64,000 nucleotides of DNA from Chiloscyllium plagiosum (Eukaryota). The notes below the pieces were generated by a model that was not told the DNA's origin, made no database searches, and was given only the letters and a program-made list of their open reading frames with translations. The position numbers were made by a program, and so were the translations under genes. This document shows, in pieces, positions 1 through 64,000 of the stretch (within the stretch, counting starts at the first letter, position 1; each line of letters starts with the position of its first letter). The stretch is from contig NC_057712.1 in the NCBI RefSeq assembly GCF_004010195.1, forward strand, positions 98,220,813 through 98,284,812. Direction: 5' to 3'.

Positions 1-410
1 TATGAATACAGATATTTCGGCTATCCTAACAAGGGCTTTTATTTAATTGAGATTACGAACCTGGTTGGTCTGGGGTCCCTTAGGAGAGGAATCCCGCACG
101 AATACGGGTTTTGTTACATTTGATGTTATCACATTCCGAGCATGTATCTCACTACTCAATTTCTATGTTATCCGTTGTTTTTTTTTCTCTCTCTCTCTTA
201 AGAGACTTAAATATACACTCTGGTTAGTTGTAGGTTAGATTAATAGTTAGTTGAGTTTTGTTTTTTTTTCTTTCTCGGTATTTTTTCTTTTGTTAAATTT
301 TGGCTATTGTATATTTAAGATTTAATTGTATATCAATGTTTGTACTTGAGAGTTTTGTTTATTTTTGTAAACTTGTAAAAATGTTAAATTTCTAATAAAT
401 ATCTATAAAT
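1..410 (+). mobile_element. Probable 3' end of a LINE (L1/Tx1-like T-rich 3' UTR)
   Basis: Very T-rich tract ending in AATAAA followed by an A/T-rich end (394-410); family assignment is inference only. Confidence 0.3.
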
Positions 411-1596
411 ATGTACTTCCAAGGCAGCAGTCACACTGACATCATTTTAGGGAAATCTACATTACCTGATGGAGCTACAAGTCTTTAAGGATGGCTAACA
501 TTTGTGAAACTCCCACAGACAATAACACAATGTTGTTAAAATGAAAGGTGTGAAATCTCTGGATCATAAGCACAGTTGAATGTCAAAATAACCTTTTAGT
601 AGTGTTGAAGAGCACACAATTTAAAAAGAGAATGGAACAATTTGTAGGGGGTGCAATTTGCACTGTGGGTATCTCTACTTTTTTGTTATGCTCTTGTATT
701 CATACCATAATCACTGTATTCACACAAGATAAAGGTACATTAAAGTAGTGATTGTTGGATATCATTCTCACATATGCCAAAACTTTGAAATGAAAAGATA
801 AATGACGTCTTCAGCCTTGTAATTACAGCATTCTGGGAAAACACTTCTTAAACACTGCATTATATGCACATACCTACGGAGACTTTGACAGGGTAAAGTA
901 CCTCCCTGGCTTGCCCATGTAGTCAATTTTTATAGATAATTGGCAGTGTCCTAATTGGCCATAGCAGAGAAAAGCAGAATGGTTGTTGTTAAGTTTAATC
1001 CTCCCTCACAAACATAAAAATACAGACCCAATTCTAGATGGGTCAAAAATTGGACTTGAAAGATTAACTGTTTCTCTCTCTCCAGATGCTGCCTGACCTG
1101 CTGAGTTTCTCCAGCACTTTTTTTTTACCTGGGATCTTTGGTGCAATGCTTGTCACAGTTACTCACTGCCATTATCCATTGCCTCTTTCCCTTTAGAATG
1201 AATAGTGATTTGTATGCTTTGTATGTCAATAACTGTCAAAGCTATGCCACATCAATAACAGTTAAAGAAACTGCTTTCAGTTCCAATCCAATTTCTCCCC
1301 TCTCCCTTTTCTCTTGTCTTGTAATTCAAATCTCAAGCTATAAATCTGTATTGTTTCATGCTTTAGAATTTAATGTCTGTTGATTTTTAGAGGAAGTGTG
1401 TATGTTGTGTTACTGTGGAATTGGACTCATCAGTGATGTCTATCTTGATGGAATAAGATGCAGCCAGTTGAGTTCAAAAAACTCAAACTGACACCTGAAT
1501 AATGTGTATTTGGGTAAGACTCAGATAGTGGCCAGAGTTAATGCTTTTAGAAAATGAGGAATAGGAGAAAATTGAAAATTAAAAAAACTTTTATAC

Positions 1597-1691
1597 CCAA
1601 TATAACATTGTTGCTCGCACTTCATCCACAATCTGCTTAATGTCACTCCTAGCCTCTTCCATGTATTTGTCATGAATCTGTGATCCCAGAC
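1597..1691 (-). CDS. Internal coding exon (95 nt, phase 1 to 0) of a C6orf163-like protein: (G)LGSQIHDKYMEEARSDIKQIVDEVRATMLYW
   Basis: Acceptor TTTTATTCTTCTGTTACAG|, donor TGG|GTATAA, open frame joins the 2784-2890 exon; junction peptide HKCILG|LGSQI resembles human C6orf163 HKDILDIGANI (recalled, not searched). Confidence 0.65.
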
Positions 1692-2409
1692 CTGTAACAG
1701 AAGAATAAAAGTACTTTAATGTATGCCTTTTAAAGTACAGTAGATATGAGCACAAAATACATTTATGAAGCAAATGTGGATTTTGTGTCTAATGTTTCTC
1801 TGAAGAATATGTACTCAATTGCTTTTATCAGTGACGACTGAAGAGAATACTGGCTTCACACTGTTTGAACTGGATGAAGTTACAGATCACCTGGCAGTCT
1901 AATAGCAGGGGTGGCATTTGAGATCAAGGCAGAGTGATGGAACAATGGAACTCACTAGCATTAAAGGACATGGGATTGCTAACCATATACTTCAGACCAT
2001 GTTCCCAAGGCCAGGAGGTACTTTAAAGAAAACGCAGTGCAATGGAAATGAGAACAATTTCACATCTTTAATGGCAAGAAAAAAACGCTGTTGAAATTGT
2101 CCTTCAAAATCTGATCAAAATATGTAAATCATTTGAAAAAATGATTAGATGTTTGATTCATCATGTCATTGATAAAAATGATTCTGGACAAGATGCCTAC
2201 TCAAGCATTTGCAAGTGTAATTATTATCAGAGACAACAGACTTTTTCTAATTAATAAAGTGTAACCTTCCATTGTATAATTAGCTTGCATATAAATTATA
2301 TGTTAATTATTTAGTACAAACGTTAAGTGCAGCATTACCTTATCAGTTAGGTATCGCCCTTTGCTTTCCCCTGTGATTATTTGTCTACCATGATAATTTT
2401 AATCAATTT

Positions 2410-2790
2410 TTTTCCCGGTTTGCGAGGAATTGCCAACACGAGGTGAATTATGTGCGAACTGCCCAGTTTTGATTAATCCAAGACTGCTCAAGGAACGTTC
2501 ACCCGCGCTGAGGAAAACCAGGCAAATCCCACCTGGACCTTTGTGATGAGCCTGCTCTGCGGGCATTCGGAAAAGCACATTCTCAAAACCCGCTCCAGCT
2601 CCGGACAGGGTGAAATCCCGGGATCCCACTCAACCGGCAGCAGGGGGGGGCCAGAAAGCTGAGCACCACTTTCTGCAGCTTCACCCACCCCTGCCCCTCT
2701 AGGAGCCGCACTCAGACACACCCAGAGGCATTGCAGCGTCTCCCACCCGCCCCGGTTTGACTGTAACCACTTGCGGTTCTTACCCAGTAT
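2410..2790. promoter_or_regulatory. GC/CpG-rich promoter-like segment
   Basis: Roughly 18 CpGs counted in ~380 bp against a CpG-poor background; GC-box-like CCCACCCGCCCC near 2742-2753; no recognised repeat. Confidence 0.4.
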
Positions 2791-2890
2791 ACACTTGTGG
2801 GCATCCTGTTGAATCAAAGCGTGAGTTGGCTCCTTGTACCAGGTGGGCAGTCCAGGGGTCCCTCCATCTGGTGTAACCAGCAGAGCCTTC
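2784..2890 (-). CDS. Coding exon of the C6orf163-like gene: (R)KALLVTPDGGTPGLPTWYKEPTHALIQQDAHKCIL(G); could instead begin at the in-frame ATG at 2922
   Basis: Strong donor CTGG|GTAAGA, candidate acceptor GATCCAG|, phase-1 end matches the phase-1 start of the 1597-1691 exon with no stop. Confidence 0.6.
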
Positions 2891-3449
2891 CTGGATCCGA
2901 TATTGAAACACCAAGTGTCCATTAGAGATCAGATATAGATATATTTAAAAATAATAATAAAGGAGGGATTAAATAAAGGAGGGGTGATTGAGATTCCTTC
3001 CAATTAACTTGTCCAACCCTACAGATGGGATAGTATCCCCGATGCAAACCAAAAGCTCATCTCGGCTTGATAAGACTTTAATGTTGATGTCTGGGTGCAC
3101 AGCAGACAGACATGTGGCTCACGGTGACCAGGGAAACGGGTCCTGGTTAAAGTCTGGCATTGTCACAATGACGTTGCTCCAGTGAGCTGGACAGGGACAA
3201 ATGAAGACTGAGACACAGAGGCGGATAATGGCAGTGGGGGAGAGTGGATGAGAGACTCACAGAGAGCAGAGAAGGCTGGGGAGGGAAGAAAAGGTAGCAA
3301 GAAGGAAAAAAAGTGATGGATTGAAATTGAGGAGGAGGGGTGGGGAAGGGGAGGTAATAATGATAGAAGCAGAAGAGCAGACAACTTCCTGACAACCTGG
3401 TCCAAGGTTGAATATGGACAGTCCTTGGTTATTGATGGGATGCGAGTTC

Positions 3450-3930
3450 AGTGGCGAAGTCAGCATTTTTTGCCAATGCCCTTGGTGGTGGGCTGCTTTC
3501 TTAACCTTGCAGTCCCTAATGGTGTAGGTTCACTCACAGCAGTGTTAAGGAGGGAGTTCCTGGATTTTGATCCAGCGACTGTGAAGAAATGGTGATGTAG
3601 TTCCAAGTCAGGATGCTATGTGGCTTGGAAAGGAATTTGGAGTTGGTGTGTTCCAGGCATCTGCTGCCCTTGTCGTTCAAGATGGTAATGGTCATGGATT
3701 GGGAAGGTGCTGTCTTAAGGAGCCTTGGTGGTTTGCTGCCTTGTATGTTGTAGATAGTACACACTGCCAAAACTGTGCAATGGTAGTGAAAGGCATGAAA
3801 ATCGAAAATGGTGGATGTGGTACCAAGTGGGCAGCTTTGTCCTGGACGGTGTCAAACCTCTTGAGTATTGTTGAAGCTGCACTCATTCTGGGGACTATTT
3901 CCTCACACTCCTGACTCACGCCACTTAAGA
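3450..3930 (-). mobile_element. 3' fragment of a CR1/L2-group LINE
   Basis: ORF 3692-3952 MSAASTILKRFDTVQDKAAHLV resembles a LINE ORF2 C-terminus; similar LINE remnant at ~18.0-19.2 kb. Confidence 0.6.
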
Positions 3931-4220
3931 TCCATGGAAAGCCCCTGAACACTGTGAATCATTCTCATACCATGGGGGCCTCCTATCAGCAAGGGCAGTC
4001 ATTGATGATAGAACTCCATGTGTCCTCTGGTGGCCCAGTGCAGCCTGTGGCTATCAAAGAAATAGTGTTTCATGACAAAGACCTCAAACACAGCACTATG
4101 TTCATGGTCTACTGGGCCACAGCTCTTCTGTGTATATATAATATATATCAGACACCTCATATCCCTGGAGAAATATCATCTGAGATGCATCTGCAAAACA
4201 CGTGATGGGTAGTCACTGTA

Positions 4221-4523
4221 ATTAGATTAGATTCCCTACAGTGTGGAAACAGGCCTTTCGGCCCAACAAGTCCATACCGGCCCTCCGAAGAGTAACGCAC
4301 CCCCCTCTGACTAATGCACCTAACACTATGGGCAATTTAGCATGGCCAATTCACCTGAACTGCACATCTTTGGCCTGTGGGAAGAAACTGAAGCACCCGG
4401 AGGAAACCCACACAGAGACTGGGAGAATGTGCAAACTCCACACAGTCGCCCGAGGCTGGAATTGAACCTTGGACCCTGGTGCTGTGAGGCAGCAGTGCTA
4501 ACCACTGAGCCACCGTGCCGCCC
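4221..4523 (-). mobile_element. HE1-type tRNA-derived V-SINE
   Basis: Minus strand starts GGGCGGCACGGTGGCTCAGTGGTTAGCACTGCTGCCTCACAGC (tRNA-like A box), B-box-like GGTTCAATTCC, central V-domain and (ATCTA)n tail. Confidence 0.9.
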
Positions 4524-4529
4524 CTTGTC

Positions 4530-5640
4530 AGTGTCTTCTCACAGGCCAACATTCCCAGCTGCTGTGAAAAAGTTTTTGCTCACCTCATATTTGCTTCTTT
4601 TGAAAGTGCTTCTCAATCCATTCACGAGCGGGAAAACGTTCTCTGCACCTACTCTGGCATGAGTCTTGAAAACCATCAAATGACCTCTTAAACTCCTCCA
4701 GTCCAATGTAAATAGTCCCAACGTTTCTGACCTATCCTCAAGTGCCTTATCCTTGTAACCATTCTCATAAAACTCTCTCCACACCATTCACATCCTTCCT
4801 ATAGTGTAATGCCCAGAACTGCAGACAGCTGTTGTCTAACCAGTGTCTTATATAAGTTCATCATATCCTCCCTGCTTTTGTACTCCATGCCCTATTTATG
4901 AATCCCAGAATGCTCTATGTTTTAGTAACAATGTTAGAGACAAAAAAAATCCTGCAGATCCATAGGTTTTAGAAACAGCTCTCTCTACCCTGCCACCTTT
5001 AATGACTTATATTGTACACATGTACACCCAGGTATCTTTGTTTTTGCACACCTTTTAGAATAGTACCCTTTATCTTATACTGTCTCTCTACTCTTTCCTC
5101 CAAAGCATAACACCTCACATTTCTCTGCACTGAACTTCATCTGCCACCTATCCACCCACTCCACCAATGTGTCAATGTCCTTTTGAAGTTAATAAATGTT
5201 TCTCCTCACAGTTTACAATTTTCCCTCGTCTTGTGTCAACCACAAACTTTGGATTTGTCCCTTTCACTTGGATCCTCAAGATCTGGATCATTAATATGAG
5301 GAAAAACAAGAGTTCCAACAGTGATTCAGGAGTTCCATTACAAGCTTTCCCTCAAAAAAACCCATTAACCATTATTCTCTGTTTCTGATTCCCTCAGCCA
5401 ATTTTGGGTCTTATTGGATCCTGTCATTTAATCATTGATACAGATTGTAATTAGCTGGCAGGCCAAGAGTAACAGTCTGCCATCCTGGCCCATTTATTCA
5501 GATTCCCTTTTGTTCTTGTTTGCCAACATCTCAATTCATGCCACAACTGGAGCCCATGAGCAAGTCTTGTGCAATAACTTCGCTTGACGCTTTATCAAAT
5601 GCGTGTAGAAAATCCCAATACAAACCATTCTTATCTACCC
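4530..5640 (-). mobile_element. Decayed CR1 LINE ORF2 3' region
   Basis: ORF 4539-4787 LGLFTLDWRSLRGHL..VFK matches the CR1 motif LGLFSLE.RRLRGDLIEVFK. Confidence 0.75.
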
Positions 5641-6649
5641 TGCTAGACAGCTCCTCAAAAAACTTAATAGATATGTTGAGGAGGATTTTCCTTTCAAAAA
5701 ATTATGGTGAGTCCGTGAGGGAGGAAAGTTAAGAGCAGGAGTGATCACAAACAATGAGTTTTTGAAATTACCCAAATGGACTTATGTCATTGCTGCCAGT
5801 GGGCTATTTTCCATTGAAAACCAATTGTGTTCTTCATAATGAGCAAAAACCATGGAAATATTCAGCAGGTCGGGAAGTGCCGGTGGAGGATTAGAATCCA
5901 TGAAACATTTGCTGCATTTTTCTCTCCCCATGCAAGTTTTCAAAGCTGAGTATCTCAAACCTTTTCTGAATTTTATTTAAGACATCCGACATCTACAGTG
6001 TTTCACAGCTTCCCCATTCCTTTCTGAATACAATTTTTCAAAATAAAGTTAGCACTTTTCCTCCCTCTGGTGGCTATTGTGCGTAGATAGGTTTCACTTT
6101 AAGAAATTCATTAAAGTAAGAATGAGACTGTTAAGAACAGGAGCAGGAATTGGTTATCCTGCCATTCAATGAGATCATGCTAATTGTCTACTTACAGTAC
6201 TACTTTCCTGCATTATCTCCTACGCCTTGATGTTTTAAGTATGTGGAGATCTATCAGCTTCATGCTGACCTATACATTTTATGCAGCTCTGAACACATCG
6301 GTTTTCAGTTCATTGAGTATTATCAAGTTACCTCCTGTTTTAATCACTGGCTAGCATTAAGCTCAGCAAAGATAACAGAAAGAGCAACTGAGAGGTGCAG
6401 TAGACTCATTATTACATTCATGGGCTTTCAATGCATTTCTGTAAAGTTCCAACACTTTTGCTATCAAAGCCACCAAAACCCTCCCGTACCAACCTTTCAT
6501 TTGGAGTCTCCTATTAATAGGGTGGCCAGCGACAATGATACACAGTGCCAGCATCTTAACTCCTGAGCCTCCTTTGCTAGTCAACGAGATCACAGTTGAT
6601 TTGTTTGTGTTTTGAATTCCACATTTGCATGTAGCCCTTGATGACTTTG

Positions 6650-7460
6650 TCTAAAAAAAATTAGCGGTGGTGAATAGCAAGGGAGATAGCCTTAGATTAC
6701 CGAGAATAAAGAGGGGCTAGTCAGATGGGCAGATCAGTGGCAAATGGAATTCAGTCTGACTAAGTCTGAGGTGATGCACTTGGGCAGGACAAGCAATGCC
6801 AGGGAATGCATGATAAATTGGAGGACCCTGGGAAGCACTAAGGGACCTTGGTGTGCATTAAGGTTGCAAGACAGTGAGGTAAAGTGAGAAAGCTTACCAG
6901 CTACTTGCCTTTATTAGCCGAGGCACAGAATTTAAGAACGAGGTGGTTAAGCTGGAACTGTACAAAACGCTGGTTTAGCTACAGCTGGAGTACAGTTCTG
7001 GAATCGACATTACAGGAGGGAAGTGATAGCAGTGGAGAGGGTGCAGAGAAGATTTACCAAGAGTTGTCTGGAGAGTTTTAGAGATGAAGAGAGAGTGGAC
7101 AGACTGGGCTTGTTTTCCGTGTATCAGAGGATACCAAGGGGGAGCTGTGATTGAGATGGATAAAAGTATGAGGCATAGACAAGAAGAAACTCTTCGCCTT
7201 GGTGGAGGAATCAATGACCTGGGGTAAAGGTTGACAGGAAGGGACAGAAGATTTAGACAAGATGGTGGGAATCTGGAACTGACTGCCTGTAAGGGTGGGA
7301 GAGGAGAAACCCTCCATACACTTAAAAATGTTATGTCCACTTGCAATGCCAAAGCATACAAGACTCTGAGCCATTGCAGGAGAATTGGATAAGAACAGGG
7401 GACCAGCATGGACTCGATGGGGCAAAAGGCTTTTACTATTCTGTCGACCTTTATGACATT
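6650..7460 (+). mobile_element. Decayed CR1 LINE 3' fragment
   Basis: Remnants of WADQWQMEF, LELYKTLV..QLEY and ERVQRRFT motifs with stops and frameshifts. Confidence 0.8.
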
Positions 7461-7660
7461 TGTCTGGAAACTGCAACAATTTGGTAGAGTTATTTCTGAA
7501 GACGTTCCTGTCCTGTCAGCCAGATTCTCAAACTTTATATTCACTACACATTCACTTTTTCTCATTGTTAAAAAAACTGCAATTGTTTGTGGGTCAGGTT
7601 CAGTCACAAAGATAAAGTTTCTGAGCTACTTTCAAGAAAAGAATTAACAATTTACATTTA

Positions 7661-9960
7661 GTTAAAAATCACACAACACCAGGGGTTATAGTCCAACAGG
7701 TTTATTTGGAAGCACACTAGCTTTCAGAGCACTGCTCCTTCATCAGGTGATTGTCGAGGATAAGATCATAAAACACAGAATTTATAGCAAAAGCTTACAG
7801 TGTGATGCAACTGAAATGACCTGGATTGTTTGTTAAGTCTCTCATCTTTTAGAATGACCATGTTAGTTTCAGTTCTTTCATATGTAAATCGCAAAACCTT
7901 TTTTAAAGTTACATTCTCAAGTGAACTTTAACAATAGGTGCCAAGTCAGCTCAGATAATGCACTGAAGGTGTGAGGTGTCCTGTGTGAGGCTCTCTGTGC
8001 CCCAATTTCAGACTGGTTCTATTTCTTAAAAAGGGATTTACAGAATCTTACATGGATTAATGTAGTTTTTGAGCAGAATAAAATGTAATTCTGCAAGTAT
8101 AAATTCACCCCACAAACTTATATGCGGATGTGTATGCGTGGGGGGTGAGTGTATGTGTCTGTGAGAAAGTGTGTGTATGTGTGTGAATATAAAGGGGTAT
8201 AAGTCTGTGAGAGGGTGAGTGTAAAGGGTGTGTGTATGTGTGAATGCATGAGAGAGAGCCTGCATATGAGGGTCTATGTGAGTATATGGGTCTGTAGTAG
8301 TCTGTGTGTGTGTGTGTAGTGCAGTGGGATCACCTGGAGTGTGACATGAACCCAAGGTCCCGATTGAGGTCATCCCCATGGGTACCGAACTTAGCTATCA
8401 GCCTCTGTTTGGCCACTTTGCGTTGTTGCCTGTCCTGAAGTCTACCTTTGAGGACGGTCACCCGAAGATCCGAGGCTGAATGTCCCAGACCGCTGAAGTG
8501 TTCTCCGAGTCTGTTGATTTTTGTGCGGTGTCCATCCATCTGTCGCCGTAGCCTTTGCTCGGTCTCACTAAAGTACCATGCGTCAGGGCATCCTTGCCTG
8601 CAGCATATGAGATAGACAATATTGGCCGAGTCACATGAATACCTGCCACATACATGGTGGAAGGTGTCCCCACGCGTAATGGTGGTATCCATGTCCATAC
8701 TCTGACATGTCTTGCAGCATACCATGACAGGGTTGTATGGTGTTGTCCTGAAGGGCAGGCAGTTTGCTATGAAAAATGATCGGTTTGAGACTTGGTGGTT
8801 GTTTAATGGCAAGCAGTGGAGGTGTGGGTTAGGTCTTGGTGAGGTGCTCATCTTCATCGATAATGTGTTGCAGGCTGCGAAGAACATGGCGTGGTTTTCG
8901 GGTCCTGGAAAGTACTGAACAACGAAGGGTACCCTGTCGGTTGCAGCTCGTGTCTGTCTCCTGAGGAGGTCATTACGGTTTCTCGCTATGGCATGTCAGA
9001 ACTGGCGGTCGATTGGTTCAGCATCGTACTCCGTTCATATGAGGACATCCTTGAGTACTTCAAAGTGCTCGTCATGTTCTTCCTCATCTGAACAGATCCT
9101 ATGTACGCGCAGGGCTTGTCCATAGGGGATATGTTTTGGAATAGAAGCTGGAGAAGTGTAGCATCGTGAGGTAATCCTTGGGTTTGAGGTAGAGTGAGAT
9201 GCTGAGATACACATGCTTAATGGAGATGCATATGTCCAAGAATGAGACAGATAGTAGAGAGTAGTCCCTGGTGAGTTTCATGATGGGTTTAAACTCGTTG
9301 ATATCACTGTGTAGTTGTTTCAGCGACTCCTTGCCATGGGTCCAGAGGAAGAAAACGTTGTCAATATACCTGGCGTATAATGTTGGTTGGAGGTCCCACG
9401 TAGAGAAATCTTGTTCGAACCTGTGCATGAAAATGTTGGCATATTGGGGTGCAAATCTGGTCCCTATGACTGTTCCGTGTGTCTGGATGAAGAACTGATT
9501 GTCAAAGGTGAAAATGTTGTGGTTGGGGATAAAGCAGATGAGTTGCAGGATGAAGCTCAGAGATTGGCAGTTGTCGGTGTTGAGTACTGAGGCTGTTGCC
9601 GCGATGCTGTCATTATTGGGGCTGCTGGTGTAGAGTGCTGAAACGTCCATTGTGATGAGAAATGTTCGTAGTTCGATTGGTCCACGGGTGCTGAGTTTCT
9701 GTGAGAAATCCGTGGTGTCGCAACAGAAGCTGGGGGTCCCCTGTACAATGGGTTTCAAGATGCCTTTGACATAGCCAGAGAGGTTCTCACACAGAGTCCC
9801 ATTGCCTGATACAATGGGATGTCCTGGTTTTCTGGCTCTGTGTATCTTCAGAAGGCAGTAGAATCACCTACACGAGAAATATGTGGGATGAAGGTGCGAA
9901 GGGAACTCTGAAGGACTGGATCAAAAGTCTTGATCAATGTTTTTAGTTCACGGGTAGGGT
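7661..9960 (-). mobile_element. 5'-truncated Penelope-like element: RT, GIY-YIG endonuclease, (CA)n 3' UTR and terminal repeat
   Basis: ORF 9099-9758 has PLE RT motifs MDVSALYTS, QTHGTVIGTRFAPQYANIFM and YARYIDN (YIDD degraded); ORF 8330-8887 has GIY-YIG-type NIVYLICC..C..AWYFSET..RLR.QMDGHR. Confidence 0.92.
7715..7749 (-). ncRNA. Minimal type-I hammerhead ribozyme motif in the PLE terminal repeat
   Basis: Minus strand CAC-CUGAUGA-A-GGAGC-AGU-GCUCU-GAAA-GC-UA/GUG; stem I CAC/GUG, palindromic AGCU at stem III. Confidence 0.7.
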
Positions 9961-10269
9961 TACGTAGCCTCTGAACATGCCTTCACCTTTACAACCAATA
10001 AATGCATTTTCTGACTCACAGATACCATTATGTTCAGAAACAGTTATTAACAATTTCGGCAGTGCAGAATCTAACAAACCACAAAATAATAATTAGTTTG
10101 TCATTGATTTGAGTCAGATTAGCCCAGGAGTTGGGAAAACTCCCAAGTGTTCATCTAATAGGGTCACAACCATTTTTAAAAAGGGTTGATGTCTTGTGGA
10201 AACAACACCACTACCAACTGTGTGGCAAATGCTCACTGCAGACCTGCCAGTCAATCGACACGGGCAAAC

Positions 10270-10880
10270 TAAAATCTGACCAATCCCCTGGGCTTGGTGG
10301 CCTACATCCTGGGGTTTTAAAGGAAGTGGCAATAGAGGTTTTGCTTTTCCAGAATTCCTTAGATTTTAGAACACTCCTAAAGGGGGATTGGAAGATCAAA
10401 AGAACAACTCCATTATCCAAGTTAGGAGGAAGAGAGGAAACCAATAACTCTGGCTCAGTTAGTCTGGTGTCAGTGGTAAGGAAAATGGTTCAACCTATTA
10501 TTCACTGAGAAAATCATACTTATTTGGTGGGCTAACACAGATTTATGGAAGGGAAATTTGGTTGACAAATCAACTGAGTTTTTTTTTGAGGATGTAACCA
10601 GTAAGATGAAAAAATAGGAAGCAGTGATTATGATGTTGCTTAGATTTTCATAAAGTATTTGAGAAGCTATGACAACAGGTTATGACACAAAACTTGGACT
10701 CATTAGATAGGGGAATAATATTAGTATGGTTTGAGAATTGATGAATTGTAGAAAACAGAGCAGCAATTCATCAGCTACCTTCAGTATAGCAGAGTGTAAG
10801 GTGCTACAACAGTCACTGGTTGGGTTTAAGCTATTTACATTTTAAACAATGACTTAGAGATGAAGGGTCTGAGTGTAATA
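10270..10880 (+). mobile_element. Decayed CR1 RT fragment
   Basis: KSPGLGGLHPGVLKEVA-like and DWK..TTPL.K.GGRE...SVSLVSVVRK motifs in ORF 10131-10508. Confidence 0.8.
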
Positions 10881-10881
10881 T

Positions 10882-11245
10882 CACAGAATCCTTATAGTGT
10901 GGAAGCAAGCCATTCGGCCTCTTGAGTGCACACCGACCCTCCAAACAGCATTCCACTCAGCCCCTCCCCGCCCACACACACACACACACACTATCCCTGT
11001 AACCCTTCATTTCTCATGGCTAATCCACTTGGCCTGCACATCCCTGGACATTACAGGGCAATTTAGCATGGCCAATCCACTTAACCTGCTCATCTCTGGA
11101 TTTTGGGAGGAAACTGGAACACCCAGAGGAAACCCATGTGGATATGGGGAGAATGTGCAAACTCCACATAGTCACCCAAGGTGGAATCAAACCTGGGTCC
11201 CAAGCACTGTGAGACAGCAGTGCTAATCACTGAACCACTGTGCCA
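10882..11245 (-). mobile_element. HE1-type SINE
   Basis: Same body and tRNA-like head as 4221-4523. Confidence 0.85.
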
Positions 11246-13059
11246 TATATTCAACTTTGCTGACAAAATTAATTCTGAAACTGGATGCCCTCAATGAATA
11301 ATCTATCATTTTACTGTCACCTGTAAGTAATTCTTGCACATTTATTTTATATTTGACTTGATGACCATTGTACTAAAATTCCCACTGGGCAAAGCACAAG
11401 GCTGGAAGTGCAAATTTGTACAAATTACTCATAAAATCAAGCAAATGAAACTACTAATCCTCAAATTTAAGTCCTTCTCCTAGTCCTGTAGATATCCAAA
11501 TGAATCAGTACTGGACATTGTGCTGTTATTTAGTGAATATCCTACTTCATGTCAACTATTTTAAAAAGTACTTTCTAATAGAACAGAAGCATTTCAAGAA
11601 ATCCAGAACATTGAAAAGAAACCTGAGAAATTAAACAAAAAATAATCTTTATTTTATATGATCTTGAATGTAATTATCCCAAAGCAGGTATCTTCAATTG
11701 ATTCAGAACATGGCCAGTTGTAACTAAGGGCATCTAACGGGAGTGTTCAATTTGTTTTCTTCTCTTCAGGTGCTAATGGAATTGTGGTTTATTTTCAAAA
11801 TATTGTGTTTATTAGCAGCAAGTACGCTTGACACAATGAACATGGATTTGAACAGAAAAATCTGGGTGTCAAGAAATTTAGCAGTGAAGATGAAAAGCAA
11901 AGGTCTCCAAAAAAAATTACATGCAAATTGAGAGGCAGCTTAAAAATTTTAGGCTGCAGATAAGGAGAAAGTTTTTTTTAAGAGACCGAGCTTTTCATGG
12001 TGGCAGACTGAAAATAATCTGCTCAATCGGTTTGACCAGAGTGGCACAGACTCTCACAGAGTTATTTTCCCTTTGTCTCTTTCACTCACAGTTCTCCATA
12101 AAATAATGACACTCCTTACTGCTTTGATAACAGAGAGAGGAACTCACACGCTTTAAAATAAGGTACATTAGGTACATGGTATCACATGCAAGAAATTGGA
12201 GGAATTCTTAAATTCAAATGTTATTACTGTACAATGTAATAATTTGAATACAATTCCCAAGAAGGTGCTATAGCTGAAGACTGAATTATACATTTATACA
12301 TTATTTGGGAAAGAAAAGTATATATTTGGGAATCTAAAGTAATCGAAAAATTAACTAAGAAGTTTGCTCAACGTCATTAGGACACTGGAGGCACTGATTT
12401 GTTTCATATATTCTTAGCTGTATGTTGTAACTACATAATACTAATAACATTTATATAGTTTCAGGTTTGTTGGCAGCAATATTGCTTGTCTGTTTTCATC
12501 TGGTATTTCATTCCCACTTTGAAGTCTTTTGTCTCATGTACCTTGTTCCTTCACTGTCAATTGCTTCATATAAATCTGCTTTGTTTTCAGCAGTGGCATT
12601 CAAATAAGCAACGTAACTCACACATAGTGTTATAGTCAGCAGTCCAAAAGCCATCACAGGTTTATTCTGTTGCAGGAACACAGAGAAAGAAATTAAATAT
12701 TACCCAAAACAAATGGAACTTTCTTTGTCACGTGAAAAATATTGCTATTTTGAAAACTTTGACTTATCATACCACTTTAGAGAACAATTTATAAAATGTC
12801 ATGCCTCAGTGTACAATTATTGCCTTTCATAGAAACAATTTCTTTTATACTGACAAATTTTGTACTTTCAAACCAAAGGAAATTAAAGAACTCAGACCAC
12901 CAGGGTTGGATTTTCACATTGGTTTACAGGAGTAGGGACTACTTCTGGCTCCTGAACCTAATTCCACAGAAGGAAACAGTCATTTGTTGGGATTTTCATA
13001 GAGACACCCCCTTAATTGGCATGGAAACCAGTACACTGCCTAAGGACAGATAGCAGGCA

Positions 13060-13585
13060 GGATCTCAAAGCTGACGAAGCCAATATCTCTGTCTCAGGCT
13101 TGCTGCAGTGCTCCAGTGAAACTCAGCATAAGCTGGAAGCACAGCACCTTATTTTCCACTGGGGAACTACTCAGCTTTCTGAACTCACTATCGAGTTCAA
13201 CAATTTTAGGGTGTGAGGCACCTTCTCCCATGTCCTTACCCCAACCCCACATGCCAGGCATTGTTATCACATGGTCTGCTATTACACACCACCCATTGTT
13301 AAACACTAAATTGTCCCCATTAGTAGCTATTCATTCTTCTAGGCCGATTGTTATCCACTGCTTTGTCGTTCAAACTGTTCTTCTCTATTTTAGGGCTTTA
13401 TCTCCACCTATCCCCTTACGCGTTTCCCCCAACCTATCTTCTGCATAAAAACCAACTTTTCCTAGCTACCATGAGTTCTGAGGAAGGATCACCGGACCTG
13501 AAACATGAACTCTGATTTCTCTCCACAGATGCTGCCAGACCTGCTTCTGATTTCCAGCATCCGCAGTTCTTCTGGTTTTTTTATT
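13060..13585 (+). mobile_element. PLE 3' fragment (GIY-YIG C-terminus plus terminal repeat with a degenerate hammerhead at 13473-13512)
   Basis: SVSGLLQCSSETQHKLEAQHLIFHWGTTQLSELTIEFNNF; GAGUU-CUGAGGA..GAAAC-AUG-AACUC (stem I intact, cleavage triplet altered). Confidence 0.8.
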
Positions 13586-14732
13586 GCCAAATAGTGAACA
13601 GTTTATTACTATGAAGATGTCATCGTGAAGAAATGCCTTACATTTTATCAAACTCACTTCATGCTGACTGACAACCAGCACTGCAAAAAGACTCATGTAG
13701 CTCACTTGGTTCGAATGGAATCAAGGACAGAAGTAAAATAGCAGTGTGCCCATCTGTTACAAACTTCCATGAAAGCATGATGCAGGGCTGACAGTCTGCC
13801 AATAAAATTATGATTAGCCAGCAGAAATTTATTTGCAATGGAGGATAACAATATTTACTGCCTACCACTGAGTAATGAGACAGGCTGATATCAAACAAAG
13901 CTTGCCACAAAGCTCAGTAGGGTTGGGAAGAAGATTGTAAGTATGGAAGTAGGCACAATGTTGAACCTCCAACATGAGAGCCGGGTGTTCAATTGCCTTT
14001 TCTTGATTAACCCCGAAGACAATCCTAACTATTTAAAAGCAGAGCTGTCCAAATTTAAGTGGCAATTTCCTTACAGGTTTAATGAAGAGCTCTGGATTAA
14101 CAGCTCGGAAGAGACTGGTGGTTCGGATTCCTCTCAATCCTGGACTTTTGTAACCAGCACTCTTCGGGGGCTCTGTCTTGGCATCAGTCGGATCGGGTGA
14201 AGATGACATAGCTTACAACTGTCCAATTTATGAACCTGAGCACAAATATGGTAAACGTCGTTAAGGTAACAGATTATCCCCAAGATGCTTCATGGGAACA
14301 TTATAAAATAAATTATGACATTGAGCTATATAAGATCATTATCATTCAAATAACCAAAAGCTTCATCGAAAAAATAAGTAATAAGGAGTGTTTTCAAGGA
14401 AGAAACTGAGGTGGAAAGGATTACAAAAAGAATTCCAAAGGTCGCTGAAGGTGTGGCCATCACTGGTGGACTGGTTCAAATTGGAGACAGACACGAAGTC
14501 AGAACCAGAGGAGCATAGATATCCTGCAGAAGCGTGTGGTCAGAGGAAATTAGAAATAGGAATGGAAGCAGTCATGGAGAGATTTGAAAGAAGGATGAGA
14601 ATTTTAAGATCAAGATGATGCTTTATTGGGAGTCAATATGAGTACAAGGATGAACAGGATTTGGTGCAAGTTAGGAGATGGGCAGGAGGGTTTGGATGAC
14701 CTCGGGTTTAGAGTGGGTTGAATGGATGAATG

Positions 14733-15060
14733 GGAGGGTGGCTCAGTGGTTAGCATTGTCGCCTCACAAAGTCAGCGACACAGGTTTAATTCCAGCCTTG
14801 AGTCACTGACTGTGTGGAGTTTACACATTCTCACTGTGTCTGTGTGGGTCTCCTCCCACAGTTCAAAGATGTGCAGGTTAGTTTGACTGACCATGTTAAA
14901 TTGCCCATACTGTTGATGGATGTGTAGGTTAGGTGAATTTTTCATGAGAAATGCAGTGATACAGGAATATGGTCAGGAGGCGGGTGTGGGTGGGATGCTC
15001 TTTGAAAGGTTAAGTGCAGACCCAATGGGCCAAATTGGCTTCCAAATTCCAGGGATTCCA
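14733..15060 (+). mobile_element. HE1-type SINE (diverged)
   Basis: GGTGGCTCAGTGGTTAGCA head and V-SINE body. Confidence 0.8.
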
Positions 15061-16559
15061 AGAATGCGGGAGACCTACCCGGTGTATGTTGGAATAGTTA
15101 AGTCTAAAGGAGGCAAAGTGATGCGTGGGAGTTTCAGCAGCAGCTGAGCTGAGCTGAGATGGGGCAGTGTTACAGAGGTGCATCATTGCAGGGTGAAAAG
15201 TGACAAAGGCTGCAAACAAACTGGCTCAATGTCAGCCTGATGCCCCAGAGAGGGATGAAGTGAGTAAAAGTTCTATGCAGATGGAGCTGAAGGGGTCTGA
15301 TGGCAGCTATTTAGAGAAGGAGGGCACTAAACTAACATTTTCTGCTCATTGTAACATAATCCAACACTGTTCACTCCAAACATTAAAATAAAGGTCAAAT
15401 CAATAACACAGAAATAGCTGCAAACACATCAAGGGAAACGAGTCGATAATGACCTTTCTGAAAGTCGCGTATACTGAAGTGACAGTATAATAGTAGTATA
15501 AGTACTCTTCTAAGATAGATTCGTTTGCAATACACTCGACAGCAATCAATCGAGTGCATCAAAGCATATCCTCCCCTGAGAGTTGAGTTATAAAAATAAT
15601 GATTTTAAATAATCATCATTATCCTGAATATTTGCAGGGTCAATGCTCCCTGTAAGGTTTATTCCTTGCTTGCCTGCTTACACATCAGCCTGACATTTGC
15701 AGTCAATGTAACAAACCTCACTCTGTCTCAGCAGAAACACAACAATCTACTGCCCAGCTTCTTCCCGCCGACAAGCTGCACCAAAATCAGGCTGAACCTG
15801 CACTTTATCCTTCTACATGACTGCCAGCGCCGCCGTATGCTTGGAGGATACCATAACAAATAAACTAAACTATCTCATTCCCCCCAGACTACTGTACCTG
15901 CAAGTTCAGAGAAAGCCCTGCCTGGATGACTCATCCAATTTATTTTCACCTCGGAAATTATGGTGATGATAAGACATAACATTAATTAGTAGCCAAGCTA
16001 CTCAAATCCCTTTATCATTGCCAAAACATTCACTGAAAAACACCTTTCACTATGATTCCAGTTGTGGTGCAGCTTTCGAGCTGATCTGTGCGTCTTCACA
16101 TGTACGTAGTTGTGACTTGGGCTACCACACCTCCCACTAATGCTGAATTGTCTAAGGCACACCCATTCCCACCCCTGCCACCAGGAAGTCACCCCATGAC
16201 ATTGTTTCACACATAATCCTACAATGTAAAATTCAAAACATTTGGTTCAAGTGTCATATCACTAAGTTTTCTCCCCAAGCTCCCCTTTCAAATTTTAAAG
16301 AAAGGTGCATTAAAAAAAAATATTTTTCATCTACTGCAATCATATGTTGGCCTCTGTAATTCTATTCTCCACAGAAACAAAACCTGATAGCTTGTATCTA
16401 CCTGCATTAAATTATTTTCTGTTGGGTGGGGGAGATTTATACTTAATTGGCTATAAAATAACTTCAGTTTCCAGTCAACCAGATTTATAGGGTTGTCCTG
16501 GTCAGGTCACTATTCATAACGAAGTAATTGAATTGATAGCACAATAAAATGTATATGGA

Positions 16560-17390
16560 TATTTTATAGGAAATAAATATGATCTGATAGCCATGCAGAG
16601 GTGTGGCTGCAGGACGATAAGCATTTGGTCCTGCATATAGGGGGGTACATGACACTCAAGAAAATTAGGAAGCTAGGGAAAGGTGGAGGGGTTGCACACT
16701 TAATGAAGGATGGCATTTGTATAATAGATATTACCTTGGTTCAGAAGATTGAGGTGTAGAATCAGTTTGGGTAGAAATGCAGGATTGTAGGGAACATAGG
16801 AGGAAGTGACCTGTAATTTGGGATTGCGTATACAAGAAGGAATATTGAGAACGTGTGATATGGGGATGGTAATAATCATGAGGCACTTTAACCTATATGT
16901 AAACTGGAAAAGTCAGATTGGCAGCAATAACCTGAACAAAGAGTTCATAGCATACATCCAAGTTTCTTACAGCGACACATTTTGGAACTGAACAAAGAGC
17001 AGGTTATATTTGACTTGGTATTGTGTAATATGATGGAATTAACTAATGGCCTTAGATCCCTTTTAGCAGCAACCACAATATAATTGCATTTTACATCTAG
17101 TACAAGTACTAGATATACTACTAATATTTTAAACTTAAACAAGGGCAACTATATGAAGGCTAAACTGGCTGAATTGAACTGGCATTTAAGAGTGGGGAAA
17201 GATCAATAGAGACCTAAATGCAATCAACTAAGGAAACATTTCAGAATGCTCAGAATATTTATAGGGAGCGTCCACCATCTGTTGTTAACTCAAGAAGTAA
17301 GGGAAAACATTAAACCCAAGGAAGAAAAATCATGTTATTCTGCAAAGATGAATGGCAAGCCAGATGATTTGTCAAAATATTAAAAAACTT
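16560..17390 (+). mobile_element. Decayed CR1 ORF2 endonuclease region
   Basis: GKGGGVAL, VESVWVE and IIM.HFNL remnants. Confidence 0.7.
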
Positions 17391-17427
17391 CATTGAGCAC
17401 CCTTGGCCTCCGAACTGTCCTGCTCAA

Positions 17428-17782
17428 CCCTTTATCCTACCCTTTATCATCCTTACCCAACCCTTGTTTCAGCTTGGCACTCCCAGCATCATAGAGTCAT
17501 AGAGATGTACAGCATGGAAACAGACTTTTCGGTCCAACTTGTCCGTGCCGACCAGATGTCCCAACCTAATATAGTCCCATTTATCAGCACCCGGCCCATA
17601 TCCCTCCGAACCCTTCCTATTCATATACCCATCCAGATGCCTTTTAAATGTTGCAATTATACCAGCCTCCACCGCTTTCTCTAGCAGCTCATTCCATACA
17701 TGCATCACCCTCTGCGTGACAAAGCTGCCCCTTAGGTGCCTTTTATTTCTTTCCCTCTCACCCTAAACCTTTGCCCTCTAGA
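17428..17782 (-). mobile_element. CR1/HER1-type LINE 3' tail
   Basis: (CATAGAGT)n tail and VWNEL.E..VEAG.IATFKRHLDGYMNRKG. Confidence 0.9.
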
Positions 17783-17989
17783 CCAATTACTGACTCCCAA
17801 CATGAGCTGCTTCGGCAGAGATTAATCTTTCTTCTGTCATACAGTTTCCTCTGCCTGTGCCTCTTGATCTTTTCTAAGGCCACCATGACCCAGCCTTATA
17901 CTGTAATTTCTTGTACTCATTTGACAAGCCAGCACCTGAGTTCATTGTAACAGCTCAAACATTTCCCTGCTGTTCTAACAAAATTCTTC

Positions 17990-19232
17990 ATTCAAGAGAA
18001 GTCATTCGTACTTGCTCCAAATCCACCAGCAAGATTCCCTGGAGATGCACCTATCCAGGCAAATGCGGAGTATTCCATCATACTCCTCACTCAAATATTG
18101 TTGGTGGTGCAAAAGCTAAGGGGAGTCAGGAGGTGAGTTATCCGCTGCAGTATTCTTAACCTCTGACCTGCTTTTGTATCCACTATGTTTATATGGCTAA
18201 TCCAGTTCTGATCGATTGTAACTCCCAAGATGTTGAAAATAGGGATTCAGTGATAGTAGTGCCATTGAATGTCAAAGGGTGTGGTTGGATCCATTCTTGT
18301 TGGAGAGCTCATTGACTGTCACTCATGCATCATGAATGCTATTTCCACTTCTCAGCCCCAACCTGGATAATGTCCAGGTCTTGCTGCACCTGGAATTGGA
18401 CTACTTTAGTATCTGAGGAGTTGTGACTGGTGCTGAACCTTGTGTGGTCACCAATGAACATCCCCACCTCTGACCTTATGATGGAGGGAAGGTTATTGTT
18501 GAATCACCTGAAGATGGGTGAACCTGGGACATTATCATGAGGAGCTCCTGCAGAGAAGTCCTGGAGCTGAGATTTCTAACCTCAAGCAACCACAACCATC
18601 TTCCTTTGTGTTCAATATTACTCCTGCCAGCAGAAGGTTTTCTCCTGATACCCATTGACTCCGGTTTTGCTGGGGCTCCACAATGCCACACGCAGTCAGC
18701 TGTGGCATTGGTGTCTTAGGCAGTCACTCATTTGTCTGTAGTATAGAATCCCGACAGTGTGGAAACAGGCCATTAGGCCCAAAAAGTCCACACCAACCCT
18801 CCAAAAAGTAACCCACCCAGATCCGTTCCCCTAACCTATTACATTACATTTACCCTAACTAATGCACCTAACCCACACATGCCTGAACATTATGGACAAT
18901 TCAGCATGACTAATTCACCTTAGCTGCATATCTTTTTACTGTGGGAGGAAACCAGAGCACGCAGAGAAAACCCATGCAGACAAGGGAAAATGTGCAAACT
19001 CCACACAGACAGTCGCCCGAGGCTGGAATCAAACCTGGCATTCCTGGTATTGTGAGGCAGCAGTGCAAACCACTGAGCCACCATGCTGCTGCTATGTTTG
19101 GAGCAAGGCTGAAATGAGGTCAGGAGTGGGGTGGTCCTGGTAGAATCCAAATTGGGTATCAGTGAGCAGGTTACTGCTAAACAAGTGCTGCTTGATAGTA
19201 CTGTTGATGGCACATTCCAATACCTTAGTGAT
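17990..19232 (-). mobile_element. CR1/L2-group LINE RT fragment interrupted by an HE1 SINE (18742-19088)
   Basis: Degraded RT remnants on the minus strand on both sides of a recognisable HE1 copy. Confidence 0.7.
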
Positions 19233-20416
19233 GGGAATTTTGTAGCGATTTACTGCATTCCTCAGCACTGAGTATTACATTCGTGCTATCATTGTATGAG
19301 GTAACAAGAAGCCTGTAGCTTTAAGGCTTGTTTGAGAATCTGCCAAACAATTACTGTGCTTGACTACTAACTTTTTTTATTGTTATGTATCAACTTGCAC
19401 AGAATAAAATGATCTATAAAGTAAATGTTTGTGTGTTACTATGATGTGGGAGTAAATGAGAATCATTTCAGGGTTTGACCTCTCCTGGATGAGTCATCTT
19501 GTTCTGGTTAAAGGGCGGAACATTCCTGGACCCATTTTCCATAAGACTGCACAAATATTTTATCATTCAAACTCATTTGTTAAGTTTAGGTCTTTGAATG
19601 CCTGCATTAAGGTATAATATTAAATTCATTTTTGACGACAGAGTGAAATTAAAGCAACATTCAAGGCACCAATCAAAATAAAAGTAAATGGATGAATCGG
19701 TAAGAAGGACTCAAAATGCACAATTATATATAGCCAAGAAATGTAAATTGTAATTGAAAAAGTATAAACAGACAAAAAAGTGGACATAAGGATTAATAAG
19801 GATTAATAATGTCATCCCACAAATTTCCAGATGCCAGTTGTGATTCCATGTTTTGCCCAACTTCAAATGTCCAAACCACTGAAAGTGCCATTTTCAATTA
19901 TTTTATTCAACAGCCACACTTTTGCTTTGAAATTCGCTTCATGGGGAGGCCCAATCAATGAGGCGAGGAATTTCTAACATATAGCTTCCTCAATAGATGA
20001 ATATAGAATAGGATAGGAAACATAACCAAACAGATTAGCTTTCTGTTTGTGTTCTTTTTTGGAAGTACCCAATCTCAACCATCACCTTACTGTGTTCCAC
20101 CGATGAAAAGTGTGTCAGTGTGAATGTTGGACGACGGGGTTGATAAAGCTGCAGTAACTGCAATGGTCAGATAGCATGCTTACTATCAACGCTTATGCAT
20201 GGGGAAGGAACACTTGAGGAAATTAATTGTCCTTGTCTCAGTCATTATCTTATGGAATGGGTGAATATAAGATAATTAGAGGTTGAAAGTGAGAACAAAA
20301 TATTATTGATTTCAAAGCTGCATTGGAACAGCTATTTTTCTTGAATAGCTTTGTAAATGCTATTCAAGACTGCAATATTAGCATAATGTTCCAATGACAC
20401 TGAGGTTGATTCGTAC

Positions 20417-20451
20417 CTGATGTCATCCATCAATAGAACCTCTTTCATCAC
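20417..20451 (-). CDS. Candidate upstream micro-exon (V)MKEVLLMDDI(R) of the C6orf163-like gene
   Basis: CTCACCTTTCAG| acceptor and CAG|GTACGA donor; phase-2 end matches the 2890 exon start; would require a ~17.5-kb intron. Confidence 0.3.
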
Positions 20452-20920
20452 CTGAAAGGTGAGTAAATAGCCCATGTGTGTTTTAAAATGAAAAGGAAGG
20501 TAACTGATACATATCATTTCAAAATTATATCACATATTAAAATTACCATCTGGATTTTATATAATGGTCACAAAGACTGAAGCTGTTGTTAATTTGGAAA
20601 AAAAAACTATTTGAGATAAGCACTTTTTAAATTTTGCAATCACTCTGACTGGAACAGAGTGCAATATAGCAAAAATGTAATGGATATATTCAACACCTGT
20701 CATTCAAGAACATTGGTCAATTGAAGCGTGAGTTGCAGTTATAGGCAATTGTCATCAATACTCTGAATTATAAAGCCTCACTGGGAGCAGGGAAGTGTTG
20801 ACTTCAGTCTATATTTAGAATATGCAACTACTATACAGTCACTTCATTTGTTATAATTTCTAAAGGGTTAGAATACATAGAATACAAGGGCAAGGGTGGT
20901 ACTGCTGAGACTGTATAAGG

Positions 20921-21017
20921 GCTGAAAAATGCGTTGCTGGAAAAGCGCAGCAGGTCAGGCAGCATCTAAGGAGCAGGAGAATCGACGTTTCGGGCATAAG
21001 CCCTTCTTCAGGAAAAA
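20921..21017 (-). mobile_element. Short PLE terminal-repeat insertion with an intact hammerhead core, inside a CR1 fragment
   Basis: 16-bp TSD CTGAGACTGT(A/G)TAAGG at 20905-20920 and 21018-21033; minus strand CUGAAGA-A-GGGC-UUAU-GCCC-GAAA-CG-UC. Confidence 0.8.
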
Positions 21018-21524
21018 CTGAGACTGTGTAAGGCTCTAGTTAAACTGTTTTTGGAATATTGTGAACAATATTGGCCTTGTGTCTAAGGAAGGATGTGCTG
21101 ACCTCTGAAAGGGTCCAGAGGAGGCTCACAAGAATTATCCCAGGGCTGAAGGGCTTGTCAAATGAGGAATGGTGAATGTTATGACACTTTTAAGTGTTCA
21201 TCCAAATACTTTACAAAGGTTCTGAGGTTTCCTACTTCAACTACCTTCCCACGCAGTACGTTTCAGATCCCCAACCACCTTGTGAGTGAAAAAAGCCTTT
21301 TGAGAAAGCCCTCTAAACCTCTTGCCTTTAACTTTAAACTTCTTCTTGATTCTCTGAACTCAGGGGAGCAGCTGTTTTCTATCCACCCTGTCCCTGCCCT
21401 TTGTAAGTTTATACAATCCTGTCAGGTTCTCCCCTCAGCCTTGACTGTTCCAAAGAAAACAGCCTAAGCCTATCCAACCCCTCTTCATGGCTGAAATGCT
21501 CCATCCCAGGCACCATCCTGGTGA

Positions 21525-21740
21525 AACCCAAAATAATTGCCGATTGCTGTAAATCACAGAAACAAAAACAGAAGTTGCTGGGAAAGCTCAGCCGGTCTGG
21601 CAGCATCTGTGAAGAGAAATCAAAGTTCACATTTTGGGTCTGGTGAGGTAGGATCACTGGACCTGAAACATTAACTCTGATTTCTCTTCAGAGATGCTAC
21701 CAGACCTGCCAAGCATTCCCAGTAACTTCTGTTTTCATAA
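21525..21740. mobile_element. Fold-back PLE-derived short element inserted in a CR1 tail (CR1 ~21190-21990, minus)
   Basis: Inverted arms of ~85 bp; 11-bp TSD CATCCTGGTGA at 21514-21524 and 21741-21751. Confidence 0.8.
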
Positions 21741-22021
21741 CATCCTGGTGAGTCTCCTTTGCACACACTCCAGTGCAACCATATGCTTCCTCTAATGTAG
21801 TGACCAGAACTGGACACGGTACTCCAGCTGTGGCCTAACTAGAGTTCAATACAGCTCCAACATAACCTTCCTGCTCTTATAATCTGTATTATGACTGATA
21901 AAAGCAATCATCCCATAAACCTCTTTAGCTAACCCATTCACTCATCCATTCACATTCAGGGAGCTGTGGACAAACACCCCAAGATCCCTATATGATTATG
22001 TTGAATGTTGTCATGATTGAA

Positions 22022-22535
22022 TAGAGTCAAAGAGTCATAGAGTTCTATAGCCTTGAAAACAAGCCCTGCAGCCCATCTTGATATTGCCACCCAGTTTTCA
22101 CAATTTAAACTAGCTCCATTTACCTGCATTTTGTCCATATCCATCCACACCTATTCCATCCATGTACACATTTAAACATTTCTTGAATAAAAAATTGTAC
22201 TCACTTCCACCACTACCTCTAGCAGCCTGTTCCAGACACTCACCAGCCTCTGTGTGAAAAAATTGCCCTTCTCGACCCTTTTGTATTTCTCTCCTCTCAC
22301 TTTAAACCTCTGCCCTCCAGTTTTAGACACCCTTACTGTGGGGAAAAGCTCTTGACTATCTATCTTATCTATTCCTCTCATGATTTTATAGACATCTATA
22401 AAGTCATCCTTCCGTCTTCACACTACAGGAAATAAAGTTCCAGCCTATCCAACCTCTCCTTATAACTCAAACCTTCCAGTCTAGGTAGCATTGTAGCAAA
22501 TCTTTTCTGTGCTCTTTCTAGTTTAATAATATATT
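22022..22535 (-). mobile_element. CR1 LINE 3' end
   Basis: ORFs 22172-22381 and 22423-22620 encode CR1 C-terminal motifs. Confidence 0.9.
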
Positions 22536-22850
22536 GAGAGAGCATCAGATGTTGTGAAGGCTTCCAACAGTTTGTAACCTTAATGTTAACTATACAACAG
22601 GAGAGACATAAAAAGGTCAAACCCAGTAAACTCCATTTGCAGTTGGAATTAAAAAGAGGATGTTGGCCTCAGCAGCACCAAAACATTTTCAGTCAATGAA
22701 AAGTGACTTCCTGTGACTCAGTTCCACTGAAAGTGGATGGTAAATAAGCCTTGCCTGGATGGCTGTAGGCAATGATGCTAAGCTGTAAGATGGTGAAGAC
22801 AATGCTCCTTCTGATGAATAGATCTTCATTACATCCCATCACATACACTT

Positions 22851-23605
22851 GTTGCATACTCCACTTGTCCAGATCCTCTATCTAAACCTGTCGCCTATTT
22901 TCTAAGGATTTGTATCCCTCTGCTCCCTGCCCATTCATGTATCTGCCTGGAGACATCTTAAATGATGCAATTGTTCCCTCCCCTACCACCTCCACTGGCA
23001 ATGTGTTCCAGGCCCCCATCACCTTCTGCGTGAGGAACTTTCCATGTATATCTCCCCTAAACATTTCCCCTCTCACTTTGAACTCATAACCCCTAATAAT
23101 TGAGTCCTCCACTCTGGGAAAGAGTTTCTTGCTATCCACCCTATCTACACCTCTCATGATTTTGTAGGCTTCAATCAGGTTCCCCCCAAACCTCTGTCTT
23201 TTTAAGGAAAATAATCCTAATCTATTCAGTTGCATACTCCACTTGTCCAGATCCTCTATCTAAACCTGTCGCCTATTTTCTAAGGATTTGTATCCCTCTG
23301 CTCCCTGCCCATTCATGTATCTGCCTGGAGACATCTTAAATGATGCAATTGTTCCCTCCCCTACCACCTCCACTGGCAATGTGTTCCAGGCCCCCATCAC
23401 CTTATGCATGAGGAACTTTCCATGTATATCTCCCCTAAACATTTCCCCTCTCACTTTGAATTCATGACCCCTAATAATTGAGTCCTCCACTCTGGGAAAG
23501 AGTTTCTTGCTATCCACCCTATCTACACCTCTCATGATTTTGTAGGCTTCAATCAGGTCCCCCCAAACCTCTGTCTTTTTAAGGAAAATAATCCTAATCT
23601 ATTCA
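22851..23605. repeat. Direct tandem duplication of a ~378-bp unit (CR1 3' end)
   Basis: 22851-23228 and 23229-23605 are near-identical, with a few substitutions and one 1-nt indel. Confidence 0.95.
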
Positions 23606-24506
23606 ACCTCTCTTCATAGCTAACACCCTCCATACCAGGAAACATCCTGGTGAACCTCCTCTGCACCCTTTCCAAAGCATCCACATTCTTTTGGTAATGT
23701 GGCGAAATGAACTGTACGCAGTATTCCAAATGTGGCCGAACCAAAGTCTTGTACAACTGTAACATGACCTAACCAACTCTTGCTCCCATCCGATGAAGGA
23801 AAGCATACCGTATGCCTTCTTGACCACTCCACTGATCTGCATTGCCACCTTCAGGGAACAATGGGCTTGAACACCCAGATCTCTGTGTACCTCAATTTTC
23901 CCCAGGATGTTTCCATTTACTTTTAGTTCGCTCTTAAACTGCATCTTCTAAACTGCGTCACCTCGTACTTGTCCGGATTGAGCTCCATCTGAACTTTCTC
24001 TGTCCAACTCTCCAATCTATCTATATTCTGCTGTATTCTCTGACAGTCCCCTTCACTATCTGCTACTCCATCAATCTTAGTGTCATCTGCAAACTTGCTA
24101 ATGAGTCAACCTACACCTTCCACCAAATCATTTATGTGTATCACAAACAGCAGTAGTCCCAGCATAGATCCCTGTGAGACACCACTGGTCACAAGTCTCC
24201 ATATTGAGAAGTTTCCTTCCACTACTACTCTCTGTCTCTTGTTGCCAAACCATTCTCTATCCATCTAGCTAGAACACCCTAGACCCCATGTGATTTCACC
24301 TTCTTCATCAACCTACCATGGGGAACCTTATCAAACGCCTTACTAAAGTCCATGTATATGACATCTACATCCCTTCCCTCATCAATCAAGTTTGTCACCT
24401 CTTCAAAGAATTTGATTAGGCTTGTAAGACATGATCTTCCCTTCACAAAACCATGCTGCCTATCACTGATAAGCCCATTTTCTTCCAAAAGGGTATGTAT
24501 CCTATC

Positions 24507-25000
24507 TGAAAATGTGTTGCTGGAAAAGCGCAGCAGGAAGTGGGAGGATTGGAAAGAGAAGTTGTTCAGGGTGAGGACCAGTTCAGTCAGTCGAAGGAGG
24601 GTGTCAGTGGAAGGGTACTGGTTGGTACGGCGGGAAAGGAAGAAGCGGAGGGCTTTGAGTCCTTCGTGATGGGGGATGGAGGTGTACAGGGACTGGATGT
24701 CCATGGTGAAGATAAGGCGTTGGGGAACGGGGAAGCGAAAATCATGGAGGAGGTGGAGGGCATGGGTGGTGTCCCGAACGTAGGTCGGGAGTTCTTCGAC
24801 TAAGGGGGACAGGACCGTGTCAAGGTATGCGGAGATGAGTTCGGTGAGGCAGGAGCAGGCGGATTCAATGGGTCCTGAAGAAGGGCTTATGCCCGAAACG
24901 TCGATTCTCCTGTTCCCTGGATGCTGCCTGACCTGCTGCGCTTTTCCAGCAACACATTTTCAGCTCTGATCTCCAGCATCTGCAGACCCCACTTTCTTCT
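24507..25000. mobile_element. Rearranged PLE insertion: short inverted end, RT fragment (minus) and terminal repeat with hammerhead (plus)
   Basis: 13-bp TSD TATGTATCCTATC at 24494-24506 and 25001-25013; RT motif MDIQSLYTSIPH. Confidence 0.88.
24870..24907 (+). ncRNA. Minimal type-I hammerhead ribozyme motif
   Basis: GGGUC-CUGAAGA-A-GGGC-UUAU-GCCC-GAAA-CG-UC/GAUUC: intact core, 5-bp stem I (two G-U), GUC triplet. Confidence 0.7.
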
Positions 25001-26689
25001 TATGTATCCTATCCCCTAGTATCTTCTGCAGTAGCTTCGCTATCACTGACATCAGGTTTACAGGTCTGTAACTACCTGGATTATTCCTGCTACCCTTCTG
25101 AAACAAGGGGACAACATTAGCAATTCTCCAGTCCTCTGGGACCTCACCCGTGTTCAGAGACTGTACTGTATTGAACCACCAGACAAAGTGTGATGTTGAG
25201 GAGACATTTTATGGCTCAGGTTGGCCACATTGGAAGACTTAGTTGCATTGCAGATACACTGGGCATCATGACATGTTGGTCTTACCCCTACCTCTACACA
25301 GAGTAAAGCACCACTGTCCTGCTCCCATCTGCATGACATTTCATGAAAGATCAATGACTGTGGATCTCCAGCACTTTTTCCGCATCTTGAGGGTAACCTT
25401 GGCTGGGAAATCTGCACTTGGAGACAACTCTACATCCACTGAAGGTTGGTGCTGGTCCTGAGCTGGTGCATGTGTTCCTCACAAATTCTGGTTGATACCC
25501 ATAGCGTGGCAAACACAGAGACAATATCAGCTTCTGTGCTGGATCTATTGGGAATGGTTCCAGTGAGCCTTTGTGGACAATTCAGAAACAAAGCAGTTCC
25601 TCGATAATTTGATCATTCAGCAGTCACAGACATTGTCCTACAAACAATGGGACATGGATACCTCCAACAAAGAGGCCAGTGTGATGCCTCTACATGGACC
25701 TTTTATATCAGAGACCTGATTCAGAAGTAAGTGATGCAAGCTGTGTGGCACATATGCAGAAGGAGTGGTAAACGAAATAGGAACTTTTTCCCCTCCCTCA
25801 CCCATACATCACCCAAGAAAGGTAGCATGCAAAATAGGCTAAATATGTACACATTTTGTGCACCAAGGTGTGAGGGGGAACAGTTACTGGACCCTGTGCA
25901 GGCTATAAGACCTTGGAATGTTATTGCAAACTGTTGAACTGAGGGAGTATTTGCTTGATATTTATTGTGTTTCACCAGTACCGGGATTAATTGATAATGT
26001 TCAATGACATGGTCCTTTTGGTATGAAAGCAGCATCCTGTTTTTTGGTAAACTGCGAATGTTGCTCCTGAATAGTAGCAGCATGGATCAGGCAGCACGGA
26101 ACAGGCATCTTCACCTGTTGCTCAAACTTTTGGGATCCCTTCTCTTTTTGGGGTAATCTGAGGTAGAAAGTAAAGATCCCCCCTAAAGTCAACAATGATG
26201 CTGGTCCTGGGGAATGACCACATTTGGATCTGTCCAATGAAAAGAAGTCTTGACTTTCCACTTTTTGTAGGAGAACTCAGAACCATTAGACATTGTGAAT
26301 GCCCATTGCCAATTAAGCTAATTGATTTTGTTAATAAATTACTTATTAATAAACTGCCAGTGTTAACTATCTGAAGCACAATGATCTCCATACTGTAGTT
26401 TTCGGTATTGTGTCTGCTGTTGGCTCGTGATCTGTGTACTACAAATAACATGAACCAGTGAACCTGTGAAGTAGCCCAATGACTCACAAGTTCCACTTTC
26501 TACGTTCTTCCTGCTTTGACAAAGAAGTGTAATGCTTTCTGTCTCCGGGTGTGTAACAATGATTAACTCAGAGATTTATACTTCCTTGGAGTGATCTAAT
26601 ACAGGAAAGATTTGTCATTTGCTGAAATCAATAATCAATGAGGCATAAAACTGAAAAAGGGATCATGCTGTAAGGTTGAGTGAAATAGG

Positions 26690-27187
26690 AGTTGATGGGA
26701 AGGGTGAGGGCAGTAACAAATTAAAAATACCATACATGGATACACAAAGCATTAGAAATAAGATGGATGAGCTTGAGGCTCTTTTGGAAATTGGCAGATA
26801 CAATATTGTGAGGATAACTGAGATGTGGCTTCAAGTGGACAGGGCCTAGGAAATGAATATTCAAGGCTACACGTGCTATCATAAGGACAGACCGACGGGC
26901 AGAGGGGGTGGGGTGGCCATGTTGGTAAGGGATGATATTCAGTCCCTTGCACGGGGGGACCTAGAACCAGGGGATGTAGAGTCAGTGTGGATACAGCTGA
27001 GAAATTCTAAGGGTAAAATGACCCTCTTGGGAGTTATCTACAGGCCCCCAAACAGTAATCTGGATGTCGGATGTAAGTTGAATCAGGAGCTGAAATTGGC
27101 CTGTCGCAAAGATGTTACTACAGTTGTTATGGGGGATTTCAACATGCAGGTAGACTGGGAGAATCAGGATGGTATTGGACCTCAAGA
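26690..27187 (+). mobile_element. CR1 ORF2 AP-endonuclease region running into an assembly gap
   Basis: ITEMW, GRGGGVAMLV, LGVIYRPPN, VMGDFN. Confidence 0.92.
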
Positions 27188-27377
27188 NNNNNNNNNNNNN
27201 NNNNNNNNNNNNNNNNNNNNNNNNNNNNNNNNNNNNNNNNNNNNNNNNNNNNNNNNNNNNNNNNNNNNNNNNNNNNNNNNNNNNNNNNNNNNNNNNNNNN
27301 NNNNNNNNNNNNNNNNNNNNNNNNNNNNNNNNNNNNNNNNNNNNNNNNNNNNNNNNNNNNNNNNNNNNNNNNNNNNN
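27188..27377. other. Assembly gap
   Basis: Run of N. Confidence 1.
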
Positions 27378-27714
27378 TTCTCAGTTTAGGCAGTTATAAC
27401 TACACATAATACAACAGATGTAATCTCAGCAATGCCCTGTACTGATGCAGAAAACATCGCTAAGATCATACCCAACACCCCTTGCATGAAACAGAATCAC
27501 TACATTTACATTCCAAATCACTTGGAACATCTTCAGGTTAATTTGATGTGATTCATGTACTAAGACACACAAATCCCTCTGTAACAATGAGTTCCGCAAT
27601 CGCCTTGCAATTTAAATACATTTCTGCTGTTTCGTCTTTTCCACAAAACAGAAAATTTCCATCATATATATAGTACTGTTTTTTTTTCTGCTGAAGCTTT
27701 GCTCACAGCCATCC

Positions 27715-28310
27715 TCTGTCTGTATGCCATTGCTTGTTGCTGTGCCCTCCCCAGTCTGTGTCCCATTGCAGACGTTCTGCACTCCCAATATATGTATCAC
27801 ATTGCAGAAGCACTGTCCTCCTCCGTCTGTATCACAGTGCTGATGCTCTGCCTCCCCGTCTGGATCCAATAGCAGACCCTCTGCCCTCACCCATCAGTTT
27901 CCCATTGCAGACGTTCTGCCCTTCCCCTGTCTGTATCCCATTGCAGACACTCTGCCCTCCCCCTAGTCTGTATACCATTACAGACGCACTGCCTTCAGCC
28001 GTCTGCATCGCATTGTAGATGCTCTCCCTTCCCCTGTATGTATCCCATTGCAGACTCTCTGCCCTCCCCGTCTGTATCCCACAGCAGACGCTCTGTCCTC
28101 CCCCTGACTGTATCCCATTGCAGACGCTTTGCCTTCCCCTAGCTGTATCCCATTGCAGAAGCTCTTCCCTTCTCCTGTCTGTATCCCATTTCAGACGCTC
28201 TTCCCTCCCCCTGTCTGTATCCCATTGCAGACGCCCTGCCCTCCCCCTGTCTGTATCTCATTGCAGACGCTCTGCCGTCCCCGTCTGTATCCCATTGCAG
28301 ACGCTCTGTC
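27715..28310. repeat. Minisatellite, ~35-37-bp unit (CTGTATCCCATTGCAGACGCTCTGCCCTCCCCCTGT), ~16 copies
   Basis: Directly visible tandem units, more degenerate at the left end; no unique spacers. Confidence 0.95.
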
Positions 28311-28862
28311 TCTATTTGACACCTTATTGAATGACTATCCTGGTGCCTGAGCAAACTGAGCTCCATCTCCTTCATCCGGTTCATTATAATGGATTGTAAT
28401 TTGTTGATGACCTCATACAGATCCCAGAAGAATTCCACTTGTTACAGCTTTCCAAACACAAAATGAGTAATGATCTATACTCTGTATTTCCTGATAGCTA
28501 CCCAGGGCGTCCCTGCTTCTGCATAACAGCCTGGGATGGTTATATGGTGTCCTCCTGCGCTGTGTAATTTACTGAGTACATCATTCTGTTTGGTGCGGCC
28601 TGTTTGGTGCAGCCCATTTTGCCGCAGACCCATTTAGGCGCAGAACTATTTCAGCGCAGCTCATATTTATTCCTTTTCAGGCTTAGATAAAAGCATTAAT
28701 CAAAACAATAAAAATAAAAAATAATGTTTATTCCCTTCAGTAAAAATGTTAACAAGACACTTGAATAAGTAGAACATTGACTCAGAGTTTTCTTTCAGAG
28801 TTAAAATGATCGTTGATCTTGCATTTATTCACATTGAAAACATTCATGAAGCTATTGAACAT

Positions 28863-29357
28863 NNNNNNNNNNNNNNNNNNNNNNNNNNNNNNNNNNNNNN
28901 NNNNNNNNNNNNNNNNNNNNNNNNNNNNNNNNNNNNNNNNNNNNNNNNNNNNNNNNNNNNNNNNNNNNNNNNNNNNNNNNNNNNNNNNNNNNNNNNNNNN
29001 NNNNNNNNNNNNNNNNNNNNNNNNNNNNNNNNNNNNNNNNNNNNNNNNNNNNNNNNNNNNNNNNNNNNNNNNNNNNNNNNNNNNNNNNNNNNNNNNNNNN
29101 NNNNNNNNNNNNNNNNNNNNNNNNNNNNNNNNNNNNNNNNNNNNNNNNNNNNNNNNNNNNNNNNNNNNNNNNNNNNNNNNNNNNNNNNNNNNNNNNNNNN
29201 NNNNNNNNNNNNNNNNNNNNNNNNNNNNNNNNNNNNNNNNNNNNNNNNNNNNNNNNNNNNNNNNNNNNNNNNNNNNNNNNNNNNNNNNNNNNNNNNNNNN
29301 NNNNNNNNNNNNNNNNNNNNNNNNNNNNNNNNNNNNNNNNNNNNNNNNNNNNNNNNN
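28863..29357. other. Assembly gap
   Basis: Run of N. Confidence 1.
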
Positions 29358-30096
29358 GAATCTCCACACAAGGTGTCCTGGTCCTCTCTGGCTCTTTCCA
29401 GGATCCTCCCGACATGTCGAAGTAGAGGGTGAGGGAACGGATATCGGGCACTCTAACACCCGGCTTGGCCTTTTATGTCCTATTCCAGGAAGTTTCTCCT
29501 GGAATGCGAGAAGAGGAGGGACGGAGTGAGGGTTGGAGTGGCTGTCTCTGATGTTAATGCTAGTATAGGGGAAGGGGGGAAGAGTGAGGTGTCTGGAGGG
29601 ATTCAACCACAGTGTTGTATCCATGCAGTGGTATTCGTGTGCGGGGCTATTGCGTCAGTGACAGAAAAAGTGGGGGAAGGAAGGTGCTGAATTCAACAGT
29701 GAGTGTGGTCGTGCTGGAGCCTTATTTGCAGATAGAGTGTGAGCCTTGTTCGGGGGTAGGTGTTTTAAAGATATACAGTGAGTGCGAGGGAGCAGAAGAA
29801 TATGGTGACACTTATCCTGGCAAAGTGGGGGGAAAGAATATTGATACTTGTCCTGTATTGCTGACCAATTCTTCAGATTATCTCAGCGTTGAGGTGAGTC
29901 TCCCTGATCGTCTTGTCCAAGTCTATCGGTAATAACGCCACAGACTCTTTCCATCACTTCCCACAGAATCAGTATGGGTGGATCTTACAAATAGCAAGGT
30001 GAAGCAAACATTAGTGTGTTATACATCAAAACCAAATCTGTCACGTAAATACTTTACAACATATGCTCTGGAAATTAGGTATGTAAGTATATGCAA

Positions 30097-30435
30097 GGGG
30101 GACCAATGACACAGTGATATTATTGCTGGGCTCTTAACCCAGAGACCCAGGTGATATTCTGGGGACATGAATTCAAATCCTGCCATGGTGGAATTTGAAT
30201 TCAATATGTATCTGGAATCAAGGGTTTGTGCTGACCAAGAATCCATTGTCGATTGTTGGAAAAACTCATCTGGTTCACTGATGTCCTTGAGGGAAGAATA
30301 CTGCTGTCCTTACATGGTGTGGCCTGCACGTGACTCCAGACTCAAGACAACGCTGCTGACTCTTAACTGCCCTCTGGCATGGGCAATAAATGCTGGTAAT
30401 CCAGCGACGCCCTCATCCTGTGAATGAGTAACAAA
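30097..30435 (+). mobile_element. SINE of a second family (related copy at ~42160-42470)
   Basis: Shared body TCTGGTTCA..TGTCCTTAC..GGCCT.CA.GTGACTCCAGAC..GGGCAATAAATGCTG in both copies. Confidence 0.75.
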
Positions 30436-31307
30436 TAATCATGGAGCTGCAGTAATAATAGATGGTCTCAAATTGCACTGAAACTTCAGTGACTACTAAT
30501 ACTGTGAAGAAAAAACTTCCGTAAGTGTGTATTGGGTAGGTTGAACAGTACGTTGTGAACCAAACTGGAGAGCAGGTTATTTCAGATTTGGTGTTGCTTT
30601 GTCAGGAGGACTAACTAATAGCCTTGCTCAAGAACAGCTTAGCAGTCTCAGAGGGCCGAATGGTCTCATTCTGTTCTTAATCCTTTGCCCTTGGATATTG
30701 TGCTATTTCACTAACAGGTCAACAAAAGCACGCTTCCCAGAATGGAATTGGGTCCATGTTGTAATAATATGTTCAATTAGTGCTTTTAGTTCATATGTTC
30801 AGCTTTGACTGCACCGTTGAAATGACCATGGAAGTACAATGTGGCATCAGTGTCAATCAAGAGTACTTTCCTCTCCCCCCTGGCTTGGTAGGGAGCCAAA
30901 GTCAAAAGGACCAACGTTACAACATTCAAGCTTTTTTCGCAAATGGCTTAAATTAATAAGTGACTTTTTCTTATGCTGCCAAATTTGAAATCATTGAAAT
31001 ATCTCATTCTTTGGGAGAACTCACTGTGCCTGTTTTGCGAGTGTTAAACATGTAGCAATCTCTGCCCACAAGTTCCTATACCAGATGTATACTCCTGGCA
31101 TGGAAGTCGCTATATTATGCTCCCACTGTTTGTAAGAATAAAAACATACGAAACAGGAGCTGGAGAACATAGGAACGTAAAAGCTCGGAGCAGATGTAAG
31201 CCATTCAGCCCCTTGAGCCTGCTGTGACATTTAATATGATCAGGGTTGATCTCATCTCGGTCTCAACTCCACTTTCCTGCCCACTCTCTATAACCCTTTA
31301 ACCTACT

Positions 31308-31493
31308 GCGAATCCTCTTGCAACGTCACATTTCCAACGCCCCTTCCCCAAGTCCCTCCTCCCTACCTTTTATCTTAGCCTGCTGGACACACTTTCCTCA
31401 TTCCTGAAGAAGGGCTCATGCCCGAAACGTCGATTCTCCTGCTCCTTGGATGCTGCCTGACCTGCTGCGCTTTTCCAGCAACACATTTTCAGC
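31308..31493 (+). mobile_element. PLE terminal-repeat fragment with an intact hammerhead core (31400-31436)
   Basis: CUGAAGA-A-GGGC-UCAU-GCCC-GAAA-CG-UC; same family as 24875-25000. Confidence 0.8.
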
Positions 31494-32799
31494 ACGGAAT
31501 ATCAGTGTCAGCTTTGTTGACAAAATCAGGAGCTCAGCCTTACCAACCAGAGAGGCACCAACTGCTAATCTTGGGTGTGCACGCAGACCAGCAGGCACTG
31601 TCATCCATCTGTTTGTGTCATAGAGCTTTCAAAGCATGGAAAGAGGCCATCATGTCCACACCGATCATCATCTATCTAACTATACTAATCCCATTTGTAG
31701 CCCTTGGCCCATTACCCTGTCCGCTCTGGCGTTATTCTACTATGGATGAGTTGGTCAGCCATCCTGGGTTTCTGTTAATAGAAGGAGTTACTATTTGCCA
31801 GAAAAAAAGTCTGAGCAAATGAAAGAGAATGTCACGCTATGATTTTCCTGAATGGTAGAGCAGGCTTGAAGGGCTGCATACCCGACTCCTGACCCTACTT
31901 CTTATGTCCCAAGTGGAGAGATAGCAGTCTCACAAGTAAGTAGATAAGAGCTGAATACTCATTCTTGTAAACTGAGACCATTAAAGGCAAACATATGAAC
32001 TGCCTTACAGTTTGTGTTCAATAAATACATATACAGCTTTCATTGGCTGCTCCCTCATTGGTAAGTACTTTAATTGGCTTAATACTGTGTTATGTAAACT
32101 AGGAAATTTGCAAGTATAATCACCAAATTAGCTGATCTTACCTTGGGTGGTCAACATACTCCCTTGTTTTGGGATACAAATAAACCAAAGATGGTTGTCG
32201 CAATGCAACCATATCACAGACAGTCACAGCACAGAAGCAGATAAGTGGATTTTAAACGTGGCTTTAAAATAAGTCTGCAGTAGTGAGTAGAGTGGGTTCT
32301 TTCTTGATAATATGTTTTACTGAGATATGTCTCTTAAAATATAAGCCATAAGTATTAATTTAACTTGGAGCAGTGTTTTGTAGAGGAATAAGATAGTGCT
32401 ATTTTCTGGGACTGTAGTTTGAAAGAAGCAAAAATGGCCTTTAGTAAAGTGATATGCTCTTCTAGTCAGATGTGGGAGTTTAGGGAGAGTTTACAGGTTA
32501 CTGAGGATTATATCTGCAATAAATGCCATTGGTTGGGAATCCTATCAGATCGAATGGATCAGTTAGAGAGGCAGTTAGAGGCAATTAGGAATTTACAAGA
32601 GCAAGGGGATGTGATGGATGGCAGTTATAGGAAGGGAGGTAAGTCTCAGATATAGTCACATAGATCAGTTAACTCCAGGAAAGGTAAGAGAGGTAGGCAG
32701 GTACTGCAGGCGTCTTCTGTGGCTATCCCCATTTCAAACAAGTATACTGTTTTGAAAAATGTAGAAGGTGATCGATTCTCAGGGAAACATAGCATGAAA

Positions 32800-33122
32800 T
32801 GGTGGCATGGTGGCATAGTGGTTAGCACTGCTGCCTCAAAGCACCAGAGACCTGGGTTCAATGCCCACCTCAGGCGACTGTGTGGAGTTTGCACATTCTC
32901 CCTGTGTCTGTGTGGGTTTCCTCCAGGTGCTCCGGTTTCCTCCCACAGTCCAAAAATGTGCAGGCTAGGTGATTTGGCCGTGCTAAATTGCTCGTAGTGT
33001 TAGGTGAAGGGGTAAATGTAGGGGAATGGGTCTGGGTGAGTTGCGCTTCGCCAGGTCAGTGTGGACTTGTTGGGCTGAAGGGCCTGTTTCCACACTGTAA
33101 GTAATCTAATCTATCTAATCTA
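32800..33122 (+). mobile_element. HE1-type SINE inserted in CR1 ORF1
   Basis: tRNA-like head, V-domain and (ATCTA)n tail. Confidence 0.9.
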
Positions 33123-34102
33123 AACAGCCAAGTTTCTGGTATTGAGACTAGCTCTAATATAATGAGAAGTATGTCAGGTTCCAAGTGATCGGTTGTGTTA
33201 GGGGACTCTCTAGTACAGGTACAGACTGACGTTTCTGTGGCCAGCTGTGAAAAATCAGAAAGGTGTGGTGCTTCCCTGGTGCCAGGATCAAGGATGTCTC
33301 AGAGAGGGGGCAGAATGTTCTCAAAGAGGAGAGGGCCCAGCAGGAGGTCATTGTCCACATTGGAACCAATGACATAGGAAGGGAAAAGTTTAAGATTCTG
33401 AAGGGAGATTACTGAGAGCTAGGCAGGAATTTAAAAAGGAGATCCTCGAGAGTAGTAATATCTGGATTACTCCCAGTGCTACGAGCTAGTGAGGGCAGGA
33501 ATAGGAGGATAAAGCAGCTGAATGCATGGATGAGGAGCTGGTGTATGGGAGAAGAATTCACATTTTTGGATAATTGGAAGTTCTTTTGGGGTAAAGGTGA
33601 CCTGTACAAGAAGGACCGATTGCACCTAAATTGGAAGGGAACTAATATACTGGCAGGAAGATTTGCTAGAGCTGCTCGGGAGAATTTAAATTAGTAAGAT
33701 TTCAAACTGGTATGGTTGAGAACAAAGGCGAGTCAAACATCAGGGCAGGCAGGGACAAAGCAGAGATCAAGGTAGGACTGATAAATTAAACTGCATTTAT
33801 TTCAATGCAAGAGGGAAGGCAGATGAACTCAGGGCATGGTTAGGAACATGGGACTGGGATATCATAGCAATTACAGAAACATGGCTCAGGATGGACAGGA
33901 CTGGCAGCTTAATGTTCCAGGATACAAATGCTACAGGAAGGATAGAAAGGGAGGCATGAGAGGAGGGGGAGTGGCCTTTTTGATAAGGGATAGCATTACA
34001 GCTGTGCTGAGGGAGGATATTCCCGGAAATACATCCAGGGAAATTATTTGGGTGGAACTGAGAAATAAGAAAGGGATGATCACCTTATTGGGATTGTATT
34101 AT

Positions 34103-34173
34103 NNNNNNNNNNNNNNNNNNNNNNNNNNNNNNNNNNNNNNNNNNNNNNNNNNNNNNNNNNNNNNNNNNNNNNN
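34103..34173. other. Assembly gap
   Basis: Run of N. Confidence 1.
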
Positions 34174-36876
34174 GTTGAAGTCCTAAATTAAAGAGAGGCC
34201 AATTTTGACGGTATTAGACAAGAACTTTCAAAAGCTGATTGGAGACAGATGTTCGCAGGAAAAGGGATGGCTGGAAAATGGGAAGCCTTCAGAAATGAGA
34301 TAACGAGAGTCCAGAGAAAGTATATTCCTGACAGGGTGAAAGGAAAGGCTGGTAGGTATAGGGAATGCTGGATGACTAAAGAAATTGAGGGCTTGGTTAA
34401 GAAAAAGAAGGAAGCATATGTCAGATATTGACAGGATAGATCGAATGAATCCTTAGAAGAGTATAAAGGCAGTAGGAGTATACTTAAGAAGGAAATCAGG
34501 AGGGCAAAAAGGGGACATGAGATAGCTTTAGCAGATAGAGTTAAGGAGAATCCAAAGGGTTTTTGCAAACACATTAAGAACAATAGGGTAACTAGGGAGA
34601 GAATAGGGCCCCTCAAAGATCAGCAAGGCGGCCTTTATGTGGAGCTACAGGAGATCGGGGAGATACTAAACAATTAATTTGCATCAGTATTTACTGTGCA
34701 AAAGGATATGGAAGATAGAGAATGTAGGGAAATAGATGGTGACATCTTGCAAAATGTCCATATTACAGAGGAGGAAGTGCTGGATGTCTTGAAATGCATA
34801 GAAGTGGGTAAATCCCCAGGACCTGATCAGGTGTACCCTTGAACTCTGTGGGAAGCTAGGGAATTGATTGCTGGGCCTCTTACTGAGATATTTGTATCAT
34901 TGATAGTCACAGGTGAGGTGCCGGAAGACTGGAGATTGGCTAACGTGGTGCCACTGATTAGGAAAGGTGGTATGGACAAGCCAGGGCACTATAGACCAGT
35001 GAGACTGATGTCGGTGGTGGGCAAGTTGTTTGAGGGAATCCTGAGGGACAGAATGTATATGTATTTGGAAAGGCAAGGACTAATTAGGTACAGTCAACAT
35101 GGCTGTGTGCATGGGAAATCATATCTTACAAACTTGATAGAGCTTTTTGAAGAAGTAACAAAGAGGATTGATGAGGGCAGAGCGGTAGATGTGATCTATA
35201 CGGAGTTCAGTAAGGCGTTCAACAAGGTTCCCCAAGGGAGACTGGTTAGCAAGGTTAGATCTCACGGAATACAGGGAGAACTAGCCATTTGGATACAGAA
35301 CTGGCTCAAAGGTGGAAGACAGAGGGTGGTGGTGGAGGGTTGTTTTTCAGACTGGAGGCCTGTGACCAGTGGAGTGCCACAAGGATCGGTGCTGGGTCCA
35401 CTACTTTTCGTCATTTATATAAATGATTTGGATGTGAACACAGGAGGTATAGTTAGTAAGTTTGCTGATGACACCAAAATTGGAGGTGTAGTGGACAGCG
35501 AAGAAGGTTACCTCTGATTACAATGGGATCTTGATCAAATGGACCAATGGGCTGAGAAGTGGCAGATGGAGTTTAATTTAGATCAATGTGAGGTGTTGCA
35601 TTTTGGGAAAGCAAATCTTATACACTTAATGATAAGGTCCTCGGGAGTGTTGCTGAACAAAGAGACCTTGGAGTGCAGGCTCATAGCTCCTTGAAAGTGG
35701 AGTCACAGTTAGATAGGATAGTGAAGAAGGCGTTTGGTATGCTTTCCTTTATTGGTCAGAGAACTGAGTACAGAAGTTGGGAAGTTATGTTGCGGCTGTA
35801 TAGGACATTAGTTAGGCCACTGTTGGATTATTATGTGTAATTTTGGTCACCTTCCTATTGGAAAGATGTTGTGAAACTTGAAAGTGTTCAGAAAGATTTA
35901 CAAGGATATTGCCGGGTTGGAGGATTTGAGCTATAGGGAGAGGTTGAATAGGTGAGGGCTATTTTCCCTGAAGCATTAGAGGCTGAGGGGTGACCATATA
36001 GAGATTTGTAAAATTATGAGGGGCATGGATAGGATAAATAGACAGTCTTTTCCTTGGGGTAGGGGAGTCTAGAACTAACGGGCATTGGTTTAGGGTGAGA
36101 GGGGAAAGATATAAAAGAGACCTAAGGGGCATGTTTTCACTCAGAGGGTGGTACATGTGTGGAATGAGCTGCCAGAGGAAGTGGTGGAGGCTGGTACAAT
36201 TGCAACATTTAAGAGGCATCTGGATGGGTATATGAATAGGAAAGGTTTGGAGGGATATGGGCCGGGTGCTGGCAGGTGGGACTAGATTGGGTTGGGATAT
36301 ATTGTTGGCATCGATGGGTTGGACTGAAGGGTCTGTTTCCATGCTGTACATCTCTATGACTCTATGTCCATTCCAGAAGCCGAGTCTGTCGTCACCAGTT
36401 GAAGACAACATCGCAAACAAGTTTGAAGGCCTGAGAATTGCAACAATAGTTGACTTAAAGATCGAGACTGGATGACCAATTTTACAAAGCCACTCACCTC
36501 AAAGACACCTGAATTCAATCCTATGTCAGCCGTGCACAATTTCCAGCTGTTGTGGCGAACTAATGCCAACTGATTTTCAACCCTTGTATGTGCTAAGAAA
36601 GGGCCTAATGACTGTTTAGGAAGTTGTCATCAAGACTTGTCAGTGCGAAGTGGGGCCAAGCATGCTCCAGCCAGCTGTTTTTGGGATGGGAGCAGTCACT
36701 CAATCACAGTATTATTGTAGTTCAGCAGAGGTCATTCAGCCCATCATTACTTGCACCAACTCTCTAGTTGTGAGCAGAAGCTGGGTTTTTTTTGAGTTAC
36801 TTTTCTGTGGAGCTCAGAAGAACAGGAAAGCACCTTCTGATTAGACAGCTCTCAGGAGAGATGCTGTAACCTTTTT

Positions 36877-37742
36877 CAGAGGAACCCCCATTATCCGAAC
36901 GAGATGGGCAGGCAATCATTTGTTTGGATAATTGATTATTCGGTTAATTGATTCAATACCTCTCCTCTGGGTCTCAGAATTTTCTGAAGTTTCGTTTTTC
37001 CTTGCTCTCCTTGCTTTGCTCCCTCTCTCTGTCTCAGGTTTTGTTTCCGAGCAGAGACACACTTGTGTGTAAGGGACCTGAAGCATTGCTGAAGCCTCCC
37101 CACTCCCCCATTAGTTCAATAGCATTGATACAGCGAGCACTTGCTAAGTATGCTCCCTGTTCAGGAGCCTAGGCAGTAGCACACCACACGCAAGCTCCCG
37201 GCCCCTGTCTGCACCCGCCCCTACTCACTGTCTGCACCCTGTCTACTCGGCCGGCCAGCACCCTCCAACCCCCATGAGCACCAGCTCCCCCCCATCCCCC
37301 CAGGGGCAGCTGGACTGGACACCAACAGTAAGACTGCTGCTGCCTTTCAGGGGTGACACACACACACACACACCAACACTCCCCTACCTTTTCACTGCAA
37401 CTTTCTGACAAGTTCCACCTTTGCCCTGTACAGGACAAGGTTGGAGAGATTATCTGGGGAAGGGGGGTTCTGGGTACACCCCTGTGTAGAACTCCAGGGA
37501 AAGTGTGGGGAGAGACAGAGAGAAAGGACGGGCAGTTAGTCATTTGGAGACAGTGCCTGGGCTCCCATCATTGTCCAGGAGTGTTCTTGGCAGTATTTCA
37601 GTAAGCCAAGTTTGTTTTTAATCACTGTAAACAGAAGACATGATCAGTGTTGGAAACACCTCTTTGATGCAATGTTTCTATCGGGACCTTGAGATCTTCC
37701 AAAATTTGGATAACTGAGATTTGGATAATTGAGGTTCCTCTG
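36877..37742. mobile_element. Non-autonomous DNA transposon with terminal inverted repeats (pogo/Tigger-like CAG ends)
   Basis: Left CAGAGGAACCCCCATTATCCGAA versus right TTGGATAATTGAGGTTCCTCTG; a second partial right end lies at ~46330-46880. Confidence 0.75.
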
Positions 37743-39779
37743 CCTCGCACCATGGTTACTTGAGGGCTGCTAGTTGTAAGGCAGACCAGCCATACTAGGA
37801 CAGTTGTTAAGGTTCACAGTACCTCTGAAGGAACAAAAGCTTCTGGAATAGCTGCCATAATAATAGAACAGATGCTTGCTTAAATAATCGAGGAGTCATC
37901 TATAGTATATTATGAAACTACATTAGAGCTTCAGGAGAATAATTAGTTTAACTAGTTTTTTTAAAGGTGTCTATCATACGTGACTATAGCTATAGTATAA
38001 TTAAATGTTTCTGAAAACAGAAACCATCGTCGTTATGGGTGGTTCCAGTTCGAAGGATTGGACCCAGGCAAACTGGAACTGTGCAAGCTCAGGTTACATC
38101 TGCTGAGATCACAGTGAGGGAAGAACAAACAGAGATCACTTTCAATATGCAGTGAAACAGAATGTGTTGACCACTTCCAGTTTGCTTGATGGATGGAGAA
38201 AATCGTTTTAAAGTTTATGTAAATTTGACATTAACTTGCCAGGGCAGTTAATCTGGAGAAGACCGAGTTGGCTGTTACAAGGTAAATCTCTCCTTTTGTT
38301 TGTTTTAATTTAAACAAATAGTTTGATTGGAGCTTATGATGTGACAACTTATATGCGCTATAGAATATTTCAAACACTCAGGTCATAACATGGAAATAAG
38401 GTGAAAATTTATTTTGTGTTTTATTTTATGTTTTCATCAAGTCAAAATCCATTGATACTGATTTCAATTAATTTAGTGGGACAACTAGCATCGTGTTAAT
38501 AAAATTGGGAAGCACAAGACATATCAGTTCCTGTGTTTGCGAACCTTTAATCTTTGTGTGCCTTTAGCTACCCTACAGAGTTTATGATTTTGACCATTTC
38601 CAGGGGAACATTTTACACAATAACTACGGACAAAAGTGGTCTGAGTAGTAGGTAATCCAGCTCTGCAATAGTAAAAGTGCAACTCTGAATTGAATTACTC
38701 AAATGGGGAACTAATGCCATAGTTTCCCAGTCGTGATCTTGTAAATGGGAATTGATTAGCACCAGAACTTTTAATTCAATGTCACTGATGACAGAGTTAA
38801 CATTGGGCTCAATTTGTAGGCATTCAAATGACAAAACGTTTACCTTAGATTGTAGTTAGTTTTTAAATCTCACTTAATCCACTCATGACTCATGGTTAGT
38901 GAATACTGGTGTTTCAACATTCTTTAACAAGTAGTCTTCCTCTTGATTTTTAAAGCTGTCCAGGGACTGTAGTTATTTTACCAATGTGGAACATAGTCCT
39001 GTCTTTACTTGGTGTCCATAGGCATACCCTTTCCTCACTGATGCAGTGCAAGAGCAGATATCTGACTGAATTTTATGCCTCACATACCCTCCACTACCAT
39101 CTCAGTCCAAGTGTTCTGAGATCTGTTGTGGCAGATTAGCTAACTCAGCGCAGACCAGAGATCAAACCTGGAATGTTATTGATCCATTTGGCATTTTTCC
39201 ACGTCTTAAGGCAATGTAACTCACAGAGGTATTTGGCAAGGGTTTGGGAGGCATAGTCTGGTGGCTTTGGGATTGCCTGGTAACTTCAAACAGAATTAAT
39301 GGCTCTGTGTGGCAAACTGTGAGAAAGGTATACCAGGCCTTTAAGAACGTTCACCTTTAAGGACTCTATTTTTACAATGTTGTCGCTCTGCCTGCCATTT
39401 ACTCTGCTGTGGCTTTCCAAGCTGCGTGTATCACAGATATCAGTTGGTTTGCTGTACTGTCTGCTTCATAACTGGGAATGTGTTTTACTATTTTAAATAA
39501 ACTAAAATAATTAAAGGGAGTTAATCAATCCCTAAACAGTAGTCTAAAATATTGAGTTAATCATGCCATTTGCCAAATTTAAATTGGGACACAGCAGACC
39601 TTCTAACAGAATTCAGATTGTCTAAATGGCGTTCAAAGCTACGTTTTTTAGTAGAAAAGCAAGCCATTAAGATTTGCTTATTAATGGGGAAGACGTTTAC
39701 ACAGACTGAATATTTTAAGATTAACAGCTGGAGAGCTGAATGATTCCCAAATGCTATAGATTTTATTAGAAAACCAAAT

Positions 39780-40740
39780 TAGAATCAGAGTAAACTATCA
39801 TCAAACTGAATTCATGTCATTTAGACAGAAACTTATGCAATCCATCGACCACTGGGTGCGCAGGTACAAATGAAAGGGCACAGGATGTGATTTTTCAGAT
39901 GGGGGAGCTAGTAAACAGAATTGTTAATCTGGTGATTGTACCTGTCCCTATGGAGGCATTTCCAAATAATTCCAAATAAGACCAATAGCATTGCAGAACT
40001 ACTGAAGGATGAACACAAATAAGATGCAGTCCTCACAAGTCAATGAGGTTTACGGGTCCTAAGTACAAATTCAACAAATGGCAAATCACTAGAGCACCCA
40101 AATATAGCAATGCATGTGTACACTCTGTACGGACCAAGAAAATCTCCAGCTTTCAATCAAGGATTTCTATGATCCCATGTGGCAGAAAAGGCCACGAGCA
40201 GAGGCAGTGCACTAGAGCAAAGGCTGATGCAGCAAAGAGCCATGCACCCCCAAGTAGACTGCTCACAAGGAATGTATTCAAGTCGTAACAAAGATCATTT
40301 GATATCCTGCCAGAGGCATATGCATGAAGTGATCAACAAATTAGAATCATACAATGTACCCAATGACACAAAAATAATGAACATATGTCTCACACTGCCA
40401 ACCTCATGAAAAACATTAAAGTTATCATTCCATCTAAAGAAATGATCTGATCTCAGAAAACTGAGGATTACTCATTGTTGGTGAAGATTGACAAAGGGGC
40501 AAGTGCTAATATAGTACCCCTGTGAATCATAAAAGGACATGTTCCCACTAACATGGGAAGACATGACCGAAACCCACAAATGTAAATCTTTCAGCATTCA
40601 TTGAGCAGGAACAAGTGCAGTCAGTCTGACTGGATGTCACGGATGACCTACATCACAAACACTGCAGGACCAACAACTGCAGGTATACCAGCTTGTCATG
40701 ACCTAACACGAGTCTCTATTCATTGAATCTGACAAAGATC
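39780..40740 (+). mobile_element. Degraded Ty3/Gypsy gag-protease relic
   Basis: Gag-like EFMSFRQK..QSIDHWV, partial knuckle CGRKGH...QC at 40178, protease-like VKIDKGASANIVP at 40481 (DTGA changed to DKGA). Confidence 0.75.
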
Positions 40741-40774
40741 AGAAACACAAATGAAACTGCAACCAATTATTTAA

Positions 40775-41500
40775 GAAAAACTTACAGAGCTAAATATGAA
40801 TGAAGAACAGAACACTTCACTTTCTTCTGAATTAGTGAAGCCAAAATCTTCGCACTCTATTGAGGTGTGAAAACTGAAGGTTCAAGAGGAAGAGAGTAAA
40901 GGACTAGTTCTGGATTTGAGACTATCATCTCTAGTGTGGTGAGGACTTTAAGGGATACTCTGGCTGAGCTCACAAAGGTGAATGAAGAGAAAGAAAGGAA
41001 ACAAAAAGGATCAACTCCAAGCTCCATATTGTCAATCAAGGCAAAGATCCATAGTTTGCAGGAATATGTGGAATAACACGCACATAAAACAGATTCGTTT
41101 TGGCAGGAGCAGATACAGAAATTGTTTTGAGCTCAAGACAATGCTGGATAAAATGCAGACCTGCAAAAACAGATGGAGAAACATAGTGCATAGGTCAGGA
41201 GCTGCAAGTCATTCATAAGACATGTTTGTTCAGAAATAAATGCTAGTGATGCTCCTCTAATGAAAGAACTCAAGTAGTGTACAGAGGAAACTAAAGAATT
41301 CCTGAAATGGAATTTCTTAAGGAGCAAAACAGTAAATTCCAAAAAGATCTGAACCACTAATATACAGCTTGAGGAACAGCCAGCAAATCTGGAACCAATC
41401 TTGGCCATATCGTATCAAGGTGTGAAAGTTCTGGAATGCCAATAGCTGAAAGAAAAACTTGACAATGTCTCCAAAGTCACTATCCAAGATCTGAATGTAC
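40775..41500 (+). pseudogene. Degraded coding relic of an E/K/Q/L-rich coiled-coil protein (parent not identified)
   Basis: Broken frames read RTLRDTLAELTKVNEEKERKQK, KIHSLQEYVE, ADLQKQMEKH, MEFLKEQNSKFQKDLN, LKEKLDNVSK, with many stops. Confidence 0.5.
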
Positions 41501-41969
41501 CTGTGCCTTTTAGCTACTTATCAGGTGTCTTGTGGTACAGTGGTAGTGTCCATGCTTCTGAATTTAGTAGGCCTGGGTTCAAGTCCCACCTAGTCCAGAG
41601 GTGTGTAATAGCATTTCTGAGCAGATTGATTAGAAAATAGTCAATTACTTTTTAGGATGACTTATTATTGTTAACATTAAGCTGTTTTTTGGAAAGGAAA
41701 GGGAGATTGCATGCCTACGCTGCTTTCAAGAGAGTTTACATTTAAGAGCTCCATGTGTATTGGGTACACAATACTGCAAGTTTGCCTGTCAGTTAGTTTG
41801 TTATAGGTTTGTAAGCTGCAAGAAATCAATTGGTTTGTTGTAATGTCTGCCTCATAGCTTGCAGTAAAATTCTTTGTTTTAAATAAACTAACCCACAAAG
41901 TTGAGAGGAGGTGATGGTCTGGTGGTTTTATGTGAACTTGGAGATAGTGAGGACTGCACATGCTTGAAA

Positions 41970-42160
41970 GTCAAAGTTGGTAAAGTGTGGAGCTGGAAAA
42001 AAACACAGCAAGTCAAGCAGCATCAGAGGAGCAGGAGAGTCGACAATTCAGGATGGGACCTTTAATCAGGACTCAAGTCCCGACCTGAAACATTGACTCT
42101 CCTATTCTTCTGATGTTGCTTGACTTGCTGTGCCTTTTCCAGCTCCACACTTTATCGACT
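41970..42160. mobile_element. Fold-back PLE-derived element with a degenerate hammerhead (42037-42074, minus)
   Basis: Inverted arms AAAGTGTGGAGCTGGAAAA../..TTTTCCAGCTCCACACTTT; stem I GAGUC/GACUC. Confidence 0.75.
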
Positions 42161-43639
42161 CCAGTGGTTTTATGACTAGGCTAATAATCCAGAGATCCAG
42201 CTAATGTTCAGGTCATGGCAGAATACAATAAATAAAATCAGGATTAAGAGTATATGATGACCGTGAAGCCATTGTTGATGGTCAGGAAAACTCCTTCTGG
42301 TTCATTAACGTCCTTTGGGGAAGGGGACTGCTGTCCTTACCTGGTCTGGCCTACATGTGACTCCAGACCCATGTAATGTAGTAGACTCTTAAATGCCCTC
42401 TGGGCAATTAGGCATGGGCAATAAATGCTGCAAGCTAACTGGCAGCATTCACATCCCATTAATGAAAAAATAAATTGCTGATAATTATTAGACTATTATC
42501 AATAACATGACATAACTGTACAAACCAGTAGAGGAGATCATCACAGAATCACAGGATTGTTATGGCACAGAAGAAGGCTATTTGATCCATCATGCCTGCA
42601 CTGGCTCTTCAGACTAACATTATTACCTAGTGCCAATCCTCTGCTTTTTCCCTACAACCTTACGCAATATTTCTACCCAACTAATTATCCAATGTCTTCT
42701 TGAATGCCTCAATTGAATCTGCCTCCACTACATTTCCAGACAGTGCATTCCATACCACATCTACTGGCTTACAGAGAAAGTTTTTCCTCATATCACCCTT
42801 GCTGCTTTTGCAGATCTTGGTAAATCTGTACCCTCCCATTCTTGTTCCTTTCATAAGCGGTCATCCTTATTTTTTTTCTTTCCAAGGTTAATCCCCAAAT
42901 TAGGCACTGACCCTCTGTACTTTAAATCCTGCATGGGACGATCAATTGGAAACATTCCATCCTGGAGAATGATCCAGTCAGAATGAGCTTCAATGAAATT
43001 ATGCCATTGTGTTCATTGACACCTTGTTAAATTTGAGGGAGCAAGCACAGGAGAGCTGTATACCAAGTCATTGGATGGATCAGCTGTTGTAACATCTGAT
43101 CCTGCCGTCAACAATATTTGTTAAAGCAAATTTGAACCACACCCTGTGAAACTGGCAACAGCTGTTCTCAGACAGTACTGCAGTTTCAGTGCGGTTTCCA
43201 GCTGAAGTCGATGATCACTATATGGCTATACCACCAGATGTGTGCAGAGTTACCTCCCAAGCCTCATCTTTGTGCTTGGGCAACTAATCTGCACTGTGAC
43301 CATTAGCTGCAGGTTAGACTTTCTGTTCAGCTGTTGATCACTCCCTGGAATTGTGCTGCAATATTTCCACTGGCAAGTGCCAGTTGTTCGTATTTTGTTT
43401 ACTGCATCCTGGCTGAGCTTCGTGCATTGGCTTTCTTCGAACTTGTTGCAAAACTCTGCTTTTCTGAACCTCTCCTTGCTTAAATACACTGCTTGACAAA
43501 TTAAAGTCAGCTACCCCTTTTGTTAGCACGTGTTTGCTTATCACTGATTTTGAGACTCTATCCCTTCATTTGGTATTCAAAATAGAGCAGAAAAGCTGAA
43601 AGGTGGATAATGTTGATCCAATTGTCAAGGACATGCTCA

Positions 43640-45560
43640 AAACGTCATATATATTTACACTACAGGCCGAGGCCATATGGCCCTTTGTGCCCAAGCTGGT
43701 TAATAAGTGTCTGACTACACTCATCCTACTTACCAGTTCTTGGCCCATAGCCCTAGAGATGATAACAAAGAAAATGAATATTTAAAAACTGCTTAGATTT
43801 TCTGTCGATCAAGTGGTGGTGAGTTCCAGACTCCCACCAGCCAAGTGCATAAAAATGATTCCCCTTATATTCCCTTCTGGCATTCCAACACTTACCTTAA
43901 ATCTATGCCACCACCCCACCTCCACCTGCACTCCACCCACCCACCCACCTTATTAATCTCTATTCTAATGGAAACAATGCCTTCCTATTCATTCTATCTA
44001 TCCCCATCAAAATCTCACACTGCACAAACAGGTCCCTTCTTAGCCTTTGCTGCTCCAAACAAGGGAATCCCATCCGATCCAGTTCCTCCTAGCTCAGACC
44101 CTCCAACCCAGGCAGCATCCTAGTGAATCTTCTCTGCACCCTCTCTGGTACAAACACAACCTTCCTATATTGTGGTGACCAGAACTGCACACATTACTCC
44201 AGCAATGGTCTAACTAGCATTTTATACAGTTCCAATGTAACCTCCCTGCTCTTGTATTTTAAGCCTCAGCTAATAAAATCTTAACCACCTTATCTACCTG
44301 CCCTTCTCCCTCAGGAATTTGTGAATAACACACCAAGGTCCCTTTGATCTTCAATACTTCAAATCTTCAATATCGGTGGCACTGTGGCTCAGTGGTGCCT
44401 CACAGTGTCAGGGACCTGGGTTCGACTCCCACCTTGGGTGACTGACTGTGTGGAGTTTGCACATTCTCCCCTTGTCTGTGTGGATTTCCTCCGGGTGCTC
44501 TGGTTTCCTTCCACAGTCCAAAAATGTGCAGGTGAGGTGGATTGGCCAGGCTAAATTGCTGATAGTCAGGGGTAAATAAATATAGGGTAGGGGAATGGGT
44601 CTGGGTGGGTTACTCTTCGGAGGGTCAGTGTGGACTTGTTGGGCCGAAGGGCCTGATTCTATCCAGTAGGGAATCTATCTAATCATGTTTTCCATGGTCC
44701 TACCATTCATTATGTAGTCCTTGCCTTGTTAGCCATCCCAAATGCACTACCTCATGCTTTTTTGGTTGAATTCCATTTGCCCTGCTCTGCCCACTTGACT
44801 GCACTGTTTGTATTCTCCTGCAGTTTATGGATATCTTCTTCAGTGTTACCACCCATACCAATTCTCATGTTAATTGCAAACTTGCTGATCACAACCCTTA
44901 CATTTAAGTCCAAAAGATTAATCATCCACTGCTTTATGCCTCTTAGACAATTTTGAGTCCAACATGTCACTTTGCATTAAATCCCACGGGCTTTTATGTT
45001 CTTGACCAAACTTTTATGAGAGATCTTAGCACTGCTCTGACACAGTTTTTCCTGCTCCCAGTCCACTTGGGCCAAATTGTATCTATCCTTATTAACATTT
45101 GCCTTTTCCCAGTTTAAAACTTTTATTCCTGGCTCACCTTCATCCTTTTCCATTACTATCCTAAATCTAACTAGTTTACCATCATGATCTCCAAAATTCT
45201 CACCGACTGATAACCCTTTTCCCTCTCCAGCTCATTTCCTATTATTTTGTCCAGAACCACTCCTTCATTAACTGGGACTTCCTACGTATTGGGGAAACAA
45301 AGTTGTTCTTGATGTAATTTAAGAATTTTGGTTCCTCTTTATTTGTATAACGAAAGTAATCCATATCTGGGTCATTAAAACTGACTTTATTACTGCCTTA
45401 ATATGATTCATTTCTCCATAATTTGATTATATTTTTCATCTTCTCTTTCTCTCTGTCTCTTTCTCCCTCTCTGAGTATTGCTTGCTCCTTTTGTGTTTTA
45501 CATGTACCCATATGGCCTCATTTGATGATTCTTCTAAGACATTACCCCTCCTCATTGTTA
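43640..45560 (-). mobile_element. Decayed CR1 fragments with an HE1 SINE (44374-44683, plus) inserted
   Basis: CR1 remnants such as VISKFAIN..IG and WAEQ; recognisable SINE head and tail. Confidence 0.75.
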
Positions 45561-46377
45561 TAATTCATTTCTTGATCAATATTGTGACCACCTCTCTGCC
45601 CACCCTGACTCTCAATGTTTTCCAAGGCTGAAAAATTCCTTGTAAGTAAGATGCACTTGGGGATTCTCTCACTACCTGCTTGATCCTCTCCCTCTGACTG
45701 ACGGGAACCCAATCTCTCTTTGGACCTCCTTAAGCTGCATGGTGTCAAAATCTTGCTGTCCTCAAACCTTTCAGCCTCACGAATGCACTATAGTGTCCTT
45801 GGCTGCTGCTGTACTCCAGAAGCCAAAGTCTTTGTTGCTCCAGCCAGAGGCACCTGTACACAGGGTCATTCAGCCTGCTGGGAGCATTCAGGATAGTGCA
45901 CAGTGTACAATGTGCATATCACAGATCTGAGCACCCTAGCTAACCTTAACTAAAGAGAAGATAGATTATTCCTTGTACTTAACCATTACTCCTACTTAAG
46001 TATAGACTAGAAAAGTACTTTCTTTATTGTTGCTGCTACTAACTCTCAAATAACTCACCCACTTCTCTGGCGATCTCTCCTCTCATTATTCTTTTTAACC
46101 TCACTGCCACCACTCTCGAGTCCCACACGCTGGTCTTTTTCTGGGACTTTTCTGCTCACGCTGCACTTTTGGCCTCCCTACTGCCACTTCCAAGTCACAC
46201 ACAGCTTCTCCTCTAGTCTGTTTGCTTCTGGGACTCCTCCACTCTCACTAAAATAACCGGAAGAACTGTGGATGCTGTAAATTAGAAAAACAAATAGAAA
46301 CTGTTGAGGAAGTTCAACAGGTCTGTCAGCCGAGCATCGGGACCTTGCAATCTTGCCGGATAATCCAATAATCAAAT

Positions 46378-46850
46378 AGAGTCATAGTCATAGAGATGTA
46401 CAGCATGGAAACAGACCCTTCAGTCCAACTCATTCATACCGACCGGATATCCCAACCCAATCTATTCCCACCCGGCCCATATCCCTCCAAACCCTCCCTA
46501 TTCATATACCCATCCAAATGCCTTTTAAATGTTGTAATTGTACCAGCCTCCACCACTTTCTCTAGCAGCCCATTCCACACACGCACCACCCCTTAGGTCT
46601 CTTTTTTTATCTTTCTCCTCTCATCCTAAACCTATGCCTTCAGAATACTCAATACTCTGACCAACAAAGGAAAGCCTACCAGACGCCTTCTTCACTATAT
46701 TCTATCTACTGGCAACTCCACTTCCAAGGAGCTATGAACCTGCACTCCAAGGGCTCTTTGTTCAGCAACACTCCCTAGGACATTAGCATTAAGTGTATAA
46801 GTCCTGCTAAGATTTGCTTTCCCAAAATGCAGCACCTCGCATTTATCTGA
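46378..46850 (-). mobile_element. CR1 3' end with internal deletions
   Basis: CATAGAGATGTACAGCATGGAAACAGACCC tail. Confidence 0.85.
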
Positions 46851-46884
46851 ATGAATGCTAGATAATTGAGGTTCCTTTGTAAAT

Positions 46885-47545
46885 GGTAGGGGGGGTGGGG
46901 AGGGTAAGGAATAAACAATAGGTATGGATAGAGTCCAAAGGGAGAGAAAAGAACAGTTAGACAGAGATTGGATAACGATCTGGCTAGGAGGGTGAATAGC
47001 TGTTAATGGAGACTGTTAGTGGCTAACAATGGGTTGTGTGTTTTGAAGGAGCTCGTGTTGGACTAGGTTAGACAAAGTTAAAAATCACACAACACCAGGT
47101 TATAGTCCTGGAAGAAGTAGTGCTTTGAAAGATAGTGCTTCCAAGTAAATCTGTTGGTCTATAAACTGGTGTTGTGTGATTTTTAACAATGAGTTGTGTG
47201 TAATTGCAGACAATGTGAAAACAAGGCCTGGTGTGGGGTTTGGCGTAAGGACATGGGAGATCTCGAGCCCTAAAGTTAGTGAACTTGACATTGAGTCCAG
47301 AGGGCTGCAGGGTCCCTGAGTGGAAAATGAGATGCTGTTCTTCCAGCTTGTGCTGAGGTTTGCTGGAGCACTGCAGCAAGCCTGAGACAGAGATGTTGGC
47401 CAGGGAACAAGGTCCTGTGTTGAAGTGGCAGGTAACCAGGAAATCAGGTTTTTTTTTGTGGGCAGAGCACAAGTACTCTGCAAAACAGTCACCCAGTCTA
47501 TGCCTCATTTCTTCAATGTCAAGGAAACCACATTACGAGCAGCAC
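46885..47545 (-). mobile_element. PLE GIY-YIG 3' fragment containing a nested fold-back element (47041-47183)
   Basis: RHRLGDCFAEYL..VTCHFN..SVSGLLQCSS..KLEEQHLIFH.GTLQPSGLNV; 17-bp TSD TAACAATG(G/A)GTTGTGTG at 47024-47040 and 47184-47200. Confidence 0.85.
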
Positions 47546-48044
47546 TCCACTCTCACTGTTACCGTTTGGTGAGTCCCACACAGCTTTGTTGCTGATTTAG
47601 CTGCTTCTCCAACTGGATAAGATGATAGTTGCTTGATAGCTTTGAGTTTTATCCACAACTTGTGTGAGGCTCCCTTCCTGAGGTGCCAAAACAATTCTCT
47701 GGTCTTATTGATGCAGCTGGTTCCCTCTTGACAGAACTTGGCATTGGTGGCACTGCCCCTGTTTGTTCATTAACCCGATTAAATGGGATTCCTTTAATAG
47801 TGAAAACAAAACATTAATTTCATTGTCAAAATTACAAATTTCTCTCAAGGTAGGCTACAAATTTAGGGAACAGACAGTATAAATGGAGGAATGGAAGGAG
47901 ATGGAGGAAAGAATTAAGTAGAATTGAATAGGTATTACAAGCATTTATTTTAAAAAAGCTATTGTTGATGCCAAAATGTCAATAGCTATTATCTGGGAAC
48001 TTTATTGCCCAGGATATTCACGCCAGTTCCAATGTAACCCAGCA

Positions 48045-48697
48045 CATGAATAGGAACTTGTCTTTGGGATTATGGCCAGCATACCTATTCCCAAGGTGGT
48101 GCAACAACTCATTAGTGCACTACCACTGCTTGCCAAAACTCTACAAATTCCCTTCTGGATTGCTTGCAACAAGCATCTGAGTCCGTCATTGCTGGAAGTT
48201 CCCAGACAATCAGAGAGGTTGGTCAATTAATGACTGCTCAGTATCTCATTAATTAACATAGATGCAGATTCAGAAATGGAAGATGTTATATCTTTTCCGG
48301 CTTGAAATACTTGACAATGTTATGAAGAGAGTAATCATAGAAATGTTGAGGTACGTTATATAGGCCCTCTCATTTATCCATTGTTGATGTTATTTTATTA
48401 ACATTTCTCTCGCTCTTTCACAGATACAGTTAAAAATCACACAACACCAGGTTATAGTCCAACAGGCTTATTTGGAAGCACTCATGAATAGGAACTTGTC
48501 TTTGGGATTATGGCCAGCATACCTATTCCCAAGGTGGTGCAACAACTCATTAGTGCACTACCACTGCTTGCCAAAACTCTACAAATTCCCTTCTGGATTG
48601 CTTGCAACAAGCATCTGAGTCCGTCATTGCTGGAAGTTCCCAGACAATCAGAGAGGTTGGTCAATTAATGACTGCTCAGCATCTCATTAATTAACAT
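48045..48697. repeat. Complex local duplication A-B'-A
   Basis: 48045-48259 matches 48483-48697; intervening 48259-48482 matches 49695-49914. Confidence 0.95.
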
Positions 48698-48794
48698 TGT
48701 ACAAAAGAAAACAAAATAGCTAAGATTTGGGATTGCTGTGCCTGTTTTCAGGTTGCTATGTATGTCTTTTGAGCTTCAAAATGGGTGTACACGT

Positions 48795-49040
48795 AAACAG
48801 AACTGCAAATGCTGGCAATCAGAAACGTAAGTAAAAACAGGAACTGCTGGAAAAGCTCAGCAGATCTGGCAGCATCTGGGGAGAGAAAACAGTGTTAAAG
48901 TTTCAGGTCCAGTGATCCTTCTTCAGAGGAAGACAGTAGTCTGATGAAGGGTAACTGCACCTGAAACGTTAACTCTACTTTGTATCCTCAGATGCTGCCA
49001 GACCTGCTGATCTTCTCCAGCAATTCTTAATTCTGTTTAA
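48795..49040. mobile_element. Fold-back PLE-derived element with hammerhead-like cores on both arms
   Basis: Plus strand CUGAUGA..GAAACGUU at 48941-48970; inverted copy at ~48895-48926. Confidence 0.75.
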
Positions 49041-49250
49041 GAATTTCATCACCAGTGCTATTTAGTGGAATCATCACCTCCCTACAGATTTTCTGATGGC
49101 TGATTTCTTCTGTCTCCAGCTTTGATTTTACAAATATTTTGGTTCTTTCTATAGTGGTTTAAAGTTGTGAAGATCTACAGGGAACAGCATAGAGTTTTTA
49201 TCAAACATAAGGCTTCTGCATAGAGCCATAATCTATGAGTCAATGGTTTA

Positions 49251-49568
49251 TCAATAAATGTTCCTCATGGGATGTGGCATGTCTGGAAAAATAAATGAAA
49301 GTGACACAGAGTAGGACAGGCTTCTGGAAGTGGCAGAGGAGGAGGGTGTTAGTGAAGGAAGATCTTGCATATATTCTTCCACAGTATCCAAGGTGCAATT
49401 CTCCCTGAAAGCAGCACTTGAGATATCTACCCTTCCGTAAAGAGTCCTCCGTGTGCCTGCTGCAGCCACAAGTGCAACTTCAGAACTAGGCAAAGACTGC
49501 ATTGCCAGTGGCTGTGAATATGACCATGCTGAAGAATCTTTAGGGGTCTGGTTCCTTTCAGGCTGGAG
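49251..49568 (-). CDS. Candidate terminal coding exon, 105 aa, Ser-rich, unassigned
   Basis: ATATTCCTAG| acceptor, then an open frame LQPERNQTPKDSSAWSYSQPLAMQSL...MRNIY* in non-repeat DNA. Confidence 0.25.
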   Translation of the reverse strand, partial: LQPERNQTPKDSSAWSYSQPLAMQSLPSSEVALVAAAGTRRTLYGRVDISSAAFRENCTLDTVEEYMQDLPSLTPSSSATSRSLSYSVSLSFIFPDMPHPMRNIY

Positions 49569-49860
49569 CTAGGAATATTTGTGTCACACTAGTTATCTTA
49601 TCAGTTTATGTACATCCATCAAAACTCAAGATTAGGTAATATAAATTCTTCCTCTCGCAGGCACCACTGTTGTTCACCAAGTACATGGATGATTTAGATG
49701 CAGATTCAGAAATGGAAGATGTTATATCTTTTCCGGCTTGAAATACTAATGTTATGAAGAGAGTAATCATAGAAATGTTGAGGTACGTCATATAGGCCCT
49801 CTCATTTATCCATTGTTGATGTTATTTTATTAACATTTCTCTCGCTCTTTCGCAGATACA

Positions 49861-50051
49861 GTTAAAAATCACACAGCACCAGGTTATAGTCCAACAGGCT
49901 TATTTGGAAGCACTAGCCTTTGAACCACTGGATGAAGGAGCAGCACTCTGAAAGCTAGTGCTTCTGAATAAACCTGTTGGACTATAACACGGTGTTGTGT
50001 GATTTTTAACATTGTCCAGCCCAGTCCAACACCGGCTCCTCCAAACCATGA
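49861..50051. mobile_element. Fold-back PLE-derived element (same family as the 7661 terminal repeat)
   Basis: Arms GTTAAAAATCACAC../..GTGTGATTTTTAAC; 14-bp TSD CTTTC(G/A)CAGATACA at 49847-49860 and 50052-50065. Confidence 0.85.
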
Positions 50052-50334
50052 CTTTCACAGATACACGGGAAAACCTCAGTGGAAATCTGTCAGTTACAGA
50101 TTTGAGCATTTTATTTACTATACATGGAATATTAAATGACTTGAACAAATATGGATGTGCATCTAATTCTCCAGCAAATTCTGAGAGCAATACACAAGTT
50201 TTCATTTTGTAATTTTTAACAGTGGAGTGCTCTCCAATTATGGAATAAGTTCAATAGCTTCCAAAAACATTCAGCTAGAAAGCAGACCATCAGAAATTAT
50301 GATGTGCCATTAATCTGTACCTGTCGATTGCTAT

Positions 50335-50544
50335 TGCTGGAAATGTGTTGCTGGAAAAGCGCAGCAGGTCAGGCAGCATCCAAGGAGCAGGAGAATCGAC
50401 GTTTTGGGCATGAGCCCTTCTTCAGGAAAGGGCTCATGCCCGAAACGTCGATTCTCCTGCACTTTGGATGCTGCCTGATCTGTTGCGCTTTTCCAGCAAC
50501 ACATTTTCAGTTCTGATCTCCAGCATCTGCAGTCCTCACTTTCT
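50335..50544. mobile_element. Fold-back PLE-derived element
   Basis: ~80-bp inverted arms meeting at the hammerhead core; 15-bp TSD CCTGTCGATT(G/A)CTAT at 50320-50334 and 50545-50559. Confidence 0.88.
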
Positions 50545-51236
50545 CCTGTCGATTACTATGTCAACTTTGGGCTGTCTGATGATTTGAATTACTTCTGTAA
50601 CTGACCAGTGCTAATTGCACTCTTGACTGACTGGATGCATCAGAAGTGGACAAATATAGTGAGCTGCCAGGGAAGAGGACAGGGATAATGCAGGTGCCAT
50701 GTGGGTGAAGGGCAAGGATAATAACTCTGCTGCACAGGATACAGATAAATTATTTCTTAGGGATGTTTAGAGGAGAATACTGGTAAATGTCTGAGATAAT
50801 GCTTGGCTCATTGGCAGGCACTCTGGAAATGTTTGCATCCACTGTCAAGGGTCAGAGAGAATATCAAAACCAACTTTGCATGTGGTTTTTCGCAATGCTT
50901 AGAGCTCATCCTTTCCAGCAGGCCCATTTATGCACTCAGCCCCAATACAGGGGTTGATGGTGGATGTTGTAATTTCCATTTCAACACAAATGGCAGCTAT
51001 CTAATTGTTGAGTTTTCTCCTTCGCATTGGAATGATTTATTTTAATTCCTAAACCTGTTAACTTTGTGGTGTGCTGAGCTCAGTTGCCAGTCTAGTGCTA
51101 GTTTGTGGCATATTCACATACACACTTAGGTCTAAGGCATGGTTAAATTCAAGTTTTAAAGCACTTTCTAAATTGGTTTAAATCTTCGGTGCCAGAAATT
51201 AAATGAGAATATCTGAAGTTACTGTTCAACACCTTT

Positions 51237-52235
51237 ATGGAGTGAGCTGCCAGAGGAAGTGGTGGAGGCTGGTACAATTGCAACATTTAAGAAGCATTTG
51301 GATGGGTATATGAATAGGAAGGGTTTGGAGGGATATGGGCTGGGTGCTGGCAGGTGGGACTAGATTGGGGTGGGATATCTGGTCGGCATGGACGGGTTGG
51401 ACTGAAGGGTCTGTTTCCATGCTGTACATCTCTATGACTCTATGACCTTTGAAAAATATGGTTTCTGATCAGTGTATGCAGACAATATCAAAAGGGAACT
51501 CAATGAGGACATGAAAATGGAATAAATCTGAGTTCTCTGAAAGAGTGGGGAAATGGAATTAATTGCATATTAATTTTAGAGTCATCGACAATGATTGGTT
51601 TAATGGCCAAGGTCTTTCTCCTGGGGTAGAGCAGTCCGAAACTAGACAGCATAGGCTTATAGAGTCATAGAGTCATAGAGATTACAGCATAGAAATAGAC
51701 CCTTCAGTCCAACCTGTCCATGCCAACCAGTTATCCCAACCCAATCTAGTCCTATCTGCCAGCACCCAGCCCATATCCCTCCAAACCCTTCCTATTCATA
51801 TACCCATCCAAATGCCTCTTAAATGGTGCAATTGTACCAGCCTCCACCACTTCCTCTGGCAGCTCATTCCATACACGTACCACCCTCTGCGTGAAAAAGT
51901 TGCCCCTTAGGTCTCTTTTATATCTCTCCCCTCTCACCCTAAACCTATGCCCTCTAGTTCTGGAGAGGGGAAAGATTTAAAAGGGACGTGAGGGGCAGCT
52001 TTTCCGTACAGATGATGGTGCATGTATGAAATGAGCTGCCAGCGCAAGTGGTGGAGGCTGGTGCAATTATAACATTTAAAAGGCATCTGGATGGATATAT
52101 GAATAGGAAGGGTTTAGAAAGATTTAGGCCAAATGCTGGCAAATGGGACTAGATTAATTTCAGATATCTAGTCGGCATGGACAAGTTGGACCGAAGGGTC
52201 TGTTTCCAGCTATACATCTCTAAGACTTTATGACA
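51237..52235. mobile_element. Cluster of CR1 3' tails (51237-51446 plus; 51660-51962 minus nested in a plus copy 51615-52235)
   Basis: Repeated WNELPEEVVEAGTI..FKRHLDGYMNRKG motifs in both orientations. Confidence 0.88.
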
Positions 52236-53207
52236 TAAGATCATGCTCTTGTGGTGCATTGGTAGTGTCTGTAACTTTGAATCAGGAAATCTGGGTTCAA
52301 GTTCCATCTGCTCCACCTGGATTGGTTATTTAGAGAATATCAAGAATGTAAGAAATAGGTGAGATGTCACACAGCAGCATGACCTGACCTACCATGCAAA
52401 AAGATCACAGCTGATCTCCTATATGATTTAATTAAAGCATAATATTCAGACATTGTAAGTCAATATAGTCCTGCCAGAGAGAGAGAGAGAAAGACACACA
52501 ACTTTAACCTGAAGGTCACCAACCTTCAGGCAAGAGAGGAGGTCAAGAAGGAGAATCCTTCCTGATAACCTGGGCTTGTGTAGGAATAGAACAATGTTAG
52601 ATTTACTCTGCAGGAGACCAACCATCCAGCCAACTGAGCTAACCAATCCCCACATATGTAAGCAGCTATCAAATAGTTATTTGGAGAAATCTGGTTCTGA
52701 ACCCATTTCACGCAGCCTGTTGTTCTACAAGTTAAAACCAGTTTCAATTAAAGTTATGAAGAGAATGTAGTACATGGCTTCCAGTGAGAACAGTAACCAA
52801 ACCTTCTTGACTACAAGTATTGTTAATGAAACGGGTTTGTATGATATGTCATAGTCACTAGAGAAAAGTAATAACCTGTATGTTTAACCAAGTGGGTGAT
52901 TTAATCTGTTTTGCTGTTGGTAGTGCACACCTCTTTGGGTTTTGTGTTGGTTTGTTCTTGTTCTGTTTGGAGTAATAAATTTAGCAAAGTTCAATGTTTG
53001 TTCAGTGCAGATTCTGACAAATATATTTAGAAATGGACCAAAGGGTGTCTCCTTCTCATAGTAAAATCAGAACAAGAGGGATGTGTCATGACCAAAGAAT
53101 TTATTACATGTTACAGCCAAAATAGAGTGGAGGGGACAATGCTATAACAACAAGTCGAACAATATTTTCATCAAAGTAACCTCATAATTTAATTCTTTCT
53201 CTCACAG

Positions 53208-53294
53208 CCCACAACTTCATCAATACACTTGAACTGAAACAGATATCAGGAAATTGTCCTATCACTCAACAAGCAGAAGTCTTCTTCACTGTAG
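53208..53294 (+). other. Candidate 87-nt symmetric exon (HNFINTLELKQISGNCPITQQAEVFFTV), unassigned
   Basis: Strong acceptor TTAATTCTTTCTCTCACAG| and donor TAG|GTAAGA; one open frame (phase 1-1). Confidence 0.35.
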
Positions 53295-54469
53295 GTAAGA
53301 AATAAATTACAGTGTTACCTAAAGGTAAATGTGTTATCCCAACACCATCACATAAAAACAGACTTACAGGATTATAATGATCTCCTTCCCAATATGTAAT
53401 GTTAAAACTAGCTATAATCATTAATGCCTAACATTAATCTTGCGTCTCCGCATCTTAATAAACTCTTGGTCCCAAAGACGTGAATATTGAGCCCTGTTTC
53501 TCTGGCATCTTTTTTCCCTCTTTCAGTAGCCTGTCTTGATCTAGACTTGTTGCTTTGATGACTGCAGCACATATAAAGTCAATGTGTTAAGCTGCAGACA
53601 ATAGAAATTCTGGGCGGAGTTATGAGAGCTGTGGAGATGAGGTTGGGAGCAGGATCTGGAGAGAAATCAGACAGGTCTACAGCAGCTTGCCCTCATCACC
53701 CTCTATCCATGCCACCAGTACACTTTAAGTTATTTTTTGTGTTTCCAAGATGACACCTCACAATCCCCTATCTGCACTGACACTGCCTGACTTTGCAGTG
53801 ATGGTACTGGCTAGCTAGAGCATTAGGAATTCCCCATTTGCCATCCTTAATTCAGCTGGGCTTTCAGATGGACTCCTCTTTATTGCCATTTCTAAGTACA
53901 TCTGTCAGGTGGACGGGACTCACAAATTGTTGGGGTCAGAGCTTTATCTCCAATGGAAGAATATTTTCAAAGTTGGACAGGCTCCACTTGCAGAGAGAGA
54001 AGTTTAATAAATATCTTGTGTCTCTTGCACAGGATGAAACACACCCTGTCTATGAAATGGCTTTCAGGTTCAAACCGATTTATCCACATCATGATGTAAA
54101 ACTCCTATATATAATTGACAAGGAACTGCCTAGTCAATCATTTGGAATTTGAATAAGCAGGAGCAAAAGGTGGAGTAAAATACCAAACCCTCAAGTAGAT
54201 TTCATAATGAGAAGGTACACAAAATTCTTTGAGAATGGCCCCAAGGATAACCTGCTGATATCTATTACTGGAGCAAGGAAATCCATTCTTTAAAATAGAA
54301 CTTTGAAAGTAGAAAAATGAAATGCCATTTTTACCCTCATTCCATGCTGCTTTATCGTTCATTCATTGCTGGCAATGGGAAGGCATAAAATCTCACAGCA
54401 CTGTCGCTGGGTTCAATGTAACAATGCTGAAATTCCTACATTGTGAATGTAGACAAGGGGGAATAGCTA

Positions 54470-54640
54470 GGTGAAAGTGAGGATTGCAGATGTTGGAAAT
54501 TAGAGTCAAGATTAGAGTGGTGCTGGAAATGCACAGCAGGTCAGGCAGGATCCGAGGAACAATAAAATTGACGTTTCAGGCAGGAGCCCTTCATCAGGAA
54601 TGAGACTGGAAGCCTTGGGGGTAGAGACATAAAAGGGGGA
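54470..54640 (-). mobile_element. PLE terminal-repeat fragment with an intact hammerhead core (54567-54601)
   Basis: Minus strand AUUC-CUGAUGA-A-GGGC-UCCU-GCCU-GAAA-CG-UC. Confidence 0.75.
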
Positions 54641-54996
54641 ATAGCTAATAAAGTAAAACTTAGGAGAAACAATTACAACTGTGTGACGTATAGATGGAAC
54701 ATATAAAGCAAGGGAAATTATATTGGCTGTCTGCTGTATACAATACCCAATATTTAGTTGCAATAGAGTGGTCAGTGCTGGTTCAGTGGCTGTGAATTGC
54801 CTCAGTGGCTCAGCTATCCATCTATGACAGATAATGCCCATGCACTTCTGGTTGCACCTTTGCTGCTGGCTGAAGGGGCCAATCCATGAGAGATGGGTTC
54901 TTCCATAAGGACCTCATAGGAAGCTACCAAGTGTCCTTTTGGCTTCTGAAGGGTAGTCTCTAGTTTTGATACATTAACTCTTTTTCTTTGCCCTCT

Positions 54997-55660
54997 GAGT
55001 CATAGAGCCATAGAGATGTACAGCATGGAAACAGACCATTCAGTCCAACTTGTCCATACATCCATATAACTGATCAGATATCCCAACCTAATCTAGTCCC
55101 ATTTGCCAGCACTTGGCCTATATCCTTCTAAACCCTTCCTATTCATACACCCATCCAGATCCCTTTCAAATGTTGTAATTGTACCAGCCTCACTTCCTTT
55201 GGCAGCTCATTCCATACATGCACGACCCTCTGTGTGAAAAAGTTGCCCCTTAAGTCCCTTTTATATCTTTCCCCTCTCACCCTAAACCTATGCCCTCTAG
55301 TTCTGAACTCCCTCACCCCGGGAAAAAATCCCTTGTCTATTTACCCTATCCCTGCCCCTTATGATTTTATAAATCTCTATAAGGTCATCCCTCAGCCTCC
55401 GACACTTCAGGGAAAACAGCCCCAGCCTATTCAGCCTCTCCCTGTAACTCAAACCCTCCAACCCTGGTAACATCCTTGTAAATCTTTTCTGAACTCTTTC
55501 AAGTTTCACAACATTCTTCCAATAGGAAGAATACCAGAATTGCATGCTCTATTCCAAACGTGGCCTAACCAATGTTCTGTACAGCTGCAACATGACCTCC
55601 CACTCATGTACTCAATTCTCTGAGCAATAAAGGAAAGCATACCAAATGCCTTCTTCAATA
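54997..55660 (-). mobile_element. CR1 LINE 3' end
   Basis: KLERVQKRFTRMLPGLEGLSYRERLNRLGLFSL. Confidence 0.92.
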
Positions 55661-57454
55661 TCTGATACTGCTAGACCTGCTGAGCTTCTCCAGCACTTTC
55701 TGCTTTTGAGTCCTTCTGGGTTGTCATTTTCTATGTTGGAATTTGTTGCCAACCTGCTGTTGCCTCTGGAAGAATTTGTTTTATTCAGTTAAATGAATGC
55801 AATGTATCTATTCCCTAAAGAAGATAGTGGCATGAATATTGCAGTGGTATATTTTATTGTTCTTTTTATTTCTTAAATGGACATGACAGGATGTTTTAAC
55901 AGTAATGTCATGCATATTCCTTAGCTTAGAGTTTCCACTTGGTTCCTTTGATTTTGTTTGTAACGTAATCCTCTTGATATTGAGGAATTTTGAGTACATA
56001 TTGCAAGCAGAGCAATTCAAGCTTCTGTGATTATTTGCACTAATCTTAAAAACATCTCCCTAGAAGCAGATCCAAGTATAAAATTGTTGACACCCCTGCT
56101 AGGAAGGAATAATCATTGCTGAGAATTTCAACTAAATATCCTTGATTGTGGAACTTTGAGGACAGTCCATCTATTTAGCTCAAACGTTTCATTGCAAGGA
56201 CATGAAAAGATATGCATTGAATGGGTTTGGATGTTTTTCCCTTCACTTACTAAATGTGTCACTGCTGTAACCCATTACTGCATTGAACCGGAAAATAGTT
56301 TTACATTCCTTAAAAGTTCCTCTCAGCACTTTAGAATCATGAGACTCACAGGTGGTGGGTGAGCATCGAGAATGTGACCAATCTCTTTTCAGATATTTCC
56401 ACTGTGTTTCCAAATTCCCATTCATTATGGAGAAGAGTATTTTTTAAAAAGTAAACCTATTTTTCAAGAAAAGGCTTTCAAATAATGCCCAATTAAATTA
56501 GCCCATGGCAAATTTTGCAAGTTTGAGTGAAACTTGAGAAAAATAACCACTTTTCAAAATGGATGCAATTTTCAGCTGATGGTACTGATAGCAACGTGTT
56601 GGCATTTACTTCAGAAAATATGGATCAGGATATTAAACAGACACCACAGCCCATTTTCCCTCTGTGACCCCATTCAAGGCTTGAAAGTTGGCCAGAGCTT
56701 CTTTGGAGGTTGTGACGTCATAATTTCAGCTTGCAAGCCTACTTGAGATCCAGACTCCTGCTTTGGAAGCCTTGTCATAGCTTTCTCAGCTCCCATTATG
56801 CTGACAGCTGGAACATAAAGACAAGGATAAAAAGCCAACTGTATTTTGACCATTGCCAAGACATAATCAATTAGCGAATATGTTTCTGGGGTTTTGGTGA
56901 TGATAGCATTTCAAACTTGGGATGGAAATTCAACACTGGAGCAGGAAGGGTGAGCTTCACTGATCTGTCCCTCTGCTATTATGAGAAAAGGAAGAGTCTT
57001 TTTTTTCTGTGTTGTAAGTCATCAGAATTCCCTTCCTCAAAGACTGTAGCTACAGAATCTTTCATTATTTGTAAGGCAGAGATAGACAGATTCTTGATTA
57101 AAAAGGATAAAGTAGCCATAGTCCCATCAGAGTGCTCTTTCATTAGAGAGCACTCATACTTCATTTGAGGGGAGAGATTGCGAATGTAGGTACCTTCAAG
57201 TTGATCGCAGCTAGTGTAGGAATTGAACCTGTGCTGTTGAAGTCTTTTTCACAAACCAACTGTCTAGCCAACTGAGCAAACCATCCTTCCAGGTTTTTTT
57301 GATTACAATGGTGATAAAAAATGTTCAGAGCCATGCAGGAATATAGGGTTGAGATTAAGATCAGATTAGTTGTGAATGGCAAAGTTGCTTATCCTTGTTT
57401 ATATGATGGTTTGTAATAAAAACAAAACACACAGGAAATGTTCAAAGGTAATTG

Positions 57455-58522
57455 CGGTCATGTTGTAGATTCATACAGCATAGAAACAAATACTTTGGCC
57501 TAACTTGTCCAGGCCGACCACATTTCCAAACTAAACTAGCCCCATTTAGATTGGATTCCCTACAATATGGAACAGGCCCTTCAATATGGAACGAGTCCAT
57601 ACTAACCCTCCCAGACCCATTCCCCATGCACCTAATACTATGAGCAATTTAGTTTAGCCAACTCACCTGACCTGCACATTTTTAGATTGTGGGAGAAAAC
57701 ACATACAGACAATGTGCAACCTCCACACAGTCAGTTGCCCAAGGCAGATATTAAACCTGGATCCCTAGTACTGCGAGGCAACAGTGCTGATCACTGAGCC
57801 ACCATGCTACCCTTTGGCCCGTATCCCTCTAAACCTTTTCTATTTGTGTACCTGTCCAAATGTCTTTATAAATATTGTAACTGCACCTGCATTCACCACT
57901 TCCTCTGGCTGTTCATTCCACATACAAATCACCTTCTGTGTGAAAACGTTTCCCTCAGGTGCCTTTTAAACCTTTCTCCTCTTACCTTAATAATTATATT
58001 CTTTAGTTTTGAATTCTCCAATCCTCAGGAAAAGAGTCAACAGTGTGGTTCTGGAAAGGCACATCAGGTCAGGCAACATCCTAGGAGCAGGAAAGTCAAC
58101 ATTTCAGGAAAAAGCCCTTCATCAGGAATCCTAGGGAAAAGACCATAGCCATTCATCTTATCTATGCCCCTCATTATTTTATAAACCTCTTTTAGGTTAC
58201 CTCTCAACCTCCTATGCTCCAGTGAAATAAGTCTCAGCTTATCCAGCCACTCCTTCTAACTCAAACCCTCCAGTCCTGGTAACATCCTTATAAATCTTTT
58301 CTGAACCCTCTCCAATTTAATAATATCCTTCCTATAGCAGGGTTACAAGAACTGTACATAATATTCCAAAAATGTCCTCATCAACCTTCTGTACAACCAC
58401 AACATGACGTCCAACCCCTACACTCAATGGTCTGAGCAATGAAGCCAAATGCCTTCTCTACCCAGTCTACCTGTGACACCACTTTCAATAAACTATGGAC
58501 TGGCATCCTTAGGTTTCTCTGT
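57455..58522 (-). mobile_element. CR1 3' end with a nested HE1-type SINE (~57546-57807) and a PLE terminal fragment (~58030-58130)
   Basis: Recognisable tails and heads; hammerhead-like core on the minus strand at ~58093-58130. Confidence 0.8.
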
Positions 58523-58621
58523 TATGTAACACTCAACTTCTTCCCTCTCCAAAGATGCTGCCTGCCATCCTGAATATTTCCATTGTGTTTTGTTTTCATT
58601 TCCATTGTGTTTGGCTCTTGC

Positions 58622-58912
58622 TTGGGGTGGCATGGTGGCTCAGTGGTTAACACTGCTACTTCAGAGCACAAGAGACCTAGGTTCAAATCCTGCCTTGGGC
58701 AGCTATCTGTGTGGAATTTGCACATTCTCCCCATATCTGTGTGGGTTTCCTCCCACAGTCCAAAGATGTGTGGGTCAGGTGAATTGGCCATGCTAAATTG
58801 CCCATAGTGTTAGGTGGCTTAGTCAGGGTAAATATAGGGGTCTGGGTGAGTTGGTGTGGACTTGTTGGGCTGAAGGGCCTGTTTCCATACTGTAGGGAAT
58901 CTAATCTAATTT
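58622..58912 (+). mobile_element. HE1-type SINE
   Basis: tRNA-like head and (ATCTA)n tail. Confidence 0.9.
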
Positions 58913-59873
58913 TAGATTTCTACCATCTGTTGTATTTCATTTTGTTTTGATGGGAAGGCTTGGGTGATGTTGTGGGTGATTGTGGTAGTGATTGGACTCA
59001 GCCCTCTAGTCTATACTGAGGAGCAAACTGTCTCAGCTGTAATTGTTTTGCAATAGCTGAGATATTATTAGACATACAAAGTTTCACTCTAATTCATAGG
59101 CCACTTAAAACACACCCATTGTTCCTATTCTACCACTGATGACCAACCACAGAAAATGTGTGGTTCCCTCACAATGTGCCTCCCATCTGACCTGTTAGTT
59201 TGCCCTATCTACCCCTATAGTCTTTGGAGTTCGCTTTACTCTTGATCCTTGGATGATCTTTTACAGATAATGGCTGGGATGAGCCTGCCAAATGAATTGA
59301 AAAACAAATGCTTAGGGATAAATGAAGTGGGTGTAGTGGATGTGGGGGCGATTGCTTCTTGTGTCTATGTTCTAGAACATTCTCCATCCCAACAAAGACT
59401 TTTCCTTTTATCCCTAGCTCATGGATACCTGGTGCTGGAACGCAGGTACAAAATGTGGGAGGTTGAGTACTCCCCCTGCTACCCTTCCTTGAACAGTCCA
59501 CATCATCACCCCAGAAAAAAAACACAGTAATTATCACTAAACCAGACAGGAGCCAAACTAAAATTTTAATTTATTAATTGAACATAAATGCAAAGTAAAT
59601 GCAAGTCTGAACAAGAAAACAAATTATCAAGTGAAATGCTGTACAAATCCACACTGAACAATTATACATCATAAACAAATGCTTATGAGTTGAACTCAGT
59701 CAAGTTACTGACAGATTGTGGTTGCTGAGGAGCCTGGAGTGTTGATGCCAATAACAATTGTTGTATAATTAATGAGGTCTTGAAAATTGACAAACTCAAC
59801 AGTACGAGTGTTGACAGAATGAGGCAGGTGTTAGATGGAAAATGAACAGCTGAATGTGTTGTTGATTATGAAG

Positions 59874-59957
59874 GTGTTTGTTCTGCTTGGACCTAAAGGC
59901 AAGGCAAAATCATACCATGAAATTGGGAAAGAAATCGCCACACTCATGTCTGATGAG
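59874..59957 (+). pseudogene. Orphan exon of an SLC4A4/SLC4A5-type sodium-bicarbonate cotransporter (cytoplasmic domain)
   Basis: [28 protein letters not shown] versus NBCe1 [28 protein letters not shown]; donor GAG|GTGACT where homology ends; expected RF residues and a good acceptor are absent; no other SLC4 exon found in the window. Confidence 0.8.
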
Positions 59958-60229
59958 GTGACTGTTATGGACATGTTGTCTATCTATGATGCCAAAACAT
60001 GTCCCTGGGAGCTGTGCCTTAATAGAGTGTGTAACAAAGATCCATTGGACTTGCTCCTAGATGGTCTGATGAGGAAGGATTGGTTAGAATAAGGAGATTG
60101 AGATGAGTGAGTTTGAGTGATGTTACTGAGGTGGAATTAGACAATATCATCGAGGTCGCAAACATGAGGGTGGGAGTTCATCTTGGGAGCAAATGTATCA
60201 CTGGGGTGGGAACAGACTGTCTTAATCTC

Positions 60230-60356
60230 TGATGAAGGGCTTTTGCCCGAAATGTCGATTTTCCTACTCCTCAGATGTTGCCTGACCTGCTGTGCTTTTC
60301 CAGCACCACTCTAATCTAGACTCTGACCTCCAGTATCTGTAGTCCTCACTTTTGCC
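60230..60356 (+). mobile_element. Short PLE terminal-repeat insertion starting at the hammerhead core
   Basis: 13-bp TSD CTGTCTTAATCTC at 60217-60229 and 60357-60369; CUGAUGA-A-GGGC-UUUU-GCCC-GAAA-UG-UC. Confidence 0.85.
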
Positions 60357-60719
60357 CTGTCTTAATCTCAAATTGTTCAAAGATTCATGGTCAATGAAGT
60401 GTTGATATATCACAATGATGAGAAAGGCACAGCATAAATATAAAACCTCTTTATTTGAAGACTTTCAGGCTTTGGAGAAACAGCAGCCATGATGAACTCT
60501 GTCATAATTAGAATCTAAATCTTTCCATCTCTGGAGCGCTGGAGGCAGGCGTGTGACCAAAGATGAGGGTCAGATTCTCAAACAGTCCCAGTGCATTGAC
60601 CTCCATGGGGAATGTCCAGGTACTTGCAACTCCCAATTCTGGTTTATTTAGCTGAAGTTGGAATGTGTGGTACTGGAGGAGTGTGGAGATTTTGGATGTT
60701 GGAAACACAGGGCCCCTTG

Positions 60720-61270
60720 AGTATATGAATAGGAAGAGTTTGGAGGGATATGGGCTGGGTGCTGGCAGGCAGGACTAGATTGGTTTGGGATATCTGGTCA
60801 ACATGGATGGGTTGGACCGAAGGGTGTGTCTCCATGCTGTACATCTCTATAACTCTATGACTCTGTCTGCAACTTTGAGTCAGAGATTGCAGGCAGATCT
60901 GACTAATGTTCCTGAATTGATATCCAGGAACCATTAGATCAAATTTAGGGTGACACAGTAGCTCAATGGTTAGCACTGCTGCCCTCACAGTGCCAGAGAC
61001 CAAGGCTCGATTCCACCACTGGGTGACTGCCTGTTTGGAGTTTGCACATTCTGCCCATGTCTGTGTGGGTTTCCGCCCACAGTCCAAAGATATGCAGGTT
61101 AGGTGAATTAGCTGTGCTAACTTGCCCATAGTGTTCAGGGATGTGTAGGTTAGGTGCATTAGTCAGGGGTAAATGCAGAGTAATAGGATAAGGGAATGGG
61201 TCTGGGTGGGTTACTCTTCAGAGGGTCGGTGTGGACATGTTAGGCTAAATGGCTTGTTTCACAGGAATTC
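60720..61270 (+). mobile_element. CR1 tail (60720-60862) followed by an HE1-type SINE (60947-61270)
   Basis: Matches other copies in the window. Confidence 0.85.
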
Positions 61271-61893
61271 CTTTGTTGCAATGAGGTGATTTACACAAAA
61301 TTTGGCAATTCTGACATTGGTTACAAAATTGCATGTTTAATATTCCATTGTCCAATGTTTATATTAAATATTCATCGTAGGGAAACATGAAATTTGTCTC
61401 TGATTTGATTTTGGATGGTATTAATTAAATTTATGAAAAGAGAACACAATGAAATTGAATGGTGTATTTGCTAAAGATTGCTGCAGACTTCATATCTGTC
61501 AACAAAATTTGCACTGAATTAAAATTCGATTGTCAAAACCAGTTTTTTCTATTTACAGTGTTAGTAGATCTGTCAATAGAGAGTCATTTTGATTCAAATG
61601 CATAACAATATTCCCCTGTGAAATTAAGTAAATCGATATGATATTTTAAATTACAAAAAAATCCTATGTTAGACTAATTCAAAAATATTCTTGCATTTTG
61701 GATTGGAACTCTCAATTAAACCATTCCATACATTGATTGACTTTAATTTAAAATGTAGGATCTACAATAATAAAGTTTGTATCATATAAAAGAAACAAAT
61801 CATTGATCATGTACGCATTTCTACTGGAATTATCATACACTCAGTACCTCATATAATGAGACAATGCATATTATACAATTCCTAATCTGACAA

Positions 61894-62089
61894 GGTTAAA
61901 TATCACACAACACCAGGTTATAGTCCAACAGGTTTAATTGGAAGCAATAGCTTTCGGAGCAACGCTCCTTCATCAGGTGCTTGTGCTCTGAAAGCTAGTG
62001 ATTCCAATTAAACCTGTTGGACTATAACCTGGTGTTATTTGATTTTTTAACTTTGTACACTCCATTCAAACTCTGGCATCTCCAAATCA
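61894..62089. mobile_element. Fold-back PLE-derived element with a hammerhead motif (minus, ~61942-61982)
   Basis: 11-bp TSD TAATCTGACAA at 61883-61893 and 62090-62100; AAGCAC-CUGAUGA-A-GGAGC-GUU-GCUCC-GAAA-GC-UA/UUGCUU. Confidence 0.85.
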
Positions 62090-62997
62090 TAATCTGACAA
62101 AATGTATTTGCAACTGGACAGGCATCCAGGTGTCGGCATTCTAGGTTGTGCTAGTTAGAGATGTGAACTATAATTGATGTGAACCCCTAGCACATTTGTC
62201 AACTACATCATTATGTCAAAACAAAATTAAAGAAAATATTCCTTTGCAGCATAAAATGAAGGTACAGACTTGATGGGTCGAAGGGCCTCCCTATACTGTA
62301 TGGTTCTATAAATGATTTGACATGTCTTCTATCTAATTAAAAGGAGTCTGTGCAATTCCATCGTTCACTTAATAGTTGATGCAGATGAAAATCATCTATT
62401 ATATGACAGCTAAAGTGCTTCCAGAACAAATATGGTTTCCTGAATAATTCCTGGAATTTTTTTTGAAGACGAAAGGTCTCTGCTACCTTGGCTTCCAGAA
62501 ATGTCCTGATGTGATTTATTTGGGGAACACAGAGAGAGAGCAACAACATACCCGTTCAGTTGCTGATTCGTTCTCCATTTTGGATCTCTCTTGAGCCTTT
62601 AGTGACTCTAACGGTCTCGACACATCTTGCATCTTATGCTGCACTATACCACTTGTAAAGAACAAGATGCCTCACACTTAAGCAAACATCCTATTTCCTG
62701 CACCACCATTCACACAGTGTTTTTCCACACCCAATTTGTCACAGCAGCACTAGGGGATATCTCAGCTGCTGCTGTCTTTCAGGCTAAGGCAAAGCAGAAG
62801 AACCTAATTGAGAGGGGATAGAACTTTTAAAGATAAATAAAGATCAATAAAATGTGACTATTGGCACAAATGAATTAAATTGTGTATTCACTGTATCTCA
62901 TTAGAATCTGGCCCATAACAATATACCCGCATCTAATACTAGGAGCATCTGAGTCACGGTAGAGCTTCTATTTGAATTGCTGTGACAAAATTGAAAG

Positions 62998-63737
62998 CCA
63001 TAGAATCATAGAGATGTAAAGCACAGAAACAGACCCTTCAGTCCAACTTGTCCATGCTGACCAGATATCCTAAATTAATCTAGCCCCATTTGCCCATTAC
63101 TCATCCAGATGCTTTTTAAATGCTGTAATTGTACTCGCCTCCACCACTTCTTCTGGCAGCTCATTCCCTGCACACCCCACCCTTTGTGCGAAAAAGTTGC
63201 CCCTTAGGTCCCTTTTAAATCTTTCCCCTCTCACTGTTAATGTATGCCCTCTAGTTCTGGACTCCCCAACTGTAGGAAAAATACCTCGTGTATTTGCCCT
63301 ATCCATTCCCCTCTTGATTTTATAAACCTCTATAAGGTCACCCCTCAGTCTCTGATCCGCCGGGGAAAATAGACTCAGCCTATAGTCTCTCACTATAGCT
63401 CAAATCCTCCAACCCTGACAACATCTTTGTAATTCGTTTCTGAACCCTTTGAAGTTTCACAACATCCTTCCTATATCAGGGAGACCAGAATTGCACACAA
63501 TATTCCACAAGTAGCTGTAATTAATGTCCCGCACAGCTGGAACTTGACCTCCCAATCTTATACTCAATGCACTGATCAATAAAGACAAGTTTACCACATA
63601 CCTTCTTCACTATCTTATCTACCTGCTACTCTACTTTCAAGGACCTATCGACCTGCACTCCAAGGTCTCTTTGTTCAGCAACACTCCCTAAGACCTTCCC
63701 ATTAAGTGTATTGTTCATGCCTAGATTTGCCTTACCA
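62998..63737 (-). mobile_element. CR1 LINE 3' end
   Basis: RLRGDLIEVYKI..GMDR..RGERFKRDLRGNFF. Confidence 0.92.
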
Positions 63738-64000
63738 AGCTTTCAAAGCCCTTCTTTTTGGCATCTTCATTGTGTCAAATTGAATGTCTCCAGTTTTGTC
63801 CAAAGTTCACAGTTTAACTGAGGGGCAGCAGGAAACCAAGTGACATACATGTAACTTGAATTTAAACAAACAATGCAGAAAGACATCAGATTGATGCCTA
63901 ATCCTCTACAAATGCCGCAATCTTAATCTCAGGTTCCCAAACCTGTTTATTCCATGCAGCCATGGACTGGATTTAGACCAGTGGTGAAGAGGTCCATACC

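What the first reader, a model, noticed from the sequence alone, without database searches (positions are those of the whole stretch)
7715..61982. About a dozen minimal hammerhead ribozyme motifs from at least three families, with covarying stem I
Seen: the pattern [stem Ia]-CUGANGA-A-[stem II hairpin]-GAAA-NN-UH-[stem Ib] recurs at 7715(-), 13473(+), 20979(-), 24870(+), 31400(+), 42037(-), 48941(+), 50395(-), 54567(-), 58093(-), 60229(+) and 61942(-); several copies have mutated cores. Stem I differs between families but stays paired: CAC/GUG, GAGUU/AACUC, GAGUC/GACUC, and GGGUC/GAUUC (this last 5' arm lies at a rearrangement junction). Stem III is reduced to a palindrome (AGCU or ACGU). Established: Penelope-like elements carry minimal type-I hammerheads that can cleave as dimers, and an extra nucleotide after CUGANGA is a tolerated variant. 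Inference: copies with intact cores could still self-cleave when transcribed; at this density the genome would hold a very large ribozyme population.
Basis: partly seen in the sequence, partly recalled or inferred. Interest (0 to 1): 0.7.

Follow-up and report, generated by a model that had tools for sequence, protein, structure and literature searches.

The report
Penelope retroelement stubs with minimal hammerheads
These motifs are real copies of a tiny self-cutting-RNA (hammerhead) motif already known from Penelope-like jumping genes, mostly broken or missing one stem, and the place where the copies begin, just in front of the motif and often with an extra G, likely marks the capped start of the element's RNA rather than a cut.

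Summary
All 12 motifs are present and far above chance. They are the terminal repeats (pLTRs) of three families of Penelope-like retrotransposons (RT plus GIY-YIG upstream), a ribozyme class described in 2014. Genome-wide there are at least 78,800 exact matches, and an estimated 290,000 intact cores. Only 2 of 12 sites combine an intact core with three contiguous stem I pairs, and the commonest subfamilies carry a U-U mismatch at pair 3. Most copies are 90-130 nt stubs, and 44% are adjacent inverted pairs, so a large active ribozyme population is not supported. Copy 5' ends pile up at the ribozyme's front (114 of 270), not at the cut site (9). An extra G precedes the start at -4 in 58 of 100 copies (19 of 100 one base later) and at -8 in 6 of 6 in a second family; TATA-like boxes lie about 30 nt upstream. 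This likely records reverse transcription running off the cap of uncut RNA. This scan noted the same pattern on other DNA. No cleavage was shown.

The parts
7715..7749 (-). Family B minimal hammerhead, intact core, native 3-bp stem I (CAC/GUG), predicted cut after 7718; best candidate in the window
7660..9863 (-). Decayed 5'-truncated family B Penelope-like element: RT (9099-9863), zinc linker and GIY-YIG region (8330-8995), pLTR with hammerhead, short 3' end at 7660
   Evidence: RVT_1 E 2e-4, below cut-off; E 2e-9; E 1e-32
13415..13559 (+). Family C pLTR piece; core 13478-13507 with non-cleavable triplet AUG; native stem I is 4 bp AGUU/AACU
20915..21014 (-). Family A1 stub starting at -3; intact core 20984-21011, 2-bp stem I
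21525..21735 (.).
24534..24869 (-). Family A RT fragment inverted against the 24870 stub; it supplies the GGGUC '5' arm'
   Evidence: (about 95% identity to many genomic copies)
24870..25005 (+). Family A1 stub starting at -2, intact core 24875-24902, long 3' end; 5-bp stem I is a junction accident
31326..31493 (+). Family A1 pLTR piece with native upstream; core 31404-31431; stem I C-G, U-A, U-U, A-U; TTTTATC box about 31 nt before the A at 31400
41942..42160 (.). Old family A inverted pair; core at 42042-42069(-) mutated in both boxes
47039..47187 (.). Decayed family B inverted pair
48799..49023 (.). Family C inverted pair with cores 48897-48926(-) and 48941-48970(+), both starting at -1, 1-bp stem I
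49860..50051 (.). Family B inverted pair, core at 49929(+) mutated
50336..50547 (.). Family A1 inverted pair; core 50398-50425(-) has AAAA for GAAA; folds as a 93-bp hairpin
54469..54601 (-). Older family A copy; core 54570-54597, first stem I pair broken
58045..58129 (-). Older family A stub starting at -4 with a G in front; core 58098-58125
60217..60344 (+). Older family A copy; core 60229-60256, 1-bp stem I
61890..62090 (.). Family B inverted pair; core 61948-61976(-), first stem I pair broken

Best explanation
The motifs are the minimal type I hammerheads in the terminal repeats of three families of Penelope-like retrotransposons, and most copies are short 5'-truncated insertions that likely arose when reverse transcription, starting about 85 or 120 nt behind the ribozyme, ran off the capped 5' end of an uncut element RNA that is predicted to begin 4-8 nt in front of the core. 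Shown: the position behind RT and GIY-YIG, two clustered 3' ends, the 5'-end pile-up, the extra G, the upstream TATA-like boxes, and the between-family covariation. Inferred: the transcription start, the cap origin of the G, and that in the parent element the ribozyme cleaves only as a dimer or with the element's protein. The dispersed copies are likely passive fossils rather than working ribozymes.
For: RT and GIY-YIG upstream of the motif in long copies, with a CX4CxxC linker. In 100 evenly spaced 10-kb stretches, 242 of 270 copies end in two clusters (+75..100: 115; +110..134: 127), matching the two RT start sites and tail reported for the anole element (PMC11167929). 114 of 270 start at -12..+6 (6.0 per nt) against 9 at +26..+31 (1.5 per nt) and 37 at +7..+25 (1.9 per nt). 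Before the A at -4, 58 of the 100 listed matches have G (26% expected, p 2e-11); one base later 19 of 100 (Fisher 2e-8). Family B: G in 6 of 6 copies starting at -8. TATAAA lies 32 nt (B) and 29 nt (C) before these starts, TTTATC 31-33 nt (A). The anole ribozyme needs protein, and unprocessed RNA is the main insertion substrate in vitro (PMC11167929).
Against: No RNA 5' end was mapped; the one RNA run that covered the family showed both strands and no start or end pile-up. In non-inverted junctions alone the G excess is modest (9 of 18, p 0.03). G was 3 of 7 in family C and 0 of 4 in A2. Starts at -3 are as common as at -4 (8,640 vs 8,721) and 24 of 30 of them are inverted junctions, often with microhomology. 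Family D's TATA at -53 does not fit its starts at -2 (4 of 12). No intact pLTR-ORF-pLTR unit was found among 20 long-ORF loci. The G counts come from the first 100 matches on one contig.
Confidence: 0.62

Rival explanations
1. Same identity (PLE hammerheads), but the pile-up comes from the RT stalling or switching template at the folded or protein-bound ribozyme, with fold-back priming and microhomology; it says nothing about the transcription start.
For: 24 of 30 junctions at -3 and 11 of 30 at -4 are inverted, and several reuse 2-5 nt of the inverted arm. Starts are spread over about 19 nt. Head-to-head inverted copies and palindromic junctions are known PLE features (PMC8557442, PMC3846280).
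Against: Stalling does not explain a G excess at one position per family, at a constant distance from a TATA-like box, nor 19 of 30 non-inverted junctions at -4.
Confidence: 0.25
2. One reading: many dispersed copies with intact cores self-cleave when transcribed, as cis or trans dimers, giving a very large active ribozyme population.
For: About 90 intact cores per Mb, 30 of 86 with three or more contiguous stem I pairs. The family is present in an RNA run on both strands. Starts at the cut site (468 matches) exceed neighbouring positions (273 and 103).
Against: Monomers showed no cleavage and dimers low cleavage (PMC4209133). Only 39 of 270 copies have a same-strand partner within 4 kb, 119 are adjacent inverted pairs. 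22 of 30 cut-site junctions are inverted, several explained by GA microhomology, and only 6 of 30 have unique flanks. No read pile-up at the cut site (weak test).
Confidence: 0.08
3. The short copies are a separate non-autonomous element (retrozyme or SINE-like) that amplifies itself through small circular RNAs.
For: Very many 90-130 nt copies; animal retrozymes derive from pLTRs (bioRxiv 10.64898/2026.07.22.740005).
Against: No tandem array of these units in the window; adjacent direct pairs are 23 of 270; 5' ends are ragged and 75 of 270 copies run on into the native pLTR or ORF; stubs lack the upstream TATA-like box.
Confidence: 0.05

Closest known systems
[quoted passage not shown]
   Same: [quoted passage not shown]
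   Different: Copy number is far higher (at least 78,800 exact; about 290,000 estimated) than the 4,000 and 9,000 given for coelacanth and Xenopus, though descriptors differ. Helix I is 3-4 bp, with a fixed U-U at pair 3 in the two commonest subfamilies. No shark and no 5'-end pile-up is mentioned in the parts read.
Poseidon element of Anolis carolinensis (PAc), Frangieh et al. 2024 (PMC11167929; parts 1-2 of 4 read)
   Same: Two clustered 3' ends with a 30-40 nt tail; hammerhead in the pLTR; uncut RNA as insertion template.
   Different: Family A carries a CX4CxxC linker (Neptune/Nematis type), not the Poseidon layout. That paper maps 3' ends, not a 5' run-off with an extra G.
Complex insertions of EN+ PLEs (Penelope/Poseidon, Neptune, Nematis), Craig et al. 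2021 (PMC8557442; passages) and Arkhipova et al. 2013 (PMC3846280; passages)
   Same: Strong 5' truncation, adjacent inverted copy, optional tail; a putative TATA box and Inr-like sequence in a rotifer pLTR.
   Different: Here the stubs are reduced to 90-130 nt and their 5' ends cluster at the ribozyme front.
Non-LTR retrozymes of animals (bioRxiv 10.64898/2026.07.22.740005; part 1 of 5 and passages)
   Same: Type I hammerheads related to pLTRs; reported in one chondrichthyan.
   Different: Retrozymes are tandem arrays with a hammerhead in each unit; these copies are solo or inverted.

Membership tests
min-HHR of metazoan PLEs | CUGANGA and GAAA boxes with NUH and no helix III | tested here: met
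   9 of 12 listed sites intact; 86 hits in 957 kb vs 2-5 in controls
min-HHR of metazoan PLEs | Extra nucleotide after position 9 and palindromic 15.2-16.2 | tested here: met
   84 of 86 and 55 of 86; all 9 native clusters palindromic
min-HHR of metazoan PLEs | Short helix I with covariation between families | tested here: met
   Pair 1 C-G/A-U/U-A, pair 2 U-A/A-U/C-G, pair 3 C-G/G-C/U-A in 9 clusters of native copies; exception U-U at pair 3 in A1 (23 of 23) and A2 (16 of 16). Only four independent families; no formal statistic.
min-HHR of metazoan PLEs | Self-cleavage as dimer or with protein | not testable with these tools
   No assay; DNA footprint at the cut site inconclusive
EN+ Penelope-like elements | Single ORF with RT followed by GIY-YIG endonuclease, pLTR behind it | tested here: met
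   L123: RVT_1 E 1.5e-6 and GIY-YIG E 2.7e-4, both just under Pfam cut-offs; L116 RVT_1 above cut-off; window 8330-9863 matches both parts. Family C's ORF was not sought.
EN+ Penelope-like elements | Optional 30-40 nt tail and adjacent inverted truncated copy | tested here: met
   Two 3'-end clusters, 242 of 270; adjacent inverted 119 of 270
EN+ Penelope-like elements | Partial tandem pLTR-ORF-pLTR unit | tested here: inconclusive
   None intact in 20 long-ORF loci, most with assembly gaps; no shared continuation behind 129 long 3' ends
Neptune/Nematis clade | CX2-5CxxC linker between RT and EN | tested here: met
   CX4CxxC at residues 502-510 of L123; not found in frame in L116 and L124
Neptune/Nematis clade | Placement in an RT phylogeny | not tested
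   No tree built
Non-LTR retrozymes | Tandem array with a hammerhead in consecutive units | tested here: not met
   No such array in the window; 23 of 270 adjacent direct

The most novel reading that the evidence does not exclude
In these Penelope-like families the hammerhead is the first 32-37 nt of the capped transcript: the 5' arm of stem I doubles as the initiator, which would explain both the 3-4 bp stem and the tolerated U-U. Tens of thousands of stubs are cap run-off products of internally primed reverse transcription on uncut RNA, so the genome itself records the start site and the rarity of cleavage.
Probability: 0.5. Interest if true: 0.55.

Novelty: new member of a known kind. Interest (0 to 1): 0.36.

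Why it matters
The role of these hammerheads is still open (PMC8557442 calls it unclear). If the 5'-end pile-up and extra G mark the capped start, they give a predicted transcription start for three families and in vivo support for the in vitro result that uncut RNA is the template. Subfamilies A1 (U-U) and A3 (U-A) differ at one stem I pair and form a natural test of whether weaker pairing goes with greater spread.

Tried and rejected
Rfam scan at E<=10: no hammerhead family matched, only miRNA-type hairpins on the inverted pairs; Rfam models do not cover this minimal form at that threshold. PDB search with L123: no match. Run search: no RNA holder listed. Reads of X21 lay on both strands with no start or end pile-up, X22 gave none, and the organism label may differ from this genome's, so this was no test of cleavage. 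Cut-site footprint: 468 matches at +28 vs 273 at +27 and 103 at +29, with unequal pattern degeneracy; after removing inverted and native cases (6 of 30, 2 of 15, 5 of 15 unique) the excess is about twofold on small numbers; inconclusive. L111 and L117 looked like two-hammerhead units 3,013 and 2,612 nt apart, but unrelated DNA follows the first motif. The MAFFT alignment misaligned family D, so pairs were counted in a script instead; no covariance model was built. RNAfold of four monomers never gave the hammerhead fold, and 24867-24910 prefers a different hairpin. Literature searches for shark + Penelope + hammerhead, pLTR + start/initiator, bamboo shark + Penelope and capped/non-templated returned no report of this pattern; subscription papers, Repbase/Dfam entries and the supplements of PMC4209133 were not seen.
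Full report
1. Observation. The window lies in a 3.56-Gb animal genome; that it is a shark is my recall of the repeats and the wording of earlier notes, not a tool result. All 12 motifs are there. A descriptor for core, stem II and NUH finds 10 sites in the window and 86 in 957 kb of 100 evenly spaced stretches from the 20 largest contigs, against 2, 5 and 4 in Markov controls and 2 in reversed sequence. That is about 90 per Mb, or roughly 290,000 intact cores if the sample is typical (my extrapolation). Exact patterns give 63,689 (family A), 14,834 (B) and 308 (C) matches with zero in the reversed controls.

2. The stems. CAC/GUG at 7715 is native. GGGUC at 24870 is supplied by an inverted RT fragment fused at -2. 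GAGUC/GACUC at 42037 belongs to a copy with both core boxes mutated. GAGUU/AACUC at 13473 has a non-cleavable AUG triplet, and the family's own stem is 4 bp. Using 92 native-context hits out of 331 distinct hits (84 fall in 9 clusters of two or more), stem I is: A1 C-G, U-A, U-U, A-U (23 copies); A2 the same (16); A3 C-G, U-A, U-A, A-U (7); B C-G, A-U, C-G (four clusters, 25 copies); C U-A, U-A, G-C, A-U (6); D, absent from the window, A-U, C-G, G-C (7). So covariation between families is real, on four independent families, while the commonest subfamilies carry a fixed U-U. In the window 9 of 12 listed sites have intact boxes and 2 of 12 also have three contiguous stem I pairs; in the sample 30 of 86 do.

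3. What carries them. In long family A copies the motif lies behind an ORF with RT and GIY-YIG (both Pfam scores on L123 are just under the curated cut-offs) and a CX4CxxC linker, the Neptune/Nematis mark according to PMC8557442 (passages). In the window the 7715 motif closes a decayed RT (9099-9863) and endonuclease (8330-8995) that match L123 at E 1e-32 and 2e-9. These are pLTR hammerheads of Penelope-like elements as described in PMC4209133. No ORF was sought for family C, and no intact pLTR-ORF-pLTR unit was found.

4. Shape of the copies. Of 270 family copies in the sample, 242 end in two clusters about 35 nt apart, as for the two internal RT start sites of the anole element (PMC11167929). 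119 are adjacent inverted pairs, 78 solo, 34 inverted within 4 kb, 23 adjacent direct and 16 direct within 4 kb (stretches are 10 kb, so edge copies count as solo too often). Four inverted pairs in the window fold into hairpins of 74-93 bp at -104 to -165 kcal/mol, which would bury the cores.

5. Where they begin. With the first C of the core as 0, 114 of 270 copies start at -12..+6, 37 at +7..+25, 9 at +26..+31 (the cut site), 35 later and 75 earlier. For A1, 8,721 matches have a non-native base before the A at -4 and 10,453 keep 11 nt of native upstream; none of 30 inspected -4 loci kept native upstream. That base is G in 58, A in 30 and T in 12 of the 100 listed (my count), against G in 19 of 100 for starts at -3 (my count; tests). 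Among non-inverted junctions G is 10 of 19, or 9 of 18 after dropping one duplicate. Family B gives G in 6 of 6 at -8 and A3 2 of 3 at -4, but C only 3 of 7 and A2 0 of 4. TATAAA sits 32 and 29 nt before the B and C starts and TTTATC 31-33 nt before the A starts; D does not fit. That an extra G is the trace of a reverse-transcribed cap, and that TCATT/TCAGT/CCACA resemble initiators, is recalled knowledge, not a call.

6. Mechanism. Most likely the element is transcribed from a promoter in the pLTR, starting 4-8 nt before the core (inferred). The element's protein primes cDNA 85 or 120 nt behind the core (shown for the anole element, matched here by the 3' ends). When this happens at the first pLTR of an uncut RNA, the RT reaches the cap after 90-130 nt and either finishes or folds back into an inverted second arm (inferred). 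The ribozyme was under selection in the parents, as the covariation shows, and would cleave only as a dimer or with protein help (PMC4209133, PMC11167929). The cut-site footprint is small and inconclusive: 468 matches at +28 against 273 and 103 beside it, 22 of 30 of them inverted junctions. One RNA run showed the family on both strands with no pile-up of ends, which tests little.

7. Known and new. The motif class, its host and the insertion layout are published. The copy number, the U-U subfamilies and the start-site signal were not found in four searches (one search was the general search), with the limits given under Tried and rejected. Earlier notes of this scan report the same pile-up, extra G and TATA motif on other pieces of this genome and in other genomes; they are unchecked AI notes and are not counted as evidence. 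The extra-G search was sent in the same turn as that look-up; the TATA and cut-site checks were run after it. Papers seen: PMC4209133 and PMC11167929 parts 1-2 of 4; bioRxiv 10.64898/2026.07.22.740005 part 1 of 5 and passages; PMC8557442, PMC6155905, PMC2377424, PMC3846280 and PMC8455134 passages only; no supplements.

8. Verdict. Real, and a new high-copy member of a known kind. The start-site reading is the part worth a bench test. Interest 0.36.

Noticed in passing
L143:2946 and L140:521 (genome sample; not in the window): A fourth hammerhead family (D) with a longer stem II and stem I variants GCA/UGC, CCA/UGG and UCA/UGA; 12 copies in 957 kb.
   Followed up: partly
window 48045-48697 and 49695-49914: 48045-48259 is repeated at 48483-48697 (99.5%) and 48259-48482 at 49695-49914 (96.9%). 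The family B stub at 48428-48482 starts beside the cut site only because of this duplication breakpoint; possibly an assembly artefact.
   Followed up: partly
window 22851-23605: Two-copy 378-bp tandem duplication (98%) inside a LINE-like RT 3' region; recent duplication or assembly artefact.
   Followed up: no
window 34843-36390, 23291-24505, 26850-27185, 33827-34100: Fragments of an abundant LINE with RT and endonuclease-like frames (CR1-like by recall); its 3' end recurs more than ten times in the window.
   Followed up: no
window 4220-4524, 10885-11246, 14731-15011, 18743-19089, 32797-33113, 44374-44683, 57546-57816, 58622-58911, 60945-61260: A dispersed 300-bp repeat family, SINE-like by recall, 65-81% identical between copies.
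   Followed up: no
window 27712-28308: 36-bp minisatellite of about 17 copies beside assembly gaps.
   Followed up: no
L116, L113, L126: In some family A copies a reading frame stays open through the pLTR and the hammerhead core itself; probably frameshift chance in low-stop pyrimidine-rich DNA.
   Followed up: no
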